Shown: piece after piece, positions 1 through 64,000 of the stretch
Layout of the letters: the number at the start of each line of letters is the position of its first letter
How positions within the stretch are numbered: position 1 is the stretch's first letter
Assembly (NCBI GenBank): GCA_012813795.1
Contig: GCA_012813795.1_4087.1
Reading direction: 5' to 3' (one strand)
Length of the DNA stretch: 64,000 bases
From: a phage
The notes under the pieces: model-generated
Seen by the model: the letters and a program-made list of their open reading frames with translations, nothing else
The model's database searches: none
What the model was told of the DNA's origin: nothing
Position numbers and translations under genes: made by a program

Positions 1-371
1 TTCATTTACTACATACGACATAATCCATCCGTAATGGATAGGATGATATTTGTCTGAATCAGGAATAAAATATAAAGCTGTACTGGGATTATAACTGAAG
101 AAATCCCTCTCGTCAAATGTTAATCTGGCTAACTTAATTTTCCTTGGAATTGCATGAGGACGAACTGTATTCTTTACACAGAATATACCATCCTTGTATT
201 TTGGTACTATAACATCCAATGCACTCTGGATTAACTCCTGAAAGACTAAATTGATTTGTGCAAATGAATCCTTCTTGTTATGCATTTCGTGCCATAAATC
301 TCGTCTTGCATTTAACATCATTATTACTGGTCTAAGATCCTGTACTACTGTTAGATTCTGCATTGTATTCA
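1..371 (-). CDS. hypothetical protein, 5' part only (gene runs off the window start)
   Basis: Open minus-strand frame from ATG at 369-371 (MNTMQNLTVVQDL...) continuing to position 1 without a stop; not in the ORF track because it is truncated. Confidence 0.3.
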
Positions 372-589
372 TTTATCTCATTCTGTAACTTAACAACCAA
401 AATTTGCGTATGAATTTTTCGTTCAAGGTGCTTGATAAATTTCTGTACCATTTCTTCTTGTACTGATGTACCAAGATAAAATAACATATTAAATTCCGAT
501 AATCGCAAAGCAAAATCTTCATCGCCCCCTTGTAAACAAAAATCCCTGTACTTTGATGCGTACAAATGATGGTTTACATTTTTGTACAT
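332..589 (-). CDS. family-1 small protein (LGTNYQ-type paralogue; FYLGTSVQ variant)
   Basis: 85-aa ORF; shares the core motif and length class of the 24-member array. Confidence 0.55.
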   Translation of the reverse strand: MYKNVNHHLYASKYRDFCLQGGDEDFALRLSEFNMLFYLGTSVQEEMVQKFIKHLERKIHTQILVVKLQNEINEYNAESNSSTGS

Positions 590-792
590 TTAGACTCCTT
601 TGGTGTGCATACTATCTCTGTTCGTAAAGCCCTTATGTATGCATCAACAAATTGTGGCTGTGCTCTCGTTCCTAGATAAAATAATAAATCGAACTCTGCC
701 ATTTTAACATTAAAAGGATCTGAATCTACATTTCGAATAAAATGTCTGTACTTCAATTCATATCCGTTAGGCATCTTCTTGTATACTATCAT
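574..792 (-). CDS. family-1 small protein (FYLGTRAQ variant)
   Basis: 72-aa ORF with the family core motif. Confidence 0.55.
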   Translation of the reverse strand: MIVYKKMPNGYELKYRHFIRNVDSDPFNVKMAEFDLLFYLGTRAQPQFVDAYIRALRTEIVCTPKESKCTKM

Positions 793-1102
793 ATTCTATA
801 CAATCACCTCTTTTAATCGAATCCCAAACTTCCTTCATCTTCTTCTGTAATGCAATCATAATATCTATATCAAACATATAAGGGTCATGAATTAGACTGT
901 ACTGAAATAATTCATCTTCCTGCATAAGAGAAAGATCCTGAAGCAACTCGTACTTACCTAAACTCCTGGGACTCAAATAAGCAAAATATTCTTTACCGTC
1001 CTCAAAAACATAATGTACTTCATGATTCATGTACTTCTTGTAATTCTCATGCGTATAAGCAAATATACAACCGGAATTAATTCTATGAATGTTGAATTTC
1101 AT
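767..1102 (-). CDS. hypothetical protein, EEE-FQYSL motif family
   Basis: 111-aa ORF; motif EDELFQYSLIHD shared with 1110..1445, 1963..2304 and 58578..59156. Confidence 0.55.
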   Translation of the reverse strand: MKFNIHRINSGCIFAYTHENYKKYMNHEVHYVFEDGKEYFAYLSPRSLGKYELLQDLSLMQEDELFQYSLIHDPYMFDIDIMIALQKKMKEVWDSIKRGDCIEYDSIQEDA

Positions 1103-1109
1103 ATATCCC

Positions 1110-1445
1110 CTATATTACAATTCTATGCACATCTTGAATGAAATGCTTTGGAAGATTACTATACGATATCATCTGCCTTTGTACTTCCTTCATTTCATTG
1201 AACGTAAATCCAAAAGAATCATCGTGTACTAAACTGTACTGAAACTCTTCTTCTTCAGAGATATCAACTAGATTCGGTACTGCAATCTTGTTTCCTGTGG
1301 ATTTTACACCGTCTACCCAATAGAAACAATTATCAACTTTATTGTACTCAAATACCTTAACCCCAGAACCGCTCTGGAAATTGGACAACGCAATGAAACA
1401 GATTTTATCTCTGACAATACAATTGAATTTACGTGTCATCTCCAT
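1110..1445 (-). CDS. hypothetical protein, EEE-FQYSL motif family
   Basis: 111-aa ORF; motif EEEEFQYSLVHDD; paralogue of 767..1102. Confidence 0.55.
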   Translation of the reverse strand: MEMTRKFNCIVRDKICFIALSNFQSGSGVKVFEYNKVDNCFYWVDGVKSTGNKIAVPNLVDISEEEEFQYSLVHDDSFGFTFNEMKEVQRQMISYSNLPKHFIQDVHRIVI

Positions 1446-1681
1446 CTCTCTCCGTCATCGCAAGAGTACTGGTACGTTGTCGTTAGGGTAGGAACCATGT
1501 TTGTAATCGGCATGTTATTCACAATAACCGTTACGGGCATCATAACCGTCTCTTTTCTACTCTGTCCTGTCTTTGTGCAATTCATCTTGTGCATTTCATC
1601 TGAATCCAGATACGCTAATACAAACGGTGCAATCCCAAGAACAATACACAAGACGATAAGGAAATTTAAAAATTTTAACAT
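1436..1681 (-). CDS. small protein with hydrophobic N-terminal segment (possible membrane or secreted)
   Basis: 81-aa ORF; N-terminus MLKFLNFLIVLCIVLGIAPFVLA is TM/signal-like. Confidence 0.45.
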   Translation of the reverse strand: MLKFLNFLIVLCIVLGIAPFVLAYLDSDEMHKMNCTKTGQSRKETVMMPVTVIVNNMPITNMVPTLTTTYQYSCDDGERWR

Positions 1682-1719
1682 AATCTGTACCCTATGATTA
1701 ACGTTAGTGTACTATAGCA

Positions 1720-1950
1720 CTACATTAGAGTACTGTCAACTGCTTTGTTCTCTATTATGCTCATTAAACCCCAAATTAGATAACGAACACTATCAGCTTG
1801 ATAGTTAGTACCTACTGTGCATTTTAAAATTAACTCATCTTTCAGTACTGCACGTTCTTCTTGGGGTATAGGAAGAGAATTTATTTGTTGTATTTGTGGT
1901 TGTAAAGTATTAATAAGCTTACAGTACTCTTCGAATGATAATCTTTTCAT
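1720..1950 (-). CDS. family-1 small protein (VGTNYQ)
   Basis: 76-aa ORF with the family core motif. Confidence 0.6.
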   Translation of the reverse strand: MKRLSFEEYCKLINTLQPQIQQINSLPIPQEERAVLKDELILKCTVGTNYQADSVRYLIWGLMSIIENKAVDSTLM

Positions 1951-1962
1951 GGTTCAGTACTC

Positions 1963-2304
1963 TTAATACTCAATAATGTGTTCTTCATAAGCATCACGAG
2001 GCTCCTGTTTAGTTTCTTTCATTAGTACTATCATTTTATGTACTAAGGGCATAGGAAACTCTAAATCCCATACTAATGATTCCTGAAAGTATTCCTCTTC
2101 TGATAAAGTACTTAAATCTTCAATGTCAATGTGTTCGTACATATTATTTTCGTAATTAGCAAAAGATATATATAAACCTCCTGTGGAACTGTAAGTAACT
2201 GTGAATGGCGTACCCTTGTAGTCCATTACATCTTTACATAGACTACTTTTGATGTATATATTTTCATACGATATGTATACCTTGAGTTGAATATTAGTTT
2301 TCAT
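1963..2304 (-). CDS. hypothetical protein, EEE-FQYSL motif family
   Basis: 113-aa ORF; motif SEEEYFQESLVWD. Confidence 0.55.
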   Translation of the reverse strand: MKTNIQLKVYISYENIYIKSSLCKDVMDYKGTPFTVTYSSTGGLYISFANYENNMYEHIDIEDLSTLSEEEYFQESLVWDLEFPMPLVHKMIVLMKETKQEPRDAYEEHIIEY

Positions 2305-2306
2305 TT

Positions 2307-2528
2307 TTAAACACCTATTCCATTAGCAATAGCATCACGTAAAGCTGTCAAATACTTCTGTACTGCTTGCTCTTGATGATTTGTATCTAAAAGTATATAC
2401 ATCCATAATTCACTGTAATGTACATCTTGTGTATAAGGGTCATTGTAACTTTTTGATAATATAGCATCAAATTCAGATGCATGAACCCTTGTGAACTTAA
2501 GAATATCTTTTTGTGTTATGATTCTCAT
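2307..2528 (-). CDS. family-1 small protein (divergent LLDTNHQ)
   Basis: 73-aa ORF; stop/start overlap with neighbour. Confidence 0.6.
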   Translation of the reverse strand: MRIITQKDILKFTRVHASEFDAILSKSYNDPYTQDVHYSELWMYILLDTNHQEQAVQKYLTALRDAIANGIGV

Positions 2529-2740
2529 ATCTTTTCCTGTACTATCTTTATAAGAATCTCAATATATGAATTAACAGTTATTTCTTGATGCTGTGTTCCT
2601 AAGAGTAGCAGTACTATCATCTCTGAACGCAAAAGATTTTTTTCAAGTTCCCCTATATCAGTTCTTGTATCAAGTACAATAAATTCTTTCTTATTTTTTC
2701 TGAATAGTGCCAAGTACTCTTGGTTTGATATTTCCTTCAT
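2525..2740 (-). CDS. family-1 small protein (LLGTQHQ)
   Basis: 71-aa ORF; ATGA overlap with flanking paralogues. Confidence 0.6.
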   Translation of the reverse strand: MKEISNQEYLALFRKNKKEFIVLDTRTDIGELEKNLLRSEMIVLLLLGTQHQEITVNSYIEILIKIVQEKI

Positions 2741-2967
2741 AGTTTATCCCTGATGCCATTTAAAAGTGCTCTAATATGCTCCTGTACGAATTGGTACTGA
2801 CTGTCTGTTCCTAGAGTGAGTAACAATCTTAAATCTGAACTTTTGATATGATATTCTAAATCATTATTTGATTCTTGCATCAGTTTCTTAAAGGATGAGA
2901 AGTTTGCTGCCATTAGTTCAATGTATTCTGCTGTTCCTAGGGGTTTGTGTATGTGCTGTCTGTGCAT
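2737..2967 (-). CDS. family-1 small protein (LTLGTDSQ)
   Basis: 76-aa ORF; start codon uncertain. Confidence 0.5.
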   Translation of the reverse strand: MHRQHIHKPLGTAEYIELMAANFSSFKKLMQESNNDLEYHIKSSDLRLLLTLGTDSQYQFVQEHIRALLNGIRDKL

Positions 2968-3179
2968 TTTAATTGTATTACCCTTTTGAGTGTATTAATG
3001 TAATTATAAACATTGGCTTCTTGATAGTTAGTTCCTAGAGTAGCTTGAACGTAGATTTCATTTAACTTAATAATTTTATCCGTATCTGGTAGTTTTGATG
3101 TGTTAATGGCAAATAACTTCAAAAACAGTCCATTTATGATTGTTCGGTATTCTTCTCCGGTAATGATTCGCATTTGCAT
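2937..3179 (-). CDS. family-1 small protein (ATLGTNYQ)
   Basis: 80-aa ORF with the family core motif. Confidence 0.6.
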   Translation of the reverse strand: MQMRIITGEEYRTIINGLFLKLFAINTSKLPDTDKIIKLNEIYVQATLGTNYQEANVYNYINTLKRVIQLKCTDSTYTNP

Positions 3180-3379
3180 TGGATAGACCTTTGGAGTGTA
3201 TTAAGATAATCCACGATGATGTGTTCTTGATAGTTAGTTCCTATAGTAGCTAGAACATAGATTTCACTTATTAGAATATTTTTTTCATCCTGTGATAATT
3301 CTTCTGACCAGCTACGATGCAACTTTGGAATTAAACTACTTAATAGTTGGTTGTATTCAGTAGGTGAAATGATTTTCAT
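3134..3379 (-). CDS. family-1 small protein (ATIGTNYQ)
   Basis: 81-aa ORF with the family core motif. Confidence 0.6.
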   Translation of the reverse strand: MKIISPTEYNQLLSSLIPKLHRSWSEELSQDEKNILISEIYVLATIGTNYQEHIIVDYLNTLQRSIQCKCESLPEKNTEQS

Positions 3380-3591
3380 TTACATCTTCTCAGTACTGAT
3401 TCTTTAAGTTCATCGATGTAGTCCTCAACAAATTGTTCTTGTAGGTTTGTTCCGAGATGTAACAGTACTCTTAAATCTGCTCTCAGTACTTCTTTGTCAT
3501 CTTCATCTATATCAGACAGTGATATGTTTAAGAATTTACTTGAATTCTCTATAAGTAATATTACTTCATCACCTTCGCTTAAAATTTTCAT
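3376..3591 (-). CDS. family-1 small protein (LHLGTNLQ)
   Basis: 71-aa ORF; ATGA overlap. Confidence 0.6.
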   Translation of the reverse strand: MKILSEGDEVILLIENSSKFLNISLSDIDEDDKEVLRADLRVLLHLGTNLQEQFVEDYIDELKESVLRRCK

Positions 3592-3797
3592 AATCTTTGT
3601 GTTTTCCTCGACAGTAGATACAGGTAACGTTCAGTGCATTGTTCTTGATAGTTTGTTCCTAATAAATGAACTAATTGTTGTTCAGCTATAGAAAGCTGTT
3701 TATCTTCATAACAAGCGTATCGTTGTTTCCTATGGTATTCTTTATTGATAACATCAAGGATGATAACACCGTATTCGTCATCGGTCAAGTGTTTCAT
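3588..3797 (-). CDS. family-1 small protein (HLLGTNYQ)
   Basis: 69-aa ORF with the family core motif. Confidence 0.6.
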   Translation of the reverse strand: MKHLTDDEYGVIILDVINKEYHRKQRYACYEDKQLSIAEQQLVHLLGTNYQEQCTERYLYLLSRKTQRL

Positions 3798-4035
3798 GTG
3801 CTTTTCTTTTTCTTATATGTTTAGTTAAAAGGTATATTAGTTTTCTTACGTACTCGTCTTGATAGTTAGTCCCTAATAGTGCAAGAAGTTTTGCTTCAAC
3901 TAAAGCTAATTGTCGTTCTTCAAATGTGTGTTCCAGAATGTACTTGGGGTTTGATTTTTTAGAAATTGCACTATTAGTCTTCATTATAATCTTATGATAT
4001 TCATTGACCGTCAAGATTTTTATATTCTTGATCAT
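3778..4035 (-). CDS. family-1 small protein (ALLGTNYQ)
   Basis: Track ORF 3778..4146 trimmed to internal Met MIKNIKILTVNEY, which matches family N-termini and removes overlap with the next gene. Confidence 0.5.
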   Translation of the reverse strand: MIKNIKILTVNEYHKIIMKTNSAISKKSNPKYILEHTFEERQLALVEAKLLALLGTNYQDEYVRKLIYLLTKHIRKRKAHETLDR

Positions 4036-4255
4036 ATATCTTTTCCTTAATAGTAATTTTAAGATATCTAAGAATCGATCGAACATAATAATCCTGTCTA
4101 TCGGTTCCAAGAAAGTACAGGAGTTGTTGATATAATACTTCTGCACTCCTTGCAGCAGGGGTTTGGTTTGGGTCTTTTGGAAGTTGATTTGTATGTTTTC
4201 TGGATTTAATTATTCTTTCTTTTATTTCATCGTCTGTTAAGTATATCATTTGCAT
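4001..4255 (-). CDS. family-1 small protein (YFLGTDRQ)
   Basis: Track ORF 4001..4291 trimmed to Met at MQMIYLTDDEI. Confidence 0.5.
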   Translation of the reverse strand: MQMIYLTDDEIKERIIKSRKHTNQLPKDPNQTPAARSAEVLYQQLLYFLGTDRQDYYVRSILRYLKITIKEKIYDQEYKNLDGQ

Positions 4256-4482
4256 TTTATGTTCCTCACATGAATTGTTTGGATTAAACATTCAATCCAA
4301 GATGTAACATATCTTGTTTGATATTGTGTGCCTAAGAGACTCTGCATTTTAAACTCTGCTTCAAGTTCATATCTCTTTTCTATCGTAAAGCTTAAATGAC
4401 CATATTCTGCATCGTATCTTCTCAGTGATTCCCCAATTCTAGTAAATCTTTCTGCTAAGTTGATGTTATTCACAGTATTCAT
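4246..4482 (-). CDS. family-1 small protein (SLLGTQYQ)
   Basis: 78-aa ORF with the family core motif. Confidence 0.6.
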   Translation of the reverse strand: MNTVNNINLAERFTRIGESLRRYDAEYGHLSFTIEKRYELEAEFKMQSLLGTQYQTRYVTSWIECLIQTIHVRNIKCK

Positions 4483-4742
4483 CGATCAGTACACCTCAGT
4501 GGTTGGGTCATTTGATAAAAGTACAGCTTACCTCTGATTTCCATTAACAACTCGGCGATGACGCGATTTACTTCTGTCTCTTGATAGTTTGTTCCTAAGA
4601 AGACACCCATCTTTAACTCACGATGCATAATCATCTTCTTACTGTGTTGAATTTCTTGGCTGTAATAGATTGCATTACGTTTAGGTGAGATTTTTGCTAG
4701 TCGCTCGTTATATTCATCTTGACTTAAATTGATCATTTGCAT
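4479..4742 (-). CDS. family-1 small protein (VFLGTNYQ)
   Basis: 87-aa ORF; ATGA overlap. Confidence 0.6.
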   Translation of the reverse strand: MQMINLSQDEYNERLAKISPKRNAIYYSQEIQHSKKMIMHRELKMGVFLGTNYQETEVNRVIAELLMEIRGKLYFYQMTQPLRCTDR

Positions 4743-4957
4743 TTACTTTGGACCTCATTTTGAAGTGCATTAATGACCTTCAGTACAGCACTCGCTTGAT
4801 AGTTTGTTCCTAAGACTGAAAGCATCTTGATCTCATTTACTACAATCCACTTATTTGATTGTTCAATAATGTAACTTTCATAAATGGCCTTGCGTAATGA
4901 ATAAGTTTTTGCAAGACGTACATAATATTCATCTTTACTTAAATTAATCATTTGCAT
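4733..4957 (-). CDS. family-1 small protein (SVLGTNYQ)
   Basis: 74-aa ORF; N-terminus MQMINLSKDEY is near-identical to that of 4479..4742. Confidence 0.6.
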   Translation of the reverse strand: MQMINLSKDEYYVRLAKTYSLRKAIYESYIIEQSNKWIVVNEIKMLSVLGTNYQASAVLKVINALQNEVQSKCK

Positions 4958-5166
4958 TTACTTTTAACCTCTTTCTGGAGTGCATCAATCCATAGGTCTA
5001 TATACGTTTGTTGATAGTTTGTGCCTAAGAGTGCCTCTACATAGAGTTCAGCTACCTTTGCGTGCTTTAGGTCAACAGGGATGCTCTTATCGCTTGATAA
5101 CATTCTCCTTCTGCTGGTGCATGTTTTCAGAAGCCTGATGTATTCAACACCTTGTAATTTTCTCAT
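4948..5166 (-). CDS. family-1 small protein (ALLGTNYQ)
   Basis: 72-aa ORF with the family core motif. Confidence 0.6.
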   Translation of the reverse strand: MRKLQGVEYIRLLKTCTSRRRMLSSDKSIPVDLKHAKVAELYVEALLGTNYQQTYIDLWIDALQKEVKSKCK

Positions 5167-5378
5167 TCTCTGGATATCACCTTGTTACGTAGACTTGCTA
5201 ACCATGCGTCAGTATAGATGTTTTGATAGTTTGTCCCAATGAAGATAGATAGCTTCATTTCAGTTATTATAACACATTTGTCCACTTGTGCAATAGATTT
5301 GTTTAAAGAAATACTAGAAACTTTTGCTTGTATAGTTCGCAACAGCCTGTAATATTCATACCCACTAAGGATTTTCAT
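5163..5378 (-). CDS. family-1 small protein (IFIGTNYQ)
   Basis: 71-aa ORF; ATGA overlap. Confidence 0.6.
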   Translation of the reverse strand: MKILSGYEYYRLLRTIQAKVSSISLNKSIAQVDKCVIITEMKLSIFIGTNYQNIYTDAWLASLRNKVISRE

Positions 5379-5625
5379 TCTCTCGTCTCCAGACTTCCGT
5401 TCTTATATGTTGTTGATATGCTTCCAGATAGTTCTCTATTGCCTTAGCGATTGTTTGTGTATCGTCTCCCGTCATCAGTACAAGCATCTCTGCTTCACAG
5501 TGAATAAGTCTGCTGATATCATTAGTGAGTTTATCAGATACTGTATCATAGTGTTTGTGGATTAGTTTCTGAAATAGTTTAACGTACATGATGTGATTTA
5601 TTCTGGATCGCATTGTCTTTTCCAT
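5365..5625 (-). CDS. family-1-like small protein (divergent; LVLMTGDDTQ)
   Basis: 86-aa ORF embedded in the array; weaker motif match. Confidence 0.45.
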   Translation of the reverse strand: MEKTMRSRINHIMYVKLFQKLIHKHYDTVSDKLTNDISRLIHCEAEMLVLMTGDDTQTIAKAIENYLEAYQQHIRTEVWRRENENP

Positions 5626-5849
5626 TCTCTTTTGGTCTGGCGGGTTTTATATGCTACAAGGTTTCTTAGTGCATTGATATAACGATCAGTGAAGATATCT
5701 TGTTTATTAGTTCCAACGAATTTAAGAAGAAACACGTCACCATTAACTACATCATTCTCAGGGGAAGGATAAAGTTCATTGTTCTTGCGAAGGGTGTTTA
5801 GTAAAGAGAATAGGGCAGATTGATACTCAGTGCTTGATAATACTTTCAT
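5598..5849 (-). CDS. family-1 small protein (KFVGTNKQ)
   Basis: 83-aa ORF with the family core motif. Confidence 0.55.
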   Translation of the reverse strand: MKVLSSTEYQSALFSLLNTLRKNNELYPSPENDVVNGDVFLLKFVGTNKQDIFTDRYINALRNLVAYKTRQTKREWKRQCDPE

Positions 5850-6073
5850 TAGTTCATTCCCTTTCTTTCTATATGTTTCATAAGAACATTAAGATACTCA
5901 CCCACAAACCTATTCTGATACTGCGTCCCCATGAATTCAAACAGCCATACTTCAGCAACCATTTCTTCAATTTCATTCCAAGATAAGTACATCATAGTGA
6001 AGTAAATGTGGTTCTCTTTTTGAGATGCACACCTTGAGCGAGCCTCGTATTCAAAGTTATTAATGCAGTTCAT
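5849..6073 (-). CDS. family-1 small protein (EFMGTQYQ)
   Basis: 74-aa ORF with the family core motif. Confidence 0.55.
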   Translation of the reverse strand: MNCINNFEYEARSRCASQKENHIYFTMMYLSWNEIEEMVAEVWLFEFMGTQYQNRFVGEYLNVLMKHIERKGMN

Positions 6074-6282
6074 AGTTTACTCCTGATGTATTTCTCAAGA
6101 GCTATTAGATACTCTTGGACATAAGATTTCTGGTGGTCAGTTCCTAAGAAGACACCCATAAGTAATTCTTTTTCCATAACTTTTGATAAGTGTACATCAT
6201 CACGGTCTGCATATATCAGCAAGATTTCAATCTGCTTAGAATTGTAACGTTTCCTATATTGCTCTGGTGTTAATATAATCAT
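6070..6282 (-). CDS. family-1 small protein (VFLGTDHQ)
   Basis: 70-aa ORF; ATGA overlap. Confidence 0.6.
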   Translation of the reverse strand: MIILTPEQYRKRYNSKQIEILLIYADRDDVHLSKVMEKELLMGVFLGTDHQKSYVQEYLIALEKYIRSKL

Positions 6283-6497
6283 AGTTTACTCTTTATATCT
6301 TCAATTAAAAATCCAATCCAATCATTGACATACTCTTCCTGAAAGTTTGTGTCCAGTACAGCCATCATGCGATATTCTGCTCTTTTGGCGTCGATTACAG
6401 TTTTAGGGAGGTCACCATGTATATCTATCATGTCATCAAGGTATTTCAATATACGACCAAATGCTTGTGTCTGTGTTATGATTTTCAATGTTTGCAC
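6279..6497 (-). CDS. family-1 small protein (AVLDTNFQ)
   Basis: 72-aa ORF with the family core motif. Confidence 0.55.
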   Translation of the reverse strand: MQTLKIITQTQAFGRILKYLDDMIDIHGDLPKTVIDAKRAEYRMMAVLDTNFQEEYVNDWIGFLIEDIKSKL

Positions 6498-6685
6498 CTC
6501 GCTCGTATGTCAGCTTTCAAAGATTCCAAATAGTGAGTTATCCACACTTCCTGATAGTTGGTTCCCATCGCAATCAACAGGTACAACTCAACTCTTTCTA
6601 AGTGCACATTGCTTTGGTAAATCCTTGCCGTGTTTTTACGTAGTATATGATGATATTCATCTTGGGTTAATGTACGCATTTTCAT
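6485..6685 (-). CDS. family-1 small protein (IAMGTNYQ)
   Basis: 66-aa ORF with the family core motif. Confidence 0.6.
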   Translation of the reverse strand: MKMRTLTQDEYHHILRKNTARIYQSNVHLERVELYLLIAMGTNYQEVWITHYLESLKADIRARCKH

Positions 6686-6879
6686 AGTTTACCATTTATC
6701 TCTAAACATAACTCTTTTACATATAGTTTAACATATTCATTTTGTAAGTTAGTTCCTAAGAATAGTTCCATAACTAATTCACGTTTATAGGCATTACCAC
6801 GTTTATGAGACTTATACATTATCATAGCCATGTTATTGATAAGTCTTTCGTGATGCTCTTCTTGGGTTAAAATACGCAT
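6682..6879 (-). CDS. family-1 small protein (LFLGTNLQ); first gene of the array
   Basis: 65-aa ORF; ATGA overlap with 6485..6685. Confidence 0.6.
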   Translation of the reverse strand: MRILTQEEHHERLINNMAMIMYKSHKRGNAYKRELVMELFLGTNLQNEYVKLYVKELCLEINGKL

Positions 6880-6949
6880 AGGGTAAATTCCATAGGTTCA
6901 TATATGAAAAAACATCATACCCCATACGAGGCATGATGTCAAGTAGAAC

Positions 6950-7372
6950 TTATTTTTTCAAATAATTACATATATCGTTAATACTCATATTTTCTTGTTT
7001 AGTATATGGCCTGGTGTTTTCATATAAATCCCCAGATACACCGTTGTCATGTGGAACAGATAAATTACCCACATCAAACGAACTAATTACTGTATTTGAT
7101 ACATCAAGAAGGTTGAATTTATATTGGTTACTGGGTGTATCTAAAACAAATTGACCTTTATAATCTGAATATTCAATGTTAAATATTTCAGAATCATCAC
7201 TTATGAAATAAACACTTGAACGCATAACATCTTCATTCTTATTAACACAATTAATCAACATAGAATTCGATAGTATATGATAACTGAATGACATTTTTAG
7301 TAAGTTTTTTGGAAATTGAACATTTGCATCCATTTGTATATTAGAATTATAATCAACTTTAAATTTAATCAT
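6950..7372 (-). CDS. hypothetical protein
   Basis: 140-aa ORF, no recognisable motif. Confidence 0.5.
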   Translation of the reverse strand: MIKFKVDYNSNIQMDANVQFPKNLLKMSFSYHILSNSMLINCVNKNEDVMRSSVYFISDDSEIFNIEYSDYKGQFVLDTPSNQYKFNLLDVSNTVISSFDVGNLSVPHDNGVSGDLYENTRPYTKQENMSINDICNYLKK

Positions 7373-7607
7373 TGGTTTCTCCTTATGTTATTTGTTATGA
7401 TTATAGCATACGAAACATTTTTGTCCCACCCATGAACCCCTTCACACGAGCTAAGCAATTACCCGCCCCTAGTTGCCCTAAGTTATAATAACAGGTCGTT
7501 ATTATCACTGGGGTTATAAGGTATTGGTTCATTTTTTAATTGAGTCAATTATTTTTTGACTCAATTATTTTCTGACTAATAGTTTTAGTACTGAATCATT
7601 TAATTCA

Positions 7608-7817
7608 TTAATCATTACTTACTGCAATGATAATCTGCGTATCCGCGTAGTCCTGCCAGACTTCACCGCCAGCCTTTGCCCTGGTTAGTCGTGCTGTCAT
7701 CTGCTTAATAGTCTTAGGCTTTAGTGGAACCTGTTGCAGTACTGTACGCATAGCATCATCGACGTTATAGTGTACGCCTGCAATAGTACCTAGAACGCTG
7801 TATACTGTATAGTTCAT
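7608..7817 (-). CDS. hypothetical small protein
   Basis: 69-aa ORF. Confidence 0.5.
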   Translation of the reverse strand: MNYTVYSVLGTIAGVHYNVDDAMRTVLQQVPLKPKTIKQMTARLTRAKAGGEVWQDYADTQIIIAVSND

Positions 7818-7885
7818 GTGTATGTACTCCTGATATAGTTAAGGCCGCTAGAGAGCGGCCTATGATGTTTGGTGATGTGTAACGC

Positions 7886-8287
7886 TTACAACCCTAAGAT
7901 AGTACGGGCTTCGTTACGCTCCTTAGTCTGCTGCATGATGTAAGCGAGCAAGTCCTTACTAATGTATCCCGTGCCCATAGCTTCACGGATGGATACATCA
8001 TAAGCACCGAACCCCGTGCGAACGATACGCACATCATTCAGGTTAGTGTTATAGATACCGCCGAGGTCAACGGCTTCAAATACTGCATCAACAGTATATT
8101 CATTGTTACCATCATTGAAGTTTTCCAGTTCAATAGTATTGTTAGTTGCCCAACGTTTACAGCTTCCAATGATGCGGCAATATTCAGGGTGCATGTGACC
8201 ATTGTTTACAGCATACTCCATGCCAGCTTTACCAAAAGTCCGAGCCAGTACTAAAACGTCAGCGTAGGAAGTGATTGAGAAAGTCAT
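7886..8287 (-). CDS. hypothetical protein
   Basis: Track ORF trimmed to Met MTFSITSY at 8287, preceded by an RBS and a promoter/stem-loop cassette; the track N-terminus is read-through of the promoter. Confidence 0.6.
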   Translation of the reverse strand: MTFSITSYADVLVLARTFGKAGMEYAVNNGHMHPEYCRIIGSCKRWATNNTIELENFNDGNNEYTVDAVFEAVDLGGIYNTNLNDVRIVRTGFGAYDVSIREAMGTGYISKDLLAYIMQQTKERNEARTILGL

Positions 8288-8306
8288 GGTAGTACTCCTT
8301 AAGTTA

Positions 8307-8369
8307 GGAGGGAGAACCATTTCCCCCTCTCTATGTAAAACATTATACACTTTACTAAGTACTATGCAA
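8307..8369 (-). promoter_or_regulatory. early-type promoter plus 5' stem-loop cassette (minus strand: TTGCAT-N-TATAAT then GGGAGAA..TTCCCCC hairpin)
   Basis: Plus strand shows atgcaa (8364-8369) and attata (8342-8347) with a GGGAG-containing inverted repeat between the -10 box and the ATG at 8287; same architecture recurs >30 times. Confidence 0.6.
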
Positions 8370-8376
8370 GTACTTT

Positions 8377-8709
8377 TTACATTTTAATACCTGGATTCAG
8401 GTAGCGGTGAGATCCATATTCTGGATCGGTTTCGGTCCAGTACTGTAAATCGATAGTACCTTTAGCGTTAATCTTGTCTACCAGCTTATTCATCTTAGCG
8501 TATACTACGTCCGCATCGATGCGTTTAAAGCCAGTAGCTTTAGTGTAGTAGTAGTGATTTGCTTCGCTATCATTGAGGATATACCGAGCACCGTTTGCAG
8601 TTTGTGCGATAATGATTGAGTATTCTACTTCCCGATCCAGCCCGTCAATGAATACAGATGAAACATTGGTACGGATGAAAGCGTTTACGATAGCGATTGA
8701 AGTACTCAT
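8377..8709 (-). CDS. hypothetical protein
   Basis: Trimmed to Met MSTSIAIVNAF at 8709 with RBS GGAG. Confidence 0.55.
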   Translation of the reverse strand: MSTSIAIVNAFIRTNVSSVFIDGLDREVEYSIIIAQTANGARYILNDSEANHYYYTKATGFKRIDADVVYAKMNKLVDKINAKGTIDLQYWTETDPEYGSHRYLNPGIKM

Positions 8710-8860
8710 TTGTGAATCTCCTAACTTTGTGGGCCGTCGCACCATTGCCGCCCTACGAGATACATTATTGCAGTACTGCTATACTTTGTCAATAGTTTTT
8801 TATTAATAGTTTTCCACTCCACCAGCAGATAGTTACTCACCGTTATTAACTATATATTTT

Positions 8861-8950
8861 AGATACACCTATGCACCCTGTGGGCTAGTTTTTGTCTATG
8901 CGTATATAATAGCAAAGGGACTGACCGGAGTCAATCCCTTTTTTTATTCT
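8861..8950 (-). terminator. repeated intergenic module: conserved motif, hairpin GGGATTGAC-UCCG-GUCAGUCCC (minus RNA), -10-like TATTAT
   Basis: Hairpin at 8917-8938; its 5' arm carries TTGACT; near-identical copies at 11932-12025, 15245-15335 and 17701-17800. Confidence 0.5.
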
Positions 8951-8956
8951 TTTTTG

Positions 8957-9157
8957 TTAGATGATCTTCCAATCTTCCACGATCATTGTAAGATACCGAA
9001 CCATCGATTCGAGTGATTCGAATTCACGATAATCTGTCGCCCCACCAGCGGTACAAGTACAACCGATTAAGCCATTTTGCAATTCCTTAATCTGTACATC
9101 GATAAGGTTAGCTTTAGCTTCTTTCAGTACTTCAACCAGTGCGATAGCGATAGACAT
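8957..9157 (-). CDS. hypothetical small protein
   Basis: 66-aa ORF with promoter/stem-loop cassette upstream. Confidence 0.55.
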   Translation of the reverse strand: MSIAIALVEVLKEAKANLIDVQIKELQNGLIGCTCTAGGATDYREFESLESMVRYLTMIVEDWKII

Positions 9158-9180
9158 AATGTTTTACTCCAAACTATTGG

Positions 9181-9240
9181 CGGGAGAACTATTCCCCCGC
9201 TCTATGTAAAACATTATACACTATAGGATAGTACTGTCAA
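9181..9240 (-). promoter_or_regulatory. promoter plus 5' stem-loop cassette (TTGACA-N16-TATAAT; GGGGGAATAGTTCTCCC hairpin)
   Basis: Plus strand shows tgtcaa (9235-9240) and attata upstream of ATG 9157. Confidence 0.55.
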
Positions 9241-9246
9241 ATAGTT

Positions 9247-9504
9247 TTATGAGATATCCTCGATATAGTCGGCCCATTTCATTTTTTCAGTACTGTCAAT
9301 GGCTACCGGATTATTTGGATCAAACCATTCACCATTACCGCAATACATCCCCACGGCAACGGTTTTATATCCATCCTGGGCCGTATTCCAGGCAAGGCCA
9401 CGATAGATACGGCCTTTAACTGGTTGCAGTACTGGTAACGTTTTATGGTCTTCTACGTAGGCCATAGCTTGAGGATTTACCCGATATTGTGTGAATTGTT
9501 CCAT
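9247..9504 (-). CDS. hypothetical protein; paralogue of 9585..9851
   Basis: 85-aa ORF; shared pattern LP...P..G..Y....W....Q..Y.......Y.G.G.W.DP with its neighbour. Confidence 0.6.
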   Translation of the reverse strand: MEQFTQYRVNPQAMAYVEDHKTLPVLQPVKGRIYRGLAWNTAQDGYKTVAVGMYCGNGEWFDPNNPVAIDSTEKMKWADYIEDIS

Positions 9505-9584
9505 GATGTTTCCCCTTTTAATATTGGGGGAGTATTCCCCCTATGCAAAACATTATACACTATCAGTTAGTACTGTCAATACTA

Positions 9585-9851
9585 TCAATTAAATTTAGGA
9601 TGTATTTCAATGTAGTCACAATAAGGAAAATATTCAATATAACGCGTAGTGATTGGATGTAACGGATCGGACCATACACCGCTACCCTCATAGCGTGCTA
9701 GTGGGCCTTTTAAGTACTTTTGTTGTTTCCTTGACCAGTATATGGATTGATAGACTACACCAACGGCAGGGACAACGAGCGGGAGCATAGAGTGATCTAA
9801 TACAACGGATTGATAATTTTTATTATAGCGATATGTTGTTTTCTTTTTCAT
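9585..9851 (-). CDS. hypothetical protein; paralogue of 9247..9504
   Basis: 88-aa ORF. Confidence 0.6.
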   Translation of the reverse strand: MKKKTTYRYNKNYQSVVLDHSMLPLVVPAVGVVYQSIYWSRKQQKYLKGPLARYEGSGVWSDPLHPITTRYIEYFPYCDYIEIHPKFN

Positions 9852-9903
9852 TGTTAACCTATTATAGAAATTATTAAGGGGATATTATCATCCCCTTTTA
9901 TTG

Positions 9904-10128
9904 TTATACTAGATTATTTAATCCTCTTATGGTTGATGCTTTTTCTTCTTTCTCCCATTGACGGTAATACTTCCATGCTTCGTGATAGGTGGCGATCAGT
10001 TCATCTTTTTGATCCTGATTACATGCCAGTACTGAATCACGGAAAGCGGTGTTATAGATAGAATCGAATGATTTCTTTTCTGCCGCCAGGTTAGATACTT
10101 CCCGAATCAGTTCATCATGATTAGCCAT
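9904..10128 (-). CDS. hypothetical small protein
   Basis: Trimmed to Met MANHDELIRE at 10128. Confidence 0.55.
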   Translation of the reverse strand: MANHDELIREVSNLAAEKKSFDSIYNTAFRDSVLACNQDQKDELIATYHEAWKYYRQWEKEEKASTIRGLNNLV

Positions 10129-10196
10129 CGTAGTACTCCTTATTAGTGGGGGAGGATATCTCCCCCTATGCAAAACATTATACTTTGTTTTACTTA

Positions 10197-10460
10197 CTAT
10201 GCAAGTACTTTTTTCATATAAACATTAAATTCTACACCGCCGTAACCTTCTACGATGATATGTTTTGCGTTATCACGCTTGCACATAGTGAAACCGTTGT
10301 TGATATGTTCTGCATTTTCCAGGGATACATCACCGATAGCGGCACATACGGCACTTATAACAGTATTCCGCAAAGTACTGGTATCGTTAGCGGTCATAGT
10401 AGTTTGCAGTACTACGTTGTCGTATACGTGTGCATTGATAGTGATTTCAATAGCGTTCAT
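10197..10460 (-). CDS. hypothetical small protein
   Basis: Trimmed to Met MNAIEITI at 10460; track N-terminus MFYIERGKWFPL is translated promoter hairpin. Confidence 0.55.
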   Translation of the reverse strand: MNAIEITINAHVYDNVVLQTTMTANDTSTLRNTVISAVCAAIGDVSLENAEHINNGFTMCKRDNAKHIIVEGYGGVEFNVYMKKVLA

Positions 10461-10547
10461 GGTGTATCTCCTGGACTTGAGGGGAAACCATTTCCCCCTC
10501 TCGATATAAAACATTATACGTTGATCTAACTACAATGCAAGTACTTT

Positions 10548-10739
10548 TTAAATTTTATTTCCGATATAGTCCGGCCTATTCTTTTCGGTCATACGCTTTG
10601 CTAATGTTTGCATATGGCTTATCGCGTTTAAGGTGTCTTCCTCCAGGGATGAATCAACATAATCAGGATCATTCTTCACCTTACAATGATTATGATAGCG
10701 TAGTACTGCCAGTACTTTTTTAACTTCTTCAACTGTCAT
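10548..10739 (-). CDS. hypothetical small protein
   Basis: 63-aa ORF; stop/start overlap with 10736..11008. Confidence 0.5.
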   Translation of the reverse strand: MTVEEVKKVLAVLRYHNHCKVKNDPDYVDSSLEEDTLNAISHMQTLAKRMTEKNRPDYIGNKI

Positions 10740-11008
10740 AATAAGTATTCCACTTCGTTAGCTTTCAGGTTAGTATCAATCATCAGTGGATTTTTGTAGT
10801 TCACAAAACGATTAGTTTTCTCGATAGCGAATCCCATATAATCCAGCTTACTAACAGTACATTCATTCTTAAAAACTTCTTTCGCTGCATCGATGGCTGA
10901 TTGCATGGATAACCGACCATCTAAATTAATGTTTCCAAATGATCCACCAGCAGAAGTAGGATTACCGTTCATATCTTTAATGATCATAGTAGCGGAGTAG
11001 CTAGACAT
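10736..11008 (-). CDS. hypothetical small protein
   Basis: 90-aa ORF. Confidence 0.55.
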   Translation of the reverse strand: MSSYSATMIIKDMNGNPTSAGGSFGNINLDGRLSMQSAIDAAKEVFKNECTVSKLDYMGFAIEKTNRFVNYKNPLMIDTNLKANEVEYLL

Positions 11009-11095
11009 AATTTTGTTTCCTTTTAGTATCGGGGAGAACTATTCTCCCCTTGATGTAAACTATTATACAGTACTGATATACTTTGTCAAATACTT

Positions 11096-11503
11096 TTATT
11101 CGCCCATATAGATTAGATTATCATCGCCTACATAGGGATCGCAAACGTTGATTTCTTCGCAGTACTTAGTGAATACATCGTCATAGTGACCGATATCACG
11201 ATCCCAAAAGCCAGTGCCGTGACCTTCGCGAGTAAGAAAGAGATCATGACCTGCATGATTATAAGTATAATCAGGATTATGGTGTTTTTGTACTGTTTCC
11301 ATATCTTCACCATGTACAGCAAGGAAACGTGAACATGCAATCACTGCCGCTTGATGGGCTTGCTCTGATAATTCATAATCTTCCAGGTAATCGCCGTTCT
11401 CATTGTATACAGTACTGAATTGCATAGCTTCAATGTAACCAGCGACCATTGCAGCATGATTTTTATCGTTGGTGATGTTCCGAGCTTGATTAGTAGTAGT
11501 CAT
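11096..11503 (-). CDS. hypothetical protein (His/Asp/Tyr-rich)
   Basis: 135-aa ORF; the 85-bp cassette upstream is an exact duplicate of the one upstream of the previous gene (11010-11095 vs 11504-11586). Confidence 0.55.
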   Translation of the reverse strand: MTTTNQARNITNDKNHAAMVAGYIEAMQFSTVYNENGDYLEDYELSEQAHQAAVIACSRFLAVHGEDMETVQKHHNPDYTYNHAGHDLFLTREGHGTGFWDRDIGHYDDVFTKYCEEINVCDPYVGDDNLIYMGE

Positions 11504-11586
11504 GTTTTTATTCCTTTTAGTATCGGGGAGAACTATTCTCCCCTTGATGTAAACTATTATACAGTACTGATATACTTTGTCAATAC

Positions 11587-11808
11587 TTAATTACGTTTAA
11601 AATGATATGTGCCTTTATCATCCTGAACGCCCCATACTGATTTACCATCAACACCAGTGAAGCCGGATTGTAATTCAATATGGAAACCATTATTATCAAC
11701 TACAAAAACTTTTTTATTTTCATCCCGATAACATTGATATTCTGAATCAACATTAAAGGCCGCATCATTCAGAAGATTGGAAGCGTAAATGCAAGTCATT
11801 GTAGTCAT
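11587..11808 (-). CDS. hypothetical small protein
   Basis: Trimmed to Met MTTMTC at 11808 with RBS AAGGAA. Confidence 0.55.
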   Translation of the reverse strand: MTTMTCIYASNLLNDAAFNVDSEYQCYRDENKKVFVVDNNGFHIELQSGFTGVDGKSVWGVQDDKGTYHFKRN

Positions 11809-12028
11809 GATTTTATTCCTTATTGCCAGGGAGAACCGTTTCCCCCTCTCGATATAAAACATTATACTTGATTCTAAGTACAATGCAAGTACTTTTTAAA
11901 AATAGTTTTCAGTACTCAATCATTATACAATAGATACACTCCCGCACCCTATGGGTCAGTGAGCTATCTCTCAATGAATATATAATAGCAAAGGGACTGA
12001 CCGGAGTCAATCCCTTTTTTAATCTTTT

Positions 12029-12613
12029 TTATCGTGTTATAGTTACGGCTTTTACGTCGCGTTGTTTATAGTACTGATTCCAAATATTGCGGGTTAAACC
12101 GTAATCAAGTACTTTAATCAGGCCATTGCGATCCTCGCCTATGTTCTGCTTTCTGATATCTCTTATCGTTAGTGTTGATAAGGTATCATCAACGTGTTGT
12201 AGTGCATCAGCGAAATGGTGTTGGCGTTCAATAGTGTTACGTTTAACATTGTACTTTAATTCATTGCAAGCGTTAACGTGCTTTACACTGCCTTTGCTTG
12301 CAGTACTCAAACGATCCATAACAATAAACATATTATCAGGATCGCTTAAATGCATATGCACTTTCGCAAAGAACTGTTTCAACCGAGGACGGTCATAATC
12401 TAAAAAATTCCATACCTTACATTCTGTTTCATTTTGTTCTACGCCAGCATCACAATTCGCGACCTTAATCACTAACCGATCATTTAAAGCGAATACGATA
12501 CGGGATGATCCGGCCCCGATGATTTCAAGTCCAGCCAACCGACAAACTGTAAGGATCTCTTTGTTAGTTTCCATTTCTGCCAGTGCCCGGATGAATTTAG
12601 TATAGTTACGCAT
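12029..12613 (-). CDS. putative small protein-kinase-like protein
   Basis: 194 aa; ordered motifs IGAGSSRIVF (Gly-rich loop), VIKV (Lys), IRDIRKQN (catalytic-loop-like), VLDYG (DFG-like). Fold assignment is by eye only. Confidence 0.4.
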   Translation of the reverse strand: MRNYTKFIRALAEMETNKEILTVCRLAGLEIIGAGSSRIVFALNDRLVIKVANCDAGVEQNETECKVWNFLDYDRPRLKQFFAKVHMHLSDPDNMFIVMDRLSTASKGSVKHVNACNELKYNVKRNTIERQHHFADALQHVDDTLSTLTIRDIRKQNIGEDRNGLIKVLDYGLTRNIWNQYYKQRDVKAVTITR

Positions 12614-12682
12614 TGCATTTACTCCTTAAGATAGCAGGGAGGTATTCCCTGCCTTGATGTGACTATTATATGTTAGTACTAA

Positions 12683-12910
12683 TTAGATTGCAACAGTTTT
12701 ATTTGCAATTACTGAATGAATTGCGGTTTTACCTGATTTAGTACTGAATACATTAGCACGACCATTTTCAATAGTGATGCGGTATTCACCTTTACTATCA
12801 ATGAGGTTGATAAATTCAGGAGTACTAAACCGAGTTACTTTAAAAGTCAGTACATTGAGCAGGTCCACCAGCGTAGTAGTTTCTTTGATGCGTTCTAAGA
12901 TATTAATCAT
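12683..12910 (-). CDS. hypothetical small protein
   Basis: 75-aa ORF. Confidence 0.5.
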   Translation of the reverse strand: MINILERIKETTTLVDLLNVLTFKVTRFSTPEFINLIDSKGEYRITIENGRANVFSTKSGKTAIHSVIANKTVAI

Positions 12911-12975
12911 TTTGTTTCTCCAGTTATTCCGTGTTGGTATAGATACATAGTACTAAAACATTTGAGTACTGTCAA

Positions 12976-13194
12976 TTAGATAATTGCATATTTCTTTAAA
13001 GATAATGCGTCTTGTGTTGGCTGATACTCCACGCCGTTACCGTTATCTACTTTAACTAATAAACCTTTGTCAATTAGTTTTTTAATAGTCCGTTGGCCTT
13101 GTTGAAAATTGGTAAAGTGTGAATCATTACGAAAGGTGTAACCATGTTGGATAGCTACATCAATAGTTTTCTTTTCGACTTTAGATAAATTCAT
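12976..13194 (-). CDS. hypothetical small protein, possibly winged-helix DNA-binding
   Basis: 72-aa ORF; QRTIKKLIDKGLLVKV resembles a recognition helix plus wing. Confidence 0.4.
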   Translation of the reverse strand: MNLSKVEKKTIDVAIQHGYTFRNDSHFTNFQQGQRTIKKLIDKGLLVKVDNGNGVEYQPTQDALSLKKYAII

Positions 13195-13248
13195 TTTGTT
13201 ACTCCCCGTGTTGGTATGTACATATAGTACTAAAACATTTGAGTACTG

Positions 13249-13503
13249 TCAACGTGATATTAGTTTTATTTTCTTATTATATTGTTGGTGTTCATAGAGG
13301 TTCATCTTTCCGGTATTCTCGATTACTATCCTGTTGTTAGTGTCCACATCGATTACACGCAGTTTTCCGTTGCTTAACTTCCTCGGTAATAGATTACCAT
13401 TAATAAACTCATTAGCGAGCGTGACGGCCTTTGTGATGATTCTCTGAGGGGCTTTATAGTGTACCCGCAAGATATTATCTTTAGATAGTTGTACCTTAAT
13501 CAT
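13249..13503 (-). CDS. hypothetical small protein
   Basis: 84-aa ORF. Confidence 0.5.
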   Translation of the reverse strand: MIKVQLSKDNILRVHYKAPQRIITKAVTLANEFINGNLLPRKLSNGKLRVIDVDTNNRIVIENTGKMNLYEHQQYNKKIKLISR

Positions 13504-13565
13504 TTTAGTTTATCCTATAAAAAAGGCGGGAACTGATCCCGCCGTGTTGTTAGTACTGCAAGTTA

Positions 13566-13961
13566 TTAGATAACCTGGCGGCGTTTACTGAATACTGTTA
13601 CACGATTACCCTTACGATCATGTCGGATCTCTTTCTGGTTGCGAACCAGTTCACTTGGACGCTTGAGGTTTGCCAGGTGATCCGCGTGAGTCCAAGCGGT
13701 ATGGTTTGCCTGTACTTTGATATCAGAACCAGCGATAAACTCATCTTGTGCGTCAAGTATTGCCGCCAGCATATCCGCTCGTTTTAGTTCTGCTGCTGTC
13801 AGTACTGGTTCAGGTGAATTCACAATATCAGAGATTTCTTTGAACTGTACGGCCCAGCGTTGGCCTTTCGGTGCTGTCGTTCCCATGTCTTTAAATGCTG
13901 CTCCTTCCTCGCGTGCAACAATACGGGCAGCTTCACGGGTAGCGTAGAATTTAGTAATCAT
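13566..13961 (-). CDS. hypothetical protein; paralogue of 24881..25147
   Basis: Start placed at the second ATG (MITKFYATREAAR) with better RBS spacing; shares ATFKDMG and C-terminal HDRKGNRVTV with 24881..25147. Confidence 0.55.
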   Translation of the reverse strand: MITKFYATREAARIVAREEGAAFKDMGTTAPKGQRWAVQFKEISDIVNSPEPVLTAAELKRADMLAAILDAQDEFIAGSDIKVQANHTAWTHADHLANLKRPSELVRNQKEIRHDRKGNRVTVFSKRRQVI

Positions 13962-14056
13962 GGTATACATCCTATTAGTTAAGTTAGTACTACAAGTTAG
14001 AGTCTATTATAAAGTACTATCTGGGCAATGTCAAATAGTACTTTAAATGGATTCTA

Positions 14057-14380
14057 TTACATGTCTTTCTTACGTTTTACATCGTTGTAGCGAACTGTTA
14101 TTTCTTTGTTGATCTCTTTTTCTATTTGATGAATAACTTTTTCTTTCGGGTTGAAACCTATAACGGTTTCTTTAATGATCTCCAAGCCTGTGTATTCGCC
14201 TTGTGTGCCGTAACCGTAAGTAAAGGTTTCATGTCCTAAATCCTCCCAGCGATCACCAATCAAAGCAGACACGTAGCAAGAGTGGTAAGTATTGCCGTGT
14301 GAATCAGTCCACCGATTAACATTAATGTCAAAGGAAGTAATAATTTTCAGTTCTACTTTCTGGGTGAGGATCATAGCCAT
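14057..14380 (-). CDS. hypothetical protein; paralogue of 19661..19984
   Basis: Trimmed to Met MAMILTQK; shares RWTDS.GNTYHSC.VS...FTYGY...VKRKKD with 19661..19984. Confidence 0.6.
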   Translation of the reverse strand: MAMILTQKVELKIITSFDINVNRWTDSHGNTYHSCYVSALIGDRWEDLGHETFTYGYGTQGEYTGLEIIKETVIGFNPKEKVIHQIEKEINKEITVRYNDVKRKKDM

Positions 14381-14468
14381 TTTTATTTCTCTCTCTTTGT
14401 TAGGAGGGGAACCGTTTCCCCTCACTTGATGTAAACTATTATACAGTACTAAGATACTTTGTCAATAC

Positions 14469-14651
14469 TTATTTTTTGGAAAGTTTACGCATTAATTCTA
14501 CGCTTTCTTGTGAACGTTTTGCTACCTGGCAATCTGCATGGGCAGTAAACATTTTTGTATAGTCTGACGCTTTGCCACCGAACCGAGCGGCACGTTCACG
14601 GGCACTTGGAACTAATACGATTTCTTTCTTACAGATAGTGCACTTAGCCAT
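14469..14651 (-). CDS. hypothetical small Cys-containing protein
   Basis: Trimmed to Met MAKCTICKKEI; the ~85-bp upstream cassette is an exact duplicate of the one at 14381-14468. Confidence 0.5.
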   Translation of the reverse strand: MAKCTICKKEIVLVPSARERAARFGGKASDYTKMFTAHADCQVAKRSQESVELMRKLSKK

Positions 14652-14739
14652 TTTTATTTCTCTCTCTTTGTTAGGAGGGGAACCGTTTCCCCTCACTTGA
14701 TGTAAACTATTATACAGTACTAAGATACTTTGTCAATAC

Positions 14740-15015
14740 TTAAGTATTGTAAATGTCGTGAATAGTGATAAAGTTTTTACGACCGTAAACCTGTAAATCA
14801 GTATCAATGTAGTGCTTATCAAGTACATCCTCGACGCTTAACGCGGTGTCGTGAATATCTTCGTAGAATTGAGGATCTACAATCTTGCTTAAGTCATCCG
14901 GCGTTAACTTATCGTTAAGCCATTGAACCGCCTGGATATCTGCATCACGTTTCCAGTCTTGCAGGTTAGTAGTAAGTACTTGTTCGATTTCGTTAGCTGT
15001 CAGTAGAATCCGCAT
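14740..15015 (-). CDS. hypothetical small protein
   Basis: 91-aa ORF. Confidence 0.5.
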   Translation of the reverse strand: MRILLTANEIEQVLTTNLQDWKRDADIQAVQWLNDKLTPDDLSKIVDPQFYEDIHDTALSVEDVLDKHYIDTDLQVYGRKNFITIHDIYNT

Positions 15016-15337
15016 TTTATGTTTCCTTCTCAGTGGTTGATGTAAGTATTATACTCGTTTACTTTCTATTGTCAAACTATTTTATCAGGGGAGTTTTTCG
15101 TGTGCCTTACTCCTGGGCTACTTAACGGGGTTACTTGTTTCATTCCCCGTCCTGATGTAAAACATTATACTTGATTCTAAGTACAATGCAAGTACTTTTT
15201 TATAATAGTTTTCAGTACTAGATAATACGTCCACCAGCATATAATAGATACATTTATGCACCCTGTGGGCTGATTTGTTTCTATGCGTATATAATAGCAA
15301 AGGGACTGACCGGAGTCAATCCCTTTTTCAATTATTT

Positions 15338-15487
15338 TTAAACTTCTTTTGGGTTGCGATATGTGATAGCGTTAGGGTACATTTTCTTTAAGTTATTCCA
15401 TGCCTGGTTAAGACTATAACCGCTGGATCTTACTAGTTGGTGCATACCTTGCCCCAAAAATGTAACTTCGAATAAGTATTCTTTCAT
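15338..15487 (-). CDS. hypothetical small protein (49 aa, below the ORF-track threshold)
   Basis: Hand-translated MKEYLFEVTFLGQGMHQLV...; ATG overlaps the stop of 15484..15657. Confidence 0.35.
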   Translation of the reverse strand: MKEYLFEVTFLGQGMHQLVRSSGYSLNQAWNNLKKMYPNAITYRNPKEV

Positions 15488-15657
15488 GCTTGCACCTCGC
15501 GATCTGCTTTGCCTTTACGCCAGGCCGTTGCTAATTGTTCGCGTTGCCATACATCCAGCGATACGTAAAGTTTTGCGGTATCACCTTTCGGATATTCGCC
15601 AGTAGTACCCATCCGATAAAACAGATCTTTCAGTACTGTCAATTCTACCTGGATCAT
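15484..15657 (-). CDS. hypothetical small protein (57 aa, below the ORF-track threshold)
   Basis: Hand-translated MIQVELTVLKDLFYRMGTTGEYPKG...; promoter/stem-loop cassette at 15660-15730. Confidence 0.35.
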   Translation of the reverse strand: MIQVELTVLKDLFYRMGTTGEYPKGDTAKLYVSLDVWQREQLATAWRKGKADREVQA

Positions 15658-15744
15658 GTTACTTTCCTTTTTGTTAGGAGGGGAACTATTCCCCTCTCTA
15701 TGTAAAACATTATACTTGATTCTAAGTACTACACAAGTACTTTT

Positions 15745-15957
15745 TTAATCTTTCAGCCAATGATCTTGGATGAATTTTTCACCGAAGCCTTGCTGCATGG
15801 ATTGTAACAGGCGTTCACGGTGAGCGGCGGCAAATTGCTCAGTACTATGCGTTACACCTGGTTGATATCTGGATTCACCATTGGGGGCGATGTATTGTAC
15901 ATCCCACGGTTTAGCGTTAGTATCAGACCATTTACGAACGATTAGTTGACCTTGCAT
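15745..15957 (-). CDS. hypothetical small protein
   Basis: Trimmed to Met MQGQLIVRKW at 15957. Confidence 0.5.
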   Translation of the reverse strand: MQGQLIVRKWSDTNAKPWDVQYIAPNGESRYQPGVTHSTEQFAAAHRERLLQSMQQGFGEKFIQDHWLKD

Positions 15958-16043
15958 TTTTCTTTCCTCAGTACTGGGGAGAATCATTTCTCCCCTTCAT
16001 GTAACTTATTATACAGTACTATAATCTATTGTCCAGTACTTTT

Positions 16044-16232
16044 TTAAAGTTTATGAATTAATTCTTTATCTAAACGATAGCGTACATTATTAATTGTAAC
16101 AGCATTGTTTTTAATGCTACGCTGTACAGGTCCACCAGCAATAACAAACGTTGCCTTATTACCCCGAACAATGATAGCACTTCCTGGATTGCCGTATTCA
16201 TCTTGTACTAAAATACTTGATAATTGTTCCAT
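16044..16232 (-). CDS. hypothetical small protein
   Basis: 62-aa ORF. Confidence 0.5.
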   Translation of the reverse strand: MEQLSSILVQDEYGNPGSAIIVRGNKATFVIAGGPVQRSIKNNAVTINNVRYRLDKELIHKL

Positions 16233-16393
16233 TTTGTTTTCCTCAGTACTGGGAAGGGTTATCCTCCCCTTGATATAAAATATTATACACTATCTATCAG
16301 TACTGTCAATACTTTTTAGTACTTATTTAAACGCTCTCAAACGCATTCTAACGAGCTAATCTATTTTGTAGTACTATCGGATAGGTATATACT

Positions 16394-16425
16394 AAAAAGC
16401 CCACCAGCGTTAACCAGTGGGCTAT
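16394..16425 (-). terminator. intrinsic terminator (hairpin AGCCCAC...GTGGGCT plus U-run on minus RNA)
   Basis: Inverted repeat agcccac/gtgggct with a run of A on the plus strand 3' of the minus-strand gene ending at 16430. Confidence 0.5.
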
Positions 16426-16429
16426 AATC

Positions 16430-16573
16430 TTACATCTTGCGGATAATCTTAACAGTATCTTTCACCGATTTACCGTCTTGCTGGCATTGTTCGATCATTG
16501 CGTATTGTTCTGTGGTCAGATCTTCGCCAGTTTTTTCCAGTACTGCTTCGATGAATGAATCCAGTGCGATCAT
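16430..16573 (-). CDS. hypothetical small protein (47 aa, below the ORF-track threshold)
   Basis: Hand-translated MIALDSFIEAVLEKTGEDLTTEQYAMIEQCQQDGKSVKDTVKIIRKM. Confidence 0.35.
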   Translation of the reverse strand: MIALDSFIEAVLEKTGEDLTTEQYAMIEQCQQDGKSVKDTVKIIRKM

Positions 16574-16663
16574 TTTCTTTCTCTCTTAGGTTAAGTTAAC
16601 TACTGTTTATAAAACTTATTATACAGTACTATCGTATAGAGTCAATAGTACTGGTAATATATT

Positions 16664-16843
16664 TTAGCGGTAGTCGTCGTATGCTTTATTCAACTGGCGA
16701 ATGTAACTTTCAAAGGCTTCGTCTACCGTTTCATACTCCAGAACATAATCACCATAGGAAACTACATACATACCTTTTTGATCTTCAAACGTCATGATGA
16801 TAGAATCCAGACCAACGATTTCAGTTTTTGCGATGATAGCCAT
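16664..16843 (-). CDS. hypothetical small protein
   Basis: Trimmed to Met MAIIAKTEIVGL at 16843. Confidence 0.5.
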   Translation of the reverse strand: MAIIAKTEIVGLDSIIMTFEDQKGMYVVSYGDYVLEYETVDEAFESYIRQLNKAYDDYR

Positions 16844-16925
16844 TTTTAATTCCTTAGTAGTGTAGTTGATAAAATCTATTATGCCAGTACTATCAATCTT
16901 TGTCAATAGTACTGTGATAATATTT

Positions 16926-17138
16926 TTAGTTAATGATAGTCAGTGTAAAATTGTAATCCCCTGCCTGGTATAGTATTTTGTCGCCGAACGTACCAACACG
17001 TTTCATATTGCAATAGATACCCATAACATTTTTTACATCTTTGATATTCCGAACGCCTGTGATATCCTTGTTGAAATTTTCATGATCAGAAAATAAAACT
17101 TGTTTTGCATTTTTCAGTACAGTGCAGATATTAGCCAT
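16926..17138 (-). CDS. hypothetical small protein
   Basis: Trimmed to Met MANICTVLKNAKQ at 17138; upstream cassette is duplicated at 16844-16925, 17142-17217, 19985-20075 and 20289-20380. Confidence 0.5.
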   Translation of the reverse strand: MANICTVLKNAKQVLFSDHENFNKDITGVRNIKDVKNVMGIYCNMKRVGTFGDKILYQAGDYNFTLTIIN

Positions 17139-17217
17139 TTTGTTTTCCTTAGTTGTCTTGATAAAATCTATTATGCCAGTACTATCAATCATTGTCAATA
17201 GTACTGTGATAATAATT

Positions 17218-17577
17218 TTAATCCTGTAAACCGTTCGGGAAGAAATCGAGGCGATCATCGTCGTTCTCGCGTTCGGCGTAAGCACTTTCTAACGCCTCGC
17301 CAGTGTGATCATCAGTTAGATAATCATCCTCATAGTTCACATCCACACCAGTGATGAAAAACTGGCTATCGTCTGGATCATTGAAATTAATTTTCTGAAT
17401 GTTTACAATAACTGTATTGATTCCCAGGACACCGCCATCAGCCGTTACAAAGTACTGATAGTTTTCACATCCACCACTATTGAAACCGTAATTGATTTCG
17501 GCCCGACCATCATTTAAACGCAGTGCCTGGGCGATGATTTCGTTTTCAAAGTTAGATTGAGCAATTGAGATAGTCAT
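17218..17577 (-). CDS. hypothetical protein (acidic C-terminus)
   Basis: Trimmed to Met MTISIAQSNFEN at 17577. Confidence 0.55.
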   Translation of the reverse strand: MTISIAQSNFENEIIAQALRLNDGRAEINYGFNSGGCENYQYFVTADGGVLGINTVIVNIQKINFNDPDDSQFFITGVDVNYEDDYLTDDHTGEALESAYAERENDDDRLDFFPNGLQD

Positions 17578-18012
17578 GATTCGTTTCCTTATTACCAGGG
17601 GAAACCGTTTCCCCTCTCGATGTAAAACATTATACGCCAATTGAGATAGTTTGCAAGTACTTTTTAAAAATAGTTTTCAGTACTCAATACTTATATAATA
17701 GATACACTTATGCACCCGGTGGGCTAGTGAGCTATCTCTCAATGAATATATAATAGCAAAATGGCTGACCGAAGTCAACCACTTTTTTCATTTATTTTTT
17801 AGCTTTTAGAATCGCCGCCTTTCGCGTCATGCCTTGCTTGATGTACTCCTTTACTTTCGCTTTACGTGCTTTCGCTTTATCTGCTTTCGTTTTAGGAGTA
17901 CTGTAAATTAAACCGTTAGGATTCATTTAAATCACCATAAAGAATAGATATGTTACTAACAATACCGCGATCAATGCACCGCCCAGGGCCGAACTGTAAT
18001 AAGCTAATGATT

Positions 18013-18165
18013 TCATTTTTTAGCCTGAAAATAATGTTTAATTTGAGCGGCGGTCAGTGCACAATTACGCAGGAAGTTTTCTGTATAACTGCGGCGAGTA
18101 CTGAAAGAAAATTGACCTTTGCCGTTGCCGATAGTAACATCAAACCGAGCATTATATTGTTTCAT
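18013..18165 (-). CDS. hypothetical small protein (50 aa, below the ORF-track threshold)
   Basis: Hand-translated MKQYNARFDVTIGNGKGQFSFSTRRSYTENFLRNCALTAAQIKHYFQAKK; two more short ORFs follow downstream. Confidence 0.3.
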   Translation of the reverse strand: MKQYNARFDVTIGNGKGQFSFSTRRSYTENFLRNCALTAAQIKHYFQAKK

Positions 18166-18476
18166 TTTGATTCTCCTTGTATCAGGGGAGAACCATTTCC
18201 CCCCTCTATGTAAAACATTATACAGTACTAAAAACTAATTGCAAGTATTATTTTTTAGATTTACGCAAACTTTCTACCATCTCAGGAGTAAGGCCCGGCG
18301 GGTAGGAAACCACTTCATCAACGAAACGTAAAGGGAATACCCCAGCGAAAGGTGAACATGCTTTCTTGGTATTACTCTTTTTTGATGCTTTCATTTCATA
18401 TTCCTTAATTAGTGGGGAGAACCATTTCTCCCCTCTATGTAAAACATTATACAGTACTGAAAACTAATTGCAAGTA

Positions 18477-18719
18477 TTATTTTAAACTTTGTGCGACTAA
18501 TTTCGCACGGTCAATCATATACTGCCATTTTTGGATCTCTTCTGGTAGAAAACGATATTCACCAATAACAATAGTGATACACTTTTCAGCCTGGTCAATG
18601 TATGTAGTATCAATCTCGACTTGAACGGGTACACGTTCGCCGTATTCAGTTCCTGGGATAATACAATCATTATCATAAGTAACAGTAGTTGCAGTGTCTT
18701 TGATTAAAATGGTTTCCAT
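18477..18719 (-). CDS. hypothetical small protein
   Basis: Trimmed to Met METILIKDTATT at 18719. Confidence 0.55.
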   Translation of the reverse strand: METILIKDTATTVTYDNDCIIPGTEYGERVPVQVEIDTTYIDQAEKCITIVIGEYRFLPEEIQKWQYMIDRAKLVAQSLK

Positions 18720-18789
18720 TATACTTTCCTCGTTAGGTGTAAGGGGAAAAAGTTTCCCCTCTATGTAAAACATTATACAGTACTGAAAA

Positions 18790-18999
18790 CTAATTGCAAG
18801 TATTATTTTCTAAAAAATGATTGTATGCTGCATCAACCACTCTTTCGATAACATACGCCATCGGCACGTATCCAACTACATGACTACAATAGAAAGGACT
18901 ACGATTAGAATCATCGTATGCAAATACTTTTTCAGGATCTGCATCAATCACATACATATTAACTTTGAGTATGTCAATCTTATCCTGTACAGTAAGCAT
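18790..18999 (-). CDS. hypothetical small protein
   Basis: 69-aa ORF. Confidence 0.5.
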   Translation of the reverse strand: MLTVQDKIDILKVNMYVIDADPEKVFAYDDSNRSPFYCSHVVGYVPMAYVIERVVDAAYNHFLENNTCN

Positions 19000-19004
19000 A
19001 TTAA

Positions 19005-19259
19005 TTAACCTTTTAAGTACTGGCTCAAATAGTCTTTTTGTTCTTCGGTGATTGGCGGCATCTTCCCTAGTACTGGATTGATGATATAATCCCCTGTAAC
19101 GTCATGATCCGCGTTCTCAGTACTAGCAACCGGACGAATACGGGCCATCGCCTGGGCTTGTTCTACGCTGTATTGTTCGTATAGTCTGCATTCTTCCGGT
19201 GTAGGCATTACATCGCTACGCTGCATAGGTTTAATGATGCTTTCTTGATTAACGTTCAT
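19005..19259 (-). CDS. hypothetical small protein
   Basis: 84-aa ORF. Confidence 0.5.
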   Translation of the reverse strand: MNVNQESIIKPMQRSDVMPTPEECRLYEQYSVEQAQAMARIRPVASTENADHDVTGDYIINPVLGKMPPITEEQKDYLSQYLKG

Positions 19260-19310
19260 GGTATTATCCTCAATATTAGCGGCCTAAATCGACCGCTAAC
19301 GATGTTTTGA

Positions 19311-19580
19311 TTAATAGGTGTATGGTTGACGCTCAAACAATGATTGCACGTTGTACGCCCCGCTAATGGGCTTCGCTGGCAAATCAATTTTATATTGCTC
19401 ACGCTTAAAGATGATAAAACGACAATTGTTCTTAATATCAAAATTGATTGAACGTTCCAGGAGTTTTCCATCGTGCACAAATACAAGATAACCGCTTGCT
19501 ACTTGTTTTGTAGTACTGGTTGCAACCATCGACCGACGAACATGCGTACCTGCATCGATTAAAGTACTGATATTTTTCAT
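19311..19580 (-). CDS. hypothetical small protein
   Basis: 89-aa ORF with RBS AGAGGA; preferred over overlapping 19256..19486. Confidence 0.5.
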   Translation of the reverse strand: MKNISTLIDAGTHVRRSMVATSTTKQVASGYLVFVHDGKLLERSINFDIKNNCRFIIFKREQYKIDLPAKPISGAYNVQSLFERQPYTY

Positions 19581-19660
19581 TTTACTATCCTCTTAATTTG
19601 ATTTAATTTCTTTCCCCTATGCAGACACTATATCAAAGTATCTGCATAAAGTAAAGCTAA

Positions 19661-19984
19661 TTAAAGATCTTTTTTGCGTTTAACATTCTGTACAGTACAA
19701 TGCAACGGGATAGACAAATCATTACACAAACGATAGAGGGAGGTTTCAACAGTATCAAGCCCGTCTACTGATTCCTTTAAGAGATCTAACGCCGTTTGTT
19801 GATATGCATCTTCATAGCCATAAGTAAATGATTCAACCGCCAGATCATTCACACCGTTATCCAGTTCAACGCTTACATGACAAGAATGATAAGTATTGCC
19901 ATATGAATCAGTCCAACGTTTACCGTCAACATTGATTGCACGGATTGCAGCCAGGGAAACGGTGTTAATGATAGTTTTAGCCAT
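19661..19984 (-). CDS. hypothetical protein; paralogue of 14057..14380
   Basis: 107-aa ORF with the shared RWTDS.GNTYHSC and VKRKKD motifs. Confidence 0.6.
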   Translation of the reverse strand: MAKTIINTVSLAAIRAINVDGKRWTDSYGNTYHSCHVSVELDNGVNDLAVESFTYGYEDAYQQTALDLLKESVDGLDTVETSLYRLCNDLSIPLHCTVQNVKRKKDL

Positions 19985-20075
19985 TTTAGTATTCCTTAAA
20001 TTAATATGCGTTGTCTTGATAAAATCTATTATGCCAGTACTATCAAACTATGTCAATAGTACTGTGATAATATTT

Positions 20076-20288
20076 TTACTTACTTTCTTTAGCTGCTTTA
20101 TGTGCTTCCACTGCCATAACCACATCAGCACGAACAAAGTTAGCAACCGTATCAGTGTAATATTTGATTGCATCGTCAACTTCTGCGAACGTCCGATACA
20201 TACCACACCAAGATACTTTATAACCTGCTTTCACTTGTTCCAGCTTAACCAGTGATTTGTTTACTTTGATTTTAGTAATGATAGCCAT
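20076..20288 (-). CDS. hypothetical small protein
   Basis: 70-aa ORF behind a duplicated promoter cassette. Confidence 0.5.
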   Translation of the reverse strand: MAIITKIKVNKSLVKLEQVKAGYKVSWCGMYRTFAEVDDAIKYYTDTVANFVRADVVMAVEAHKAAKESK

Positions 20289-20600
20289 TTTTTGTTTCCT
20301 CTTAGTTGTCTTGATAAAATCTATTATGCCAGTACTATCAAACTATGTCAATAGTACTGTGATAATATTTTTACTTACTTTTTGCTTTCTTTGATGCTTC
20401 AACCTGGTCAGCCCACTCTTTACCCCATACTTGAGCATTATAGTGATACTGACAAAGAGCAACGCCCCGCTTTAAACCAGTAATAGATTTTTTACCACAT
20501 TGACAAGTTTTCATTTTTCGTTTCCTCTTAGTGGGGAGAATCATTTCTCCCCTTGATGTAATGTATTATACTTTATCCGATTTACTTTGCAAGTACTTTT

Positions 20601-20828
20601 TTAATTTAATTCATCTAGGCAAAGGATACGATCTACACCTAAATCAGTTAAGCTAATAGACGGCACTTGATAGGTTTCAATGTATGCTACATCGGCCCAC
20701 TGACCGAACTCACCTGCCGCCCAGTTATACATTGCAAAATGTAATTCCGCACCTTTCTTATTAGTAATTACAGCAACAGTAGAAGAATTGCCAGTAGTAC
20801 CAGTTACGCGAGTGATTACGATAGCCAT
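20601..20828 (-). CDS. hypothetical small protein
   Basis: 75-aa ORF. Confidence 0.5.
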   Translation of the reverse strand: MAIVITRVTGTTGNSSTVAVITNKKGAELHFAMYNWAAGEFGQWADVAYIETYQVPSISLTDLGVDRILCLDELN

Positions 20829-21270
20829 TGTTTTGATTCCTATTCAGTAGTTGATGTATGTATTATGTCAGTACTTAAAACTATTGTCAAACTATTTTTT
20901 AAAGTTTATCAATGATTGATGCCGTTTCATTGATAGTCTTGCCGTGTTTTGCACACGCGATAACTGCTTTAAATTCCTTTGATGACCAATCTTTTTTCCT
21001 GCATACTGACATTACTTGTAAAGTGAAACAATCCAGTTCATAAGTATTCATCTTTATATCCTCAGTTAGTTAAGGTGTCTCGCCTTGATGTAATTAATTA
21101 TACGCTAATCTCTTAATCGTGCAAGTACTTTTTATTAGTTTTTATAAAATACTTTTAACGCTCTCAATCGCATTCTAACGGCCTTAACGCCACCAGCTAG
21201 GGCGATGTATCACATAAACGAAAAAAGCCCGTAGAATTGATTCTACGAGCTTTTAAGCTGGTTGATTGTA

Positions 21271-21678
21271 TTACTTACAGTTATAGACTATGATCCCGAC
21301 CGTCCCGTGTCCAATGACTTCAACGTTATACACTAACTTGCCATTTACACGCTCGCGAGCATAAAAAACGCGTTCATTCTCGGCATCGCGATACGCTGAT
21401 AAAAATTTACGGTTTGGATACGCTTTCAGTACTGGCGACTCAGTGAAAAAGTCACCGATAACTACACTAAAATGATCCCCGTGTTCTGTTAATGGTATAC
21501 TACGCGGATCAGTAAATTGCGGACGGTTATCAATAACAAAATATGGATTCACTGTACAAATCTTATCGCCCATCTCTGAATAAGTTGGCTTAGGATCATT
21601 AGCCTGGATGGATGATTTAGGGGCCGTACATCCCACCGCCAACAGTACACAACTAATAACCGCAATTTTTTTAAACAT
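21271..21678 (-). CDS. putative lipoprotein
   Basis: 135 aa; N-terminus MFKKIAVISCVLLAVGC is a signal peptide with lipobox. Confidence 0.6.
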   Translation of the reverse strand: MFKKIAVISCVLLAVGCTAPKSSIQANDPKPTYSEMGDKICTVNPYFVIDNRPQFTDPRSIPLTEHGDHFSVVIGDFFTESPVLKAYPNRKFLSAYRDAENERVFYARERVNGKLVYNVEVIGHGTVGIIVYNCK

Positions 21679-21711
21679 AATGTTTACTCCTATAAAATTG
21701 TATTTAAAAGA

Positions 21712-21734
21712 AAATCCCCTAGCAATCAGGGGAT
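21712..21734 (-). terminator. intrinsic terminator (AATCCCCT...AGGGGATT hairpin, U-run on minus RNA)
   Basis: Perfect 8-bp inverted repeat just 3' of gene 21743..22225. Confidence 0.55.
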
Positions 21735-21742
21735 TCGTTTGA

Positions 21743-22225
21743 TTATGCTACATCTTTACGGTGAGCTTCGATCCATTCCTCGCGAGTCATACCGCTGGCG
21801 TTAATCGCGTCCAGTACTACGGCAATGCAGTTACCGCGTACTGGTACAGTGTATTCCTCGCCATTATCCAGTACTACCGTGACACGTTCTTGAATCCATT
21901 TTTTAGCTTTTACTTCTGGCTTGTCTTCCCCGTATTTCGCTGCCAGGGCTTTACGGGCCATTTCGGTAACTACTTCCAGATCAAGCCCAGCGACGGCGGC
22001 GTTAATATCTTCAATCGTTTTCTGCAATTCTGCTTCGCGTGCTGCCTTCTCTGCTTCAATTGCCGCCGCTTTATTAGCTTGCAGTTCTTTCGCTTCGCTG
22101 TACGCAATGTTAAAATTGTTGCGTACTGCTTTCATGGTATCGCTATCCAGTTCAGCCAGGATCTCTGCCGCTACATTAGTTTCATTTGCTACCAGTGCTT
22201 TGATGAATGATTTTACGTTAGCCAT
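21743..22225 (-). CDS. hypothetical Ala/Glu/Lys-rich helical protein
   Basis: Trimmed to Met MANVKSFIKAL at 22225 with RBS GAGGA. Confidence 0.6.
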   Translation of the reverse strand: MANVKSFIKALVANETNVAAEILAELDSDTMKAVRNNFNIAYSEAKELQANKAAAIEAEKAAREAELQKTIEDINAAVAGLDLEVVTEMARKALAAKYGEDKPEVKAKKWIQERVTVVLDNGEEYTVPVRGNCIAVVLDAINASGMTREEWIEAHRKDVA

Positions 22226-22426
22226 TATGTAATTCCTCAATTAAAGTTTAGTTTACGTTAGATAGTGTATCAAAGTTTTCTCGACGTGTCCAGTTTTTCG
22301 TTCGACTTACTGGCGGTCTACTTAGTGCTCCCCGTCTTGATGTAATACATTCTACGCCTTTTTGTGGTAATGTCAACTACTTTTTTAAAACTATTTTCAA
22401 AGTATTCCAGTACTACGATACTACAA

Positions 22427-22452
22427 AAACAAAAAAGCCCACCAGGTGGGCT
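22427..22452 (-). terminator. intrinsic terminator (AGCCCACC-UGGU-GGGCU hairpin plus U-run on minus RNA)
   Basis: Inverted repeat with A-run on plus strand immediately 3' of gene 22459..22689. Confidence 0.6.
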
Positions 22453-22458
22453 ATGTAC

Positions 22459-22689
22459 TTAATCAGTAAGTAAAATATTAAACACTTTGCCATTTAACGT
22501 TATTGGTGTACTGCTACCAGGCTTGAGATCAGTTAGTACACCTGCAATAGCTTTTTCATTGGCGACCTTTCCAGTGTCCAATAGTACTACAGTACTGATA
22601 AGATTAACGCTCGTTTCAATATCATAATGCACGGCGTTAAGGAGTTGTGTAGTACTTCCAGCGTTAAGTAAAACTATTCGCTTAGTCAT
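22459..22689 (-). CDS. hypothetical small protein
   Basis: 76-aa ORF. Confidence 0.5.
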   Translation of the reverse strand: MTKRIVLLNAGSTTQLLNAVHYDIETSVNLISTVVLLDTGKVANEKAIAGVLTDLKPGSSTPITLNGKVFNILLTD

Positions 22690-22767
22690 GGTATTACCCC
22701 TTATACCAGGGGAACCGTTCCCCCTATGTAAAACATTATACGCGTTTAAAAACTATTGTATAGTACT

Positions 22768-23004
22768 TTATGATTTTTTATAAAACATTTCAGCAGTGAT
22801 ATTTTTACCCGTTGGTTGTACTTTATCCAGAATTTTTTGATGTCCAGGGCGACCAAATGAATAAGATCCGTAAACCGTAAACCAGTAGTTACCCTCAGTG
22901 TTTACATGTACAGCACAATAGGGAACGCCCCGCGATTCATCACTAGTAAAGTGTGCTACCGTTCCCGTTACATTCGAAGACGTTGATTTGATTTGTTCGA
23001 CCAT
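22768..23004 (-). CDS. hypothetical small protein; paralogue of 24154..24387
   Basis: Shared GVPYCAVHVNT.G.YW.TVYG.YSF.RP.H.KIL..V.PTGK.ITAE. Confidence 0.6.
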   Translation of the reverse strand: MVEQIKSTSSNVTGTVAHFTSDESRGVPYCAVHVNTEGNYWFTVYGSYSFGRPGHQKILDKVQPTGKNITAEMFYKKS

Positions 23005-23247
23005 TTTCTTATTCCTTAGTTACCAGGGGAACCGCTCCCCCTATGCAAAACATTATACGCGTTTAAAAACTAATAGCAAGTATTTTAATAAAAAGTATTT
23101 GGAAAATAATTGTTGACAAGTGCATCCAGTACTGGCATAATTACTACATCAAGACGAAACAGTCACTAACCCACCGGGTGCCGAGATCCGTCTATTAAAT
23201 GATTCAGTACTGAAAAAGTAACGGGGAGTTATTATCTCCCCGCGTTG

Positions 23248-23469
23248 TTATTTTGTAAGGTATAAACAGAAGTCACCTTTATTTGCTACGCCGCCAGTGT
23301 AACGCGATGAATAGTTAGTAACGTCCTGGACTTCTGCTATTACCAGTGTATCATCATTCAATTCGTCGCAGAAGCAAACGGCTGGATCTTTTACGCCGAT
23401 ATTGTCGGCATGTTCCCGCATAGATTTAACCAGTGCTTCAAGTTGGGAAAGGGTAGTAATGTTAGCCAT
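23248..23469 (-). CDS. hypothetical small protein
   Basis: Trimmed to Met MANITTLSQ at 23469. Confidence 0.5.
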   Translation of the reverse strand: MANITTLSQLEALVKSMREHADNIGVKDPAVCFCDELNDDTLVIAEVQDVTNYSSRYTGGVANKGDFCLYLTK

Positions 23470-23555
23470 TGTATTTTCCTCATTACCAGGGAGAACCATT
23501 TCTCCCCTTGATGTAAACTATTATACAGTACTAAAAACTAATTGCAAGTACTTTT

Positions 23556-23759
23556 TTAATTTAATTGCTTTAACACATAATCATAAACACCACGCACATC
23601 ATTGATCATCGCCTCACGGTTAGCAGGTAACGCAGAAGGATCGCCACTATCCCAGGCATTGATAAAACTCCCCAAATCATGATAGATTTTATTTTGTAAG
23701 CCGATCAACTGTAATTCTTTTTCTTCAAGCTCTTTGATACGGTCGATTAAATCACTCAT
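23556..23759 (-). CDS. hypothetical small protein
   Basis: 67-aa ORF. Confidence 0.5.
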   Translation of the reverse strand: MSDLIDRIKELEEKELQLIGLQNKIYHDLGSFINAWDSGDPSALPANREAMINDVRGVYDYVLKQLN

Positions 23760-23776
23760 TAGATAATCCTCAGTAC

Positions 23777-24064
23777 TTAATTGTAAGATCCGCAGCGGTT
23801 GCAGTAGTTCCCGTCTTCCTCGTCATCGTCAACGAATTGACCGACGAAATGATCTACTTTCTCTTTGAGGCTTTTATAATCCTCTTCTACTTCCTTTAAA
23901 CGTTTCTGGTAGTATTCCAGGGCTTGCACATACGCCGCCTCAGCAGTTTTCTCCCGCATAGCTAAATTCATGCCGCGTGTTTCATCATAAAGCCAATAAC
24001 CATCGGTGCACTGGCTGATAGAAAATGATTTGGTTAACACTTTATAGTCAATTACTTTGCTCAT
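23777..24064 (-). CDS. hypothetical small protein with C-terminal Cys cluster
   Basis: 95-aa ORF; C-terminal YCNRCGSYN. Confidence 0.5.
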   Translation of the reverse strand: MSKVIDYKVLTKSFSISQCTDGYWLYDETRGMNLAMREKTAEAAYVQALEYYQKRLKEVEEDYKSLKEKVDHFVGQFVDDDEEDGNYCNRCGSYN

Positions 24065-24153
24065 TAGATAATCCTCTGTAAATGCAGGGGAACCATTTCC
24101 CCCGCCTCGATATAAAGTATTATACTCGTTTAAACTTAGTATGCAAGTACTTT

Positions 24154-24387
24154 TTAGTGCTTAGTAAAATATTTTTCTGCGGTGATATCCTTTCCGGTAG
24201 GCTTCACTACTTCCAGGATCTTACTATGTGCCGGACGAGCAAACGAATACCCCCCGTATACAGTTAACCAATAGTCACCGTCAGTGTTTACGTGTACAGC
24301 ACAATAGGGTACACCTTTATCAGTATCAGCGATGGAATGTACTTTCGTTCCGGTCCGGCTTGTAGTCGTTTGAATTTGTTCGATCAT
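24154..24387 (-). CDS. hypothetical small protein; paralogue of 22768..23004
   Basis: 77-aa ORF. Confidence 0.6.
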   Translation of the reverse strand: MIEQIQTTTSRTGTKVHSIADTDKGVPYCAVHVNTDGDYWLTVYGGYSFARPAHSKILEVVKPTGKDITAEKYFTKH

Positions 24388-24444
24388 GATGCTTACTCCT
24401 GGTTATAGGCGGGAACCACTCCCGCCATTGATTCAGTACTGAAA

Positions 24445-24675
24445 TTACATTCCAACCATTGCCGCACGAATTGCAGTAGTGCTATACTTAAAGCCGTCCG
24501 GCGTTGACTGACCGCGTAAAGTATCCATCATTAGCCGGGCGGCGGCATCGCGGTTATTTGTCTCATTGATGCAATCCAGGGCGTGACGATACAACCAGCT
24601 ATCATTGTTAATCCAAAGGCTTACATTCCAATGAGTTTTGTTTTTGTGACCTAAGAACATTTTTGATTTAGCCAT
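24445..24675 (-). CDS. hypothetical small protein; paralogue of 25230..25469
   Basis: Shared GHKNKT.WNVSLWINND and C-terminal PDGFKYSTTAIRAAMVGM. Confidence 0.6.
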   Translation of the reverse strand: MAKSKMFLGHKNKTHWNVSLWINNDSWLYRHALDCINETNNRDAAARLMMDTLRGQSTPDGFKYSTTAIRAAMVGM

Positions 24676-24880
24676 TTTGAAAATCCTCGTTTGATTTGAG
24701 CGGGGAACTATTCCCCGTCCTGATGTAAAACATTATACGCCTTTAAACATAGTTTGCAAGTACTTTTTAAAAATAGTTTTAATCACTTTCCTATAGATAC
24801 ACTCCCGCACCCTATGGGCTATCGCCTTGTATCCGGCTTGTAAGTATTATCTCACTAAGCCGGATAATGGTCAAGTACTT

Positions 24881-25147
24881 TTATTCAAGTACTGCAATCT
24901 TTTTAGTACGGTACACAGTAACACGGTTGCCCTTGCGGTCGTGCTTTATTTCTACCACTCGACGCGATACACTATCAGGACTTTTTAACGCCGATAACCA
25001 GTACTGTAACGATCTGGCGGTGCTACGCTTTACAATGACCCAACGTTCACCCCTGGCTGATTGTACGCCCATATCTTTAAACGTTGCACCGTCAACCTTT
25101 GCCGCTTGCCGAGCTTGTTCACGCGTTTCAAAGTATATAATATTCAT
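24881..25147 (-). CDS. hypothetical protein; paralogue of 13566..13961
   Basis: Trimmed to Met MNIIYFETREQAR at 25147. Confidence 0.55.
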   Translation of the reverse strand: MNIIYFETREQARQAAKVDGATFKDMGVQSARGERWVIVKRSTARSLQYWLSALKSPDSVSRRVVEIKHDRKGNRVTVYRTKKIAVLE

Positions 25148-25229
25148 GCTGATACCCCATCGTTGATGTATGAATAAAATCCTATTATAAAGTACTATCA
25201 CCGTGCAATAGTACTTTAAATCTATTCTC

Positions 25230-25469
25230 TTACATTCCAACCATCGCGGCACGGATCGCCGTAGTGCTATACTTGAATCCGTCTGGAGTTTTATCTTGTC
25301 CAGTTTGCTCTAAAAATAGCATCATATGACGGGCCGCATCATTACGATTAGTATTAGCGTCGATAAATTCTTTCGCCAGACGATACAATGACTCATCGTT
25401 ATTAATCCAAAGGCTTACATTCCACTGAGTTTTGTTTTTGTGACCGTTGAAAGTTTTAGTAGTAGCCAT
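25230..25469 (-). CDS. hypothetical small protein; paralogue of 24445..24675
   Basis: 79-aa ORF. Confidence 0.6.
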   Translation of the reverse strand: MATTKTFNGHKNKTQWNVSLWINNDESLYRLAKEFIDANTNRNDAARHMMLFLEQTGQDKTPDGFKYSTTAIRAAMVGM

Positions 25470-25554
25470 AATTAAAAATCCTCTTAATTATAGTGGGGAA
25501 CTATTCCCCACCTGATAGAAAGTATTATACGCCTTTAAACTTAGTTTGCAAGTA

Positions 25555-25788
25555 CTATTTTTTCAGTACTGGTAAACCTTTGATCTCACCTGGCTGTACT
25601 TCCTCAAAGGTCGCCGCCATCATACGGCTATCATCTTCCTTGCACTCTTCCATTGCATCACAAAAATGATTAATAACGTCCGGTGCAACGTCAACCACAT
25701 CAAACAAGCCAACCTCAGTGCAACGGCTTAAAGCGTTTAACAGGTCAGTCAGTGCAACGGATTGAGAAACAGTTAAGATAGTACTCAT
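25555..25788 (-). CDS. hypothetical small acidic protein
   Basis: 77-aa ORF. Confidence 0.5.
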   Translation of the reverse strand: MSTILTVSQSVALTDLLNALSRCTEVGLFDVVDVAPDVINHFCDAMEECKEDDSRMMAATFEEVQPGEIKGLPVLKK

Positions 25789-25882
25789 AAAATTAATCTC
25801 TTAATTATAGTGGGGAACTATTCCCCACCTGATAGAAAGTATTATACGCCTTTAAACTTAGTATGCAAGTACTTTTTAAAAC

Positions 25883-26245
25883 TTATTCGTAAATCTTGCC
25901 ACTGTCAGCCCATACCAGGAAACGCGGCATATTATCCCATGCATCTTGTTTCAAGTTTAAGCCGTGCAATACTTCTGTACTTTCCATCCCTGGTACTGGT
26001 TTACTATACACCGCAAACATTTCGCCCATGTACTGATACGCCATCGTTAAATCACTGGCGATCATCTTATGGATCATCGCATCAAGCATCACAGTAGCGG
26101 CGTATTGTTCACGCTTAAGCGGCAACATTGCAATCAATTCCCGATAAGCTGAAATATGAATCTTTACAGTCTCAGCCGGAAGATCTTTCATCTCTTCGCG
26201 AAAGTTAACCAGGTTAGCAATGATTTTAGTGATTTGAGTCGCCAT
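25883..26245 (-). CDS. hypothetical protein
   Basis: 120-aa ORF behind a promoter/stem-loop cassette at 26250-26340. Confidence 0.55.
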   Translation of the reverse strand: MATQITKIIANLVNFREEMKDLPAETVKIHISAYRELIAMLPLKREQYAATVMLDAMIHKMIASDLTMAYQYMGEMFAVYSKPVPGMESTEVLHGLNLKQDAWDNMPRFLVWADSGKIYE

Positions 26246-27030
26246 CGTTTTAATTCCTATTAAAGTGAGTTAGGAGCGTTTCCCCCGTCTCGATGTAAAA
26301 CATTATACGCCGTTAAACATAGTATGCAAATACTTTCTGCAAATACTTTTAAAATAGTTTTCTTTCTATATAGGAGTACTATCATTCAGTACTGAATCAA
26401 TCCAGGGAGTACAATTATTCAGTACTATACCCTCAAAACGTCCTCAGTCGCTTTCTAACGCATTAATACACCTAAGCTATACATTTGCACCACTCCCAAC
26501 AATCCAGGGCTTTACGGGCCGTTTAAACGCGTTAAATTATTTTCAATTATTTTGTTTTTAGCTATTGACTCAGTACAGAAAAAGCGTATAATTACTACAT
26601 AGACGCGAGAAAGCGGATACCCCAGGGGGTGCGGAACTACGCCCAAAATTCAGTAAATTTAAAAAGGATACACTCCCGCACCCTAGCAGGTCAAAGCACT
26701 TTCTCAGTACTGAATCATAGTACCATAGTACGCCCCATGATAGCAAGCAAATTAATTAAAACTTTTTGCATCCAGGGTATTGCTTTATTTTTCCAGTACT
26801 GTATAATAGTTCCATCAAGTCGAGAAAGACTCAAGCCCAACGGGTGCATAGTTACGCCCAAAATTCAGTACTAGATTATTTTTTAAAAATATTCATCCAG
26901 GCGGTTGACATTGCCCCCAGTTTATTAGATAATGATTCCAGATTCAGAAAAATCTAACTCCAGATACTGCGGGGAAACCATCCCCACGCGGTAGGGGAAC
27001 TAATGGAAAAAACAGTATAAAATTTTGATT

Positions 27031-27170
27031 TAGCCGTCTATACATCCAGACGTTTAGCCGTCCAAACGTCTAGCGGTACAGCCATCTAGCAGTACAGCCA
27101 TCTAGCCACCTAGAGGGATAGCCATCTTTACTTCCAGACTTCTGGAGGGCTAGACATCTCTACGTCCAAA
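27031..27170. repeat. iteron-like direct repeats (gtacagccatctagc x2 plus degenerate tagcc / acgtct / ccatct units)
   Basis: Direct 15-16-mers at 27074-27089 and 27090-27105 with several partial copies in a stretch lacking ORFs. Confidence 0.6.
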
Positions 27171-27734
27171 ATCCACACAGGGTTACTACGCCCAAAATCC
27201 GTCAGTACTATACCATAGATCTATCTTTGAGAAGGGAGTATTCAGTACTGCCATCATAGTCCTCACTATGTTACCCTAGGAGGATGAAGACTATCATGTA
27301 GTACTGAATACTTTTAAGGGGAATATCATCACATTGCGTGATGCATTATATATTAGATTAATATCAGTACTGCTACCATTCTGTTAATAACAGTACTGTT
27401 TATATTACGAAAAAAAGAGGTTGTCAAAGATGAACCACTACATAGGAGGATTCAATCTCTTCTGTACTGTCTCACGACAGGGGGAATAAGGCTCTGAATT
27501 GTTTGCGGCAATCCATCACTCTATGTAGAACATTATACAGTACTGAATCATAATGTCAATAACTTTCTTACATTTGCAGTACTAAAATCGTATCTTCTGT
27601 ATCTCTTCAAAACTCATTATATCCCAATAATCCTATATGTCCCAACGTGAATTCCAACTTTCGAAGATCCAACTTTTATTTCATAGGTACTCCAAAATTT
27701 TTACGATCCAGATTTACGATGGAGTACTAACCAA

Positions 27735-27850
27735 CTTTTTGCTGGAGCCTCAAGGGGTATTCGGAATTTTCCCCAATGGGTAATCGGGATTTTTGACGAA
27801 GGGTAAATTGAACTTTTTTGAATAGGTGATTGGGAGTTTTCAGTACTGGT
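27735..27850. repeat. four degenerate ~19-bp direct repeats (gggtaNtcgGaatttt type)
   Basis: gggtattcggaatttt, gggtaatcgggattttt, gggtaaattgaactttttt, ggtgattgggagtttt in tandem. Confidence 0.5.
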
Positions 27851-28270
27851 CATTCCGTGATTACTTTTGATTACATTTGACATGTTATGCAAAGTTGCAG
27901 TACGGTAAAAATATGTAAATTTTGGGCGACTTCATTTGCCTACTTAGTGGGATATCAGTACTGAATCATATAGGGGTAATCCTTCAGTACTGAATACTTT
28001 CCTGTACTCTAGTACACTCTATTACACTCTAGTACTCAATACTAATCACTACTAACCACTACAATGATTATAAATGATTACTTAAATGTTTATATATGAT
28101 TACTTATGACTACCTATGATTACGGGGTTTAGCCTGGGGAGAATCCTAGTGATCGCATTTGTCCAGGCTGAATTTTAACAATTCAGACGTCGAGCAGGCT
28201 GAATTTTAACATATGCAACATATGTTAAAGCCTGTATAATGCTTACACTACGGAGCTTCCCCTAGCTATA

Positions 28271-28513
28271 TTACTTCCTATATATAAGCATTAAGATATA
28301 GTAGTACTGATTGTACTGATTGTACTGATTGTACTGATTGTACTGATTGTACTGATTGTACTGTACATTCTCTTTAACAGGACAAGGGTCTATTGCTATA
28401 TTAGTACATCTATACAATTCATATCTATTAAAGGGTAGTTCTATGAGAGATTTAATCCATACTTGTTCATTCTCTTTGAGTTTACTTATATAGAAGTCTT
28501 TATGATTATCCAT
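28271..28513 (-). CDS. family-2 small protein with internal (QYN)6 repeat
   Basis: 80-aa ORF; C-terminus LMLIYRK matches the family-2 C-terminal signature. Confidence 0.55.
   Translation of the reverse strand: MDNHKDFYISKLKENEQVWIKSLIELPFNRYELYRCTNIAIDPCPVKENVQYNQYNQYNQYNQYNQYNQYYYILMLIYRK
28304..28363. repeat. 9-bp microsatellite (gtactgatt) x 6.7 inside a CDS
   Basis: Perfect tandem copies starting at 28304, 28313, 28322, 28331, 28340, 28349, partial at 28358; encodes (QYN)n in gene 28271..28513. Confidence 0.9.
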
Positions 28514-28706
28514 AGATATATATTAACAACATTAGGTTAGAGTATAGTGCTTTAGTGTCATCTTGTTCTAGAGCTTCAATTGAGTTCGTTGTAGCTTTCC
28601 TAAAGCACATTTTTGCGTATGCACTTTTTGGATTAACGGGGGCGGTGGCTTCGCACCAGATTCTTTCGGTGGTTGATAGTTTACTCATATAGTATTCTTT
28701 ATACAT
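28506..28706 (-). CDS. family-2 small protein
   Basis: 66 aa; MYKEYYMSKL ... LMLLIYIYG. Confidence 0.55.
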   Translation of the reverse strand: MYKEYYMSKLSTTERIWCEATAPVNPKSAYAKMCFRKATTNSIEALEQDDTKALYSNLMLLIYIYG

Positions 28707-28707
28707 A

Positions 28708-28896
28708 TTAGTACCTGAATATAAGTAGTATAATGTTATAGTACTGATTAGTACTGCTAAGATTCTCTATAGAGCGAATAACAGTTAGGGAGTAGTTATA
28801 CTTGGAGTATGCATTATCCAGTGGGACTTTATATTGAGCACTAAGTGATAGTTCTGTAGGGAGAGTACTTAAGTAGAATTCTTTATGGTTTTGCAT
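28708..28896 (-). CDS. family-2 small protein
   Basis: 62 aa; MQNHKEFY ... ILLIFRY; 1-nt gap to neighbour. Confidence 0.6.
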   Translation of the reverse strand: MQNHKEFYLSTLPTELSLSAQYKVPLDNAYSKYNYSLTVIRSIENLSSTNQYYNIILLIFRY

Positions 28897-28897
28897 A

Positions 28898-29086
28898 TTA
28901 GTACCTGAATGTTAGCATTGTTATGTAGTACAGCATATATGGATTGTCATCGTATATTAGGGTGTACTTAGTACATTGTTGGAACATTATTTTTGCATGA
29001 TCTTTTATGCCAATAGGTTTTGTTGGCACATGGTGTTGGAGATGCATTGGGAGATGATCTTTATAAAATTCTTTATAGTTGTTCAT
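28898..29086 (-). CDS. family-2 small protein
   Basis: 62 aa; MNNYKEFY ... MLTFRY. Confidence 0.6.
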   Translation of the reverse strand: MNNYKEFYKDHLPMHLQHHVPTKPIGIKDHAKIMFQQCTKYTLIYDDNPYMLYYITMLTFRY

Positions 29087-29087
29087 A

Positions 29088-29273
29088 TTAGTACTTATAT
29101 ATTAGTAAAAGGATGTGATACAGTACTCGATTATAGTCGTCAATATCTATCGAGGATTTAGTGCACTTAACGAAGTAGTCTTTTTCGTAGTCTTTTTCTA
29201 TACCCAATGGTTCTGTTGGTACAAGGTATTGTAGATGCATTGGGAGTTTATCTATGTAGTATTCTTTATACAT
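29088..29273 (-). CDS. family-2 small protein
   Basis: 61 aa; MYKEYYIDKLPMHLQ ... LLLIYKY. Confidence 0.6.
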   Translation of the reverse strand: MYKEYYIDKLPMHLQYLVPTEPLGIEKDYEKDYFVKCTKSSIDIDDYNRVLYHILLLIYKY

Positions 29274-29288
29274 ATTAGTCCTTAGTCC

Positions 29289-29489
29289 TTAGTACTGGAA
29301 CGCGAGATACAGGGTGTGGTACAGTTGTACTTGAGAATTGTTTTCATTAACTTCTTCATTAAGTACTTGTTCAGTACAATTGCGGAAGTAATCAGCTTCA
29401 TATATACAGTTAATGTCGCGAGGTTCATCATCTAATAGATTGCCTTGTAGAAACTTTGGTAGTTCTTTAATATAGAATTCTTTATACAT
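29289..29489 (-). CDS. family-2 small protein
   Basis: 66 aa; MYKEFYIKELP ... LYLAFQY. Confidence 0.6.
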   Translation of the reverse strand: MYKEFYIKELPKFLQGNLLDDEPRDINCIYEADYFRNCTEQVLNEEVNENNSQVQLYHTLYLAFQY

Positions 29490-29497
29490 ATTAGTCC

Positions 29498-29692
29498 TTA
29501 GTACACGAACGTGAGGTACAGGGTGTGGTATAGTGCTCGATGATAGCTATCATAATCTTGTATACATGCTTTAGTGCACATAATGAATCTTGCTTTATTA
29601 ATCTCTGTGTTTAAGTTTCTAGGATGTTCTAGGTGATCGATTATGTACTGTGGGAAAAATTTTAGGTATAGTTCTTTGTGTTCATTTTTCAT
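29498..29692 (-). CDS. family-2 small protein
   Basis: 64 aa; MKNEHKELY ... LYLTFVY. Confidence 0.6.
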   Translation of the reverse strand: MKNEHKELYLKFFPQYIIDHLEHPRNLNTEINKARFIMCTKACIQDYDSYHRALYHTLYLTFVY

Positions 29693-29693
29693 A

Positions 29694-29876
29694 TTAGTAC
29701 CTGTATATAAGTGTTAGTACATTGTACAGGTTATAGATATCATCTTCATTTATTGCAGATTCTGTTTGATATCGGTAGAATATAGTTTGGCTCTTATCTT
29801 TGAAATCTACAGGTTCGCGGGGAATAAGCTTTTGTAGATCAATACTAAGAAAACTTATGTAGTATTCTTTATACAT
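29694..29876 (-). CDS. family-2 small protein
   Basis: Trimmed to Met MYKEYYISFL at 29876; ends LTLIYRY. Confidence 0.55.
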   Translation of the reverse strand: MYKEYYISFLSIDLQKLIPREPVDFKDKSQTIFYRYQTESAINEDDIYNLYNVLTLIYRY

Positions 29877-30540
29877 AGTTTGTAATATACGTAATGAGGT
29901 GATGAATTTTCTTATTAGTACTGATAAGTTCATGTACATGTTTTGTTAGATTGTACGCGTTTTTGTACAGTACAGGGTTATCGATTACAGTACTGTACAT
30001 GAATAGTTCTTCTTCTGATAATTCTTTGCCTTGTAGTTCTTTGAGGAATTCTACAATTGATTTAGTTTCTTCTGTACGTTGTGCTTGCCAGAAGTGCATA
30101 TTCTCGTGTATTTCTTCTGCACCCATACTGTATATGCCACCCATTTGGAATTGTGCTGTATTGACATCGTGGGAGGTGTTACAATTCCCGAAGAAGTATG
30201 TATTCCCGAAGTATAGCATTAAAGTGCACGGGGTATTATCCAACTGCATATGGATGATGAAGGATGCGTTCTTTAGTACCTTCATGCTCGTATTAGTACT
30301 CAATACTTTTAAATCAGTATTATAGATATTCATATAATGAACAGCTATATTATTTTTCTTCATGTACAATTCAAGGTTCTTTGATACGTTAACTCCATTT
30401 GTACTGGTTTTTTTACTTTTCTTTAGGTTCTTTAGTACATTAGGATGATAAGTATATGCATTAGTGGTAGATTCAGCCTGGATTGATTGCAGGTACTTAA
30501 AGTGCTGTAGGTATCGTTTGCTTTGTGGATTAAGTTTCAT
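29869..30540 (-). CDS. hypothetical protein embedded in the family-2 array (SEEELFMYS motif)
   Basis: 223-aa ORF; internal SEEELFMYSTVIDNP resembles the EEE-FQ-SL motif family. Confidence 0.5.
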   Translation of the reverse strand: MKLNPQSKRYLQHFKYLQSIQAESTTNAYTYHPNVLKNLKKSKKTSTNGVNVSKNLELYMKKNNIAVHYMNIYNTDLKVLSTNTSMKVLKNASFIIHMQLDNTPCTLMLYFGNTYFFGNCNTSHDVNTAQFQMGGIYSMGAEEIHENMHFWQAQRTEETKSIVEFLKELQGKELSEEELFMYSTVIDNPVLYKNAYNLTKHVHELISTNKKIHHLITYITNYV

Positions 30541-30576
30541 TTGGTTTCCTTAAATTGCTTATACTGCTTATACTGT

Positions 30577-30756
30577 TTATACTGTTACAAGCGAGATTAT
30601 TTCTCTGTATGGGTTATTTTTTGTCAGGACGTGATGAATGCAGCTATTGAGATTAATAGTTTTAGTACTTTTTGTTCCCAGGTTGTAGTACTTCACGAAG
30701 GTGTCGTACATGAAACGATCCTTAGTACTGAGATTATCGGTGTAGTACTCTAGCAT
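30577..30756 (-). CDS. family-2 small protein (59 aa, below the ORF-track threshold)
   Basis: Hand-translated MLEYYTDNLSTKDRFMYDTFVKYYNLG... Confidence 0.4.
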   Translation of the reverse strand: MLEYYTDNLSTKDRFMYDTFVKYYNLGTKSTKTINLNSCIHHVLTKNNPYREIISLVTV

Positions 30757-30766
30757 AGTTTATTCC

Positions 30767-30946
30767 TTATATAGAGATAAGTTTCAGTACTTCATTATAT
30801 GTGAACATTTCGTCCTGTGCCAATTTAGTACAATTCAGGAGTAATTTTCTTTGTTTTCTTTGCGAACTACAATGATAGCTCATTGAGAAGTAATTGAAGC
30901 CGTATCTATCTTCTGGGTAAATTACGCTTAGGTAGTATTCTAGCAT
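30767..30946 (-). CDS. family-2 small protein (59 aa, below the ORF-track threshold)
   Basis: Hand-translated MLEYYLSVIYPEDRYGFNYFSMSYHCSS... Confidence 0.4.
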   Translation of the reverse strand: MLEYYLSVIYPEDRYGFNYFSMSYHCSSQRKQRKLLLNCTKLAQDEMFTYNEVLKLISI

Positions 30947-30954
30947 TGTATTCT

Positions 30955-31140
30955 CTACATTTCAATAAGTTTAAGTACTGCTCTGTACGTGTACTTAGTT
31001 GTTAGTGTTTCTTTTATAGCAGTACAGAAGTAATGTTGTTTGTCTCTAATACTGCCGCGTTTGTAGTACCATACATGGGAGTTGTGGCTGTACTTGTCTC
31101 TGTCGGATAGTTTTTGGTAATAGTAGCTTTTATGATTCAT
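30955..31140 (-). CDS. family-2 small protein
   Basis: 61 aa; MNHKSYYYQKL ... LKLIEM. Confidence 0.55.
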   Translation of the reverse strand: MNHKSYYYQKLSDRDKYSHNSHVWYYKRGSIRDKQHYFCTAIKETLTTKYTYRAVLKLIEM

Positions 31141-31349
31141 TGTAATGTAATTAGCCTTACTATATTAAAGTACTCGGTCCCTGTTGCACCTTGTAGAATA
31201 TTACGCACGACATGTTTGTGGTGCTGGATGATTGCTGAAGGTGCGGTTCTTTTAAGTTTTTTAAAAGTACTGAATTCTTGTTTAAGGATGAACTGTATAT
31301 CTTTAGGGAGAATATCTATGTAGTACTGATGAATGTTCATAGTTTTCAT
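31137..31349 (-). CDS. family-2 small protein
   Basis: 70 aa; MKTMNIHQYYIDILP ... VRLITLQ. Confidence 0.55.
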   Translation of the reverse strand: MKTMNIHQYYIDILPKDIQFILKQEFSTFKKLKRTAPSAIIQHHKHVVRNILQGATGTEYFNIVRLITLQ

Positions 31350-31359
31350 ATAGCACCTT

Positions 31360-31551
31360 TTAGAACTTAAAGATGAGGTACATGATAGATAGGTACTTAG
31401 TTTCAGTAAACTGTTGTTCTATTGCATAACGTGTCTCCAACCTGAAATCGTAATTATAAAAGGGACTATTCTTTCTCATAGGTTCTTGAGGGAATGAGTC
31501 CCTGTATTGTTCGTGTAGTTTACTACAGTAGAAATCTTTATGATTATTCAT
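31360..31551 (-). CDS. family-2 small protein
   Basis: 63 aa; MNNHKDFY ... MYLIFKF. Confidence 0.6.
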   Translation of the reverse strand: MNNHKDFYCSKLHEQYRDSFPQEPMRKNSPFYNYDFRLETRYAIEQQFTETKYLSIMYLIFKF

Positions 31552-31753
31552 AGAAGTATATTAGTCCGATTAAACTTGAGTACTGCATATTTTTGTTATT
31601 GCATTCAATAGCTTCTAGAGTACTACGTATACAATTATTAAAGCAATTCCTGGTGTTGGGTGTGTCTATACTTACAGGTGGTACACTCCTTAGAAACATT
31701 TGTTCTTCGTTGCTGAGGTATTTGGTGTAGAATTCTTTATGTTCAGTTTTCAT
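31544..31753 (-). CDS. family-2 small protein
   Basis: 69 aa; MKTEHKEFY ... IGLIYFYE. Confidence 0.6.
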   Translation of the reverse strand: MKTEHKEFYTKYLSNEEQMFLRSVPPVSIDTPNTRNCFNNCIRSTLEAIECNNKNMQYSSLIGLIYFYE

Positions 31754-31754
31754 A

Positions 31755-31955
31755 TTAGTACTCCAATAGTAGTGTTAAGATGAAATAGTACTGCATACTT
31801 TCGTTACCTTCTATTGCATTCCAGATGAGGTTATTCCTGTTTGAGTTCAGGAGTCCTGGTATGCGTTTAGCATTTTTCAGTACTGTTTTTTGGTTCTTCA
31901 TTGCATCTTGTAGGCCAGGGTGCAATGCATTGATGTAGTACGGGTTAATGTTCAT
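31755..31955 (-). CDS. family-2 small protein
   Basis: 66 aa; MNINPYYINAL ... LTLLLEY. Confidence 0.55.
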   Translation of the reverse strand: MNINPYYINALHPGLQDAMKNQKTVLKNAKRIPGLLNSNRNNLIWNAIEGNESMQYYFILTLLLEY

Positions 31956-32179
31956 ATAGCCACTAGTACTAAGATATTTAAAAATTGTTTACGGGTATCC
32001 CCTAATAGTGTATTGTGTACAATGCTCACAGTAAGGGTATTCAGTGCACTACCAAGCATAAGGTTACACCCAGTGCTCTTATGATTTTTTAGTTCAATTA
32101 GCCACGATTGGTCAGAGAGAACCTTTGCGTACTCTAGTTCATTTAGTTCATTGATGTAGTACTTTAGAGCATATGGCAT
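31952..32179 (-). CDS. family-2 small protein; first gene of the array
   Basis: 75 aa; MPYALKYYINEL ... LVLVAI. Confidence 0.55.
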   Translation of the reverse strand: MPYALKYYINELNELEYAKVLSDQSWLIELKNHKSTGCNLMLGSALNTLTVSIVHNTLLGDTRKQFLNILVLVAI

Positions 32180-32281
32180 GTACGATTCTCCTTAGATTTC
32201 TCATATAGTACATCAGTACTGAAAGGATGTCAAGGGTTTTCTTTTTTGATTAAATATACTATAATGAATAAAGGAGGAAAT

Positions 32282-33439
32282 ATGTTACCTTTTGTTAGAA
32301 TGTTTGAGTACGGGAATGTAGCACCTATACAGCCAAAAATTATCCAAATGGAGTGTTTAAATGGTGGAGTTTATTTACTATACGATAATGGTGAATTATA
32401 TTATCGTGGACGAAATAGCAATGGACTAGCAGGGGATGGGACAAACACATCAAAGAGTAGTTCATGGATTTTGTCTAATACTAATGTTGCAATGCTAAGT
32501 AAAGGTGTGAGTAATTATGCTGTTGTTAGGAAAAAAGATAATACATTTTGGATGACAGGATCTTATAATTTATTTGATGTATCTGGGTGGACTAAGTATA
32601 GATGGAATGATGTAACCAGTAATTTTAGTGAAGTTAGTTCTAATTTAATTTGTGTATATTGTAATGGTGGTGGTGTGTTAACACTTCGCAGTGATGGAAC
32701 GTTGTATGCTTTCGGAACTAGTACAAGTGGTCAACTTGGCTTTGGAAGTGCAACGACAATCAACACATTTACTAAAGTGGCTGAATCAGTATCCACGAAT
32801 CCAGATAACGTTATTGCCGTTTTAGGTGGTTGTTATTATATAGATGAAAATAATAGGTTGTTTGCAACTGGTGTTAACACAAACGGACAATTGGGTATTG
32901 GTAGCACGGTCAATGCCCTTTCATTTACGTTGGTGAATACAGGGACAACTTATCCAGTGGTTAAGTCTATTATGGCTAATGCAAATGGTGCAAATATATT
33001 GGCCTATAAATCGGACGATTCTGCATATGTAACAGCGGCGAGTGGATATTTGTCGTATATAGGTACGGGTCAAACTTCTGGTATTGGGACTATATTTTCA
33101 AATTATGCTGCATTGAATAACCCAGACAACTTTAATATATTGAAGTTAAGTACATCTCTCGGTAATACAAATGCAATGCTTGTAGTAACCGACAAAGGTG
33201 TATATGCAACTGGTATGAATAATTACTACCAACTCGGAACTGACAACTCAACAAACCAGACTTCATATGTCAAAGTTGTTGGATTACCAGATGATGCTGA
33301 CACAACAACTATAAGATTTCTTGGTGGTACAGCAGAAGGAAGTGCATGTGTCTATCGTGATAAATTATATGTTTCTGGTGTTCTGGGGCAATGGGGGGCA
33401 GGCTACCCAAAATTCACTGAATTGGAAATTCCGTATTAA
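32282..33439 (+). CDS. RCC1-like beta-propeller repeat protein (cassette 1)
   Basis: Start at ATG 32282 (MLPFVRMFEYGN) 5 nt after AAAGGAGG; repeated G.N..GQLG motifs (GVNTNGQLGIGS, GMNNYYQLGTDN). Confidence 0.7.
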   Translation: MLPFVRMFEYGNVAPIQPKIIQMECLNGGVYLLYDNGELYYRGRNSNGLAGDGTNTSKSSSWILSNTNVAMLSKGVSNYAVVRKKDNTFWMTGSYNLFDVSGWTKYRWNDVTSNFSEVSSNLICVYCNGGGVLTLRSDGTLYAFGTSTSGQLGFGSATTINTFTKVAESVSTNPDNVIAVLGGCYYIDENNRLFATGVNTNGQLGIGSTVNALSFTLVNTGTTYPVVKSIMANANGANILAYKSDDSAYVTAASGYLSYIGTGQTSGIGTIFSNYAALNNPDNFNILKLSTSLGNTNAMLVVTDKGVYATGMNNYYQLGTDNSTNQTSYVKVVGLPDDADTTTIRFLGGTAEGSACVYRDKLYVSGVLGQWGAGYPKFTELEIPY

Positions 33440-33445
33440 TATCAT

Positions 33446-33476
33446 GCCAGTACTTGATACTGGCTTTTTCTTTTTG
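33446..33476 (+). terminator. intrinsic terminator (GCCAGTA-cttga-TACTGGC plus TTTTTCTTTTT)
   Basis: 7-bp perfect stem followed by a T-run; near-identical copies follow most cassettes. Confidence 0.7.
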
Positions 33477-33510
33477 GATTAAATATGATATAATGAATAA
33501 AGGAGGAAAT

Positions 33511-34404
33511 ATGTTACCTTTTGTTAGAATGTTTGAGTACGGGAATGATGTACTACCTGTCATAAATGGTGGTGTACGAACACAATTTACTACATCACCA
33601 GTACCTTCAGCACGAAATAACTTTGGTTATACGTATGATGCGGAAAGTAATATTGCTTATATATTTGGTGGTATACAGAATGCGGTGCAGACAGATAATC
33701 AGTTATGGGGTTTTAATTTAACTACTAGAACGTGGTCACAATTAGCCAATGCACCTGTATCTACATTTGGTAGTGCGTTATGTGCTTATCAGGGAAAAAT
33801 ATATTTGTTTGGTGGTTCAGGTAATGGTAGTAATAATTTTTATGTATATAATATAAGTACAAATACATGGATTCTGAACACTAACAGTATTGGGAAGCCT
33901 AGTCAACTCGCGTATAGTAAGATGATTACTGCTGGGGATAAGATATATTTGTGGGGTTCGCCTACTAATAATTCGTTATACAGTTATACTCCAAGTACTA
34001 ATACATGGTCATCATTAGGTACAAGTGATGGAACAAATAACAATGGAGGTGGTGATATGTGTACGGATGGTACTTACATATATATTACTGGTCAAGGTAC
34101 TAGTACTGCACAAAAATATCATATACAGAGTGCGGTGTGGTCTAACATAGCACCAGTGGGTGGTACTAACCCTAGTAAAATATGTTACAGTACATATGAT
34201 AAAAATATATATGCAGTGTCGTATGGTGCATTAAATTTATTGAGATACGATGCAGAAGAAGACATATGGATTCCCTTAGCGGTTAATACTACTTTGAGTA
34301 GTAGTACTGGTGCGTTATTTGGTTCTAAGAATAGTGCTGAGATATTTTATGTACTTGGTTTTGACAATGGCACTCGTGTTAATACGCAGTATGTTTTTAA
34401 ATAA
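33511..34404 (+). CDS. Kelch-like beta-propeller repeat protein (cassette 2)
   Basis: Same N-terminus MLPFVRMFEYGN; body shows Kelch-type pattern (IYIFGG ... TRTWS, KIYLFGG ... TNTW) rather than GQLG repeats. Confidence 0.6.
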   Translation: MLPFVRMFEYGNDVLPVINGGVRTQFTTSPVPSARNNFGYTYDAESNIAYIFGGIQNAVQTDNQLWGFNLTTRTWSQLANAPVSTFGSALCAYQGKIYLFGGSGNGSNNFYVYNISTNTWILNTNSIGKPSQLAYSKMITAGDKIYLWGSPTNNSLYSYTPSTNTWSSLGTSDGTNNNGGGDMCTDGTYIYITGQGTSTAQKYHIQSAVWSNIAPVGGTNPSKICYSTYDKNIYAVSYGALNLLRYDAEEDIWIPLAVNTTLSSSTGALFGSKNSAEIFYVLGFDNGTRVNTQYVFK

Positions 34405-34416
34405 TATGGAGGAATT

Positions 34417-35559
34417 ATGTTACCTTTTGTAAGAATGTTAGAGTACGGGAATATTGCACCAGAACCAAAACCTCTATTTAAAAATAGATTACAATGCTCG
34501 GCAGATGCCAAATTTTATTTACACACCAATGGTAATCTATATTGGTTTGGTTCTTCATCATATGGTCAAGGTGGTAATGGTTCATTGAACTCTTCAACCG
34601 CATGGACTCTCGTCAATACAAATGTTGTACGATATTGGGGTGGTGTTCAAGGAACAATTGCGATAAAGAAAGATGGTACTATTTGGTACACTGGTACAAG
34701 TTCTGTTATTCCAGTAATTGCATCAAACACTAACGGTGTTTGGGTTGATGTGACATCGCACTTTGCTGATTTCGGTGTCAGTGCTGATGATATTGATAGT
34801 ATTGTTATATCTGCGTGTATGCGTGTATTTTTGAAAAATGGAAAGTGGTTCTTCTGTGGTGCTGGGAGTGGTGGTGTATTCGGAAATGGTTCATCGGCAA
34901 GCGTTTCACAATTCACGTACAGTACTATAGAAAATGTTCGAAGTGCTGGTTGTGCAATTCGAAGTACTGCATTAGTACTCAATGATGGTACATATTGGTA
35001 TGCAGGTAATACGTTTATATCGGGAACGTCTGCACAAAACGTGCTAAGATTTACACAAGAAACTTCCATCAGCACTGCAATTAAAGCAGTCAATACAATT
35101 GAAACTTCCTATATATTTCTTAGTGATGGAACAGTTAAAGTTGCATCTTCTAACGAACGTGGTCAAGCCGGTACTGGGAATACAACACCAGCCCCTATGA
35201 GTACATTAATTCCAAATTTAGCATTCCAAGGTGAAATAGAGTCAGTGGGTGATCTTGGTACAAACCTTACAGGACCATCCTGTATAATTAAAAATGATAA
35301 TAAGTTATTTTTATGTGGTCTTAATTCAAATGGACAATGTGGTGTTGGTTCAACCTCGACAAATATAACAACATTCACTGAAATGATTCTTACTGCATTA
35401 GAAGGTCGTAATGTTAGTAGTTTTTGTAGGGGATATAACTATACGATGTTAGTTGACGATGCTGATAATTTATATACATGCGGTGTACCAAATCTTGATG
35501 GGGTGTCTACTACAAATGTACCGACAAGGGTTCCTGATTCACTTCTACCGTGGAAATAA
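34417..35559 (+). CDS. RCC1-like beta-propeller repeat protein (cassette 3)
   Basis: MLPFVRMLEYGN; GLNSNGQCGVGS; no terminator between cassettes 2 and 3; close paralogue of cassette 4. Confidence 0.7.
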   Translation: MLPFVRMLEYGNIAPEPKPLFKNRLQCSADAKFYLHTNGNLYWFGSSSYGQGGNGSLNSSTAWTLVNTNVVRYWGGVQGTIAIKKDGTIWYTGTSSVIPVIASNTNGVWVDVTSHFADFGVSADDIDSIVISACMRVFLKNGKWFFCGAGSGGVFGNGSSASVSQFTYSTIENVRSAGCAIRSTALVLNDGTYWYAGNTFISGTSAQNVLRFTQETSISTAIKAVNTIETSYIFLSDGTVKVASSNERGQAGTGNTTPAPMSTLIPNLAFQGEIESVGDLGTNLTGPSCIIKNDNKLFLCGLNSNGQCGVGSTSTNITTFTEMILTALEGRNVSSFCRGYNYTMLVDDADNLYTCGVPNLDGVSTTNVPTRVPDSLLPWK

Positions 35560-35566
35560 TATAATA

Positions 35567-35597
35567 GCCAGTATCAAGTACTGGCTTTTCTTTTTTG
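35567..35597 (+). terminator. intrinsic terminator (GCCAGTA-tcaa-gTACTGGC plus T-run)
   Basis: Inverted repeat plus ttttcttttttg. Confidence 0.65.
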
Positions 35598-35631
35598 TAT
35601 TAAATATAGTATAATGAATAAAGGAGGAATT

Positions 35632-36774
35632 ATGTTACCTTTTGCAAGAATGTTGGATTATGGAAATAAAGCACCAGAACCAAAACCTCTATTTAAAAAT
35701 AGATTACAAGCAAATTATAATACTCGTTTTTATTTGCATGTTAATGGTGACTTGTACTGGTATGGTTCATCTTCATTTGGACAAGGTGGTAATGGTTCAT
35801 TACAATCATCCACCGTATGGACCCGTGTGAATAATAATATTGAACGTTACTGGGGTGGTGTTCTTGGTTCCATTGCCATTAAGAATGATGGAACTATTTG
35901 GTTCACAGGTGCTAGTATAGTAATGCCACAAATCGGAACAAATACAAATGGGGTTTGGATTGATGTAACCCAGTACTTCACTGATTTTGGTGTCAGTGCT
36001 GATGATATTGATGGTATTGCTGTTGGGCAGAATTTGCGTGTATTTTTAAAAAATGGAAAATGGTTCTACTGTGGTGCTGGCGAGGGTGGTGTATTTGGTA
36101 ACGCGTCAACAGCTAATGTCACATCGTTCAGATACAGCACTATAGAAAATGTTAAAAGTTATGGCTGTTCTTTGCTCAGTACTGGGTTAGTACTTGATGA
36201 TGGCTCCTATTGGTATGCAGGAAATACTGTTGCTCCTGGTAGTACAAAAACATCAAATATATTAAGTTTTACAAAAGACAATACGATCACCAATGCTATA
36301 CAAGCTGTAAATACATACCGTACTTCATATATATTTCTTAATGATGGTTCAGTGAAGGTTGCTTCACCAAATGCATATGGTCAAGCTGGTGTAGGTACAG
36401 TATCAGCAGTACCAATGAGTACATTAATTCCCAATTTATCATTCCAAGGTGAAATAGAGTTGGTGGGTGGTTTATCCAACAACGAAGGGAATGGATGTGT
36501 TGTTAAAAATAATAATAAGTTATATACTTGTGGTCGAAATACCTATGGTCTATGTGGTGTTAATCAAACATCCGAAAATATACTAACTTTCACCGAAATG
36601 GTTCTTGATGCATTAGAAGGAAGACGAATTTCAGGCTTCGTAATTGATAATTTCTATTCAATGATAATTGATGAAAATAACAATTTGTATATGAGTGGTT
36701 TGGCTGAACTTGGAAATGTTCCAGCCGTTAGAGTACCAACCAGAGTTCCTGATTCACTTCTACCGTGGAAATAA
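35632..36774 (+). CDS. RCC1-like beta-propeller repeat protein (cassette 4)
   Basis: MLPFARMLDYGN; same C-terminus PTRVPDSLLPWK as cassette 3. Confidence 0.7.
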   Translation: MLPFARMLDYGNKAPEPKPLFKNRLQANYNTRFYLHVNGDLYWYGSSSFGQGGNGSLQSSTVWTRVNNNIERYWGGVLGSIAIKNDGTIWFTGASIVMPQIGTNTNGVWIDVTQYFTDFGVSADDIDGIAVGQNLRVFLKNGKWFYCGAGEGGVFGNASTANVTSFRYSTIENVKSYGCSLLSTGLVLDDGSYWYAGNTVAPGSTKTSNILSFTKDNTITNAIQAVNTYRTSYIFLNDGSVKVASPNAYGQAGVGTVSAVPMSTLIPNLSFQGEIELVGGLSNNEGNGCVVKNNNKLYTCGRNTYGLCGVNQTSENILTFTEMVLDALEGRRISGFVIDNFYSMIIDENNNLYMSGLAELGNVPAVRVPTRVPDSLLPWK

Positions 36775-36780
36775 TATAAT

Positions 36781-36811
36781 GCCAGTACTTGATACTGGCT
36801 TTTTCTTATTT
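36781..36811 (+). terminator. intrinsic terminator copy
   Basis: gccagtacttgatactggc plus T-run. Confidence 0.65.
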
Positions 36812-36846
36812 GGATTAAATAAAGTATAATGAATAAAGGAGGAAAT

Positions 36847-47081: not shown

Positions 47082-47434
47082 TATTTCATCCTCTCACCTA
47101 AACGTTTGTGTAGTTTACATAATTTGTCAAAAATGGTCAACGACATACATACAGTAAATCCAATACAGGCTAGTGTTAGACACATTAAATCTGCCACCAT
47201 ACCAGCTACAAGCAATGCACGAGCTTCAAGTAATAACCCAAATAGCATTGCAAAATAACCGAAATAGTATGCAACTGAAAAGAGTGTTATAGCATTACCA
47301 ATATAGTACACAATATTATCATACCAAGTACTGAATGGTTTCATGTGAAAGAATTTCATCACAAGTAGTACAGACAACATAAAGAATACCAGTGTACATA
47401 ACATGAATATAACTTGCCCAGCAGGAGAAAACAT
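47081..47434 (-). CDS. small multi-pass membrane protein (cluster member 7)
   Basis: 117 aa, hydrophobic. Confidence 0.55.
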   Translation of the reverse strand: MFSPAGQVIFMLCTLVFFMLSVLLVMKFFHMKPFSTWYDNIVYYIGNAITLFSVAYYFGYFAMLFGLLLEARALLVAGMVADLMCLTLACIGFTVCMSLTIFDKLCKLHKRLGERMK

Positions 47435-47436
47435 AA

Positions 47437-47820
47437 TTAACCTCGTTTCTTACGTTTAATGTTATTGTGAATTTCATAAAAGAAAGGAACAATAGCAGTA
47501 CAGATTAAATTATACATAAGAATAATCATGAACAATAACCCGAATATTGAAGAAAACACTAATCCAATAATGCACAGTACTGGTTCACCAATTGAAGTGA
47601 TTCCAATCCCGAATACGTATACAATCCATGTGAAGATAGTGGTTACTAAGCAAATGATATATCCAACATGGAAGAAGCACTTAGATTCGTAGTCGGATTC
47701 AATATCCTCATACACATCTTCGACGAACTTTACACAAAAGAACTTTCCAATGTATATTAATGCACCTATTGTTAGACATGCACTTAGGATATTAAGAATA
47801 ACATATATTGTTGTGTACAT
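47437..47820 (-). CDS. small multi-pass membrane protein (cluster member 6)
   Basis: 127 aa, hydrophobic, basic C-terminus. Confidence 0.55.
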   Translation of the reverse strand: MYTTIYVILNILSACLTIGALIYIGKFFCVKFVEDVYEDIESDYESKCFFHVGYIICLVTTIFTWIVYVFGIGITSIGEPVLCIIGLVFSSIFGLLFMIILMYNLICTAIVPFFYEIHNNIKRKKRG

Positions 47821-48140
47821 TATACCCTCTTATCTTTTTGTTTACGATGGAAATTTGATACCAAAGAACATAACTTTCCAATATAACTACAGAATGCTGC
47901 GAATACACACAGTCCTGCAAATAATGTACACAATGACATATTCAAATCATTATCAGGTGGATTGAATATAAGCAGTACTACCCATAATGTACTAAGCAAT
48001 GTAAAAGCTACATTACCAGCAGCAGCATTTTTACACTGCTTTGCATAGAAGTCAAATGGTTTTAGTGCAAAGAGAAAACCAATCCAGCAAACCCAAAAGT
48101 AGAATGCACTTACTGTGAAAAGAATCAATTCAATCTTCAT
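47820..48140 (-). CDS. small multi-pass membrane protein (cluster member 5)
   Basis: 106 aa, hydrophobic. Confidence 0.55.
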   Translation of the reverse strand: MKIELILFTVSAFYFWVCWIGFLFALKPFDFYAKQCKNAAAGNVAFTLLSTLWVVLLIFNPPDNDLNMSLCTLFAGLCVFAAFCSYIGKLCSLVSNFHRKQKDKRV

Positions 48141-48141
48141 A

Positions 48142-48477
48142 TTATTTCCTGTGATCTGGGATAGAGTTTCGTAGTTTAACTACAAATGGATACAAAAGCA
48201 CACCAATGTAAACAATAGTCGATATCCAGTAAAAACCCAAGGAAATGATTTCACCATTAGAACGTTTACCAGTACTGATAATTCCGTAATGGATGAATGG
48301 CATCACAGTCGATGACCAAAACCAGCAGTGAAGTTTAACACTCATCAGATGATTATCGATGAATTCACCGATTGGACGTTTAAAGAACCACATCAAGAAA
48401 TAAAACCCAGCGGAAATGATGTAGTAAATTGTACTTACTTTCAAGTACCACGGTAGTAAACTGATAAAGTACTCCAT
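48142..48477 (-). CDS. small multi-pass membrane protein (cluster member 4)
   Basis: Trimmed to Met MEYFISLLPWYLK at 48477 so that it abuts the upstream gene (TAATG overlap). Confidence 0.5.
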   Translation of the reverse strand: MEYFISLLPWYLKVSTIYYIISAGFYFLMWFFKRPIGEFIDNHLMSVKLHCWFWSSTVMPFIHYGIISTGKRSNGEIISLGFYWISTIVYIGVLLYPFVVKLRNSIPDHRK

Positions 48478-48830
48478 TATGCCTCCGGTATTTTGTTGCG
48501 TGCAAATAACATTTTTTTCCACACAATATTCGATAGAATTACAATTAGTGTTGGAATACATATCATAACAAAGGTACATAGCATAAAGTTAAGATTATCA
48601 CCGTGACCTAATCCTATGACTGTAAGAACTGCACCCATAGTATACGTGATTGAGGTTGCAATTACAACACTTTCATAGTACTCTGAATTATTAATCTTGT
48701 AGTAAATTGGACGTTTGAAATACCATCCAATGAAGTTTAGAACCATCAAAAACGGATATAAGATAATGAGTACATAGTTCAGTGTACTAGCAATATCACT
48801 GGTTGTCAACCATTTAATAACCTCTTGCAT
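48477..48830 (-). CDS. small multi-pass membrane protein (cluster member 3)
   Basis: 117 aa, hydrophobic. Confidence 0.55.
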   Translation of the reverse strand: MQEVIKWLTTSDIASTLNYVLIILYPFLMVLNFIGWYFKRPIYYKINNSEYYESVVIATSITYTMGAVLTVIGLGHGDNLNFMLCTFVMICIPTLIVILSNIVWKKMLFARNKIPEA

Positions 48831-49192
48831 TAGTAATCTCCACGAATTTTATCTCGACCTACAATGAGTAGACGGATTAAGTATATTGCAATCCAAATAA
48901 TTAGACCCAAGAACACAACGTATTGTGTGATTGATTCTAAGTGTGTATTTGTACAATATATAACATGTGTCAGAATTCCAAATAGAATAAATCCACCTTG
49001 AATGATACTATACATAACAAAAGCACTGTTATCATATGAGTATAGTTCAAATACTACTTTCTTTTTAAAATACCAAAGTACTACAACTAGTAAATGATAA
49101 AATAAAAAACCAATCATGTAAATCAAAGTAATACTAAGCATCGTATCAGATGAAAAAAAATCAACCATATAAACCTCATCGTGTAAAGTCAA
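48830..49192 (-). CDS. small multi-pass membrane protein (cluster member 2)
   Basis: 120 aa, hydrophobic. Confidence 0.55.
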   Translation of the reverse strand: MTLHDEVYMVDFFSSDTMLSITLIYMIGFLFYHLLVVVLWYFKKKVVFELYSYDNSAFVMYSIIQGGFILFGILTHVIYCTNTHLESITQYVVFLGLIIWIAIYLIRLLIVGRDKIRGDY

Positions 49193-49397
49193 TGAATGTT
49201 GATAGTAGTACCATGTATACAGACACTACAGTAATTAAAACAATAATTTTTAAACCCAGTGGTGCTTCTTGAGGATTATACTCCTTTTCAGTATCAATAT
49301 CAAGTGTATGAAACCATCTATAAACTTTAACTAAAACGACAATCATGTTAATACATGAATATAATAACATGACCTTATCGATGTTATGTGTTATCAA
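49176..49397 (-). CDS. small membrane protein (cluster member 1)
   Basis: 73 aa, hydrophobic. Confidence 0.5.
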   Translation of the reverse strand: MITHNIDKVMLLYSCINMIVVLVKVYRWFHTLDIDTEKEYNPQEAPLGLKIIVLITVVSVYMVLLSTFIDFTR

Positions 49398-50168
49398 TTA
49401 ATTTTTCTCCAGGAACAAGTTTTCACATTGCTCTTCCCAATCGTATGGGTTGTTGTTGTATACTGCTGAAATCAACAGTGGCATACGCAGTGAAGGTGAA
49501 CGAAGTGAATCTTCGTGCTTCAACATCCAGTTCAGGATTGCTTTACTACCATTACTGTTAATACCCTTAGATTCCAGAATGTTGGTCTGATTCATCACGT
49601 TCTCAATGTGAATCATGATATCGCTTTTGGTCTGGATCTGTAAGTCAACGTATACAGAGCGAGACATAAGAGCAGCATAGTGAGCAGACATTTTAGTTTT
49701 AGCTTTAGCATTCAGTGCTAAATCTTTGTTAGTAATGAATACGATGCGACCATTAAAATCAAAGCTGTTAGGGATACCGTTGCTGCTCAGATACTTCGAG
49801 CTAGTCATATAAGAAACAGTACGCTTGCCACTATCCAGTACTGCTTTGAGCAGGTTCATACCGTCTTCTGAATCAAAGATGCTGTCCATATCATCCAGTA
49901 CTAACACGTTGGTGCTATGACGATTCTTGTACAGAACTTCGTACAGAGCCAGAGTTGTCATTTTACCACTGATGGTAGCTACATTCCATTCTGCTGCGTC
50001 ATGAGCTTTCTGGAGGCGTTTAGACAGGGTGTAAGTCTTGCCAACACCAGGAGCACCACTGACAACCATACTTTTTACAGTACTGCTATCGTCGAGCAAA
50101 CACTCAAGAGCAACCATCATGGAGTTGAAGTTTTTCTGGATTTGAATGCTACGGGCTTCTCTGGTCAT
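49398..50168 (-). CDS. P-loop NTPase (AAA-like ATPase)
   Basis: Walker A GAPGVGKT and Walker B-like VLVLDDMD; 256 aa. Confidence 0.7.
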   Translation of the reverse strand: MTREARSIQIQKNFNSMMVALECLLDDSSTVKSMVVSGAPGVGKTYTLSKRLQKAHDAAEWNVATISGKMTTLALYEVLYKNRHSTNVLVLDDMDSIFDSEDGMNLLKAVLDSGKRTVSYMTSSKYLSSNGIPNSFDFNGRIVFITNKDLALNAKAKTKMSAHYAALMSRSVYVDLQIQTKSDIMIHIENVMNQTNILESKGINSNGSKAILNWMLKHEDSLRSPSLRMPLLISAVYNNNPYDWEEQCENLFLEKN

Positions 50169-50189
50169 TTCGTTATCCTCATCAGTTGA

Positions 50190-50229
50190 TGAAATAATTA
50201 TAACAAAAAGGGCCGACCGAAGTCAACCC
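50190..50229 (-). terminator. fused terminator-promoter module (minus RNA hairpin GGGUUGAC-UUCG-GUCGGCCC, U-run, then -10 TATAAT)
   Basis: Hairpin 50210-50229 just 3' of gene 50236..52155; TTGACT in the 5' arm sits 17 nt before gTTATAAT, upstream of ATG 50168. Confidence 0.6.
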
Positions 50230-50235
50230 TTTTGT

Positions 50236-52155
50236 TTAGTTTTGTTTCACCCCACCCCATTTTTCATAGATGGCAATAATTTTATCTATGTTGTTTGGTG
50301 TAGTTGTTTCAGTATACCCGTCTGGCATTTCTTGTTTAGTTAAAACACCTTTACCAAATCGTTTCTTACATTCTTTTTCAGCCTGTTTACAATCACCATC
50401 AGTATTAAAGAAGAATGTATGTGATGATACAACTTCAAATTTACAGCTTTTATTTTGGCTTTTATGTCGAGTACCTTTATTTTTTTCTATACCATATTTT
50501 ATTGCAATAGGGATGTCACCATCTTTAATTATATTAATATAAGCATATTGTTGGGTATATCCAACTTCATGTGAGTGTCCACTTTTACGGTCAACATGTG
50601 CATACGGTGTTGTAAAAAATTCACCATATTCGGGATGAATTATACACACATTAGTTGCTGTGTTAATATATTCTACTTTAGAATAATCATACAAATCACC
50701 ATGTACTTCTTTGGCTTTTTTAATGAAATCTTCTTTATTTTTAAATCGTAATCTACAGAATGGGTGTTGTCCCCCTTTTAAGTGGTGGTAAGGGGATGTG
50801 TGATATTCTCCATATTCTGGGTGGATAATACATACATGGTCATCAATACCAATATATTCTACTTTCGAATAATCATACAAATCACCATGTACTTCTTTGG
50901 CTTTTTTAATGAAATCTTCAGTGCACATTCGGGCTAAATCACTCCTTGATTTTACCCCACGAATTGGACAACCTTGCCCTGATAAATGAGATGATGGTGT
51001 TTGCCAAAATTCACCATACATAGGATCGATGATACATATTTTAGTATTACTGTTAATATATTCTACTTTCGAATAATCATACAAATCACCATGTACTTCT
51101 TTGGCTTTTTTAATGAAATCCAAAGTCGTTCCAGTCCTTTTGTTTTTTAATAATACTTTCGCACGTTTTGGATTATTGGCACCGTTTAAATGATTATTTG
51201 GTGTTTGCCAAAATTCACCATACATAGGATCGATGATACATATTTTAGTATTATTGTTAATATATTCTACTTTAGAATAATCATACAAATCACCATGTAC
51301 TTCTTTGGCTTTTTTAATGAAATCTTTTAATGTTAATTTTACATTTTTAGTTACAATATGCAAATTACATCCAGTTCTAGATAATAAATGATTAACAGGT
51401 GTAATTTCAAATTCACCATATTCATTATGAATCAATGTTACTTTTGTTCGGTAATCAACATAATTTATTTTTGAATAATCATATGTGTTTTTGAATTTCT
51501 CTTTAGATCTTTGTATAAATTCTTCTCTAGAAAGTTTTTGTTTTTCAGTTGTCTTTATTCTACCAGCTTTTGGATGTCCTTGTCCCTTCACATGACATTC
51601 TGGTGTTTGCTTAAATTCGCCAAATTCTGGATGAATTATTAAGACTTTAGTTTTGTAATCAACATAATTTATTTTTGAATAATCATATATGTTTCCATGT
51701 GTTTTTAATGCACGTTCTAAAAACATTTCCTTTGAAATTTTATTTTTTATATTTTTTTCTTTTAATTTATCCAAACCATGTTTTGGATGACCTACTCCGT
51801 TAAAATGATCTCCAACCAAAATCCAATGTTCACCATATACAGGATGAATGATACAAACTTTATTTTTGGAATTTACATAGTTTACTTTTGAATAATCATA
51901 CAAATCACCATGTACTTCACTAAATTTTTTCAATACACTTTCTTGTGTTAATTTTTTATTCTTCTTTCTGGATGGATTGTTTGAACCGTTCAAATGGTTA
52001 CCTGGAAGCATCCAAAATTCTTCATTACGTTCAATATCAATTATGCATATTTTTTGGGCGTGGTTTGTATATTCAACTTTAGAATAATCATACATGTCTC
52101 CATGTATTTTTTTAAATTCTGTAATAATACTTTCGGTTGACCACTTTTTACGCAT
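50236..52155 (-). CDS. repeat protein: eight tandem ~60-aa modules (HGDLYDYSKVEY...C.IIHPEYGEF...P..HL.G)
   Basis: 639 aa; modules 5-8 nearly identical even at nucleotide level; function not recognised with confidence. Confidence 0.65.
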   Translation of the reverse strand: MRKKWSTESIITEFKKIHGDMYDYSKVEYTNHAQKICIIDIERNEEFWMLPGNHLNGSNNPSRKKNKKLTQESVLKKFSEVHGDLYDYSKVNYVNSKNKVCIIHPVYGEHWILVGDHFNGVGHPKHGLDKLKEKNIKNKISKEMFLERALKTHGNIYDYSKINYVDYKTKVLIIHPEFGEFKQTPECHVKGQGHPKAGRIKTTEKQKLSREEFIQRSKEKFKNTYDYSKINYVDYRTKVTLIHNEYGEFEITPVNHLLSRTGCNLHIVTKNVKLTLKDFIKKAKEVHGDLYDYSKVEYINNNTKICIIDPMYGEFWQTPNNHLNGANNPKRAKVLLKNKRTGTTLDFIKKAKEVHGDLYDYSKVEYINSNTKICIIDPMYGEFWQTPSSHLSGQGCPIRGVKSRSDLARMCTEDFIKKAKEVHGDLYDYSKVEYIGIDDHVCIIHPEYGEYHTSPYHHLKGGQHPFCRLRFKNKEDFIKKAKEVHGDLYDYSKVEYINTATNVCIIHPEYGEFFTTPYAHVDRKSGHSHEVGYTQQYAYINIIKDGDIPIAIKYGIEKNKGTRHKSQNKSCKFEVVSSHTFFFNTDGDCKQAEKECKKRFGKGVLTKQEMPDGYTETTTPNNIDKIIAIYEKWGGVKQN

Positions 52156-52384
52156 TACTTAAAACTCCTTTCCAGTACTGAACCCGTCCAGCACCATTAA
52201 TCTTAGCCTGAATCTTATCTTTTTCGACAAGACCTTCTTTGTAATCTATGGACGTATTATCGCACTGAATTACATCTAAGTCAAGTACTTCTTGTGTACT
52301 TAATGAAGTATTGTCTGCAATTTGTTGTAAAGTAATTATATCAGTACCGAAGAATTCTGCTAAACGTATAAAAGATAGTTTCAT
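52148..52384 (-). CDS. hypothetical small protein
   Basis: 78-aa ORF behind a terminator-promoter module. Confidence 0.5.
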   Translation of the reverse strand: MKLSFIRLAEFFGTDIITLQQIADNTSLSTQEVLDLDVIQCDNTSIDYKEGLVEKDKIQAKINGAGRVQYWKGVLSNA

Positions 52385-52404
52385 GTATTACCTCTTGAGT
52401 TGAT

Positions 52405-52444
52405 GAAATGATTATAGCAAAAAGGGCTGACCGAAGTCAACCCC
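52405..52444 (-). terminator. fused terminator-promoter module (UUCG-tetraloop hairpin, U-run, TGcTATAAT)
   Basis: gggctgaccgaagtcaacccc at 52424-52444; extended -10 at 52411-52418 on the minus strand. Confidence 0.6.
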
Positions 52445-52449
52445 TTATA

Positions 52450-52677
52450 TCATTTATTGTTGTATTCATACCAACACAGTTTAATATTATATACCAAATC
52501 CTCATAATCACTACATTGCACTATCCATGAATATTTTTCGTCAAATGTATATTTGGGTGAATTAATCATCCATCTTATAGATGCTTTTGTTTTATCAGGA
52601 TTAAATTTATACGTTTCGCGTGACTTGTATGAATCAAGCTTCGCAATCGCATATTTTTTGAATTCTTCATCATTCAT
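52450..52677 (-). CDS. hypothetical small protein
   Basis: 75-aa ORF; start overlaps the denV stop. Confidence 0.5.
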
Positions 52678-53111
52678 TGTATCATATCAACATAATATAT
52701 AGGTAGCTCAACATCAGTAAACTTATACCACTTAGACTTCATCTGAAGCTTCTCAATCAAACGCTCGCGTGATGTTTTAATCTCGGACTCCGATGGTACG
52801 TAGTCATTACAAAACTCAGCAGGGAAGCCGCTAATGTCGTTTACTTCAGTGTTTTGAATCTTCATACCACGACGCAAACATTCGTTAACAATATCAATAT
52901 GACGCTTCTGTAAGTACAGTAACTTGTCGTAGAAGAATGTTACATGACCTGAACCTAACAGATAAGTACTGTTAATTTTGAAATCACGTACACGCTTACG
53001 TGCTTGAACATGTTTTTGTACAGCACCAAATACACGTGGGAGTTCACGGTATTCAGCCATCAGGTGTTGGTCGGCAAGTTCGTTAACGTGTACTAAGTTA
53101 ATGCGTGTCAT
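52674..53111 (-). CDS. denV: endonuclease V (pyrimidine-dimer DNA glycosylase / AP lyase), T4 DenV homologue
   Basis: N-terminus [30 protein letters not shown]...KRVRDFKI.....[12 protein letters not shown] matches T4 endonuclease V from memory, including the catalytic N-terminal Thr and the AEYRE Glu. Confidence 0.9.
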
Positions 53112-53134
53112 GTATTCATCCTCTCGTTTCGATG

Positions 53135-53171
53135 AAATGATTATAGCAAAAAGGGCTGACCGAAGTCAACC
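53135..53171 (-). terminator. fused terminator-promoter module upstream of denV
   Basis: gggctgaccgaagtcaaccc hairpin at 53153-53171 with attatagc -10 at 53140-53147. Confidence 0.6.
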
Positions 53172-53185
53172 CAAATTTAACGAAT

Positions 53186-53752
53186 TTATTTAATGTGATT
53201 TGCAACATCTTTTGCAAGCTGAATTGATACATCATCCCAGGCTTTTTCCAAGATATATGTCAATGAATTTGCACCAATAGTTGGATCTTTTAGATAAGAT
53301 GTGTATGTATTCTCCCATACTTGTTCTTTATATGTAATACGCACTTTTAATGTTGCACCACCAACATCCATACCAGGAGTGATGTTAAAAATTCCAGCAC
53401 TGTATTCGAACTTACTTTTAGCATCAAGTACTTCAATAATAAGTGGTGTTCCATTTATGTTAAGTGTTGCGTATTGTGCAATTGCTTCTTCAACACGACT
53501 ACTGATTGCAACACCTGTTGGAATACGTGTACGCGATCCACCACCAACAAACCCAGAAGCACCTTGAATATCGATGCGACTAACAAATGTATTTGGTTCC
53601 CACACAATATTAACAGTTGGATTACCAACATCAACTGATTTCATTAATGTGACGTTTTTATAATCCAAACGATTATTAAATGGTAAATTTATAGTACATC
53701 CAGACAATATTGTAACAGTAGATAGTACTAAAATAATTAGTAGTTTTTTCAT
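53186..53752 (-). CDS. putative lipoprotein
   Basis: 188 aa; MKKLLIILVLSTVTILSGC signal peptide with lipobox. Confidence 0.6.
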   Translation of the reverse strand: MKKLLIILVLSTVTILSGCTINLPFNNRLDYKNVTLMKSVDVGNPTVNIVWEPNTFVSRIDIQGASGFVGGGSRTRIPTGVAISSRVEEAIAQYATLNINGTPLIIEVLDAKSKFEYSAGIFNITPGMDVGGATLKVRITYKEQVWENTYTSYLKDPTIGANSLTYILEKAWDDVSIQLAKDVANHIK

Positions 53753-53837
53753 TTCACATTATCCTCGTAAAATATATTAAATGGTAGTACATACTAATGT
53801 AACAAATGCAACGATTAAAACAATTTCCATAAACTTA

Positions 53838-54209
53838 TCAATCTCCATAATCAAGTTTAACTAACTTACCATTCAAATATCCAAAGTTTTCTGGCTTCGC
53901 ATCTGAATAGAAGAAGTCAGTACTTAACTCTGAATCCAATGCTAAAGCACACAACTCCACCCAAAATAAACCCCTATGTTGTACTGGCTTACAACGTTTC
54001 TGTACTGTTATTAAGCCAGTACGCGATGACCACAGAGTAGGACATATCCCACTGTCACTACGCTTGGAGTACTGCATCCATGAGCGTTCATTGAGGTTAG
54101 CTATCATTCCAGTTAGGAATAACTTCCAGCTTTTGAAGGTTGGAATCTTGATAGCATAATCCCCAATGAGGATAACTGTTCTTGTTGCACCTTTCAAATC
54201 TATATTCAT
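53838..54209 (-). CDS. hypothetical protein
   Basis: 123-aa ORF. Confidence 0.5.
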   Translation of the reverse strand: MNIDLKGATRTVILIGDYAIKIPTFKSWKLFLTGMIANLNERSWMQYSKRSDSGICPTLWSSRTGLITVQKRCKPVQHRGLFWVELCALALDSELSTDFFYSDAKPENFGYLNGKLVKLDYGD

Positions 54210-54219
54210 ATTTTTTTAA

Positions 54220-54471
54220 TTATAAGAACACAAACCAAGTCCAGAATAAATTCCACACTACAAATAAAGACATAGTGGTTTTATGTACAATATCAGCAGT
54301 ACTGGTCCATCCTCCACCGTGTCCTATTCCATTTATGAATAGAACTAAGAACAAGATACCATTTACTACAATAGTACATACTAAGTACACAAACACATTC
54401 CATGCAAGTTCAGGGGATACTAAAGTAAATGGTAAAACAATTAGTAGTATTAGAACTAATAATATTTTCAT
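54220..54471 (-). CDS. small membrane protein
   Basis: 83 aa with two or three hydrophobic segments. Confidence 0.5.
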   Translation of the reverse strand: MKILLVLILLIVLPFTLVSPELAWNVFVYLVCTIVVNGILFLVLFINGIGHGGGWTSTADIVHKTTMSLFVVWNLFWTWFVFL

Positions 54472-54510
54472 TTATCGCCTCACTTAATTAACGTGACATA
54501 TCACGTAATA

Positions 54511-54687
54511 TTAGTACGAATCAGATTCCCAGTACTCGATTGCTTCTTTCAGCAATTCGTTAGCACGTTGTTTTGCAACACGAGCGGGTAACTGATATGT
54601 GTACATTAACTGACGCTTTACTTCATTTAATGAACACTGTTCATGATATAGGGCATCCATCAGTCGATTGCGAGTACGTAGTTTCAT
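54511..54687 (-). CDS. hypothetical small protein (58 aa, below the ORF-track threshold)
   Basis: Hand-translated MKLRTRNRLMDALYHEQCSLNEVKRQLMYTYQLPARVAKQ...; preferred over overlapping plus ORF 54573..54776. Confidence 0.35.
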   Translation of the reverse strand: MKLRTRNRLMDALYHEQCSLNEVKRQLMYTYQLPARVAKQRANELLKEAIEYWESDSY

Positions 54688-54698
54688 ATAAGTTATCC

Positions 54699-55253
54699 TT
54701 ATTTCAAAGAATCATAGTAAGCAGTGTCAAAGATTGGAGTCATCATAACATAGTCAATACGGTCAATGTAAGTTGAACTCCACATTTCAGGTTTATCATA
54801 TAAATGACGTTCACGTTCATTTATAATAGTTAATACTTCTTCCAATTTACTACGTGAAGCCATCAAAGTATCACGGGAGCCATAAGTGAAGTACTCAGTC
54901 CATTGATATTCATATGCAGTATAGATGGATTGAATAGTTCCATCTTTGAAATGAGCTAAGGCATAACCTTTCTCTACAAAGTTATCAGGTGGAAGAACTT
55001 CATCTGGATTAGTTGTTAGTGCTTCTGCTAACTTTTCTTTAATTTCAGTTAACGTGCACACTGAACGAATGTTCTTCAGGTTTGATACTTGAAAATCACT
55101 GTACTTCCCAAAGAAAAAGACACGCCAATCTTTAGGTTCATTATCAGATACTGTAGCATTAGGATGATGGGCGAGTAAACGAAGAAGGCCAGCTTTGTGA
55201 CCGTTAATGTAGATTTCATGGATGTGGTTGGCAGTTTTCTTAAAAGTAATCAT
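54699..55253 (-). CDS. hypothetical protein
   Basis: 184-aa ORF with TTGACA...TATAAT promoter cassette at 55270-55330. Confidence 0.55.
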   Translation of the reverse strand: MITFKKTANHIHEIYINGHKAGLLRLLAHHPNATVSDNEPKDWRVFFFGKYSDFQVSNLKNIRSVCTLTEIKEKLAEALTTNPDEVLPPDNFVEKGYALAHFKDGTIQSIYTAYEYQWTEYFTYGSRDTLMASRSKLEEVLTIINERERHLYDKPEMWSSTYIDRIDYVMMTPIFDTAYYDSLK

Positions 55254-55338
55254 GGTAGTTCCTCGATTGTAGGGATGAGAAGTTCATCCCCTTGATAAAC
55301 ATTATACAGTACTAGTTGAGTTTGTCAAATACTTTTCA

Positions 55339-55692
55339 TCAACGCTCTGGTAATTTGTCTCGGAGTTTCTCAAGTTTCATAATCAAAGAGAAGAGTCCCC
55401 ACGCGAAAAACCAAACTACAGTCCCAAAAACAACAAAGAATGTTGATAGTGTGCACATCATTCCACCAGTACTTTGGATACCAGTTAGCAGTACTTCACC
55501 CACTGCCATAGTTAAGAATACAAATGCGAAGAAGTGAATTGGTGCATCATCCCAATAGCGTTTGTAGAATGTATTGTATCGGAAGAATAATAAAATATAC
55601 CCAAGCATATAGTACATCCATCCGATACCCGATAAAACAAACGATATCATGTTTAATTCATACATATAATCATTCATTATCAGGTTCATCAC
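55339..55692 (-). CDS. small multi-pass membrane protein
   Basis: 117 aa, hydrophobic. Confidence 0.5.
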   Translation of the reverse strand: MMNLIMNDYMYELNMISFVLSGIGWMYYMLGYILLFFRYNTFYKRYWDDAPIHFFAFVFLTMAVGEVLLTGIQSTGGMMCTLSTFFVVFGTVVWFFAWGLFSLIMKLEKLRDKLPER

Positions 55693-55930
55693 AGTTCATA
55701 AGAGCGTTACGGGCAATCCTTGCGGATTGTGCCAGGGACAATACACTCTCCAGTGTAGCAACACTGTAAGAGTTAGATCCAATGGTAATCAGAAGAGATT
55801 GTGAATTATCAACGTCAATATAACCAACTTCAACGCGTTGTGGAGGACCATCGTTCAGTACATAGTTAGTGTCATGTTCAACACGAGCAAGACGGATTTG
55901 TGTAAACATTTTCAATTCAGGGTTTTGCAT
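55670..55930 (-). CDS. hypothetical small protein
   Basis: 86-aa ORF. Confidence 0.5.
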   Translation of the reverse strand: MQNPELKMFTQIRLARVEHDTNYVLNDGPPQRVEVGYIDVDNSQSLLITIGSNSYSVATLESVLSLAQSARIARNALMNCDEPDNE

Positions 55931-55943
55931 TAGATATCTCCAG

Positions 55944-56219
55944 TTATAAAAGTTCTAAGAATAATTTATTACATGCATCTTTATGTTTCAAATAATATAG
56001 ATAATAAAGATTCGGTTCACCGTTCTTCGATGAAAGATCAAAGTAATTTAAATTTCGAACATGAACCATAAAGCAAATTAATTCTTTTGCACCAACCTCC
56101 CCATACTTCACGATAAGTTCATCTAAGTGGATGTAACTTTTAGAGTCTTTCAGTTCTTCAATATCACTTAAAATTTCTTCATAACGCATTGAGCCAACTA
56201 AACGTTCGTATGTGTTCAT
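55944..56219 (-). CDS. hypothetical small protein
   Basis: 91-aa ORF. Confidence 0.5.
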   Translation of the reverse strand: MNTYERLVGSMRYEEILSDIEELKDSKSYIHLDELIVKYGEVGAKELICFMVHVRNLNYFDLSSKNGEPNLYYLYYLKHKDACNKLFLELL

Positions 56220-56244
56220 AGAGTTTCTCCTTTTAGGTTATGAG

Positions 56245-56281
56245 AGTATTATAGCAAAAAAGGCTGACCGAAGTCAACCTC
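56245..56281 (-). terminator. fused terminator-promoter module
   Basis: aggctgaccgaagtcaacct hairpin at 56261-56280 plus TATAAT-like box. Confidence 0.55.
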
Positions 56282-56288
56282 TTTTTTA

Positions 56289-64000: not shown

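Follow-up and report, generated by a model that had tools for sequence, protein, structure and literature searches.

Phages T5, SPO1 and T7 carry small host-takeover and anti-restriction proteins in their first-entering or terminal-repeat-associated early regions. The T5 pre-early (first-step-transfer) genes, the SPO1 host-takeover module and the Tre genes of Kayvirus are sets of many small, non-virion proteins of unknown fold, with strong host-type promoters, located in or beside a long direct terminal repeat. They are mostly unrelated genes, often with a promoter each. Families of tandem paralogs near a genome terminus are known from ASFV (MGF110/360/505) and from poxviruses ('genomic accordions'), where copy number changes by unequal recombination, chimeric genes arise, strains vary, and a conserved scaffold carries a variable surface; a role in immune evasion or host range was demonstrated there. 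The arrays of polymorphic-toxin immunity genes (Zhang, Iyer, Aravind; PMC3113570, PMC3482391) encode small, diversified, soluble binders, and each protein is thought to neutralise one effector variant. A sentence in Hua et al. 2017 (mBio, PMC5646251) describes an array of small genes in phage 121Q.

The window analysed here is a 64-kb stretch of DNA from an Asteriusvirus (PBECO4/121Q/A4-like) jumbo phage of E. coli. On its minus strand, positions 332-6879 hold 24 members of one small-protein family, 23 of them clear and one divergent. The array shares with the T5, SPO1 and Kayvirus sets the features listed above, but it is one family expanded 22-31-fold, lies immediately beyond the repeat as one block without gaps, and has no sequence similarity to them; its early timing is inferred. 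Their own-promoter pattern is matched by the repeat region next door, with its 23 promoters, rather than by the array. The ASFV and poxvirus families share with the array all the features given above, while hosts and folds are unrelated, the role demonstrated there is hypothesised here, and the duplications of the array are old, not transient amplifications. The likeness to immunity arrays is an analogy only: the array has no adjacent toxin gene and no sequence or profile similarity to them, and a Pfam search of the members matched no colicin-immunity or other immunity family.

Organization of the array and the adjacent repeat

All 24 ORFs of the preliminary description were present at the coordinates given there (Table 1). 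They had been called consecutive, which holds for the unbroken block F1-F21 (2307-6879); at the 3' end four other genes intervene before and among F22-F24, namely one hydrophobic ORF and three genes of a second paralogous family. The second family has the motif EE(E)FQxSL(V/I)(H/W)D and belongs to phrog_13866, which has no assigned function; for B3, a Pfam search gave no match. The proposed length class of 65-87 aa is correct if internal starts are used for the ORFs at 3778-4146 and 4001-4291, and not otherwise.

Table 1. Features of the array and its flank
Feature	Position	Strand	Length (aa)	Leave-one-out E	Remarks
F24 (LGTSVQ)	332..589	-	85	5.6e-10	final array gene
F23 (LGTRAQ)	574..792	-	72	7.5e-10	
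B1	767..1102	-	111		second family; phrog_13866 E 2.8e-13
B2	1110..1445	-	111		second family; phrog_13866 E 6.5e-9
Hydrophobic ORF	1436..1681	-	81		leader-like non-member; phrog_8826 (no assigned function) E 2.9e-30
Internal site	1711..1739	-			sigma-70-like, TTGACA-17-TATAGT, extended TG; 11/12 consensus positions
F22	1720..1950	-	76	7.2e-14	
B3	1963..2304	-	113		second family; phrog_13866 E 4.8e-9
F21 (LDTNHQ)	2307..2528	-	73	4.2e-14	closes unbroken block
F20	2525..2740	-	71	6.8e-17	
F19	2737..2967	-	76	7.7e-12	
F18	2937..3179	-	80	3.1e-18	
F17	3134..3379	-	81	5e-20	
F16	3376..3591	-	71	2.1e-17	net charge -8
F15	3588..3797	-	69	4.1e-12	
F14	3778..4035	-	85	2.5e-15	from internal ATG
F13 (LGTDRQ)	4001..4255	-	84	3.4e-8	from MQMIYLT start
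F12	4246..4482	-	78	4.7e-11	
F11	4479..4742	-	87	3.4e-20	
F10	4733..4957	-		1.3e-20	second ATG at 4951 gives ATGA overlap
F9	4948..5166	-	72	6.4e-20	modelled structurally
F8	5163..5378	-	71	1.3e-16	
X7	5365..5625	-	86		divergent member; hhalign link only
F6	5598..5849	-	83	7.8e-9	
F5	5849..6073	-	74	4e-12	
F4	6070..6282	-	70	2.2e-14	
F3 (LDTNFQ)	6279..6497	-		2.7e-11	true start likely TTG at 6488, in TTGA overlap (junction analysis)
F2	6485..6685	-	66	2.5e-16	ATGA overlap with F1
F1	6682..6879	-	65	3e-10	100% identical to A4 and P0013
Head site	6914..6942	-			sigma-70-like promoter, TTGACA-17-TATGAT; consensus match
Repeat boundary	7440..7470				right boundary of left direct terminal repeat (fEgEco12-homologous position), by sequence homology

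The 20 junctions in F1-F21 have no intergenic gap. The ATGA-type stop/start overlaps noticed earlier were found at 13 of them as 4-nt (A/T)TGA, and the other seven overlap by 1-46 nt. These junctions, the absence of gaps and the promoter-like site at the array head agree with the earlier proposal of one translationally coupled operon, which is plausible from the sequence. Against it stands the strong internal site (1739-1711), from which the last five genes could be transcribed as a separate unit.

The head site is at the same time an inverted repeat with a run of T after it, and could therefore also serve to terminate the upstream ORF. Its -10 region, GTATGATGTTTT, is similar to the GTATAATGTTTTA cassette found at the terminal-repeat genes, and fEgEco12 and 121Q have a promoter-like site, TTGACT-16-TATTAT, at the same place. 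Early-type promoter cassettes numbered 23 (0.38 expected); all were located in the adjacent terminal-repeat region and none inside the array, which also fits a single operon.

The terminal repeat of fEgEco12 is 20,993 bp, as restriction digests confirm (PMC13070987). By blastn it maps to about 7,455-27,945 of the window. The first array gene of fEgEco12 starts at 21,091, and the distance from repeat boundary to array is thus ~100 bp there and ~575 bp in the window. By this homology the array would be the first block of the unique region after the ~21-kb repeat, and it starts at the first promoter-like site past the inferred boundary.

Ancestry, selection and turnover of the family

The preliminary description had proposed common ancestry of the members, and it had named alignment with HMM building, dN/dS and structure prediction as checks. 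The motif [LIVMF][GD]T..Q was carried by 22 of the 24 ORFs, with a single further match in the six frames of the window. An HMM built from the 24 members found those 24 and no others in the window. With leave-one-out HMMs, 23 of 24 were recovered at E = 3e-8 to 1e-20 (Z = all 784 ORFs), which is not a chance motif, and the same number matched PHROG 4148, an entry without assigned function. Together with the common high-confidence fold (see below), this supports common ancestry.

The exception is X7, which was matched neither by the leave-one-out HMM nor in the PHROG search, and its motif is decayed to MTGDDTQ. In profile-profile comparison by hhalign it aligned in register with the family over 67 columns (probability 72%, E = 3.4e-5). 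Its shallow AlphaFold model (pLDDT 62) consists entirely of helices, interrupted at corresponding positions, and its orthologues in six phages gave dN/dS of ~0.3.

For the array genes, median dN/dS against orthologues in six phages was 0.36-0.41, so these ORFs are real genes. Their dN is roughly double the value for flanking genes. The array is under purifying selection, weaker than on the neighbouring genes; dN/dS was below 1 in nearly all comparisons, which means no gene-wide arms-race signal. Translation of the ORFs is supported indirectly by dN/dS, by the use of all synonymous codons for the invariant G, T and Q, and by the intactness of all 24 copies.

The closest paralog of 11 of the 24 members was encoded by the adjacent gene (2.0 expected; reached in 0 of 5000 permutations), from which we conclude that the array grew by tandem duplication. 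F10 and F11 are 71% identical over 198 nt. Paralogs are ~37% identical and orthologues 47-95%, so the duplications are old. The array is still changing, because an unequal-crossover deletion has fused two members in A4: a 206-bp unit (3000-3205, F17/F18 region) is deleted in A4 and L012, and the precise deletion yields a chimera in which F17 is joined in frame to the C-terminus of F18, in A4 and in metagenomic contig ERR7425836_490. Cassettes are also mosaic, F9 being 85% identical to PBECO4 and 60% to A4. Array size thus changes via unequal crossing-over of neighbours and exchange of single cassettes between phages.

The family is kept in more than 40 phage genomes. All relatives examined have the array, with 22-31 copies across eight phages and conserved gene order. 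The copy number, earlier called exceptional, is therefore real at 24 but at the low end of the genus range, and such an array was already mentioned in 2017. Genes ~319-347 of 121Q are the syntenic orthologues, with 25 members detected by HMM, and the array of Hua et al. 2017 is most likely the same locus and family. The phage of the window and 121Q are different species (~85% nucleotide identity); the former is closest to A4 and has 24 copies with an allele set of its own.

Predicted fold

The AlphaFold2 model of F9 is a confident four-helix domain (pLDDT 95.9; helices 6-14, 17-25, 31-46 and 52-71). Its structural matches in BFVD were Asteriusvirus paralogs only, with TM-score up to 0.92. No relative was found in the PDB by Foldseek (E > 2) or by profile search (E > 1.8), and Pfam, NCBIfam and PADLOC gave no consistent match (isolated E of 0.001-0.2, each in one member). 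Nothing in these databases therefore ties the family to a characterised anti-defence or host-takeover protein.

Column entropies showed conserved hydrophobic residues at 36/40/43/47 and 56/59/60/63/67, spaced i, i+3/4, i+7, in addition to T5, E8, G48, T49 and Q52. We interpret (T/S)5-x-x-E8-Y9 and G48-T49-x-x-Q52 as N-capping boxes that open helices 1 and 4, and the signature as mainly a fold scaffold of capping boxes and core. Residues 41-47 of helix 3 are almost all hydrophobic. Surface columns differ in ~90% of paralog pairs and in 20-40% of orthologue pairs, and positions 18, 25, 53/54, 57/58, 61 and 68 change fastest. The surface thus varies among paralogs but is largely kept within each orthologue lineage, which means that each copy has maintained its own identity.

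Net charge spans -8 to +8, and about half of the members are basic (pI 8.7-9.8). GRAVY is negative in nearly all, and by sequence and GRAVY neither an evident signal peptide nor a hydrophobic stretch that could span a membrane was seen. The array proteins are soluble four-helix proteins of ~8-10 kDa.

Possible functions

Our best guess, of low confidence, is that the proteins are early host-takeover or counter-defence binders. The array would be transcribed early from the host-type promoter, the first past the inferred boundary of the 21-kb repeat, and translated as one coupled unit, so that all paralogs may appear together. They would act in the infected cell and not in the virion. The phAPEC6 homologues gp462c-gp489c are absent from its 62-protein virion proteome, in which a 4.7-kDa protein was detected; no transcriptome or proteome of Asteriusvirus infection was found in the literature. 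The paralogs might form a cocktail of binding proteins against host factors, each with its own target or target variant, reached via surface-exposed sides of helices 2 and 4. Most known anti-defence loci group unrelated genes instead of expanding a single family, and this counts against such host-directed binders, as do the dN/dS values below 1 and the lack of database matches to characterised anti-defence or host-takeover proteins.

It is unlikely, in our view, that the paralogs co-assemble into a hetero-oligomeric intracellular structure. Gap-free packing with NTGA coupling could set fixed proportions, the hydrophobic part of helix 3 could be an interaction surface, and each lineage is individually conserved, as for non-interchangeable subunits. 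But copy number varies between 22 and 31, and close relatives have lost, fused or exchanged members without apparent harm, which is hard to square with fixed stoichiometry; the wide range of net charge also speaks against it.

Nucleic-acid-binding regulators that tune phage or host expression seem quite improbable too. The LGTNYQ..V..YI..L motif with the following helix superficially resembles HTH recognition helices: in sigma-70 region 4 and LuxR-type HTH, a turn and then an amphipathic helix with V..(Y/W)I..L...I look similar on paper. The basic half of the members would suit this role.

Such arrays are read in Hua et al. 2017 (PMC5646251) as a genome-expansion ratchet. Accordingly, the array could be largely dispensable ballast, redundant in function at most, fixed as a larger capsid tolerates or needs more DNA; its freely varying copy number and raised dN relative to neighbours would fit. 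We consider this an improbable reading, because all copies are intact with dN/dS of ~0.4 and not ~1, paralog-specific residues are retained genus-wide, start/stop coupling is preserved, and neutral filler as old as these duplications would have decayed.

The targets might also be other phages or mobile elements rather than the host, in superinfection exclusion or inter-virus competition. Presumed early expression, diversified surface and turnover suit this as they suit host targets, but many classic exclusion proteins sit in the membrane, and the members are cytoplasmic and soluble without membrane association; we regard this reading as very unlikely. Lastly, that the motif recurs by chance or marks a repeated DNA element (CTTGATAGTTnGTnCCTA on the plus strand does repeat every ~200-215 bp) and not translated genes is effectively refuted by leave-one-out E-values, free synonymous variation at invariant residues, dN/dS below 1, the confident fold and the spread of the family.

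It is solid that the array is a genuine, uncharacterised multigene family (PHROG 4148) that arose long ago by tandem duplication. Taking the evidence jointly, the best explanation, which we hold tentatively and as somewhat short of probable, is that these old paralogs may serve the phage as an early cocktail of host-directed binders.

Members and relatives of the array

The 24 small paralogous minus-strand ORFs listed in the preliminary description are all present in the window, and its reading of them is essentially right with small corrections. Members F1-F21, numbered from the 6879 end, are contiguous, but the last three (F22-F24) are interleaved with three phrog_13866 genes and a hydrophobic leader-like ORF, so "24 consecutive" genes is correct only for the first block. 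The LGTNYQ-type core, written as [LIVMF][GD]T..Q, occurs 22 times in the array and once elsewhere when the whole window is searched in six frames. An HMM built from the 24 members retrieved exactly those 24 among the ORFs of the 64 kb. Leave-one-out HMMs recovered 23 of 24 with E of 3e-8 to 1e-20, in agreement with common ancestry, and a chance motif is excluded as the source of the array pattern.

The member missed by its leave-one-out HMM is X7, a divergent ORF with the motif MTGDDTQ. In profile-profile comparison it is in register with the family over 67 columns (probability 72%, E 3.4e-5), and on this resemblance we treated it as a decayed family member. X7 had no PHROG match, while the HMM of PHROG 4148 (annotated as function unknown) matched the other 23 members over nearly their full length, with a best E of 3.4e-26; residues 1-65 of F1 align to positions 1-71 of the 74 in this profile.

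Coordinates of the features in and around the array
Feature	Position in the window	Strand	Description
Whole array	332-6879	minus	24 members
F1-F21	2307-6879	minus	unbroken block
X7	5365-5625	minus	divergent member
F22	1720-1950	minus	
F23	574-792	minus	
F24	332-589	minus	
B1, B2, B3	767-1102, 1110-1445, 1963-2304	minus	PHROG match, phrog_13866
Leader-like ORF	1436-1681	minus	hydrophobic, phrog_8826
Promoter-like site at array head	6942-6914	minus	TTGACA-17-TATGAT, sigma-70-type, 11/12 consensus positions, pattern match only
Second good consensus promoter-like site	1739-1711	minus	could serve last five genes
ORF between repeat boundary and F1	6950-7372	minus	140 aa
Promoter-like site of this ORF	7427-7400		
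Homologue of fEgEco12 terminal repeat	~7,455-27,945		blastn
Promoter cassettes	8336-27559	minus	23 copies
Second tandem array	28271-29939	minus	eight consecutive ORFs of 61-81 aa
RCC1-like genes	30000-46000	plus	tandem paralogs

There are zero intergenic bases in F1-F21. With starts set at the family N-terminus M-(K/R)-I-(L/I)-(T/S), 13 of the 20 junctions are 4-nt overlaps (12 ATGA and one TTGA), which bears out the stop/start overlaps described before, and the remaining seven overlap by 1-46 nt. One conserved junction, AAATGCAAATGA, is read in two ways, as the recurrent C-terminal '...SKCK' and as the N-terminal 'MQM...'. Because both termini come from this shared junction, its sequence suggests that the duplication unit included the gene junction.

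The embedded genes B1-B3, in the 3' part of the array, encode a second group of paralogs of 111-113 aa with the motif EE(E)FQxSL(V/I)(H/W)D, and their PHROG is annotated as function unknown. Among six phages compared, B2 had an orthologue only in A4 and fEgEco12. For B1, identity to the counterparts in phages other than A4 is only ~45%.

About 40 Escherichia and Salmonella Asteriusvirus jumbo phages (PBECO4, 121Q, G17, phAPEC6 etc.; 310-386 kb) match the window in its first 9 kb and in its 30-46 kb segment, at nucleotide identity of ~82-86% and query coverage of at most 80%. Phage A4 (ON286972) is the closest cultured relative over the array, with members mostly at 90-100% protein identity. 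An assembled contig of run SRR2034070 matches window 1948-8166 at 100% identity, and a 359-kb contig labelled E. coli encodes a protein identical to one array member; complete E. coli genomes gave no match to the region. The copy number, called exceptional in the preliminary description, is not peculiar to this phage. The array is genus-wide, with 22-31 copies: 24 in the window, 23 in A4, 25 in 121Q, 27 in SD-15_S21, 30 in fEgEco12, 31 in G17, 31 in PBECO4, and 22 strongly diverged copies at the same position in Turkey5.

Matches of F9 by tblastn were confined to Escherichia and Salmonella Asteriusvirus-type phages, and a chimeric query of six more divergent representatives added no more than two E. 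coli jumbo phages, Turkey5 and JNE01; the other divergent lineages come from uncultured sources. When 1.84 billion cluster representatives were searched exhaustively with the HMM, only 91 clusters reached E <= 1e-3. About half of them fall below 50% identity to every member in seven sampled phages, which means that unsampled, mostly uncultured lineages exist. Searches of the 24 members against Pfam, NCBIfam and PADLOC gave scattered single-member noise only; the PADLOC-DB matches (E 0.001-0.03) were to unrelated models, so no defence protein of that database was matched. Neither the family profile against all PDB sequences (E > 1.8) nor Foldseek of the F9 model against PDB (E > 2) found a relative, and the BFVD structure search returned only paralogs from 121Q, UB, slurp01 and PBECO4. 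No Rfam family or tRNA was found.

Selection and evolution of the array

Using orthologues from fEgEco12, G17, PBECO4, SD-15_S21 and 121Q, we obtained median dN/dS of 0.36-0.41 and median dN of 0.15-0.22 for the array genes, against dN/dS of 0.22-0.27 and dN of 0.07-0.11 for six neighbouring or embedded non-family genes. As judged from these sequence comparisons, the array is shown to be under moderate purifying selection. A less likely rival explanation is that the array is near-neutral genome ballast. The invariant G, T and Q use every synonymous codon (for Thr, ACT 7, ACC 2, ACA 12 and ACG 2). It means that conservation acts at the protein level, and a DNA-repeat origin of the motif is ruled out.

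Gene order in the array is conserved between phages. Orthologue identity is 47-95%, whereas the best paralog within a genome is only ~37% identical, so the expansion is older than the genus. The physical neighbour is the best paralog in 11 of 24 members (2.0 expected; 0 of 5000 permutations reached 11, p < 2e-4), and the same pattern was present in all six other phages tested. Such adjacency of best paralogs is a signature of tandem duplication.

The duplication/deletion process is still active. In A4 and contig ERR7425836_490 a single gene joins F17 residues 1-57 in frame to the C-terminus of F18, after loss of exactly 206 bp, one unit, at window 3000-3205; the flanks are 100% and 99% identical. 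Since both genes are present in other phages, the fusion is the derived state. Single family genes are also exchanged between phages as cassettes: F9 is 60% identical to A4 and 85% to PBECO4, and F18 and F12 switch similarly. Between the window and A4 over 332-9157, median dS is 0.05 for array genes versus 0.28 for genes of the adjacent repeat region, which implies a recent recombination breakpoint near the array head.

Turkey5 (PQ471516) has 20 contiguous, strongly diverged members at 8137-13728, with the same repeat-end genes upstream as in the window. Two isolated members are several kb downstream, at 17297-17509 and 23467-23682, so the family is able to disperse from the array.

Surface columns differ in ~90% of paralog pairs and in only 20-40% of orthologue pairs. 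Because these columns vary between paralogs and far less between orthologues, each paralog is kept as an entity of its own. Change is most frequent at positions in helix 2 and along one side of helix 4 (53/54, 57/58, 61, 68). In a second rival, also less likely, the paralogs form a hetero-oligomeric assembly. We hold the anatomy and evolution of the array, as described here, with high confidence.

Predicted fold

Structure prediction with AlphaFold2 gave a model of F9 with pLDDT of 95.9 and pTM of 0.79 from a 48-sequence alignment. The model has four helices (6-14, 17-25, 31-46 and 52-71), and a beta-bridge links residue 2 and T49. Paralog models in BFVD (121Q, UB, slurp01, PBECO4) superpose on it at TM-scores of 0.57-0.92. 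The model of X7, made from three sequences, was of low confidence (pLDDT 62).

In the 247-sequence family alignment the conserved columns fall in two classes, and nearly all other columns have entropy near maximum. The first class is hydrophobic with spacing i, i+3/4, i+7 (L4, Y9, L13, I23, V36, L43, L47, V56, Y59, I60, L63, I67). The second consists of two motifs shaped like helix N-capping boxes, (T/S)5-x-x-E8 ahead of helix 1 and G48-T49-x-x-Q52 ahead of helix 4. Read in this way, the LGTNYQ signature would be the framework of the fold and not an obvious active site. T49 and Q52 are 98% invariant, which exceeds the strictness expected from capping alone.

The members are predicted to be soluble, with negative GRAVY in nearly all and no visible hydrophobic segments, and they span pI of 4.4 to 9.8 and net charge of -8 to +8. 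A helix-turn-helix like sigma region 4 or LuxR, first suspected from the look of the motif, found no support in fold searches, helix lengths or the spread of charge. None of the 24 members had an HTH family match at E <= 1 (Pfam) or <= 0.1 (NCBIfam), and structural superposition on the tri-helical HTH core (sigma-70 region 4 / LuxR-GerE) was not obtained. A third rival, again less likely, is that the paralogs are nucleic-acid-binding regulators.

Terminal repeat and possible function

Phage fEgEco12 has direct terminal repeats of 20,993 bp, as called by PhageTerm and in keeping with restriction digests (PMC13070987), and the array of this phage begins at 21,091, ~100 bp past the repeat boundary. 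The window passes straight through the collapsed terminus, and its array starts ~575 bp past the point homologous to the repeat boundary; it adjoins the repeat and is not inside it. Homology with fEgEco12 places the physical left end near 27,945, and gene strand and GC skew switch there (~28 kb).

A promoter cassette, TTGCA-N16-GTATAATGTTTTA, is present in 23 copies in the repeat-homologous stretch, all on the minus strand (0.38 expected), and nowhere else in the window, the array included. Each cassette is then followed by a G-rich hairpin, GAGAGGGGGAA...TTCCCC. With 23 cassettes in a 20-kb stretch, the repeat appears to be made of many short units having their own promoter each. The promoter-like site at the array head overlaps a hairpin, and its -10 region resembles the terminal-repeat cassette; fEgEco12 and 121Q have a promoter-like TTGACT-16-TATTAT at the same position.

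The 140-aa ORF between the repeat boundary and F1 lacked an orthologue in the six phages compared, and neither PHROG nor Pfam gave a match. A4 and contig ERR7425836_490 have a different ORF of 273 aa at this place, so it is a swap site. The second, unrelated tandem array is just outside the other repeat-equivalent boundary (~27,945). Its ORFs share M(Y/N)KE(Y/F)Y..LP...C(T)...LY..L.LI(F/Y)(R/K)Y, and ORF 28271-28513 carries a (QYN)x6 repeat. The genes further on are RCC1-like ('DNA condensation / regulator of chromosome condensation'), and their phAPEC6 homologues (gp003-gp010, gp549, gp551) are components of the virion. Over the 31% of this segment that aligns with A4 the identity is 96%, against only ~83% for most other relatives.

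In published data on the relative phAPEC6, MS of particles detected 62 proteins, one of them as small as 4.7 kDa, and the array homologues gp462c-gp489c were all absent (PMC7247149). On these data the array proteins are not virion proteins.

Small early proteins are encoded at leading or terminal-repeat regions in T5, SPO1 and T7, and poxviruses and ASFV have terminal multigene families for immune evasion. The array is like the T5 pre-early and SPO1 host-takeover modules in its location next to a long direct terminal repeat. It is like the viral multigene families from tandem duplication in having nearest relatives adjacent and in changing copy number by unequal recombination. By analogy with these systems, we speculate that the block would be transcribed early in infection by host RNA polymerase from the head promoter, and that translation would be coupled across the block, making all copies together. 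The proteins might then be a cytoplasmic set of binders against host factors, for takeover or counter-defence. This early host-directed function is tentative, with the chances somewhat against it, and a fourth, less likely rival has the same paralogs serve inter-phage competition.

The host-directed reading also has a more specific form, which we consider unlikely. Here the array would be a phage-encoded binder library on a previously unrecognised four-helix scaffold, in which every paralog has its own target to neutralise, either a distinct effector of host immunity or a distinct variant of a single polymorphic host factor. New specificities would arise as unequal crossing-over at the conserved LGTNYQ-coding segment recombines the N-terminal (helices 1-3) and C-terminal (helix 4) halves. 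If true, it would be the counterpart in a bacterial virus of the poxvirus and ASFV immune-evasion multigene families.

Genes of jumbo phages are mostly 'hypothetical proteins', and several Asteriusvirus phages are under consideration for therapy. Such an array in 121Q was mentioned in one sentence by Hua et al. (2017; PMC5646251), a point repeated in the phAPEC6 paper; in 121Q it is most likely genes ~319-347, the orthologue of the array in the window. We found no description in the literature of the family, its fold, position or function beyond that sentence, and no transcriptome or proteome of Asteriusvirus infection. As the array was already noted and is not unique to this phage, the novelty is modest.

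The array makes up 22-31 genes and ~2% of the genome throughout Asteriusvirus. Uncharacterised genes in this number, with an orphan fold and live recombinational dynamics, make a reasonable experimental target. If the copies are host-directed binders, they would be a compact natural experiment in which one scaffold is diversified against many targets, could yield new inhibitors, of bacterial proteins or of defence systems, and may account in part for which hosts Asteriusvirus phages infect. Whatever its function, the array offers, in a phage genome, a clean and datable case of birth-and-death evolution, with unequal crossing-over shuffling domains in frame, and it is relevant to the proposed growth of jumbo genomes through tandem duplication.

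What the first reader, a model, noticed from the sequence alone, without database searches (positions are those of the whole stretch)
7600..26340. More than 30 copies of a promoter plus 5' stem-loop cassette
Nearly every small gene in this stretch is preceded by TTGACA/TTGCAA-N16-17-TATAAT, then GTTTTACATAG, then a GGGGAGA(A)..TTCTCCCC inverted repeat, then an RBS. Several 75-90-bp copies are identical, for example 11010-11095 and 11504-11586, 14381-14468 and 14652-14739, and four copies around 16844-20380. This matches the promoter-early stem-loop cassettes reported in hyperplastic regions of RB49-like T4-type phages. The conserved GGAG inside the stem could also be a target for a RegB-like endoribonuclease.
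Basis: partly seen in the sequence, partly recalled or inferred. Interest (0 to 1): 0.6.

Follow-up and report, generated by a model that had tools for sequence, protein, structure and literature searches.

The report
Early-gene promoter-hairpin cassettes, jumbo phage
The terminal repeat of a giant E. coli phage carries about 50 tiny genes, most with a near-identical promoter cassette and half with an added leader hairpin; these cassettes drive early expression and mark where genes are gained, lost and swapped, a new variant of a system known from T4-like phages.

Summary
All elements lie on the minus strand. Of 52 small genes between 7.6 and 26.3 kb, 39 have their own sigma-70-type promoter. 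Twenty-six (27 with a degenerate copy) have the full cassette: A-tract/GTAC, TTGACA/TTGCAA/TTGCAT, 16-nt spacer, perfect TATAAT, 10-14 nt, a G-rich/C-rich hairpin, SD, ATG. A strict scan found 19 in this stretch, one elsewhere in the window, and none in 30 shuffles.

The window is not from an RB49-like T4-type phage. It is an Asteriusvirus-like jumbo coliphage, and by homology the stretch matches its ~20.5-kb direct terminal repeat.

The cassettes work like PeSLs. Ends of homology blocks with eight relatives cluster in them, two genes flanked by identical cassettes are missing from some relatives, and cassette-plus-gene modules are shared with a 145-kb Vequintavirinae phage.

They also differ from RB49 PeSLs. 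The hairpin lies downstream of the -10, inside the predicted transcript, has no U-tract, and folds better on the sense strand. I infer an RNA-level stability or insulation role rather than termination.

The RegB idea is unsupported. In passing, AGTACT is 12-fold over-represented across the window.

The parts
7456..27945 (-). Inferred direct terminal repeat (DTR) of an Asteriusvirus-like jumbo phage. About 52 small co-oriented genes sit between 7.6 and 26.3 kb, and the last ~1.7 kb (26.3-27.9 kb) is non-coding.
   Evidence: Window 7584..27893 aligns to fEgEco12 positions 20865..53. The fEgEco12 DTR is 1-20,993 by PhageTerm and restriction digests (PMC13070987). vB_Ec-M-J annotates a DTR at 1-21525. 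The boundaries in this window are inferred by homology only.
8285..8378 (-). Promoter + leader-hairpin cassette (hairpin 8329-8308), upstream of the gene starting at 8287
9155..9250 (-). Promoter + leader-hairpin cassette (hairpin 9200-9180)
   Evidence: z = -4.5
9502..9589 (-). Promoter + leader-hairpin cassette (hairpin 9541-9526). The homology-block end at 9520 abuts it.
10126..10213 (-). Promoter + leader-hairpin cassette (hairpin 10166-10148)
10458..10550 (-). Promoter + leader-hairpin cassette (hairpin 10500-10479)
11006..11099 (-). Promoter + leader-hairpin cassette (hairpin 11049-11031). It shares a 73-nt exact repeat with the next cassette.
11501..11593 (-). Promoter + leader-hairpin cassette (hairpin 11543-11525). 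Together with the previous cassette it flanks gene 11096-11503, which is absent from JP4, CRJP21 and PBECO4.
11806..11898 (-). Promoter + leader-hairpin cassette (hairpin 11847-11828)
12616..12703 (-). Promoter + leader-hairpin cassette (hairpin 12653-12633; variant stem GGCAGGGA/TCCCTGCT)
14378..14475 (-). Promoter + leader-hairpin cassette (hairpin 14423-14404). It shares a 98-nt exact repeat with the next cassette.
14649..14746 (-). Promoter + leader-hairpin cassette (hairpin 14694-14675). Together with the previous cassette it flanks gene 14469-14651, which is absent from JP4.
15655..15746 (-). Promoter + leader-hairpin cassette (hairpin 15696-15678)
15955..16045 (-). Promoter + leader-hairpin cassette (hairpin 15995-15976)
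16230..16319 (-). Promoter + leader-hairpin cassette (hairpin 16269-16251)
17575..17666 (-). Promoter + leader-hairpin cassette (hairpin 17615-17597)
18163..18254 (-). Promoter + leader-hairpin cassette (hairpin 18205-18184). First of three adjacent cassettes whose 52-nt promoter segments are 94% and 96% identical between neighbours.
18397..18483 (-). Promoter + leader-hairpin cassette (hairpin 18433-18414). The two genes between these three cassettes are in swapped order in phage A4.
18717..18809 (-). Promoter + leader-hairpin cassette (hairpin 18761-18741)
20512..20602 (-). Promoter + leader-hairpin cassette (hairpin 20552-20533). The cassette and its gene are also present in Vequintavirinae phage A7_1.
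22687..22772 (-). Promoter + leader-hairpin cassette (hairpin 22724-22708)
23002..23089 (-). Promoter + leader-hairpin cassette (hairpin 23041-23025)
23467..23557 (-). Promoter + leader-hairpin cassette (hairpin 23507-23488)
24062..24155 (-). Promoter + leader-hairpin cassette (hairpin 24105-24084). The block 24093-23772 is 90% identical to phage A7_1.
24673..24769 (-). Promoter + leader-hairpin cassette (hairpin 24717-24701)
25467..25561 (-). Promoter + leader-hairpin cassette (hairpin 25512-25492)
   Evidence: z = -3.8
25786..25877 (-). Promoter + leader-hairpin cassette (hairpin 25829-25809)
26243..26340 (-). Degenerate cassette: TTTGCA-17-TATAAT-GTTTTACATCGAG followed by an imperfect hairpin (-8.5 kcal/mol)
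55251..55333 (-). The only full promoter + leader-hairpin cassette in the window outside the inferred DTR
16841..16911 (-).
17136..17203 (-). Hairpin-less promoter cassette of the same subfamily
19982..20061 (-). Hairpin-less promoter cassette of the same subfamily
20286..20356 (-). Hairpin-less promoter cassette of the same subfamily. The cassette and its gene are also present in phage A7_1.
8906..8945 (-). Terminator/promoter composite: AAAGGGATTGACtccgGTCAGTCCCTTT, with the -35 inside the stem and the T-run forming the spacer, then TATTAT. Further copies at 11982-12021, 15291-15330 and 17750-17789.
50197..60921 (-). Seven further terminator/promoter composites outside the DTR (GGTTGACttcgGTCAGCC-TTTTTTG-yTATAAT), with -35 starting at 50226, 52440, 53169, 56277, 59192, 60560 and 60917
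13525..13543 (-). Canonical intrinsic terminator with a U-tract. Others on the minus strand are at 22452-22436, 21736-21712, 21254-21223, 16423-16398 and 9897-9876. Together they split the DTR into multi-promoter units.

Best explanation
The stretch is the early, host-takeover gene array in the roughly 20.5-kb direct terminal repeat of an Asteriusvirus-like jumbo coliphage. Most of its ~52 tiny genes of mostly unknown function come as self-contained expression modules. Each module has an A-tract/GTAC upstream element, a near-consensus sigma-70 promoter read by host RNA polymerase, a conserved initial transcribed sequence (probable start at the invariant A 8 nt after TATAAT), a Shine-Dalgarno site and an ATG, often followed by GCT. 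In half of the modules a G-rich/C-rich hairpin begins about 3-7 nt from the predicted 5' end of the transcript.

The hairpin most likely acts on RNA as a stability and insulation element. It would protect the 5' end of its own mRNA. In read-through transcripts it would form the 3' end of the upstream cistron and the 5' end of the downstream one after processing. It is probably not a terminator, because true U-tract terminators occur separately every few kb.

The ~90-bp cassettes are repeated 26-39 times in direct orientation and share exact stretches of 31-98 nt. They are therefore substrates for homologous recombination that inserts, deletes, duplicates and reorders single genes, as proposed for PeSLs. 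Whole cassette-plus-gene modules are also exchanged with unrelated coliphages.

Shown: the anatomy, the copy number, excess over chance, location, co-orientation, clustering of block ends in the cassettes, indels flanked by identical cassettes, and cross-family sharing.
Inferred: the transcription start sites, early timing, the RNA-level role of the hairpin, and the recombination mechanism.
For: - Anatomy and excess over chance: 26 cassettes with perfect TATAAT and fixed geometry. The strict scan gives 19 in the DTR and 0 in 30 shuffles. The tool scan finds 44 strong promoter matches (at least 10 of 12), 38 of them on the minus strand.
- Identity and location: Asteriusvirus matches. The stretch is collinear with the fEgEco12 and vB_Ec-M-J DTRs (PMC13070987). 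In those two records, genes immediately past the DTR end overlap without intergenic cassettes.
- Early expression by host polymerase (by analogy): the related jumbo phage PA5oct needs host RNAP, and its DTR genes are highly transcribed early (PMC7318152).
- Hairpin at RNA level: no U-tract, at most 3 T in the 8 nt after the stem. None of the 26 passes the terminator scan, whereas separate sites on the minus strand do. In fixed 40-nt windows the sense strand folds better than the antisense in 18 of 24 (p = 0.004) and in 77 of 116 with relatives (p = 1.5e-5). There are 22 distinct stem sequences that keep pairing. In orthologue comparisons there are 10 pairing-preserving changes, including 4 compensatory, against 6 breaking changes, all 6 within three pairs of a helix end.
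- 5' stem-loops with at most 2-4 unpaired nt stabilise E. coli RNAs, and 3' stem-loops block exonucleases (PMC2948425).
- Recombination: 45 of 51 homology-block ends fall outside coding interiors (p = 6e-15), and 22 of 51 fall inside hairpin cassettes that cover 14% of the sequence (p = 6e-7). Genes 11096-11503 and 14469-14651 are flanked by 73-nt and 98-nt exact repeats and are missing in relatives whose single cassette aligns to both copies. Gene order is swapped in A4 between three cassettes whose promoter segments are 94-96% identical. Adjacent promoters are more alike than distant ones (p < 1e-4).
- Cross-family sharing: at least 16 of the 52 gene families, with homologous cassettes, occur in a different order in the 145-kb Vequintavirinae phage A7_1, at up to 90% nucleotide identity over 322 nt.
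Against: - No transcript data exist for this phage, so start sites and timing are inferred.
- The predicted unpaired 5' segment is 3-7 nt. That is at or beyond the 2-4-nt limit reported for 5'-end protection.
- Thirteen promoter-bearing genes manage without the hairpin, so it is not essential for expression.
- Single-sequence folding z-scores are modest, from -0.8 to -4.5. RNAalifold on a sequence-only alignment recovers only a 5-pair core.
- A first sense/antisense comparison was biased by how I defined the stems. A test that required 4 Watson-Crick closing pairs gave 18 G-U against 9 A-C, which is not significant.
- The invariant orientation (G-rich arm first) in all 22 distinct hairpins suggests sequence-specific recognition that a pure stability model does not explain.
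- Clustering of block ends in intergenic cassettes could partly reflect selection against gene-disrupting events and BLAST extension into shared cassette sequence.
- The neighbouring 39-64 kb is also poorly conserved. The DTR therefore cannot be called uniquely plastic.
Confidence: 0.6

Rival explanations
1. Classical PeSL reading: the stem-loop is a transcription terminator or attenuator. It insulates each gene from upstream transcription, so that each cassette is a terminator-promoter composite.
For: PeSL stem-loops of the same GGGG...CCCC type reduced read-through in a lacZ reporter as strongly as rrnB T1 (PMC2839356). There is no other structured element between most genes here. True terminator/-35 composites do exist in the same window: 4 in the DTR and 7 at 50-61 kb.
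Against: The hairpin lies downstream of its own promoter, so it would also stop its own transcript at about +30. No U-tract follows any of the 26, and none passes the terminator scan. The phage uses canonical U-tract terminators elsewhere in the DTR. In RB49 the hairpin lies within or upstream of the promoter core, not in the transcript.
Confidence: 0.15
2. The inverted repeat GGGGAA-N3-5-TTCCCC is a DNA operator at about +5 to +25. A dimeric phage or host regulator binds it to shut off, or activate, the whole set of early promoters together.
For: The repeat is palindromic and sits in a fixed position just downstream of the start site in 26 promoters. The core GGGGA/TCCCC and its orientation are conserved in all 22 distinct versions. 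A second palindrome, AGTACT, also sits at fixed promoter positions, so DNA-level regulation of these promoters is plausible.
Against: Half-site spacing varies (loops of 3, 4 and 5 nt) and the outer stem pairs vary while staying complementary. Departures from perfect symmetry favour G-U pairs on the sense strand. Compensatory changes are seen between orthologues. No regulator has been identified.
Confidence: 0.1
3. The leader hairpin is the recognition element for a phage-encoded RNA-binding factor, such as a translational repressor, an antiterminator loader or a processing enzyme. This factor would control the early regulon after transcription.
For: The orientation and the GGGGA/UCCCC core are invariant despite 22 sequence variants. 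The hairpin sits at a fixed distance from the 5' end and from the SD. It is absent from a distinct promoter subfamily, which would define two regulatory classes.
Against: No candidate protein was identified. Pfam matches only 4 families among the 52 DTR proteins, none of them an RNA-binding family. Loop sequences are not conserved (10 loop variants). Shared ancestry and gene conversion could explain the conserved core.
Confidence: 0.1
4. One reading: the GGAG inside the stem is a cleavage target for a RegB-like endoribonuclease.
For: GGAG occurs in 9 of 26 hairpins and in 6 of the SD spacers. T4 RegB cuts GGAG in early mRNAs (PMC1702504 abstract).
Against: Seventeen of 26 hairpins lack GGAG, and where present it is base-paired. 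A tblastn with validated T4 RegB found 1138 records. The 40 rows sampled across the ranking are T4-type genomes of about 160-175 kb plus three shorter records, with no jumbo phage among them. Pfam found no RegB family among the DTR proteins.
Confidence: 0.03

Closest known systems
PeSLs (promoter-early stem-loops) of T4-like phages RB49/phi1, PST/T4 and nt-1/KVP40 (Arbiol et al. 2010, PMC2839356; Comeau et al. 2014, PMC4122927)
   Same: [quoted passage not shown] Both have an A-rich tract, a near-consensus sigma-70 promoter, a G-run/C-run stem-loop and an SD. Both are attached mainly to small ORFans, occur in many copies in a variable region, and coincide with insertions, deletions and replacements between close relatives. 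Short leader strings are even shared, for example ATCAAGACAAC in RB49 and in the hairpin-less cassettes here.
   Different: The host phage is a Rak2-like jumbo phage (Asteriusvirus), not a T4-like one. The array fills the direct terminal repeat, whereas T4-type genomes are circularly permuted. The hairpin lies 10-14 nt downstream of the -10, inside the predicted transcript; in RB49 it lies between -35 and -10 or across the -10. It has no U-tract. There is no blastn-level similarity to T4-like phages. Terminator activity and mini-circles are untested here.
Host-takeover module in the terminal redundancy of Bacillus phage SPO1, and the early-transcribed DTR of jumbo phage PA5oct
   Same: Both are clusters of many small genes of unknown function that occupy most of a long terminal repeat. 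SPO1 has 24 genes in 13.2 kb (PMC10531801). PA5oct has 105 genes in a 39-kb DTR that are highly transcribed early and depend on host RNAP (PMC7318152).
   Different: The accounts read here do not mention repeated promoter-hairpin cassettes or cassette-bounded gene shuffling. SPO1 has a different host and sigma factor.
5'-terminal and intercistronic stabiliser stem-loops of E. coli RNAs (ompA leader, RNAI and rpsT constructs; 3' stem-loops that block exonucleases)
   Same: A stable hairpin close to the 5' end of the transcript, upstream of a free SD, with no terminator tail.
   Different: The predicted unpaired 5' tail of 3-7 nt is at or beyond the 2-4-nt limit reported for protection. The role here is inferred, not measured. 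The hairpin sequence is far more uniform than function alone would require.
Integron gene cassettes and lambdoid 'morons' (analogies drawn by the PeSL authors, PMC2839356)
   Same: Single-gene modules are inserted or lost at conserved flanking repeats. As with morons, each module brings its own promoter.
   Different: No integrase or attC-type site is evident. Exchange is presumed to use general homologous recombination on 31-98-nt repeats. All modules are co-oriented with the surrounding transcription.

Membership tests
PeSL (promoter-early stem-loop cassettes) | Sigma-70-like early promoter (-35, about 17-nt spacer, -10) with an AT-rich tract upstream | tested here: met
   All 26 have a perfect TATAAT and a -35 of TTGACA/TTGCAA/TTGCAT at a 15-17-nt spacer, with AAAAAGTAC upstream.
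PeSL (promoter-early stem-loop cassettes) | Stable stem-loop, typically poly-G then poly-C, as part of the same intergenic motif | tested here: met
   Stems of 6-9 bp, always with the G/A-rich arm first, folding at -9 to -15 kcal/mol for the hairpin alone.
PeSL (promoter-early stem-loop cassettes) | Stem-loop placed upstream of -35, over -35, between the boxes, over -10, or between -10 and the transcription start, so that its own promoter does not transcribe it | tested here: not met
   The hairpin starts 10-14 nt after TATAAT and ends 26-35 nt after it, beyond any plausible start site. RB49 PeSLs examined directly have it between -35 and -10 or across -10. Only the separate terminator/-35 composites (8941, 12017, 15326, 17785, and seven at 50-61 kb) fit this feature.
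PeSL (promoter-early stem-loop cassettes) | [quoted passage not shown] | tested here: met
   Cassettes fill the 85-98-nt gaps between genes. Pfam matches only 4 families among the 52 proteins. Twenty-three of 52 genes vary among 8 relatives.
PeSL (promoter-early stem-loop cassettes) | Indels and replacements between close relatives have their junctions in the cassettes | tested here: met
   22 of 51 block ends lie in cassettes that cover 14% of the sequence (p = 6e-7). Two genes flanked by 73-nt and 98-nt exact repeats are missing in relatives. Gene order is swapped in A4.
PeSL (promoter-early stem-loop cassettes) | The stem-loop is an effective transcription terminator or attenuator | not testable with these tools
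   This needs a reporter assay or Term-seq. The sequence argues against it: no U-tract, and none of the 26 appears in the terminator scan.
PeSL (promoter-early stem-loop cassettes) | Recombination between neighbouring cassettes yields mini-circles during infection | not testable with these tools
   This requires inverse PCR or long reads from infected cells.
PeSL (promoter-early stem-loop cassettes) | Found in T4-like myoviruses (the only hosts described) | tested here: not met
   The best matches are Asteriusvirus jumbo phages. Cassette homologues occur only in Rak2-like jumbo phages and a few Vequintavirinae, with no T4-like hit.
RegB endoribonuclease target sites | An accessible GGAG in early mRNA, plus a RegB homologue in the phage | tested here: not met
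   GGAG occurs in 9 of 26 hairpins and is base-paired there. No jumbo phage appears among the sampled RegB tblastn hits. No RegB Pfam family occurs among the DTR proteins. The rest of this phage's genome was not available.
Intrinsic (Rho-independent) terminators | GC-rich hairpin followed directly by a U-tract | tested here: not met
   At most 3 T in the 8 nt after each leader hairpin. The criterion is met by separate elements such as 13543, 22452, 21254, 21736, 16423 and the -35-containing hairpins.

The most novel reading that the evidence does not exclude
The cassette may be more than a strong promoter with a stabiliser. The invariant G-first GGGGA/UCCCC leader hairpin, together with the AGTACT palindromes fixed at the -35 and -10 edges, could form a phage-specific regulatory code. 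One or more unknown phage factors would read it to switch about 40 early promoters or mRNAs of the terminal repeat on and off together. The same ~90-bp unit could also act as an integron-like exchange site without an integrase, moving host-takeover or anti-defence ORFans between unrelated coliphage families (Rak2-like jumbo phages and Vequintavirinae).
Probability: 0.2. Interest if true: 0.7.

Novelty: new variant of a known kind. Interest (0 to 1): 0.45.

Why it matters
PeSL-type 'mobile regulatory cassettes' have been described only in T4-like phages. If this reading holds, it has four consequences.

- The same design principle (one strong host-type promoter cassette per ORFan, doubling as a recombination site) organises the whole terminal repeat of a different lineage of giant phages. 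That repeat is probably the earliest-expressed DNA.
- The principle works with a different architecture, with the hairpin in the transcript rather than in the promoter.
- Complete promoter-hairpin-gene modules move between phage families.
- It gives a concrete, testable map of about 40 candidate early promoters and 52 candidate host-takeover genes for Asteriusvirus phages, which are being developed for therapy and whose genomes are mostly annotated as 'hypothetical protein'.

The cassettes are also compact, strong E. coli expression parts.

Tried and rejected
- Rfam, whole window at gathering thresholds: no family. In E-value mode on the DTR: only a sub-threshold CyaR-like hit and a chance miRNA hit. 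No tRNA or tmRNA.
- The exact pattern GGGGAGA-N2-8-TCTCCCC finds only 5 copies. The stems are too variable for a fixed pattern, so I used a structure-aware scan instead.
- RNAalifold on a MAFFT alignment recovers only a 5-pair core, because the alignment is not in structural register. I therefore counted pairs from the loop outward in Python.
- My first sense-versus-antisense energy comparison was biased, because the stems had been defined on the sense strand. A stricter test was not significant. I replaced both with fixed 40-nt windows.
- RegB: the query sequence was validated against PDB 2HX6. No jumbo phage appeared among the sampled hits.
- I tried to show that the DTR is more plastic than its surroundings. 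The adjoining 39-64 kb is covered even less by known phages (at most 45%), so I dropped that claim.
- I tested whether the conserved GGGTGC-N5-TGTATC elements downstream of the terminator/promoter composites are structured small RNAs. Folding z-scores were near zero for most copies, and the alignment of 15 copies showed no covariation. They remain unexplained.
- Literature: no paper in the searchable library describes promoter cassettes, PeSLs or AGTACT enrichment in Asteriusvirus or other Rak2-like phages. The CBB paper reports only 18 RpoD-like promoters with UP-like elements.
- The automatic gene caller chose starts inside hairpins, because the G-runs scored as SD sites. I curated gene starts by hand.

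Full report
**1. What is in the sequence**

Read on the minus strand, a typical unit is AAAAAGTAC-TTGCAA-N16-TATAAT-GTTTTACATAGA-GGGGAGAA-atgg-TTCTCCCC-N14-25 (with an SD)-ATG.

A hairpin-first scan followed by a promoter search found 26 such units between 8285 and 25877, plus one degenerate unit at about 26307.
- All 26 have a perfect TATAAT.
- The -35 is TTGACA, TTGCAA or TTGCAT, at a spacer of 15-17 nt and usually 16.
- The hairpin begins 10-14 nt after the -10.
- It has a 6-9-bp stem and a 3-5-nt loop.
- Its 3' end lies 14-25 nt before the ATG, and the SD is left free.

With strict criteria there are 19 units in this stretch on the minus strand, one elsewhere in the window (55.3 kb), none on the plus strand and none in 30 shuffles. 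The tool's own promoter scan lists 44 matches of at least 10 of 12 positions in the stretch, 38 of them on the minus strand.

I curated 52 genes by hand.
- 39 have a sigma-70-type promoter within 110 nt upstream.
- 26 of those also have the hairpin.
- 13 have no promoter of their own.

'More than 30 promoter plus stem-loop copies' is therefore an overcount.

The 'four copies around 16844-20380' form a separate promoter subfamily (TTGACA-17-CATAAT-AGATTTTATCAAGACAAC) with no stem-loop.

A third element type is also present. It is an intrinsic terminator whose stem contains the -35 and whose T-run forms the spacer (AAAGGGATTGACtccgGTCAGTCCCTTTGCTATTAT). It occurs four times in the stretch and seven more times at 50-61 kb.

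**2. Where it comes from**

The stretch does not match RB49-like phages. Its best matches are Asteriusvirus jumbo coliphages of 350-385 kb (JP4, CRJP21, BF17, A4, G17, PBECO4, phAPEC6). Identity is about 88-94%, but coverage never exceeds 77% and the matches are always in many pieces.

Window 7584-27893 is collinear with positions 20865-53 of phage fEgEco12. That phage's 20,993-bp direct terminal repeat was defined by PhageTerm and confirmed by restriction digests (PMC13070987). Phage vB_Ec-M-J annotates a 21,525-bp repeat at the same place.

The cassette array is therefore the terminal repeat, inferred here as about 7456-27945. In the fEgEco12 and vB_Ec-M-J records, genes inside the repeat are separated by gaps of 80-100 nt, while the genes that follow it overlap by a few bases.

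The proteins are almost all of unknown function. Pfam matches 4 families among the 52 proteins.

In the related jumbo phage PA5oct, the DTR genes are among the most highly transcribed early genes, and infection depends on host RNA polymerase (PMC7318152). That supports, by analogy only, the reading of this array as early genes transcribed by host sigma-70 holoenzyme.

**3. The hairpin**

There are 22 distinct hairpin sequences among the 26 copies. All have the purine-rich arm first (core GGGGA...TCCCC). Pairing is kept through A-T/G-C/G-T alternatives at several stem positions.

None is followed by a U-tract, with at most 3 T in the next 8 nt. None appears in the terminator scan, which instead picks out separate sites on the minus strand such as 13543, 22452, 21736, 21254 and 16423, plus the -35-containing hairpins. 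These divide the repeat into multi-promoter units.

Individual leaders fold at -12 to -20 kcal/mol, with z-scores from -0.8 to -4.5.

In fixed 40-nt windows placed after the -10, the sense strand folds more stably than the antisense strand in 18 of 24 distinct cassettes (p = 0.004). Including the eight relatives, it does so in 77 of 116 (p = 1.5e-5). These sequences are related, so the p-values are generous. An earlier comparison was biased by my stem definition, and a stricter count was not significant.

Between orthologous cassettes I found 80 identical hairpins. Among the changed ones there were six distinct G-U-type changes and four compensatory double changes, against six pair-breaking changes. 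All six breaking changes lie within three pairs of a helix end.

With the invariant A 8 nt after TATAAT as the likely start site, the hairpin begins 3-7 nt from the 5' end of the RNA. Stem-loops that leave no more than 2-4 unpaired nucleotides at the 5' end stabilise E. coli RNAs, and 3' stem-loops impede exonucleases (PMC2948425).

My preferred reading is an RNA-level stability or insulation element that can serve both flanking cistrons. This step is inferred. The tail length is borderline, 13 promoters do without the hairpin, and the fixed arm orientation hints at sequence-specific recognition.

**4. Recombination**

I aligned the window to eight Asteriusvirus terminal repeats and collapsed the block ends to 51 distinct positions.
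- 45 lie outside coding interiors, where 35% would be expected (p = 6e-15).
- 22 lie within the 26 hairpin cassettes, which occupy 14% of the sequence (p = 6e-7).

Gene 11096-11503 is flanked by the 73-nt exact repeat. It is absent from JP4, CRJP21 and PBECO4, and their single cassette aligns to both window copies. Gene 14469-14651 is flanked by the 98-nt repeat and is absent from JP4 in the same way. This is the signature expected from recombination between direct repeats, or from insertion of a circle carrying one cassette.

Between three adjacent cassettes at 18163-18809, whose 52-nt promoter segments are 94% and 96% identical, the two intervening genes are in swapped order in phage A4.

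Adjacent promoters are more similar than non-adjacent ones (0.64 against 0.55, permutation p < 1e-4). Only five paralogous gene pairs exist among the 52 genes. The cassettes are therefore kept alike while the genes they drive are unrelated.

Of the 52 genes, 29 are present in all eight relatives, 23 are variable and 3 are unique to this phage.

Caveats apply. Selection against gene disruption, and BLAST extension into shared cassette sequence, both push block ends toward intergenic cassettes. The adjoining 39-64 kb is also poorly conserved.

**5. Spread**

A single 87-nt cassette finds 12-30 places per genome in Asteriusvirus. It finds fewer in Salmonella phages Munch and 7t3, in Klebsiella fENko-Kae01 (inside its annotated terminal repeat), in K64-1 and RaK2, and in the Erwinia/Serratia phages pEa_SNUABM_12/44/47/50 and BF. 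It also matches a few coliphages of 137-152 kb. It finds no T4-like phage. An exact core pattern occurs in only five IMG/VR contigs, all jumbo-sized or fragments.

In the Vequintavirinae phage A7_1 (145 kb), a run of small genes carries homologous promoter-hairpin cassettes. At least 16 of the window's 52 gene families are present there at 30-89% amino-acid identity and up to 90% nucleotide identity over 322 nt, in a different order. Whole cassette-plus-gene modules have thus moved between phage families.

**6. Comparison with the known system**

PeSLs are defined as sigma-70-like early promoters with an AT-rich upstream tract plus a stable, usually G-run/C-run stem-loop. They fill intergenic spaces next to ORFans in hyperplastic regions of T4-like phages.

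In PeSLs the stem-loop lies upstream of, within, or just downstream of the promoter core but before the start site. It acts as a terminator, and the elements mediate indels and mini-circle formation (PMC2839356, PMC4122927).

I examined RB49 directly. Its hairpins lie between -35 and -10 (TTGACAGGGGATCnnnGATCCCCTATAAT) or across the -10.

The cassettes here share the promoter type, the stem type, the ORFan association and the junction behaviour. They fail two defining features, namely stem-loop position and host lineage, and two more features cannot be tested here. I therefore file them as a new variant that works like PeSLs, not as members in the strict sense. The terminator/-35 composites in the same window fit the PeSL 'overlapping the -35' subclass better.

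Functionally, the array also resembles the host-takeover module in the terminal redundancy of SPO1.

**7. RegB**

Only 9 of 26 hairpins contain GGAG, and there it is base-paired.

T4 RegB was checked against PDB 2HX6 and then used in a tblastn search, which found 1138 phage records. The 40 rows sampled evenly across the ranking are T4-type genomes of about 160-175 kb plus three shorter records, and none is a jumbo phage. Only those 40 rows were inspected.

The idea is not supported. The rest of this phage's genome was not available to me.

**8. Verdict**

- It is a new variant of a known kind and of moderate interest.

Noticed in passing
whole window; densest at 7460-27945: The palindrome AGTACT occurs 252 times against about 21 expected (no shuffle exceeds 36). 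CAGTACTG occurs 52 times against 0.7 expected. Density is 6.2 per kb in the terminal repeat, mostly non-coding, but also 2.4-3.8 per kb in the coding regions at 28-64 kb, and the motif appears in all three reading frames.

In promoters it sits at two fixed places: ending on the first T of the -35, and directly abutting the -10.

It is enriched in all eight Asteriusvirus terminal repeats (126-177 against 7-10 expected). It is absent from 100 kb of RB49 and not enriched in phage A7_1. Six other palindromic hexamers are completely avoided in the window.

No explanation was found, and no paper in the searchable library mentions it.
   Followed up: partly
minus strand 8862-8878, 11933-11949, 15247-15263, 17701-17717, 24796-24812, 26667-26683; inverted copies near 23141-23200 (+) and 26592-26640 (+): A conserved core of about 29 nt, AGCCCAYNGGGTGC-N5-TGTATCTA, recurs six or more times. 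Four of the six minus-strand copies (8862, 11933, 15247, 17701) lie 25-40 nt downstream of one of the four terminator/-35 composites, which supply their own TTGACT-17-TATTAT promoter, in gaps of 200-430 nt without ORFs. The copy at 24796 follows a different promoter (TTGACC-17-GATAAT) and the copy at 26667 has no such composite.

It could be a short non-coding RNA family or a protein-binding site. Folding z-scores are near zero for most copies, and an alignment of 15 copies shows no covariation.
   Followed up: partly
21221-21303 (-): A full-length but sub-threshold match to the CyaR/RyeE sRNA model (37.7 bits, gathering score 47, E = 8e-4 for the DTR search). It ends in a strong U-tract terminator at 21254-21223. 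The single-stranded AACCA segment is kept, but the first CyaR hairpin is not. It may be a phage-encoded sRNA.
   Followed up: partly
L020 (Escherichia phage A7_1, Vequintavirinae) 10500-22600, against window 7900-25500: At least 16 of the 52 terminal-repeat gene families, several with homologous promoter-hairpin cassettes, are shared with a 145-kb phage of a different subfamily. The gene order differs, and nucleotide identity reaches 90% over 322 nt. This points to recent horizontal exchange of early-gene modules.
   Followed up: partly
26300-27945 and 27945-28500: The last ~1.7 kb of the inferred terminal repeat has no ORF in this window or in relatives. It carries plus-strand consensus promoters (-35 at 26565 and 26905), inverted GGGTGCGG/CCGCACCC repeats and many AGTACT sites. 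GC skew changes sign at about 28 kb. It may be the genome-end, packaging or first-entry region.
   Followed up: no
39000-63900: The part of the window outside the repeat is covered at most 45% by any phage in the collection (97.6% identity to A4 over that part, about 86-91% to others). The source phage is therefore a distinct Asteriusvirus-like lineage with much unshared sequence.
   Followed up: no
50197-60921 (-): Seven compact dual-function elements, each a terminator hairpin with a UUCG-type loop whose 5' arm is the -35 (GGTTGACttcgGTCAGCC). The U-tract forms the spacer, followed by TATAAT. They precede genes outside the terminal repeat.
   Followed up: no
gene starts across 7600-26300 (-): Thirteen of the 52 genes begin with ATG GCT (Met-Ala). 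Cassette identity often runs through the first two or three codons, so the repeated unit includes the start of the coding sequence.
   Followed up: no

What the first reader, a model, noticed from the sequence alone, without database searches (positions are those of the whole stretch)
13566..25469. Dispersed paralogue pairs indicating segmental duplication
At least five gene pairs are clear paralogues: 14057/19661, 13566/24881, 22768/24154, 24445/25230 and 9247/9585. Together with the duplicated promoter cassettes this suggests repeated cassette-mediated duplication and reshuffling.
Basis: seen in the sequence. Interest (0 to 1): 0.5.

Follow-up and report, generated by a model that had tools for sequence, protein, structure and literature searches.

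The report
Old gene pairs in cassette-shuffled phage region
The five gene pairs are real but ancient single-gene relatives in the early-gene end region of a giant E. coli phage. Small genes there are gained, lost and moved by recombination between repeated promoter-hairpin cassettes, a process already described for T4-like phages.

Summary
They are not a segmental duplication. Every unit is one gene, with or without its promoter. No two-gene order is repeated. DNA similarity is at most 74% over at most 334 nt. Third-codon identity is 31-53%, against 68-95% for orthologues within the genus.

The window comes from an Asteriusvirus jumbo coliphage (121Q/PBECO4 type). The region corresponds to its ~21-kb direct terminal repeat. 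It holds about 55 small minus-strand genes and 30 copies of a ~90-nt cassette: sigma-70 promoter, GGGG..CCCC hairpin, Shine-Dalgarno sequence.

Pairs A and B have both copies in every relative examined. C2, D1 and E2 are rare alleles. D2 is closer to a Phapecoctavirus gene (94% aa) than to 121Q's (90%).

Four single-gene modules flanked by near-identical cassettes are absent from relatives that carry one hybrid cassette at the site. This is the PeSL pattern of T4-like phages. So "cassette-mediated reshuffling" is supported, while recent or segmental duplication is not.

In passing: the palindrome AGTACT is 12-fold over-represented.

The parts
7460..27920 (-). Early-gene region equivalent to the ~21-kb direct terminal repeat (DTR) of Asteriusvirus; it contains all five pairs and all type-1 cassettes. 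The boundaries are approximate.
   Evidence: Megablast to fEgEco12 positions 140-20862. The fEgEco12 DTR of 20,993 bp was confirmed by restriction digests (PMC13070987).
14057..14380 (-). A1, 107 aa, phrog_6246, function unknown.
   Evidence: Orthologues at 93-96% in G17, 121Q and ELP-22.
19661..19984 (-). A2, 107 aa, phrog_6246.
   Evidence: Orthologues at 93-98%. 35% identical to phi92 gp231.
13566..13961 (-). B1, 131 aa, phrog_8127.
   Evidence: Orthologues at 83-96%. Single homologue in RaK2-type genera.
24881..25147 (-). B2, 88 aa, phrog_8127; has its own hairpin-less promoter region, homologous to that of B1.
   Evidence: 14004-14062 against 25182-25235, 80%. Orthologues at 82-91%.
22768..23004 (-). 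C1, 78 aa, phrog_9227, flanked by two cassettes that are 88% alike.
   Evidence: (D15). Orthologues at 91-99% in G17, ELP-22, L007 and L008.
24154..24387 (-). C2, 77 aa, phrog_9227; a rare allele preceded only by a hairpin and Shine-Dalgarno sequence (no promoter).
   Evidence: Best match in 50,697 phage records is 68%. 86-91% orthologues occur only in unannotated Asteriusvirus-size contigs. Upstream sequence.
24445..24675 (-). D1, 76 aa, Pfam DUF7249 / phrog_871; a rare allele.
   Evidence: Best match in phage records is 78.5%. One 99% match on a 1.3-kb contig. Groups with the second Asteriusvirus copy.
25230..25469 (-). D2, 79 aa, DUF7249.
   Evidence: 94% aa and 88.6% nt identical to Phapecoctavirus DIJ07P1, against 90% aa to 121Q.
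9247..9504 (-). E1, 85 aa, phrog_34861.
   Evidence: Orthologues at 79-92%.
9585..9851 (-). E2, 88 aa, phrog_34861; in tandem upstream of E1.
   Evidence: Best match in phage records is 37%. One 98% match on an ENA contig with the same neighbours.
9521..9903 (-). E2 module (hairpin, E2, promoter half of the next cassette); relatives have a 60-nt type-2 promoter here instead.
25562..25878 (-). Single-gene module g25555 plus its cassette, flanked by cassettes 96% alike; absent from L007, 121Q, G17, L008 and fEgEco12, which carry one hybrid cassette.
18484..18809 (-). Single-gene module g18477 plus its cassette; absent from G17, 121Q, L008 and fEgEco12.
20087..20381 (-). Single-gene module g20076 plus a type-2 cassette; absent from G17, ELP-22 and fEgEco12.
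14474..14742 (-). Single-gene module g14469 plus its cassette (the two flanking cassettes are 96% identical over 109 nt, and identical in the 75 aligned columns compared); absent from 121Q and L008.
   Evidence: (D10).
8284..8379 (-). Type-1 cassette (promoter, hairpin, Shine-Dalgarno).
   Evidence: nhmmer E 1e-20; hairpin dG -15.9.
9176..9250 (-). Type-1 cassette.
9501..9586 (-). Type-1 cassette between E2 and E1.
10126..10214 (-). Type-1 cassette.
10457..10551 (-). Type-1 cassette.
11010..11098 (-). Type-1 cassette.
11507..11591 (-). Type-1 cassette.
11805..11899 (-). Type-1 cassette.
12618..12693 (-). Divergent type-1 cassette.
14387..14473 (-). Type-1 cassette upstream of A1.
14657..14742 (-). 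Type-1 cassette upstream of g14469.
15141..15201 (-). Type-1 cassette, promoter part only; no ORF follows for about 100 nt.
15658..15747 (-). Type-1 cassette.
15962..16046 (-). Type-1 cassette.
16232..16318 (-). Type-1 cassette.
17574..17667 (-). Type-1 cassette.
18162..18253 (-). Type-1 cassette.
18393..18483 (-). Type-1 cassette.
18727..18809 (-). Type-1 cassette.
20519..20603 (-). Type-1 cassette.
21078..21134 (-). Partial type-1 cassette (promoter part).
22328..22387 (-). Partial type-1 cassette (promoter part).
22686..22771 (-). Type-1 cassette downstream of C1.
23002..23088 (-). Type-1 cassette upstream of C1.
23470..23558 (-). Type-1 cassette.
24067..24156 (-). Type-1 cassette downstream of C2; it lies inside the C1/C2 DNA similarity.
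24685..24770 (-). Type-1 cassette upstream of D1; part of the D duplication unit.
25478..25561 (-). Type-1 cassette upstream of D2; part of the D duplication unit. Nucleotide homology to Phapecoctavirus ends inside it, at 25508.
25793..25878 (-). Type-1 cassette.
26246..26338 (-). Type-1 cassette.
16825..16936 (-). Type-2 cassette (AGTACT-A-TTGACA-N17-CATAAT, no hairpin).
   Evidence: (D5).
17117..17228 (-). Type-2 cassette.
19975..20086 (-). Type-2 cassette upstream of A2.
20270..20381 (-). Type-2 cassette.

Best explanation
The window comes from an Asteriusvirus (121Q/PBECO4-type) jumbo coliphage. The five pairs are old, diverged, single-gene paralogues belonging to five families of small early proteins of unknown function. 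They lie in the terminal-repeat early region. That region is built of about 55 mostly one-gene modules, most of them headed by a ~90-nt PeSL-like cassette: an extended sigma-70 promoter, then a GGGG..CCCC hairpin at the 5' end of the transcript, then a Shine-Dalgarno sequence.

Shown: homologous recombination between these dispersed direct repeats deletes, inserts, replaces and relocates single-gene modules among related phages. Shown: whole cassette-plus-gene or hairpin-plus-gene units are shared with unrelated coliphages (Stephanstirmvirinae).

Inferred: second copies arose long ago as by-products of the same process, either by unequal exchange between cassettes or by re-insertion or capture of a module at another cassette. 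They then diverged to near-saturation at silent sites. Copy number and position differ between lineages through differential loss and replacement. The result is a mosaic of gene cassettes, not a segmental duplication.
For: Identity of the phage and region.
Pairs are real and each falls in one family.
Thirty cassettes with one architecture.
Hairpins are stable in 26 of 29 cassettes (mean dG -12.5 kcal/mol, mean z -3.35).
Age: third-codon identity is 31-53% for the pairs against 68-95% for orthologues. Both A and both B copies are syntenic at 82-98% in G17, 121Q, ELP-22 and, where the fetched stretch reaches, L007 and L008. B is single-copy in RaK2-type genera and two-copy in Asteriusvirus records.
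Cassette recombination: four cassette-gene-cassette modules are matched in relatives by one hybrid cassette whose upstream flank matches the upstream copy and whose downstream flank matches the downstream copy. 27 of 51 breakpoints lie in cassettes against 17% expected, p about 9e-9, and 44 of 51 are non-coding. Adjacent cassettes are more similar than distant ones (74% against 67%, permutation p about 1e-4; 13 of 26 have a neighbour as best match).
Duplication units include cassettes: D is cassette plus gene, 24768-24445 against 25560-25230 at 74%; C is gene plus downstream cassette at 72%.
Relocation: a C1-type gene sits in the C2 slot in 121Q.
Cross-subfamily exchange: D2 is 88.6% nt identical to Phapecoctavirus DIJ07P1 from the stop codon into the hairpin. 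About ten families are shared with phi92 and Phapecoctavirus in scrambled order, behind cassette-like sequences.
Concept and experimental precedent: PeSLs in T4-like phages (PMC2839356, PMC4122927).
Against: Relative to other non-coding DNA, breakpoints are not significantly enriched in cassettes (61% against 53%, p = 0.16). Selection for intact genes could therefore explain part of the pattern. BLAST alignment ends are also biased toward repeated sequence.
No recent, high-identity duplicate exists in this region, so the act of duplication by cassette exchange is inferred, not observed.
For pairs A, B and E the flanks keep no trace of a duplication unit beyond 42-59 nt.
The trees are neighbour-joining trees on proteins of 76-80 aa without support values.
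The cassette hairpins lack a T-run and are not flagged as terminators, unlike the terminator role measured for PeSL stem-loops.
Promoter activity, transcription start sites and mini-circles were not tested.
Confidence: 0.7

Rival explanations
1. Xenologues rather than duplicates. The second member of some or all pairs was captured separately from other phages sharing the same early-gene pool, by recombination at cassettes, and no duplication ever took place inside this lineage.
For: D2 is closer to Phapecoctavirus alleles than to D1 or to 121Q's orthologue, and D2-slot alleles of Asteriusviruses interleave with Phapecoctavirus alleles in the tree. A1 and A2 are as far from each other (37%) as from phi92 gp231 (32-35%). 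B1 is closer to the RaK2 homologue (41%) than to B2 (31%). g16926 is 84% identical to DIJ07P1 but only 70% to G17. C2, D1 and E2 are absent above 80% identity from all 50,697 phage records.
Against: The C1 and C2 clades are sisters relative to phi92 and other homologues. Family E was detected only in Asteriusvirus-type records (33 labelled Escherichia phage, 4 Salmonella phage, 310-383 kb), so no outside donor is known. Both copies of A and B are fixed at syntenic positions across the genus. D1 groups with the second D copy of other Asteriusviruses.
Confidence: 0.2
2. Recent segmental (multi-gene) duplication within this genome, followed by reshuffling.
For: Several pair members are close together: D2-B2-D1-C2 within 1.3 kb, and A1-B1 adjacent. 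Cassettes are repeated.
Against: No repeated gene order exists. The longest DNA repeats are 334 nt at 74% or shorter. Silent sites are near saturation. The A and B copies are conserved separately across the genus.
Confidence: 0.03
3. Artefact: the similarity comes from translated promoter cassettes, from low complexity, or from a collapsed or duplicated terminal repeat in the assembly.
For: Several ORF-to-ORF hits in the region are indeed translated cassettes, for example 14057/14469 leaders and + strand ORFs. Terminal repeats double the hit counts in some database records.
Against: The alignments cover whole proteins downstream of the true starts. Both members of each pair match full-length PHROG profiles. 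The copies are diverged, not identical, and each occurs once in the window.
Confidence: 0.01

Closest known systems
PeSLs (promoter-early stem-loops) of T4-like phages; Arbiol et al. 2010 (PMC2839356), Comeau et al. 2014 (PMC4122927)
   Same: Both are dispersed cassettes of roughly 70-100 nt. Each has a strong sigma-70-type promoter, an A-rich stretch upstream of the -35, a stem-loop that generally involves GGGG...CCCC, and a Shine-Dalgarno sequence and ATG at the 3' end. One PeSL subclass has the stem-loop downstream of the -10, as here. Both are concentrated in hyperplastic regions full of small ORFans. Both show single-gene indels between close relatives with crossover inside the cassette, leaving cassette-gene-cassette in one genome and a single hybrid cassette in the other.
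   Different: The host phage is an Asteriusvirus jumbo phage, not a T4-like virus as treated in those papers. The cassettes fill the ~21-kb terminal repeat. The hairpin lies in the 5' UTR without a T-run, so a terminator role is doubtful. The cassettes carry AGTACT boxes at the -35 and -10. Hairpin-plus-gene units are shared with another subfamily (Stephanstirmvirinae). Mini-circles and promoter or terminator activities were measured for PeSLs and are untested here.
Paralogous small-gene families reported in RaK2-like jumbo phages, e.g. 22 paralogous ORFs in vB_PcaM_CBB (PMC5259590)
   Same: These are related jumbo phages with long terminal repeats. They have RpoD-like promoters clustered in front of short hypothetical early genes and several internally homologous ORFs attributed to duplication.
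   Different: That paper lists the paralogues and promoters but, in the passages read, describes no cassette-mediated exchange, breakpoints or cross-genus sharing.
Morons / integron-like gene cassettes
   Same: Single genes travel with their own expression signals.
   Different: Morons are thought to insert by illegitimate recombination without conserved flanks. Integrons use an integrase and attC sites. Here the conserved regulatory cassette itself is the apparent recombination substrate, and no integrase was seen in the region.

Membership tests
PeSL-type mobile regulatory cassette | Strong sigma-70-like promoter (-35 and -10) with an A/T-rich upstream stretch | tested here: met
   The consensus is AAAAAGTACTTGCAA-N-TGTATAAT. 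The -10 is invariant in 28 aligned copies. The nine perfect 12-of-12 consensus matches, and 18 of the 21 sites scoring at least 11 of 12, are on the minus strand in front of genes. Activity was not measured.
PeSL-type mobile regulatory cassette | Adjacent stable stem-loop, generally GGGG...CCCC | tested here: met
   26 of 29 cassettes fold with dG of -8 kcal/mol or lower (mean -12.5, z -3.35). The stems vary while keeping their pairing.
PeSL-type mobile regulatory cassette | Shine-Dalgarno sequence and start codon of the downstream gene at the 3' end; stop codon of the upstream gene at the 5' end | tested here: met
   Alignments.
PeSL-type mobile regulatory cassette | Clustered in hyperplastic regions rich in small ORFans | tested here: met
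   30 of the 33 hits in the 64-kb window lie in 8.3-26.3 kb. Genes there are 40-194 aa and almost all lack Pfam hits.
PeSL-type mobile regulatory cassette | Indels or replacements between close relatives have crossover points within cassettes | tested here: met
   Four clean cases. 27 of 51 breakpoints lie in cassettes. The enrichment over other non-coding DNA is not significant (p = 0.16).
PeSL-type mobile regulatory cassette | Stem-loop acts as a transcription terminator or attenuator | tested here: inconclusive
   No T-run follows the cassette hairpins, and none is flagged by the terminator scan. ARNOLD called some of them terminators in the G17 record. No expression data are available.
PeSL-type mobile regulatory cassette | Formation of excised mini-circles during infection | not testable with these tools
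   Needs inverse PCR or long reads from infected cells.
PeSL-type mobile regulatory cassette | Occurs in T4-like myoviruses (as originally described) | tested here: not met
   The phage is an Asteriusvirus. This would extend the host range of the concept; it is not a sequence-family membership.
Segmental duplication | Colinear repeated block of two or more genes | tested here: not met
   Neighbours of the pair members differ: D2-B2, D1-C2, A1-B1.
Segmental duplication | Extended DNA identity between copies, including intergenic DNA | tested here: not met
   The longest repeat is 334 nt at 74%. Pairs A, B and E have only 42-59-nt patches.
Pfam DUF7249 (pair D) | Score above the Pfam gathering threshold (27 bits) | tested here: met
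   54.4 and 37.1 bits. The AlphaFold2 model has pLDDT 87 and four helices, with no significant PDB fold match.
Asteriusvirus direct-terminal-repeat early region | Colinear nucleotide homology to an experimentally delimited DTR | tested here: met
   Window 7587-27783 aligns to fEgEco12 20862-140. DTR 1-20,993 is reported in PMC13070987. The physical ends of this phage itself are unknown.

The most novel reading that the evidence does not exclude
The terminal-repeat early region of Asteriusviruses may be an integron-like capture platform. PeSL-type cassettes tagged with the genus-specific palindrome AGTACT (12-fold over-represented here, essentially absent from Stephanstirmvirinae) would serve as addresses for a dedicated or highly efficient recombination system. 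That system would import hairpin-plus-gene modules from unrelated co-infecting coliphages and re-promote them with resident AGTACT promoters. Gene families such as A-E would then expand and turn over as an arms-race repertoire of host-takeover or anti-defence proteins.
Probability: 0.2. Interest if true: 0.6.

Novelty: new member of a known kind. Interest (0 to 1): 0.33.

Why it matters
The paralogue pairs themselves are ordinary for jumbo phages. The useful result is that the PeSL mechanism of modular shuffling, documented so far only in T4-like phages, fits the terminal-repeat early region of Asteriusviruses base for base. It also shows that the same small early genes circulate between unrelated coliphage groups. 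This explains why these regions differ so much between therapeutic jumbo-phage isolates. It also warns against reading dispersed homologues as recent duplications, and it identifies defined junctions (four cassette-gene-cassette modules) that can be tested by inverse PCR. None of the Asteriusvirus genome papers returned by the literature search mention promoters or such cassettes, apart from one passing mention in the EJP2 paper, and two of them were searched directly.

Tried and rejected
- Rfam scan of the whole window at gathering thresholds: no hit.
- ARAGORN: no tRNA or tmRNA.
- Pfam: nothing for families A, B, C and E.
- PDB sequence search for D2 and A2: nothing at E up to 1.
- AlphaFold2 model of D2 (pLDDT 87) against the PDB with Foldseek: best E 5.3, so no fold assignment.
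- RNAalifold on the MAFFT alignment of 28 cassettes recovered only 5 consensus pairs, because the hairpins are out of register. Per-sequence folding was used instead.
- A strict promoter-plus-hairpin regular expression found almost nothing in the Phapecoctavirus and phi92 loci. The profile search was more sensitive and found 7 and 5 hits.
- The test of cassette enrichment among non-coding breakpoints was not significant (p = 0.16), so cassette specificity rests on the four explicit junction alignments.
- The word-index protein search for E2 returned one near-identical protein and no distant relatives.
- A literature search for AGTACT together with jumbo phages found nothing.
- I considered and rejected the idea that the pairs reflect terminal-repeat copies, because each copy is diverged and occurs once.

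Full report
**Provenance.** The window is 32-41% G+C. From about 7.5 to 28 kb nearly all genes lie on the minus strand, and the GC skew flips at 28 kb. Megablast of 13-26 kb finds about 90% identity to E. coli jumbo phages of the genus Asteriusvirus: BAU.Micro_ELP-22, JP4, G17, 121Q and fEgEco12. Window 7587-27783 is colinear with positions 20862-140 of fEgEco12. The 20,993-bp direct terminal repeat of fEgEco12 was confirmed by restriction digests (PMC13070987). The finding therefore lies in the terminal-repeat early region. The closest relative found is an unannotated 352-kb contig in an E. coli O157 assembly (L007, 91-97% nt).

**Observation.** Pairwise blastp confirms all five pairs.
- A, 14057/19661: 37% identity, E 1.6e-27.
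- B, 13566/24881: 31%, E 3e-15.
- C, 22768/24154: 62%, E 6e-38.
- D, 24445/25230: 68%, E 5e-34.
- E, 9247/9585: 34%, E 2e-18.

Both members of each pair match one PHROG: 6246, 8127, 9227, 871 and 34861, all of unknown function. Pair D is Pfam DUF7249. An all-against-all search finds no other genuine pair in 8-26 kb; the remaining hits are translated promoter cassettes.

**Cassettes.** Repeat finding, a promoter-plus-hairpin regular expression and a profile search give 30 copies of one element on the minus strand between 8284 and 26338, and only three weak copies elsewhere in the window.
- Read 5'->3' on the minus strand, the element is: an A-rich stretch; AGTACT overlapping TTGCAA or TTGACA; a 16-nt spacer ending in AGTACTG or similar; TATAAT; about 12 nt; a hairpin such as GGGGAGAA-ATGG-TTCTCCCC; about 8 nt; AAGGA; then ATG.
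- The -10 hexamer is invariant in 28 aligned copies.
- 26 of 29 predicted 5' UTRs fold at dG of -8 kcal/mol or lower, with mean -12.5 and mean z -3.35 against shuffles.
- The stems differ between copies while keeping their pairing.
- The hairpins lack a T-run and are not called terminators by the scan, which does find separate T-run terminators elsewhere.
- A second, hairpin-less cassette (TTGACA-N17-CATAAT bracketed by two AGTACT boxes) occurs four times.

**Are the pairs a segmental duplication?** No.
- The neighbours of the pair members differ. In transcription order the genes run D2-B2-D1-C2 ... C1 ... A2 ... A1-B1 ... E2-E1.
- With 400-nt flanks, DNA similarity is limited as follows.
  - D: cassette plus gene, 24768-24445 against 25560-25230, 334 nt at 74%.
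  - C: the 3' part of the gene plus the downstream cassette, 22929-22707 against 24315-24085, 72%.
  - B: a 59-nt promoter patch at 80%.
  - A: 42 nt inside the gene.
  - E: cassette matches only.
- Third-codon identity is 31% (A), 33% (B), 46% (C), 53% (D) and 34% (E). Orthologues within the genus show 68-95%.

**Comparative evidence on age.** Both A copies and both B copies have 82-98% orthologues at syntenic positions in G17, 121Q and ELP-22, and in L007 and L008 wherever the fetched stretch reaches.
- B: single-copy in RaK2, K64-1 and other related jumbo genera, and two-copy in Asteriusvirus records.
- C1: conserved at 91-99% in G17, ELP-22, L007 and L008, and at 82% in 121Q.
- C2: best match in 50,697 phage records is 68%. 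It has 86-91% orthologues in the same slot on two Asteriusvirus-size contigs that also carry C1.
- C tree: in a neighbour-joining tree the C1 and C2 clades are sisters relative to phi92 gp247. The single C gene of 121Q is C1-type but sits in the C2 slot.
- D1: best match in phage records is 78.5%. One 99% match lies on a 1.3-kb contig with different neighbours. D1 groups with the second D copy of other Asteriusviruses.
- E2: best match in phage records is 37%. One 98% match lies on a 3.8-kb ENA contig with the same neighbours.

**Exchange with other phage groups.** D2 is 94% aa and 88.6% nt identical to Phapecoctavirus DIJ07P1, against 90% aa to 121Q and G17 (third-codon identity 85% against 68% for 121Q).
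- The nucleotide homology runs from the stop codon to 25508, inside the hairpin part of the cassette.
- phi92 and DIJ07P1 carry the same GGGAATAGTTCCC hairpin and a TTGACA promoter in front of their D gene.
- D2-slot alleles of Asteriusviruses interleave with Phapecoctavirus alleles in the tree.
- About ten early-gene families of the window have homologues in the phi92 and Phapecoctavirus early regions: A, C, D, g10736, g16664, g16926, g20601, g23777, g25883, and weakly g11096.
- In those phages the order g16664-A-D-g20601-g16926 is kept. In the window the same families are dispersed.
- The cassette profile hits 7 and 5 sites in those loci, mostly in front of the shared genes.

**Direct evidence for cassette recombination.** Four single-gene modules (g25555, g18477, g20076, g14469) are flanked in the window by near-identical cassettes. 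They are absent from subsets of the relatives.
- At each empty site there is one cassette. Its upstream flank matches the window's upstream copy and its downstream flank matches the downstream copy. This is the topology described for PeSL ORFan192 (PMC2839356).
- 121Q lacks g18248 and g18477 together, between two cassettes.
- The E2 module (9521-9903) replaces a 60-nt type-2 promoter of relatives. The junctions are at the upstream stop codon and at the Shine-Dalgarno sequence of E1.
- Of 51 distinct homology breakpoints against six relatives, 27 lie in cassettes (17% expected by length, binomial p about 9e-9), and 44 are non-coding. Against other non-coding DNA the enrichment is not significant (61% against 53%, p = 0.16).
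- Adjacent cassettes are more alike than non-adjacent ones (74% against 67%, permutation p about 1e-4). 13 of 26 have an immediate neighbour as best match. Both results fit a model in which modules insert into, or are excised between, cassettes.

**Interpretation.**
- Shown: the pairs are real, old and single-gene. The region is a mosaic of cassette-headed modules. Modules are gained, lost, replaced and relocated at cassettes. At least one family is exchanged across subfamilies.
- Inferred: the second copies arose by unequal exchange between cassettes or by re-insertion or capture of modules. The hairpin acts on the transcript, either as a 5' stabiliser or as an attenuator. The proteins are early host-takeover factors.
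- Function of the proteins remains unknown. The D2 model is a confident four-helix protein without a PDB fold match.

**Comparison with known systems.** The cassettes meet the sequence-level definition of PeSLs: promoter, GGGG..CCCC stem-loop, Shine-Dalgarno and ATG, location in an ORFan-rich hyperplastic region, and crossovers within the cassette.
- They differ in host phage group, in filling a terminal repeat, in lacking a terminator-like T-run, and in carrying AGTACT boxes.
- Paralogous ORFs and clustered RpoD-like promoters in front of short early genes were reported for the related jumbo phage CBB, without a mechanism (PMC5259590).
- Apart from one mention of 'promoter' in the EJP2 paper, the Asteriusvirus genome papers returned by the search do not mention promoters or cassettes.

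**Side observations.**
- AGTACT occurs 252 times against 21 +/- 5 expected. Its density is 5-6.5 per kb in all Asteriusvirus loci, with 0-1 sites in 20-24 kb of phi92 and Phapecoctavirus.
- A composite terminator/promoter element is followed by a conserved non-coding motif.
- There are large tandem gene arrays on both sides of the terminal repeat.

Noticed in passing
whole window; densest at 7500-32200: The palindrome AGTACT occurs 252 times against 21.3 +/- 4.8 expected from dinucleotide shuffles (maximum 36). The next most frequent 6-bp palindrome occurs 73 times. Density is 6.3-6.7 per kb in 7.5-32.2 kb and 1.6-2.8 per kb elsewhere. In 7.6-26.4 kb, 46 of 113 sites lie inside genes. There are usually two per promoter cassette, at the -35 and abutting the -10. 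All Asteriusvirus loci show 5-6.5 per kb, but phi92 and Phapecoctavirus loci have 0-1 sites in 20-24 kb. A literature search found nothing.
   Followed up: partly
minus strand: 8850-8950, 11925-12030, 15235-15340, 17690-17795; partial at 24785-24820 and 26655-26690: A composite element lies directly after a stop codon. The hairpin AAAGGGATTGAC-TCCG-GTCAGTCCCTTT plus a T-run overlaps a TTGACT-N17-TATTAT promoter (stem-loop between -35 and -10). About 70 nt of non-coding sequence follows, with the conserved motif AGCCCAYAGGGTGCRNRRGTGTATCTAT, before the next cassette. It may be a small RNA or a protein-binding site. There is no Rfam hit.
   Followed up: partly
1700-6900, minus strand: A tightly packed tandem array of about 20 or more paralogous genes of roughly 70 aa (phrog_4148, 26-53% identity), often overlapping by 4 nt and without promoter cassettes. 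It lies just outside the terminal-repeat equivalent.
   Followed up: partly
28500-31950, minus strand: A second tandem array of paralogous genes of roughly 62 aa (phrog_11711), on the other side of the terminal-repeat equivalent.
   Followed up: partly
32246-45555, plus strand: An array of about 11 paralogous proteins of 290-450 aa with RCC1-like repeats (Pfam RCC1, RCC1_2 and, below its gathering score, WD40_RLD; phrog_4219). These correspond to 121Q gp234-248, annotated 'regulator of chromosome condensation'.
   Followed up: partly
50575-52140, plus strand: Five short ORFs of 46-58 aa that are 46-97% identical to each other. This is a local tandem repeat of unknown nature.
   Followed up: no
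26400-28000: About 1.5 kb has no convincing ORF at the position that corresponds to the physical left end of fEgEco12. It contains plus-strand consensus promoters at 26565, 26780 and 26905, GGGTGC-containing motifs on both strands, and the switch of coding strand and GC skew at about 28 kb.
   Followed up: no
21271-21678, minus strand: A 135-aa ORF has a lipoprotein-like N-terminus (MFKKIAVISCVLLAVGC). It has no homologue in the compared stretches of G17, 121Q, ELP-22, L007 and L008, where both flanking genes are conserved, and the nucleotide alignment to fEgEco12 skips it. It has no Pfam or PHROG hit. It looks like a lineage-specific insertion between a T-run terminator and g21743.
   Followed up: partly
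16926-17138, minus strand: g16926 is 97% identical to 121Q, L007 and L008 but only 70% to G17 and ELP-22. It is 84% aa and 82% nt identical to Phapecoctavirus DIJ07P1. This is a second case, besides D2, where allelic divergence inside the genus exceeds that to another subfamily.
   Followed up: partly
12029-12613, minus strand: A 194-aa early protein has weak, sub-threshold protein-kinase similarity (Pkinase E 0.003). It is annotated as a Ser/Thr kinase in fEgEco12 and is conserved at 91-92%.
   Followed up: no
15075-15201, minus strand: The cassette promoter at 15191 is followed by about 100 nt without an ORF before a second consensus promoter at 15075. This may be an untranslated early transcript.
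   Followed up: no

What the first reader, a model, noticed from the sequence alone, without database searches (positions are those of the whole stretch)
26300..28270. Two-kilobase non-coding region rich in iteron-like direct repeats
This stretch has no convincing ORFs but dense short direct repeats (gtacagccatctagc x2 with partial copies at 27031-27170, four ~19-bp repeats at 27735-27850, atgattac repeats at 28030-28125, caggctgaattttaaca x2 at about 28185-28225) and an excess of the palindrome cagtactg. There are also plus-strand promoter-like boxes (TTGACT-N16-TATAAT at about 26568-26595; TTGCTTTA-N14-TATAAT at about 26772-26800, resembling a T4 middle-promoter MotA box) followed by a conserved acgcccaaaat(t/c)c(a)gt motif in three copies. 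It is a candidate replication origin and/or small-RNA locus.
Basis: partly seen in the sequence, partly recalled or inferred. Interest (0 to 1): 0.65.

Follow-up and report, generated by a model that had tools for sequence, protein, structure and literature searches.

The report
Jumbo phage terminal-repeat end region
The flagged 2-kb gene-free stretch is the conserved control region at the end of a giant coliphage's 20.5-kb terminal repeat: the physical end of the packaged DNA maps inside it, next to repeat arrays, early promoters and small structured RNA elements, and nothing marks it as a replication origin.

Summary
The window comes from an Asteriusvirus-type jumbo coliphage (121Q/PBECO4/G17 group). 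Positions 26246-28270 have no credible genes, and the window's strongest 8-bp and 10-bp periodic arrays lie there.

The interpretation needs revising. The window contains a whole ~20.5-kb direct terminal repeat (DTR, 7454-27944). Its right boundary, which is the physical genome end, maps to 27944|27945. This rests on exact homology to four relatives, one with termini checked by restriction digests.

The region is therefore the last 1.7 kb of the DTR plus 326 bp of unique DNA. It holds:
- a terminal motif GACTTC-N11|cut, seen in three further genera;
- an 18-unit period-8 array (YAGMCRTC), also found near the ends or terminal repeats of T5-like and T7-like phages;
- a 10-bp phased array and an invariant 78-bp block just outside the repeat;
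- σ70-type promoters on both strands;
- three of nine copies of a DTR-restricted, promoter-proximal structured RNA element with a covarying hairpin.

I found no DnaA boxes, AT-rich unwinding element or initiator gene. The closest analogues are T5's untranslated repeat-end region (injection stop signal) and T7's terminal short-repeat and promoter region. Functions are inferred, not shown.

The parts
7454..27944 (.). Direct terminal repeat (about 20,491 bp) as carried in this window. It consists of small minus-strand early-type genes plus the non-coding end region.
   Evidence: G17's repeat is 1-20668 = 350150-370817 at 100% identity. Both boundaries map to the window by homology. Unique DNA of G17 aligns on both sides of it.
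26246..26340 (-). Promoter (TTTGCA-17-TATAAT, 26330-26302) and 5' leader of the last repeat gene, 25883-26245.
   Evidence: The gene matches phrog_7352.
26372..26427 (.). Two copies of a GGAGTACnATnATTCAGTACT module. The number of AGTACT modules here varies between relatives.
   Evidence: (family D9) and the alignment.
26565..26592 (+). σ70-type promoter TTGACT-16-TATAAT, driving element U1.
   Evidence: (11/12).
26595..26654 (+). Type-A structured leader/small-RNA element U1. It contains the first ACGCCCAAAAT motif. It is 89-94% identical over 52-65 nt in other genera (Munch, fENko-Kae01, XbC2, Hallingskeid).
   Evidence: Covariance model 54.8 bits, E 1.4e-11. Cross-genus hits. Structure.
26656..26715 (-). 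Type-A element convergent with and abutting U1. Its second hairpin plus a T-run scores as an intrinsic terminator (26684-26665).
   Evidence: Covariance model 42.5 bits. Terminator-like site. Convergent abutting pairs recur in eight related loci.
26780..26807 (+). Promoter TTGCTT-16-TATAAT with CAGTACTG abutting the -10 box.
26810..26869 (+). Type-A element U2, containing the second ACGCCCAAAAT motif.
   Evidence: Covariance model 49.7 bits.
26905..26933 (+). Promoter TTGACA-17-GATAAT, followed by hairpins at 26940-26955 and 26969-26989. Transcription from it would run through the period-8 array.
   Evidence: (11/12). The same layout is seen in Serratia phage BF.
27031..27174 (.). Period-8 array: 18 units in exact register, consensus YAGMCRTC.
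   Evidence: Indels among relatives come in multiples of 8. Homologous arrays lie near the ends or terminal repeats of Rak2-like, T5-like and T7-like phages.
27180..27209 (+). Degenerate 3' half of a type-A element (GGGTTACTACGCCCAAAATCCGTCAGTACT), containing the third ACGCCCAAAAT motif.
27430..27489 (+). Possible 19-codon micro-ORF with a Shine-Dalgarno-like AAAGAGG. It lies antisense to transcription from the 27559-27532 promoter. Evidence is weak.
   Evidence: The frame is kept through a 3-nt indel in most relatives but is interrupted by a stop in UE-S1.
27532..27559 (-). Perfect σ70 consensus promoter (TTGACA-16-TATAAT, with CAGTACTG in the spacer). It points away from the genome end, 385-412 bp from it, and is almost fully conserved.
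   Evidence: 12/12. Conservation 1.00 and 0.95 in the two 20-nt windows that cover it.
27616..27645 (-). Second promoter-like site pointing away from the genome end (10/12).
27752..27840 (.). Four sub-terminal repeats of about 22 bp, each ending in a T-run. Copy number varies among relatives. Similar G-rich/T-tract repeats lie near the ends of Munch, XbC2 and Serratia BF.
27858..27880 (+). Two TGATTAC repeats 10 bp apart, 65-86 bp inside the genome end.
27926..27944 (+). Terminal motif GCGACTTCATTTGCCTACT. The physical right end of the genome, which is the right boundary of the repeat, falls after 27944.
   Evidence: The records of G17, WPEC3, BF17 and fEgEco12 end at the homologous ...GACTTCctctGCCTACT|. 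fEgEco12's termini were confirmed with PhageTerm and restriction digests (PMC13070987). GACTT(C/T)-N11| also ends the Serratia BF, XbC2 and Muenster records.
27945..28005 (.). First unique DNA beyond the repeat. It consists of AGTACTGAAT modules whose number varies among relatives.
28006..28123 (.). Array of about 12 units with 10-bp (helical) phasing, ending in ATGATTAC/ATGACTAC units.
   Evidence: highest lag-10 signal in the window.
28086..28163 (.). 78-bp block that is invariant or nearly so in all 10 aligned Asteriusviruses, 142-219 bp outside the repeat. It overlaps the last three 10-bp units and an AGCCTGG...CCAGGCT inverted repeat.
28164..28229 (.). 31-bp tandem duplication private to this phage (CAGGCTGAATTTTAACA x2), and a palindrome TTTAACATATG-CAA-CATATGTTAAA (28205-28229) downstream of the stop of gene 28271-28513(-).

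Best explanation
The region is the conserved, gene-free end of the phage's ~20.5-kb direct terminal repeat (DTR) together with the first 326 bp of unique DNA. It is a cis-acting genome-end and early-transcription control region, not an origin built from iterons.

Shown:
- The physical end of packaged DNA maps to 27944|27945, 11 nt after a GACTTC motif that is conserved at that offset.
- The end is embedded in repeat arrays: sub-terminal T-tract repeats and TGATTAC pairs inside the repeat, and a 10-bp phased array plus an invariant 78-bp block outside it.
- A period-8 array lies 0.77-0.91 kb inside the end.
- σ70-type promoters point both away from the end (towards the ~50 small early-type genes of the repeat) and towards it.
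- Three copies of a DTR-restricted, promoter-proximal structured RNA element lie here.

Inferred:
- In replicating concatemers, the packaging nuclease recognises the terminal motif and the helically phased repeats beside it and makes the sequence-specific cut that creates this end.
- On infection, host RNA polymerase fires the near-consensus promoters immediately. The minus-strand ones start the early programme. The plus-strand ones make short non-coding RNAs, and in the copy at the right genome end those transcripts run towards the DNA end.
- The period-8 array acts as DNA, as a binding or structural element used in end processing or DNA entry. The reason is that unrelated terminal-repeat phages carry the same array near their ends.
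For: Identity of the phage: the region is 80-94% identical to 42 Asteriusvirus-type records.

Mapping of the repeat and the end:
- G17's repeat is exactly 20,668 bp.
- G17, WPEC3 (Thailand), BF17 (Poland) and fEgEco12 (Finland; termini verified by PhageTerm and restriction digests) all end at ...GACTTCctctGCCTACT|. The window has ...GACTTCatttGCCTACT|TAGTGG at 27926-27944.
- Six further records (BF17, vB_Ec-M-J, CRJP21, E9.1, ELP-22, fEgEco12) start 747-757 bp from the array, consistent with the same end.
- In fENko-Kae01 and Muenster, repeats defined by PhageTerm begin with ~1.3 kb that carries at most a doubtful small ORF, followed by genes pointing inward.
- Serratia BF, XbC2 and Muenster end with GACTT(C/T)-N11|.

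Constraint: 26350-27760 is 80-100% conserved among 10 phages, mostly 90-100%, similar to the gene sequence immediately to its left in the same alignment (0.78-0.98). 28086-28163 is essentially invariant.

Arrays:
- The strongest lag-8/16 and lag-10 periodicities of the 64-kb window are here.
- Indels in the period-8 array come in multiples of 8.
- The array recurs 40-930 bp from record ends or inside annotated terminal repeats in Rak2-like phages, T5-like phages (PR1 at 9605-9705 in its 1-10461 repeat; VF16 'Left terminal repeat'; Thalassaviruses) and podophages (PGT2 at 40-104, PSK2 at 12-60, NNA-G4 R-LTR).

Promoters: one 12/12 match and two 11/12 matches to σ70 consensus.

RNA element:
- The 5' hairpin has different stem sequences in 24 of 29 distinct copies; mean folding energy is -3.4 against -1.19 (sd 0.27) for shuffles.
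- Covariation score is 0.45 against 0.31 (sd 0.02) for shuffles (0 of 500 reach it) and 0.21 or less for slid controls.
- All nine covariance-model hits in the window lie in the repeat. All 46 hits in other loci are in Rak2-like loci.

Precedent: the related phage PA5oct has a 39-kb repeat whose genes are highly transcribed early and which holds two abundant non-coding RNAs.
Against: - The end is mapped by homology only. No reads or virion DNA of this phage were available.
- No tool here shows which protein binds any repeat, which genome end is packaged or ejected first, or that any promoter fires.
- Over the whole region, the count of promoter-like sites at the relaxed threshold is no higher than in shuffles (9 against 10.7). 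Only the near-perfect matches stand out.
- Single-sequence folds of U1 and U2 are not significantly stable (z -1.2 and -1.9).
- The period-8 array lies downstream of the 26905 promoter, so a role as RNA cannot be excluded.
- Its orientation relative to the nearest repeat boundary is opposite in T5-like PR1.
- The left repeat boundary (7453|7454) has no GACTTC-N11 motif, so the two ends are not made by one symmetric site.
- The phAPEC6 authors inferred headful packaging from terminase similarity.
Confidence: 0.72

Rival explanations
1. T5-like injection stop region. The repeat is a first-step-transfer segment, and this untranslated repeat region halts DNA entry until early repeat-encoded proteins allow the rest of the genome in.
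For: - The layout matches T5. T5 has a 1,662-bp untranslated region (9194-10856) straddling the end of its left terminal repeat at 10139, rich in repeats and palindromes and more conserved than neighbouring genes. Here the figures are 2,025 bp, with 1,699 bp inside the repeat and 326 bp outside.
- The period-8 array lies in the equivalent untranslated region of T5-like PR1, about 770 bp from the repeat end, beside paired DnaA boxes. In the window it is 770-913 bp from the repeat end.
- Other Rak2-like genera carry the same AATGAGAATCATTATCATT-type palindromes as T5's region.
- The repeat contains only small early-type genes.
Against: - There are no DnaA boxes in the region.
- This window lacks the Fur-box-like palindromes (best match 13 of 19).
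- T5 itself lacks the period-8 array.
- No large A1-like gene is visible among the repeat ORFs, and the ten largest ORFs have unknown function.
- All repeat genes point away from the end that carries the non-coding region, which fits T7-style entry from that end at least as well.
- No two-step transfer has been reported for these phages in the papers I searched.
Confidence: 0.13
2. T7-like leading end. The end at 27944 enters the cell first, and the inward-pointing consensus promoters 300-410 bp from it recruit host RNA polymerase, which starts the early programme and possibly helps pull DNA in. The short-repeat arrays correspond to T7's terminal short-repeat arrays.
For: - The order is end, then repeats, then the 12/12 promoter at 27559-27532 and the 10/12 promoter at 27645-27616, then about 50 co-oriented genes that continue past the left repeat boundary.
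- The T7-like podophage PGT2 carries the same array 40-104 bp from the start of its record and ends with GCGACCTCATTTG-N7|. The window ends with GCGACTTCATTTG-N6|.
- fEgEco12, Muenster and fENko-Kae01 records start at this end, with genes pointing inward.
Against: - Which end leaves the capsid first is unknown.
- The repeat is at both ends, so gene orientation alone does not decide the question.
- Three promoters in the region point towards the end.
- The resemblance to T7's A1-A3 promoters and short-repeat arrays rests on my memory of T7, not on a test made here.
Confidence: 0.2
3. Replication origin. Either the direct repeats are iterons for an initiator, or one of the untranslated promoters primes a T4-type R-loop origin.
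For: - Dense direct repeats of about 22 bp and 10-bp phased repeats.
- Strong promoters with no downstream gene.
- The cumulative GC-skew minimum of the window falls at 27.6-28.3 kb although genes stay on the minus strand on both sides.
- Relatives have a T4-like replisome (CBB paper).
Against: - No DnaA boxes.
- No AT-rich unwinding element; minimum GC is 0.29 and the region is GC-richer than average.
- No initiator gene next to it.
- The skew switch coincides exactly with a mapped physical end, which explains it equally well in a circularly joined assembly.
- The repeats recur at the ends of unrelated terminal-repeat phages rather than next to replication genes.
- In T5 the analogous region is not an origin, since its origins are near the genome centre (Davison preprint).
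Confidence: 0.1
4. The region is primarily a small-RNA locus. Its main products are trans-acting regulatory RNAs (U1, U2, the convergent partner, and a ~270-nt RNA containing the array) that target host or phage transcripts or proteins.
For: - Promoter plus covarying hairpin.
- U1 is 89-94% identical across genera while its flanks are not alignable.
- One member has a terminator-like 3' end.
- The 26941-27215 stretch folds with z = -2.9.
- PA5oct has abundant non-coding RNAs in its repeat.
Against: - Six of the nine elements lie elsewhere in the repeat. For the two that I read in detail (17690-17749 and 11922-11981), the element sits upstream of a second promoter and a gene, which is how a cis-acting leader module behaves.
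- No Rfam family matches.
- No similarity to E. coli genomes at E up to 1 (short seed matches would not be seen).
- This reading does not explain the arrays, the mapped end or the invariant block outside the repeat.
Confidence: 0.25

Closest known systems
Bacteriophage T5 'Repeat Region 3': the untranslated region at the end of the left terminal repeat that contains the injection stop signal (Heusterspreute 1987; Wang 2005; Davison bioRxiv 10.1101/866236)
   Same: - Both are long gene-free stretches (T5 1,662 bp, here 2,025 bp) straddling the inner boundary of a long terminal repeat that carries small pre-early or early genes.
- Both are packed with direct repeats, inverted repeats and palindromes.
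- Both are at least as conserved as nearby genes.
- T5-like genera (Priunavirus PR1, Vibrio Thalassaviruses) carry the same period-8 array in that region.
   Different: - No DnaA-box pairs here.
- No IRC/IRD-type long inverted-repeat pairs were identified.
- No A1/A2 homologues were identified.
- T5 itself has no period-8 array.
- The repeat here is twice as long and all its genes are co-oriented.
- Two-step DNA transfer is unproven here.
T7-group genome ends: terminal repeat with short-repeat arrays and the strong early host promoters A1-A3 near the leading end (Dunn & Studier 1983; recalled from memory)
   Same: - Arrays of short direct repeats lie within tens to hundreds of bp of a sequence-specific end.
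- Near-consensus host promoters a few hundred bp from the end point inward.
- The T7-like Ermolevavirus PGT2 shares the actual array sequence (TTAGCCGTCYAAACGTCTAG) and a similar terminal motif.
   Different: - T7's repeat is 160 bp and its repeat unit differs in sequence.
- Here the repeat is 20.5 kb and the array lies 0.77 kb from the end.
- The terminases are not known to be related.
- The comparison with T7 itself was not run here.
Non-coding RNAs in the terminal repeat of the related jumbo phage PA5oct (Lood et al. 2020, PMC7318152)
   Same: Both are Rak2-related phages with a long repeat full of early genes and with untranslated, actively transcribed stretches inside the repeat.
   Different: The PA5oct RNAs are 236-451 nt. 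The authors report no sequence similarity to anything except phage MIJ3. They are not at the repeat boundary. Nothing here shows that the RNAs are related.
Promoter-proximal antitermination RNA elements (lambda nut boxB, HK022 put). This is a resemblance recalled from memory only.
   Same: The type-A element is a short structured RNA placed just after early σ70 promoters, in a region dense in intrinsic terminators. Its first hairpin has a short GC stem and a purine-rich loop (GAGAAA, GAACAA) reminiscent of boxB.
   Different: No sequence or covariance-model match to any Rfam family. No N-like or Q-like protein was identified. Every mini-operon has its own promoter, so antitermination is not obviously needed.
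Iteron-type replication origins of plasmids and phages
   Same: Clustered direct repeats of about 20 bp and helically phased repeats.
   Different: No adjacent initiator gene, no DnaA boxes and no AT-rich unwinding element. The repeats sit around a genome end.

Membership tests
Asteriusvirus direct-terminal-repeat boundary (physical genome end) | The sequence is homologous to the point where independently deposited linear records with both repeat copies end. | tested here: met
   G17, WPEC3, BF17 and fEgEco12 all end at ...GACTTCctctGCCTACT|. The window has ...GACTTCatttGCCTACT| at 27926-27944.
Asteriusvirus direct-terminal-repeat boundary (physical genome end) | Read-start pile-up and a two-fold coverage step in virion DNA of this phage itself. 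| not testable with these tools
   No reads are available. For relatives this was done by coverage (G17), PhageTerm (Sharanji) and PhageTerm plus restriction digests (fEgEco12).
T5-type injection-stop untranslated region | A large untranslated, repeat-rich region straddling the inner end of a long terminal repeat. | tested here: met
   26246-28270 is gene-free and the repeat ends at 27944. T5's equivalent is 9194-10856 with the repeat ending at 10139.
T5-type injection-stop untranslated region | Paired DnaA boxes (TTWTNCACA) within inverted repeats. | tested here: not met
   There is no TTWTNCACA on either strand in 26.3-28.3 kb; the nearest are at 20947 and 35834.
T5-type injection-stop untranslated region | A1/A2 genes in the repeat that are required for second-step transfer. 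| tested here: inconclusive
   The largest repeat ORF is 194 aa and the ten largest hit only unknown-function PHROGs. The smaller ORFs were not scanned, and I did not search with A1 or A2 directly.
T5-type injection-stop untranslated region | DNA entry pauses at this region in vivo. | not testable with these tools
   This needs blender or Southern entry experiments.
T7-type terminal short-repeat array and early-promoter end | An array of short direct repeats close to a sequence-specific genome end. | tested here: met
   The period-8 array is 770-913 bp from the end. T-tract repeats are 104-192 bp from it. The 10-bp array is 62-179 bp beyond it. The same array sequence lies 40-104 bp from the record start in T7-like PGT2.
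T7-type terminal short-repeat array and early-promoter end | This end is the one ejected first, and transcription from the near-terminal promoters assists entry. | not testable with these tools
   Only promoter orientation and quality could be scored.
Iteron or DnaA-type replication origin | Iterons next to an initiator gene, DnaA boxes and an AT-rich unwinding element. | tested here: not met
   no DnaA boxes; no AT-rich element; no initiator-like neighbour.
T4-type R-loop origin | A promoter followed by an easily unwound region that forms a persistent RNA-DNA hybrid. | tested here: inconclusive
   Untranslated promoters are present. No distinct AT-rich element lies downstream. R-loop formation cannot be tested here.
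Bacterial or phage small RNA gene | Promoter, conserved secondary structure with covariation, and a terminator. | tested here: inconclusive
   Promoters are present. Covariation in hairpin 1 and compatible changes in hairpin 3 are seen. Only the minus-strand member has a terminator-like 3' end. Single-sequence fold z-scores are weak. Expression is untested.
Any curated Rfam family or tRNA | A score at or above the family threshold. | tested here: not met
   No tRNA. No Rfam hit at gathering score in the window. Only two chance-level plant-miRNA hits at E 0.6 and 2.5 in the region.

The most novel reading that the evidence does not exclude
Rak2-like jumbo phages deliver their DNA in two steps, as T5 does. 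The ~20-kb terminal repeat with its ~50 small genes would be a first-step-transfer segment, and this untranslated region would be the stop or hold signal. The period-8 YAGMCRTC array, shared by T5-like, T7-like and jumbo terminal-repeat phages of gamma-proteobacteria, would be the common cis element that a host or virion factor grips during DNA entry or end processing. The DTR-restricted type-A element would be a new class of early-transcript RNA signal.
Probability: 0.12. Interest if true: 0.8.

Novelty: new variant of a known kind. Interest (0 to 1): 0.5.

Why it matters
- **Genome coordinates and a coverage pitfall.** The result fixes where this phage's genome physically ends. The two-fold coverage step at that point could be mistaken for an origin signal.
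- **Phage engineering.** It defines the cis-acting DNA that must be kept if these 350-kb phages are engineered or rebooted: the terminal motif, the phased arrays and the invariant block.
- **A shared element at phage genome ends.** Three unrelated groups of terminal-repeat phages (Rak2-like jumbo phages, T5-like phages and some T7-like phages) share one short-repeat array near their ends. This gives a comparative handle on two old questions: how exact long terminal repeats are made, and what stops or paces DNA entry in T5-type infection.
- **A new RNA element.** A previously undescribed structured RNA element sits at early promoters and is confined to the terminal repeat.

Tried and rejected
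- **tRNA, tmRNA and Rfam.** No tRNA or tmRNA. No Rfam hit at gathering score in the window. An E-value scan of the region gave only two chance-level plant-miRNA hits.
- **Coding potential.** The five longest ORFs in the region have no PHROG or Pfam match. The 19-codon micro-ORF is not conserved in UE-S1.
- **DnaA boxes and an AT-rich unwinding element.** Both absent.
- **CAGTACTG as a pure promoter element.** Rejected, because only 9 of 52 sites have a 9/12 or better σ70 context. It is part of a genome-wide excess of AGTACT.
- **Fur-box-like palindromes.** They are present in T5's region and in Munch, Muenster and Hallingskeid, but absent from this window.
- **Host similarity of U1, U2 and the array.** No match in 5,426 E. 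coli genomes.
- **RNAalifold on the rigid MAFFT alignment.** It recovered only hairpin 3. Hairpin 1 needed per-sequence folding and an explicit pair count.
- **A shared motif at the two repeat boundaries.** None found.
- **Whole-genome GC skew of a relative.** Not done, because it needs about 8 fetches of 50 kb against the fetch cap.
- **Literature searches.** They found no description of this region in Asteriusvirus or Rak2-like phages.

Full report
**What the window is.** The flagged stretch and its flanks are 80-94% identical to 42 records of 310-386 kb jumbo phages of E. coli and Salmonella. These belong to the genus Asteriusvirus (121Q, PBECO4, G17, phAPEC6); the closest is phage A4 at 94%. 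There are no tRNA or tmRNA genes in the window and no Rfam family reaches its threshold.

**Checking the observation.**
- Positions 26246-28270 lie between two minus-strand genes that match phage protein families: 25883-26245 (phrog_7352) and 28271-28513 (phrog_11711).
- The five longest ORFs between them (48-81 aa) match nothing in PHROGs or Pfam.
- The annotations of 121Q, SP27, A4, BF17 and phAPEC6 list no CDS there, and G17 lists only a predicted terminator.
- Two of them are exceptional. An array of 18 units in exact 8-nt register (27031-27174, consensus YAGMCRTC) gives the highest lag-8 and lag-16 autocorrelation in the 64 kb. A roughly 12-unit array with 10-bp phasing (28006-28123) gives the highest lag-10 value. 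Both reach 0.66 against a mean of 0.27 and sd of 0.05.
- The exact CAGGCTGAATTTTAACA pair is a 31-bp tandem duplication absent from all nine aligned relatives.
- CAGTACTG occurs 52 times against about 1 expected. Ten copies are in the region, but the excess is genome-wide.
- Only 9 of the 52 sites sit in a good σ70 promoter context.
- The core AGTACT occurs 252 times. I estimate about 22 from base composition. It lies in a TTTTCAGTACTGAAAA context.

**The key result: the region holds a physical genome end.**
- Records of 366-384 kb hit the query twice, and the hits lie about 20-21 kb from one record end.
- G17's first 20,668 bp are identical to its last 20,668 bp. That is a direct terminal repeat (DTR), and the authors inferred it from sequence coverage.
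- The repeat in G17 ends at ...GACTTCctctGCCTACT|TAGTGG. WPEC3 and BF17, deposited by other laboratories, end at the same homologous base.
- So does fEgEco12, whose termini were confirmed with PhageTerm and restriction digests.
- The window reads ...GCGACTTCatttGCCTACT|TAGTGGG, which places the end at 27944|27945.
- The other boundary maps to 7453|7454.
- The window therefore contains one whole repeat of about 20,491 bp with unique DNA on both sides. This is what a circularly joined or collapsed assembly of a linear genome gives.
- The flagged region is the last 1,699 bp of the repeat plus the first 326 bp of unique DNA.

**Conservation within the genus.** I aligned 10 Asteriusviruses.
- 26350-27760 is 80-100% conserved, mostly 90-100%. 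The gene sequence immediately to its left in the same alignment scores 0.78-0.98.
- The 150 bp on either side of the end are variable, except for the terminal motif itself.
- 28086-28163, which lies outside the repeat, is essentially invariant.
- Indels in the period-8 array come in multiples of 8.

**Conservation beyond the genus.** A sensitive search picked out two sub-elements.
- Element U1 (about 26585-26650) is 89-94% identical in Salmonella phage Munch, Klebsiella phage fENko-Kae01, Xanthomonas phage XbC2 and Erwinia phage Hallingskeid. It is about 70% identical in the RaK2 group.
- The period-8 array recurs in Eneladusviruses (Serratia BF, Erwinia pEa_SNUABM phages, Yersinia fHe-Yen9).
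- It also recurs in T5-like Demerecviridae: Providencia PR1, Vibrio Pontus, Thalassa, pVp-1 and VF16, and Aeromonas phages.
- It recurs in T7-like and other podophages too: PGT2, phiKT, PSK2 and NNA-G4.
- Where ends are known, the array lies 12-930 bp from a record end or inside an annotated terminal repeat.
- In PR1 it sits in the untranslated region at the end of the left terminal repeat, about 770 bp from the repeat boundary and next to paired DnaA boxes.
- In fENko-Kae01 and Muenster, the PhageTerm-defined repeat begins with about 1.3 kb that carries at most a doubtful small ORF, followed by genes pointing inward.
- Oriented like the window, the records of Serratia BF, XbC2 and Muenster end with GACTT(C/T)-N11|. 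Podophage PGT2 ends with GCGACCTCATTTG-N7|, against GCGACTTCATTTG-N6| in the window.
- Serratia BF has the same order of parts as the window: U1 with a convergent partner, a promoter with hairpins, the array, a degenerate ...CCCAAAAT element, AGTACT modules, T-tract repeats, then GACTTC-N11.

**The promoters and the 'acgcccaaaat' motif.**
- Near-consensus σ70 promoters occur on both strands. On the plus strand they are at 26565-26592 (11/12), 26780-26807 and 26905-26933 (11/12). On the minus strand they are at 27559-27532 (12/12 and almost fully conserved), 27645-27616 and 26330-26302.
- The first two plus-strand promoters are followed by members of a family I call type-A.
- A type-A element has a -10 box, then a 5' hairpin whose stem sequence differs from copy to copy and whose loop is purine-rich. 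Four nucleotides later comes CCCnnnGGGTGC, then 8 nt, then YRYCY, which pairs with GGGUG.
The third copy, at 27188, is a degenerate element after the array.
- The 5' hairpin forms in 24 of 29 distinct copies. Mean folding energy is -3.4 kcal/mol, against -1.19 (sd 0.27) for shuffles.
- On a fixed-column alignment, all four of its pairs show changes on both sides. The covariation score is 0.45, against 0.31 (sd 0.02) for shuffles (0 of 500 reach it) and 0.21 or less for slid controls.
- A covariance model finds nine copies in the window, all inside the repeat (8851-26869). Three are in the flagged region.
- In other loci it finds 46 copies, all in Rak2-like phages and none in the T5, PR1, Pontus, PGT2 or phiKT loci.
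- Convergent, abutting pairs such as 26595-26654(+) with 26656-26715(-) recur in eight related loci.
- For the two copies elsewhere in the repeat that I read in detail, the element follows a terminator whose stem contains the -35 box. It precedes a second promoter with a GGGGA...TCCCC leader and then a gene.
- The elements are therefore promoter-proximal RNA modules of the early region. In the flagged region they are not followed by genes.
- Their expression and function are untested. The resemblance to nut or put antitermination sites is only a lead from memory.

**Why I do not call it an origin.**
- There are no DnaA boxes in the region.
- There is no AT-rich unwinding element, and the region is slightly GC-richer than the genome.
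- There is no initiator-like neighbouring gene.
- The cumulative GC-skew minimum of the window is indeed at 27.6-28.3 kb. It coincides with the mapped end.
- It arises because the minus-strand genes at 28.3-32.2 kb have C-rich coding strands, unlike the repeat genes. That does not discriminate between an origin and an end.
- Coverage-based tests would see a two-fold step here because of the repeat itself.
- In T5, the closest analogue is not an origin.
- I cannot exclude a T4-style R-loop origin that uses one of the untranslated promoters.

**How it most likely works.**

Shown:
- The position of the end, by homology to experimentally supported ends.
- The arrays and their conservation.
- The promoter matches.
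- The covarying RNA hairpin.
- The restriction of the RNA element to the repeat.

Inferred:
- The packaging nuclease recognises GACTTC-N11 together with the helically phased repeats and the invariant block beside it, and makes the sequence-specific cut that creates this end from concatemers.
- Host RNA polymerase fires the consensus promoters at once on entry. The minus-strand ones open the early programme, which runs away from this end through about 50 co-oriented genes.
- The plus-strand promoters give short non-coding RNAs.
- The period-8 array acts as DNA in end processing or DNA entry, because unrelated terminal-repeat phages keep it near their ends.

Two sharper readings remain open. One is a T5-like injection stop, supported by the layout and the shared array, and weakened by the absence of DnaA boxes and of visible A1/A2 genes. 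The other is a T7-like leading end, supported by inward promoters 300-410 bp from the end and by the array and terminal motif shared with a T7-like phage. Which end enters first is unknown.

**Novelty.** The terminal repeats of this genus are published. In the papers I could search, I found no description of the untranslated end region, the terminal motif, the cross-family array or the type-A element. I rate it a new variant of a known kind, namely the end regions of terminal-repeat phages as in T5 and T7, and of moderate interest.

Noticed in passing
whole window (for example 1843-58374): The palindrome AGTACT occurs 252 times in 64 kb, against about 22 expected from my own estimate based on base composition. 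It usually appears as TTTT(C)AGTACT(G)AAAA. It occurs in coding and non-coding DNA, at 6.2 per kb in the terminal repeat and 2.9 per kb outside. GTAC occurs 600 times against 211 expected. Only 9 of the 52 CAGTACTG sites have a promoter context. Related genera are also rich in it. The cause is unknown; a protein-binding or modification site is possible.
   Followed up: partly
whole window: Several palindromic hexamers are completely absent (AGCGCT, CAGCTG, CCATGG, ACCGGT, AGGCCT, CCCGGG). This looks like restriction-site avoidance and contrasts with the AGTACT excess.
   Followed up: no
window 28271-32200: A run of tightly packed minus-strand genes of about 60 aa just outside the repeat has positive plus-strand GC skew, meaning C-rich coding strands. 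This is the opposite of all other minus-strand genes in the window. Neighbouring genes cross-match in BLAST, which suggests tandem paralogues.
   Followed up: partly
window 28304-28363: A perfect tandem repeat GTACTGATT x 6.7 lies inside gene 28271-28513(-) and is absent from all aligned relatives. It lengthens the predicted protein to 80 aa, against 63 aa for the homologue in G17.
   Followed up: partly
window 11980-12020 and 17750-17790 (minus strand); also G17 L001 1461-1482 and similar sites: There are overlapping terminator/promoter modules. The stem of an intrinsic terminator (GGGATTGAC-TCCG-GTCAGTCCC) contains the -35 box TTGACT of the next promoter, and its T-run leads into the -10 box TATTAT.
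   Followed up: partly
window 7454-7620: This is the left repeat boundary (7453|7454, |AGCAATTACCCGCCCC). It is followed by a 16-bp tandem repeat TTGACTCAATTATTTT x 2.4-2.9 (7540-7586) and AATCATT x 3 (7594-7617). The first ~150 bp are diverged from G17, and there is no GACTTC-N11 motif.
   Followed up: partly
L016 (Munch), L021 (Muenster), L022 (Hallingskeid), L017 (T5 9470-9640): Palindromes matching the E. coli Fur-box consensus GATAATGATAATCATTATC at 16-17 of 19 positions sit between convergent type-A elements in the terminal regions of other Rak2-like genera. They also occur in T5's injection-stop region. They are absent from this window and from G17.
   Followed up: partly
window 50236-52155 (-): A 639-aa ORF carries an internal repeat of about 200 bp. 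The reverse-strand ATGATTA motif recurs at 50684, 50870, 51074, 51278, 51476, 51680, 51893 and 52085.
   Followed up: no
window 12029-12613 (-): The largest ORF in the repeat (194 aa, phrog_4301) has weak, sub-threshold protein-kinase hits (Pkinase E 0.0026, 17.6 bits against a cut-off of 31.7). From memory, this recalls the early kinase gp0.7 of T7.
   Followed up: no
window 27430-27489 (+): A 19-codon ORF (MNHYIGGFNLFCTVSRQGE) has a Shine-Dalgarno-like AAAGAGG. It lies antisense to transcription from the perfect promoter at 27559-27532. The frame is kept through a 3-nt indel in most relatives but is broken in UE-S1.
   Followed up: partly
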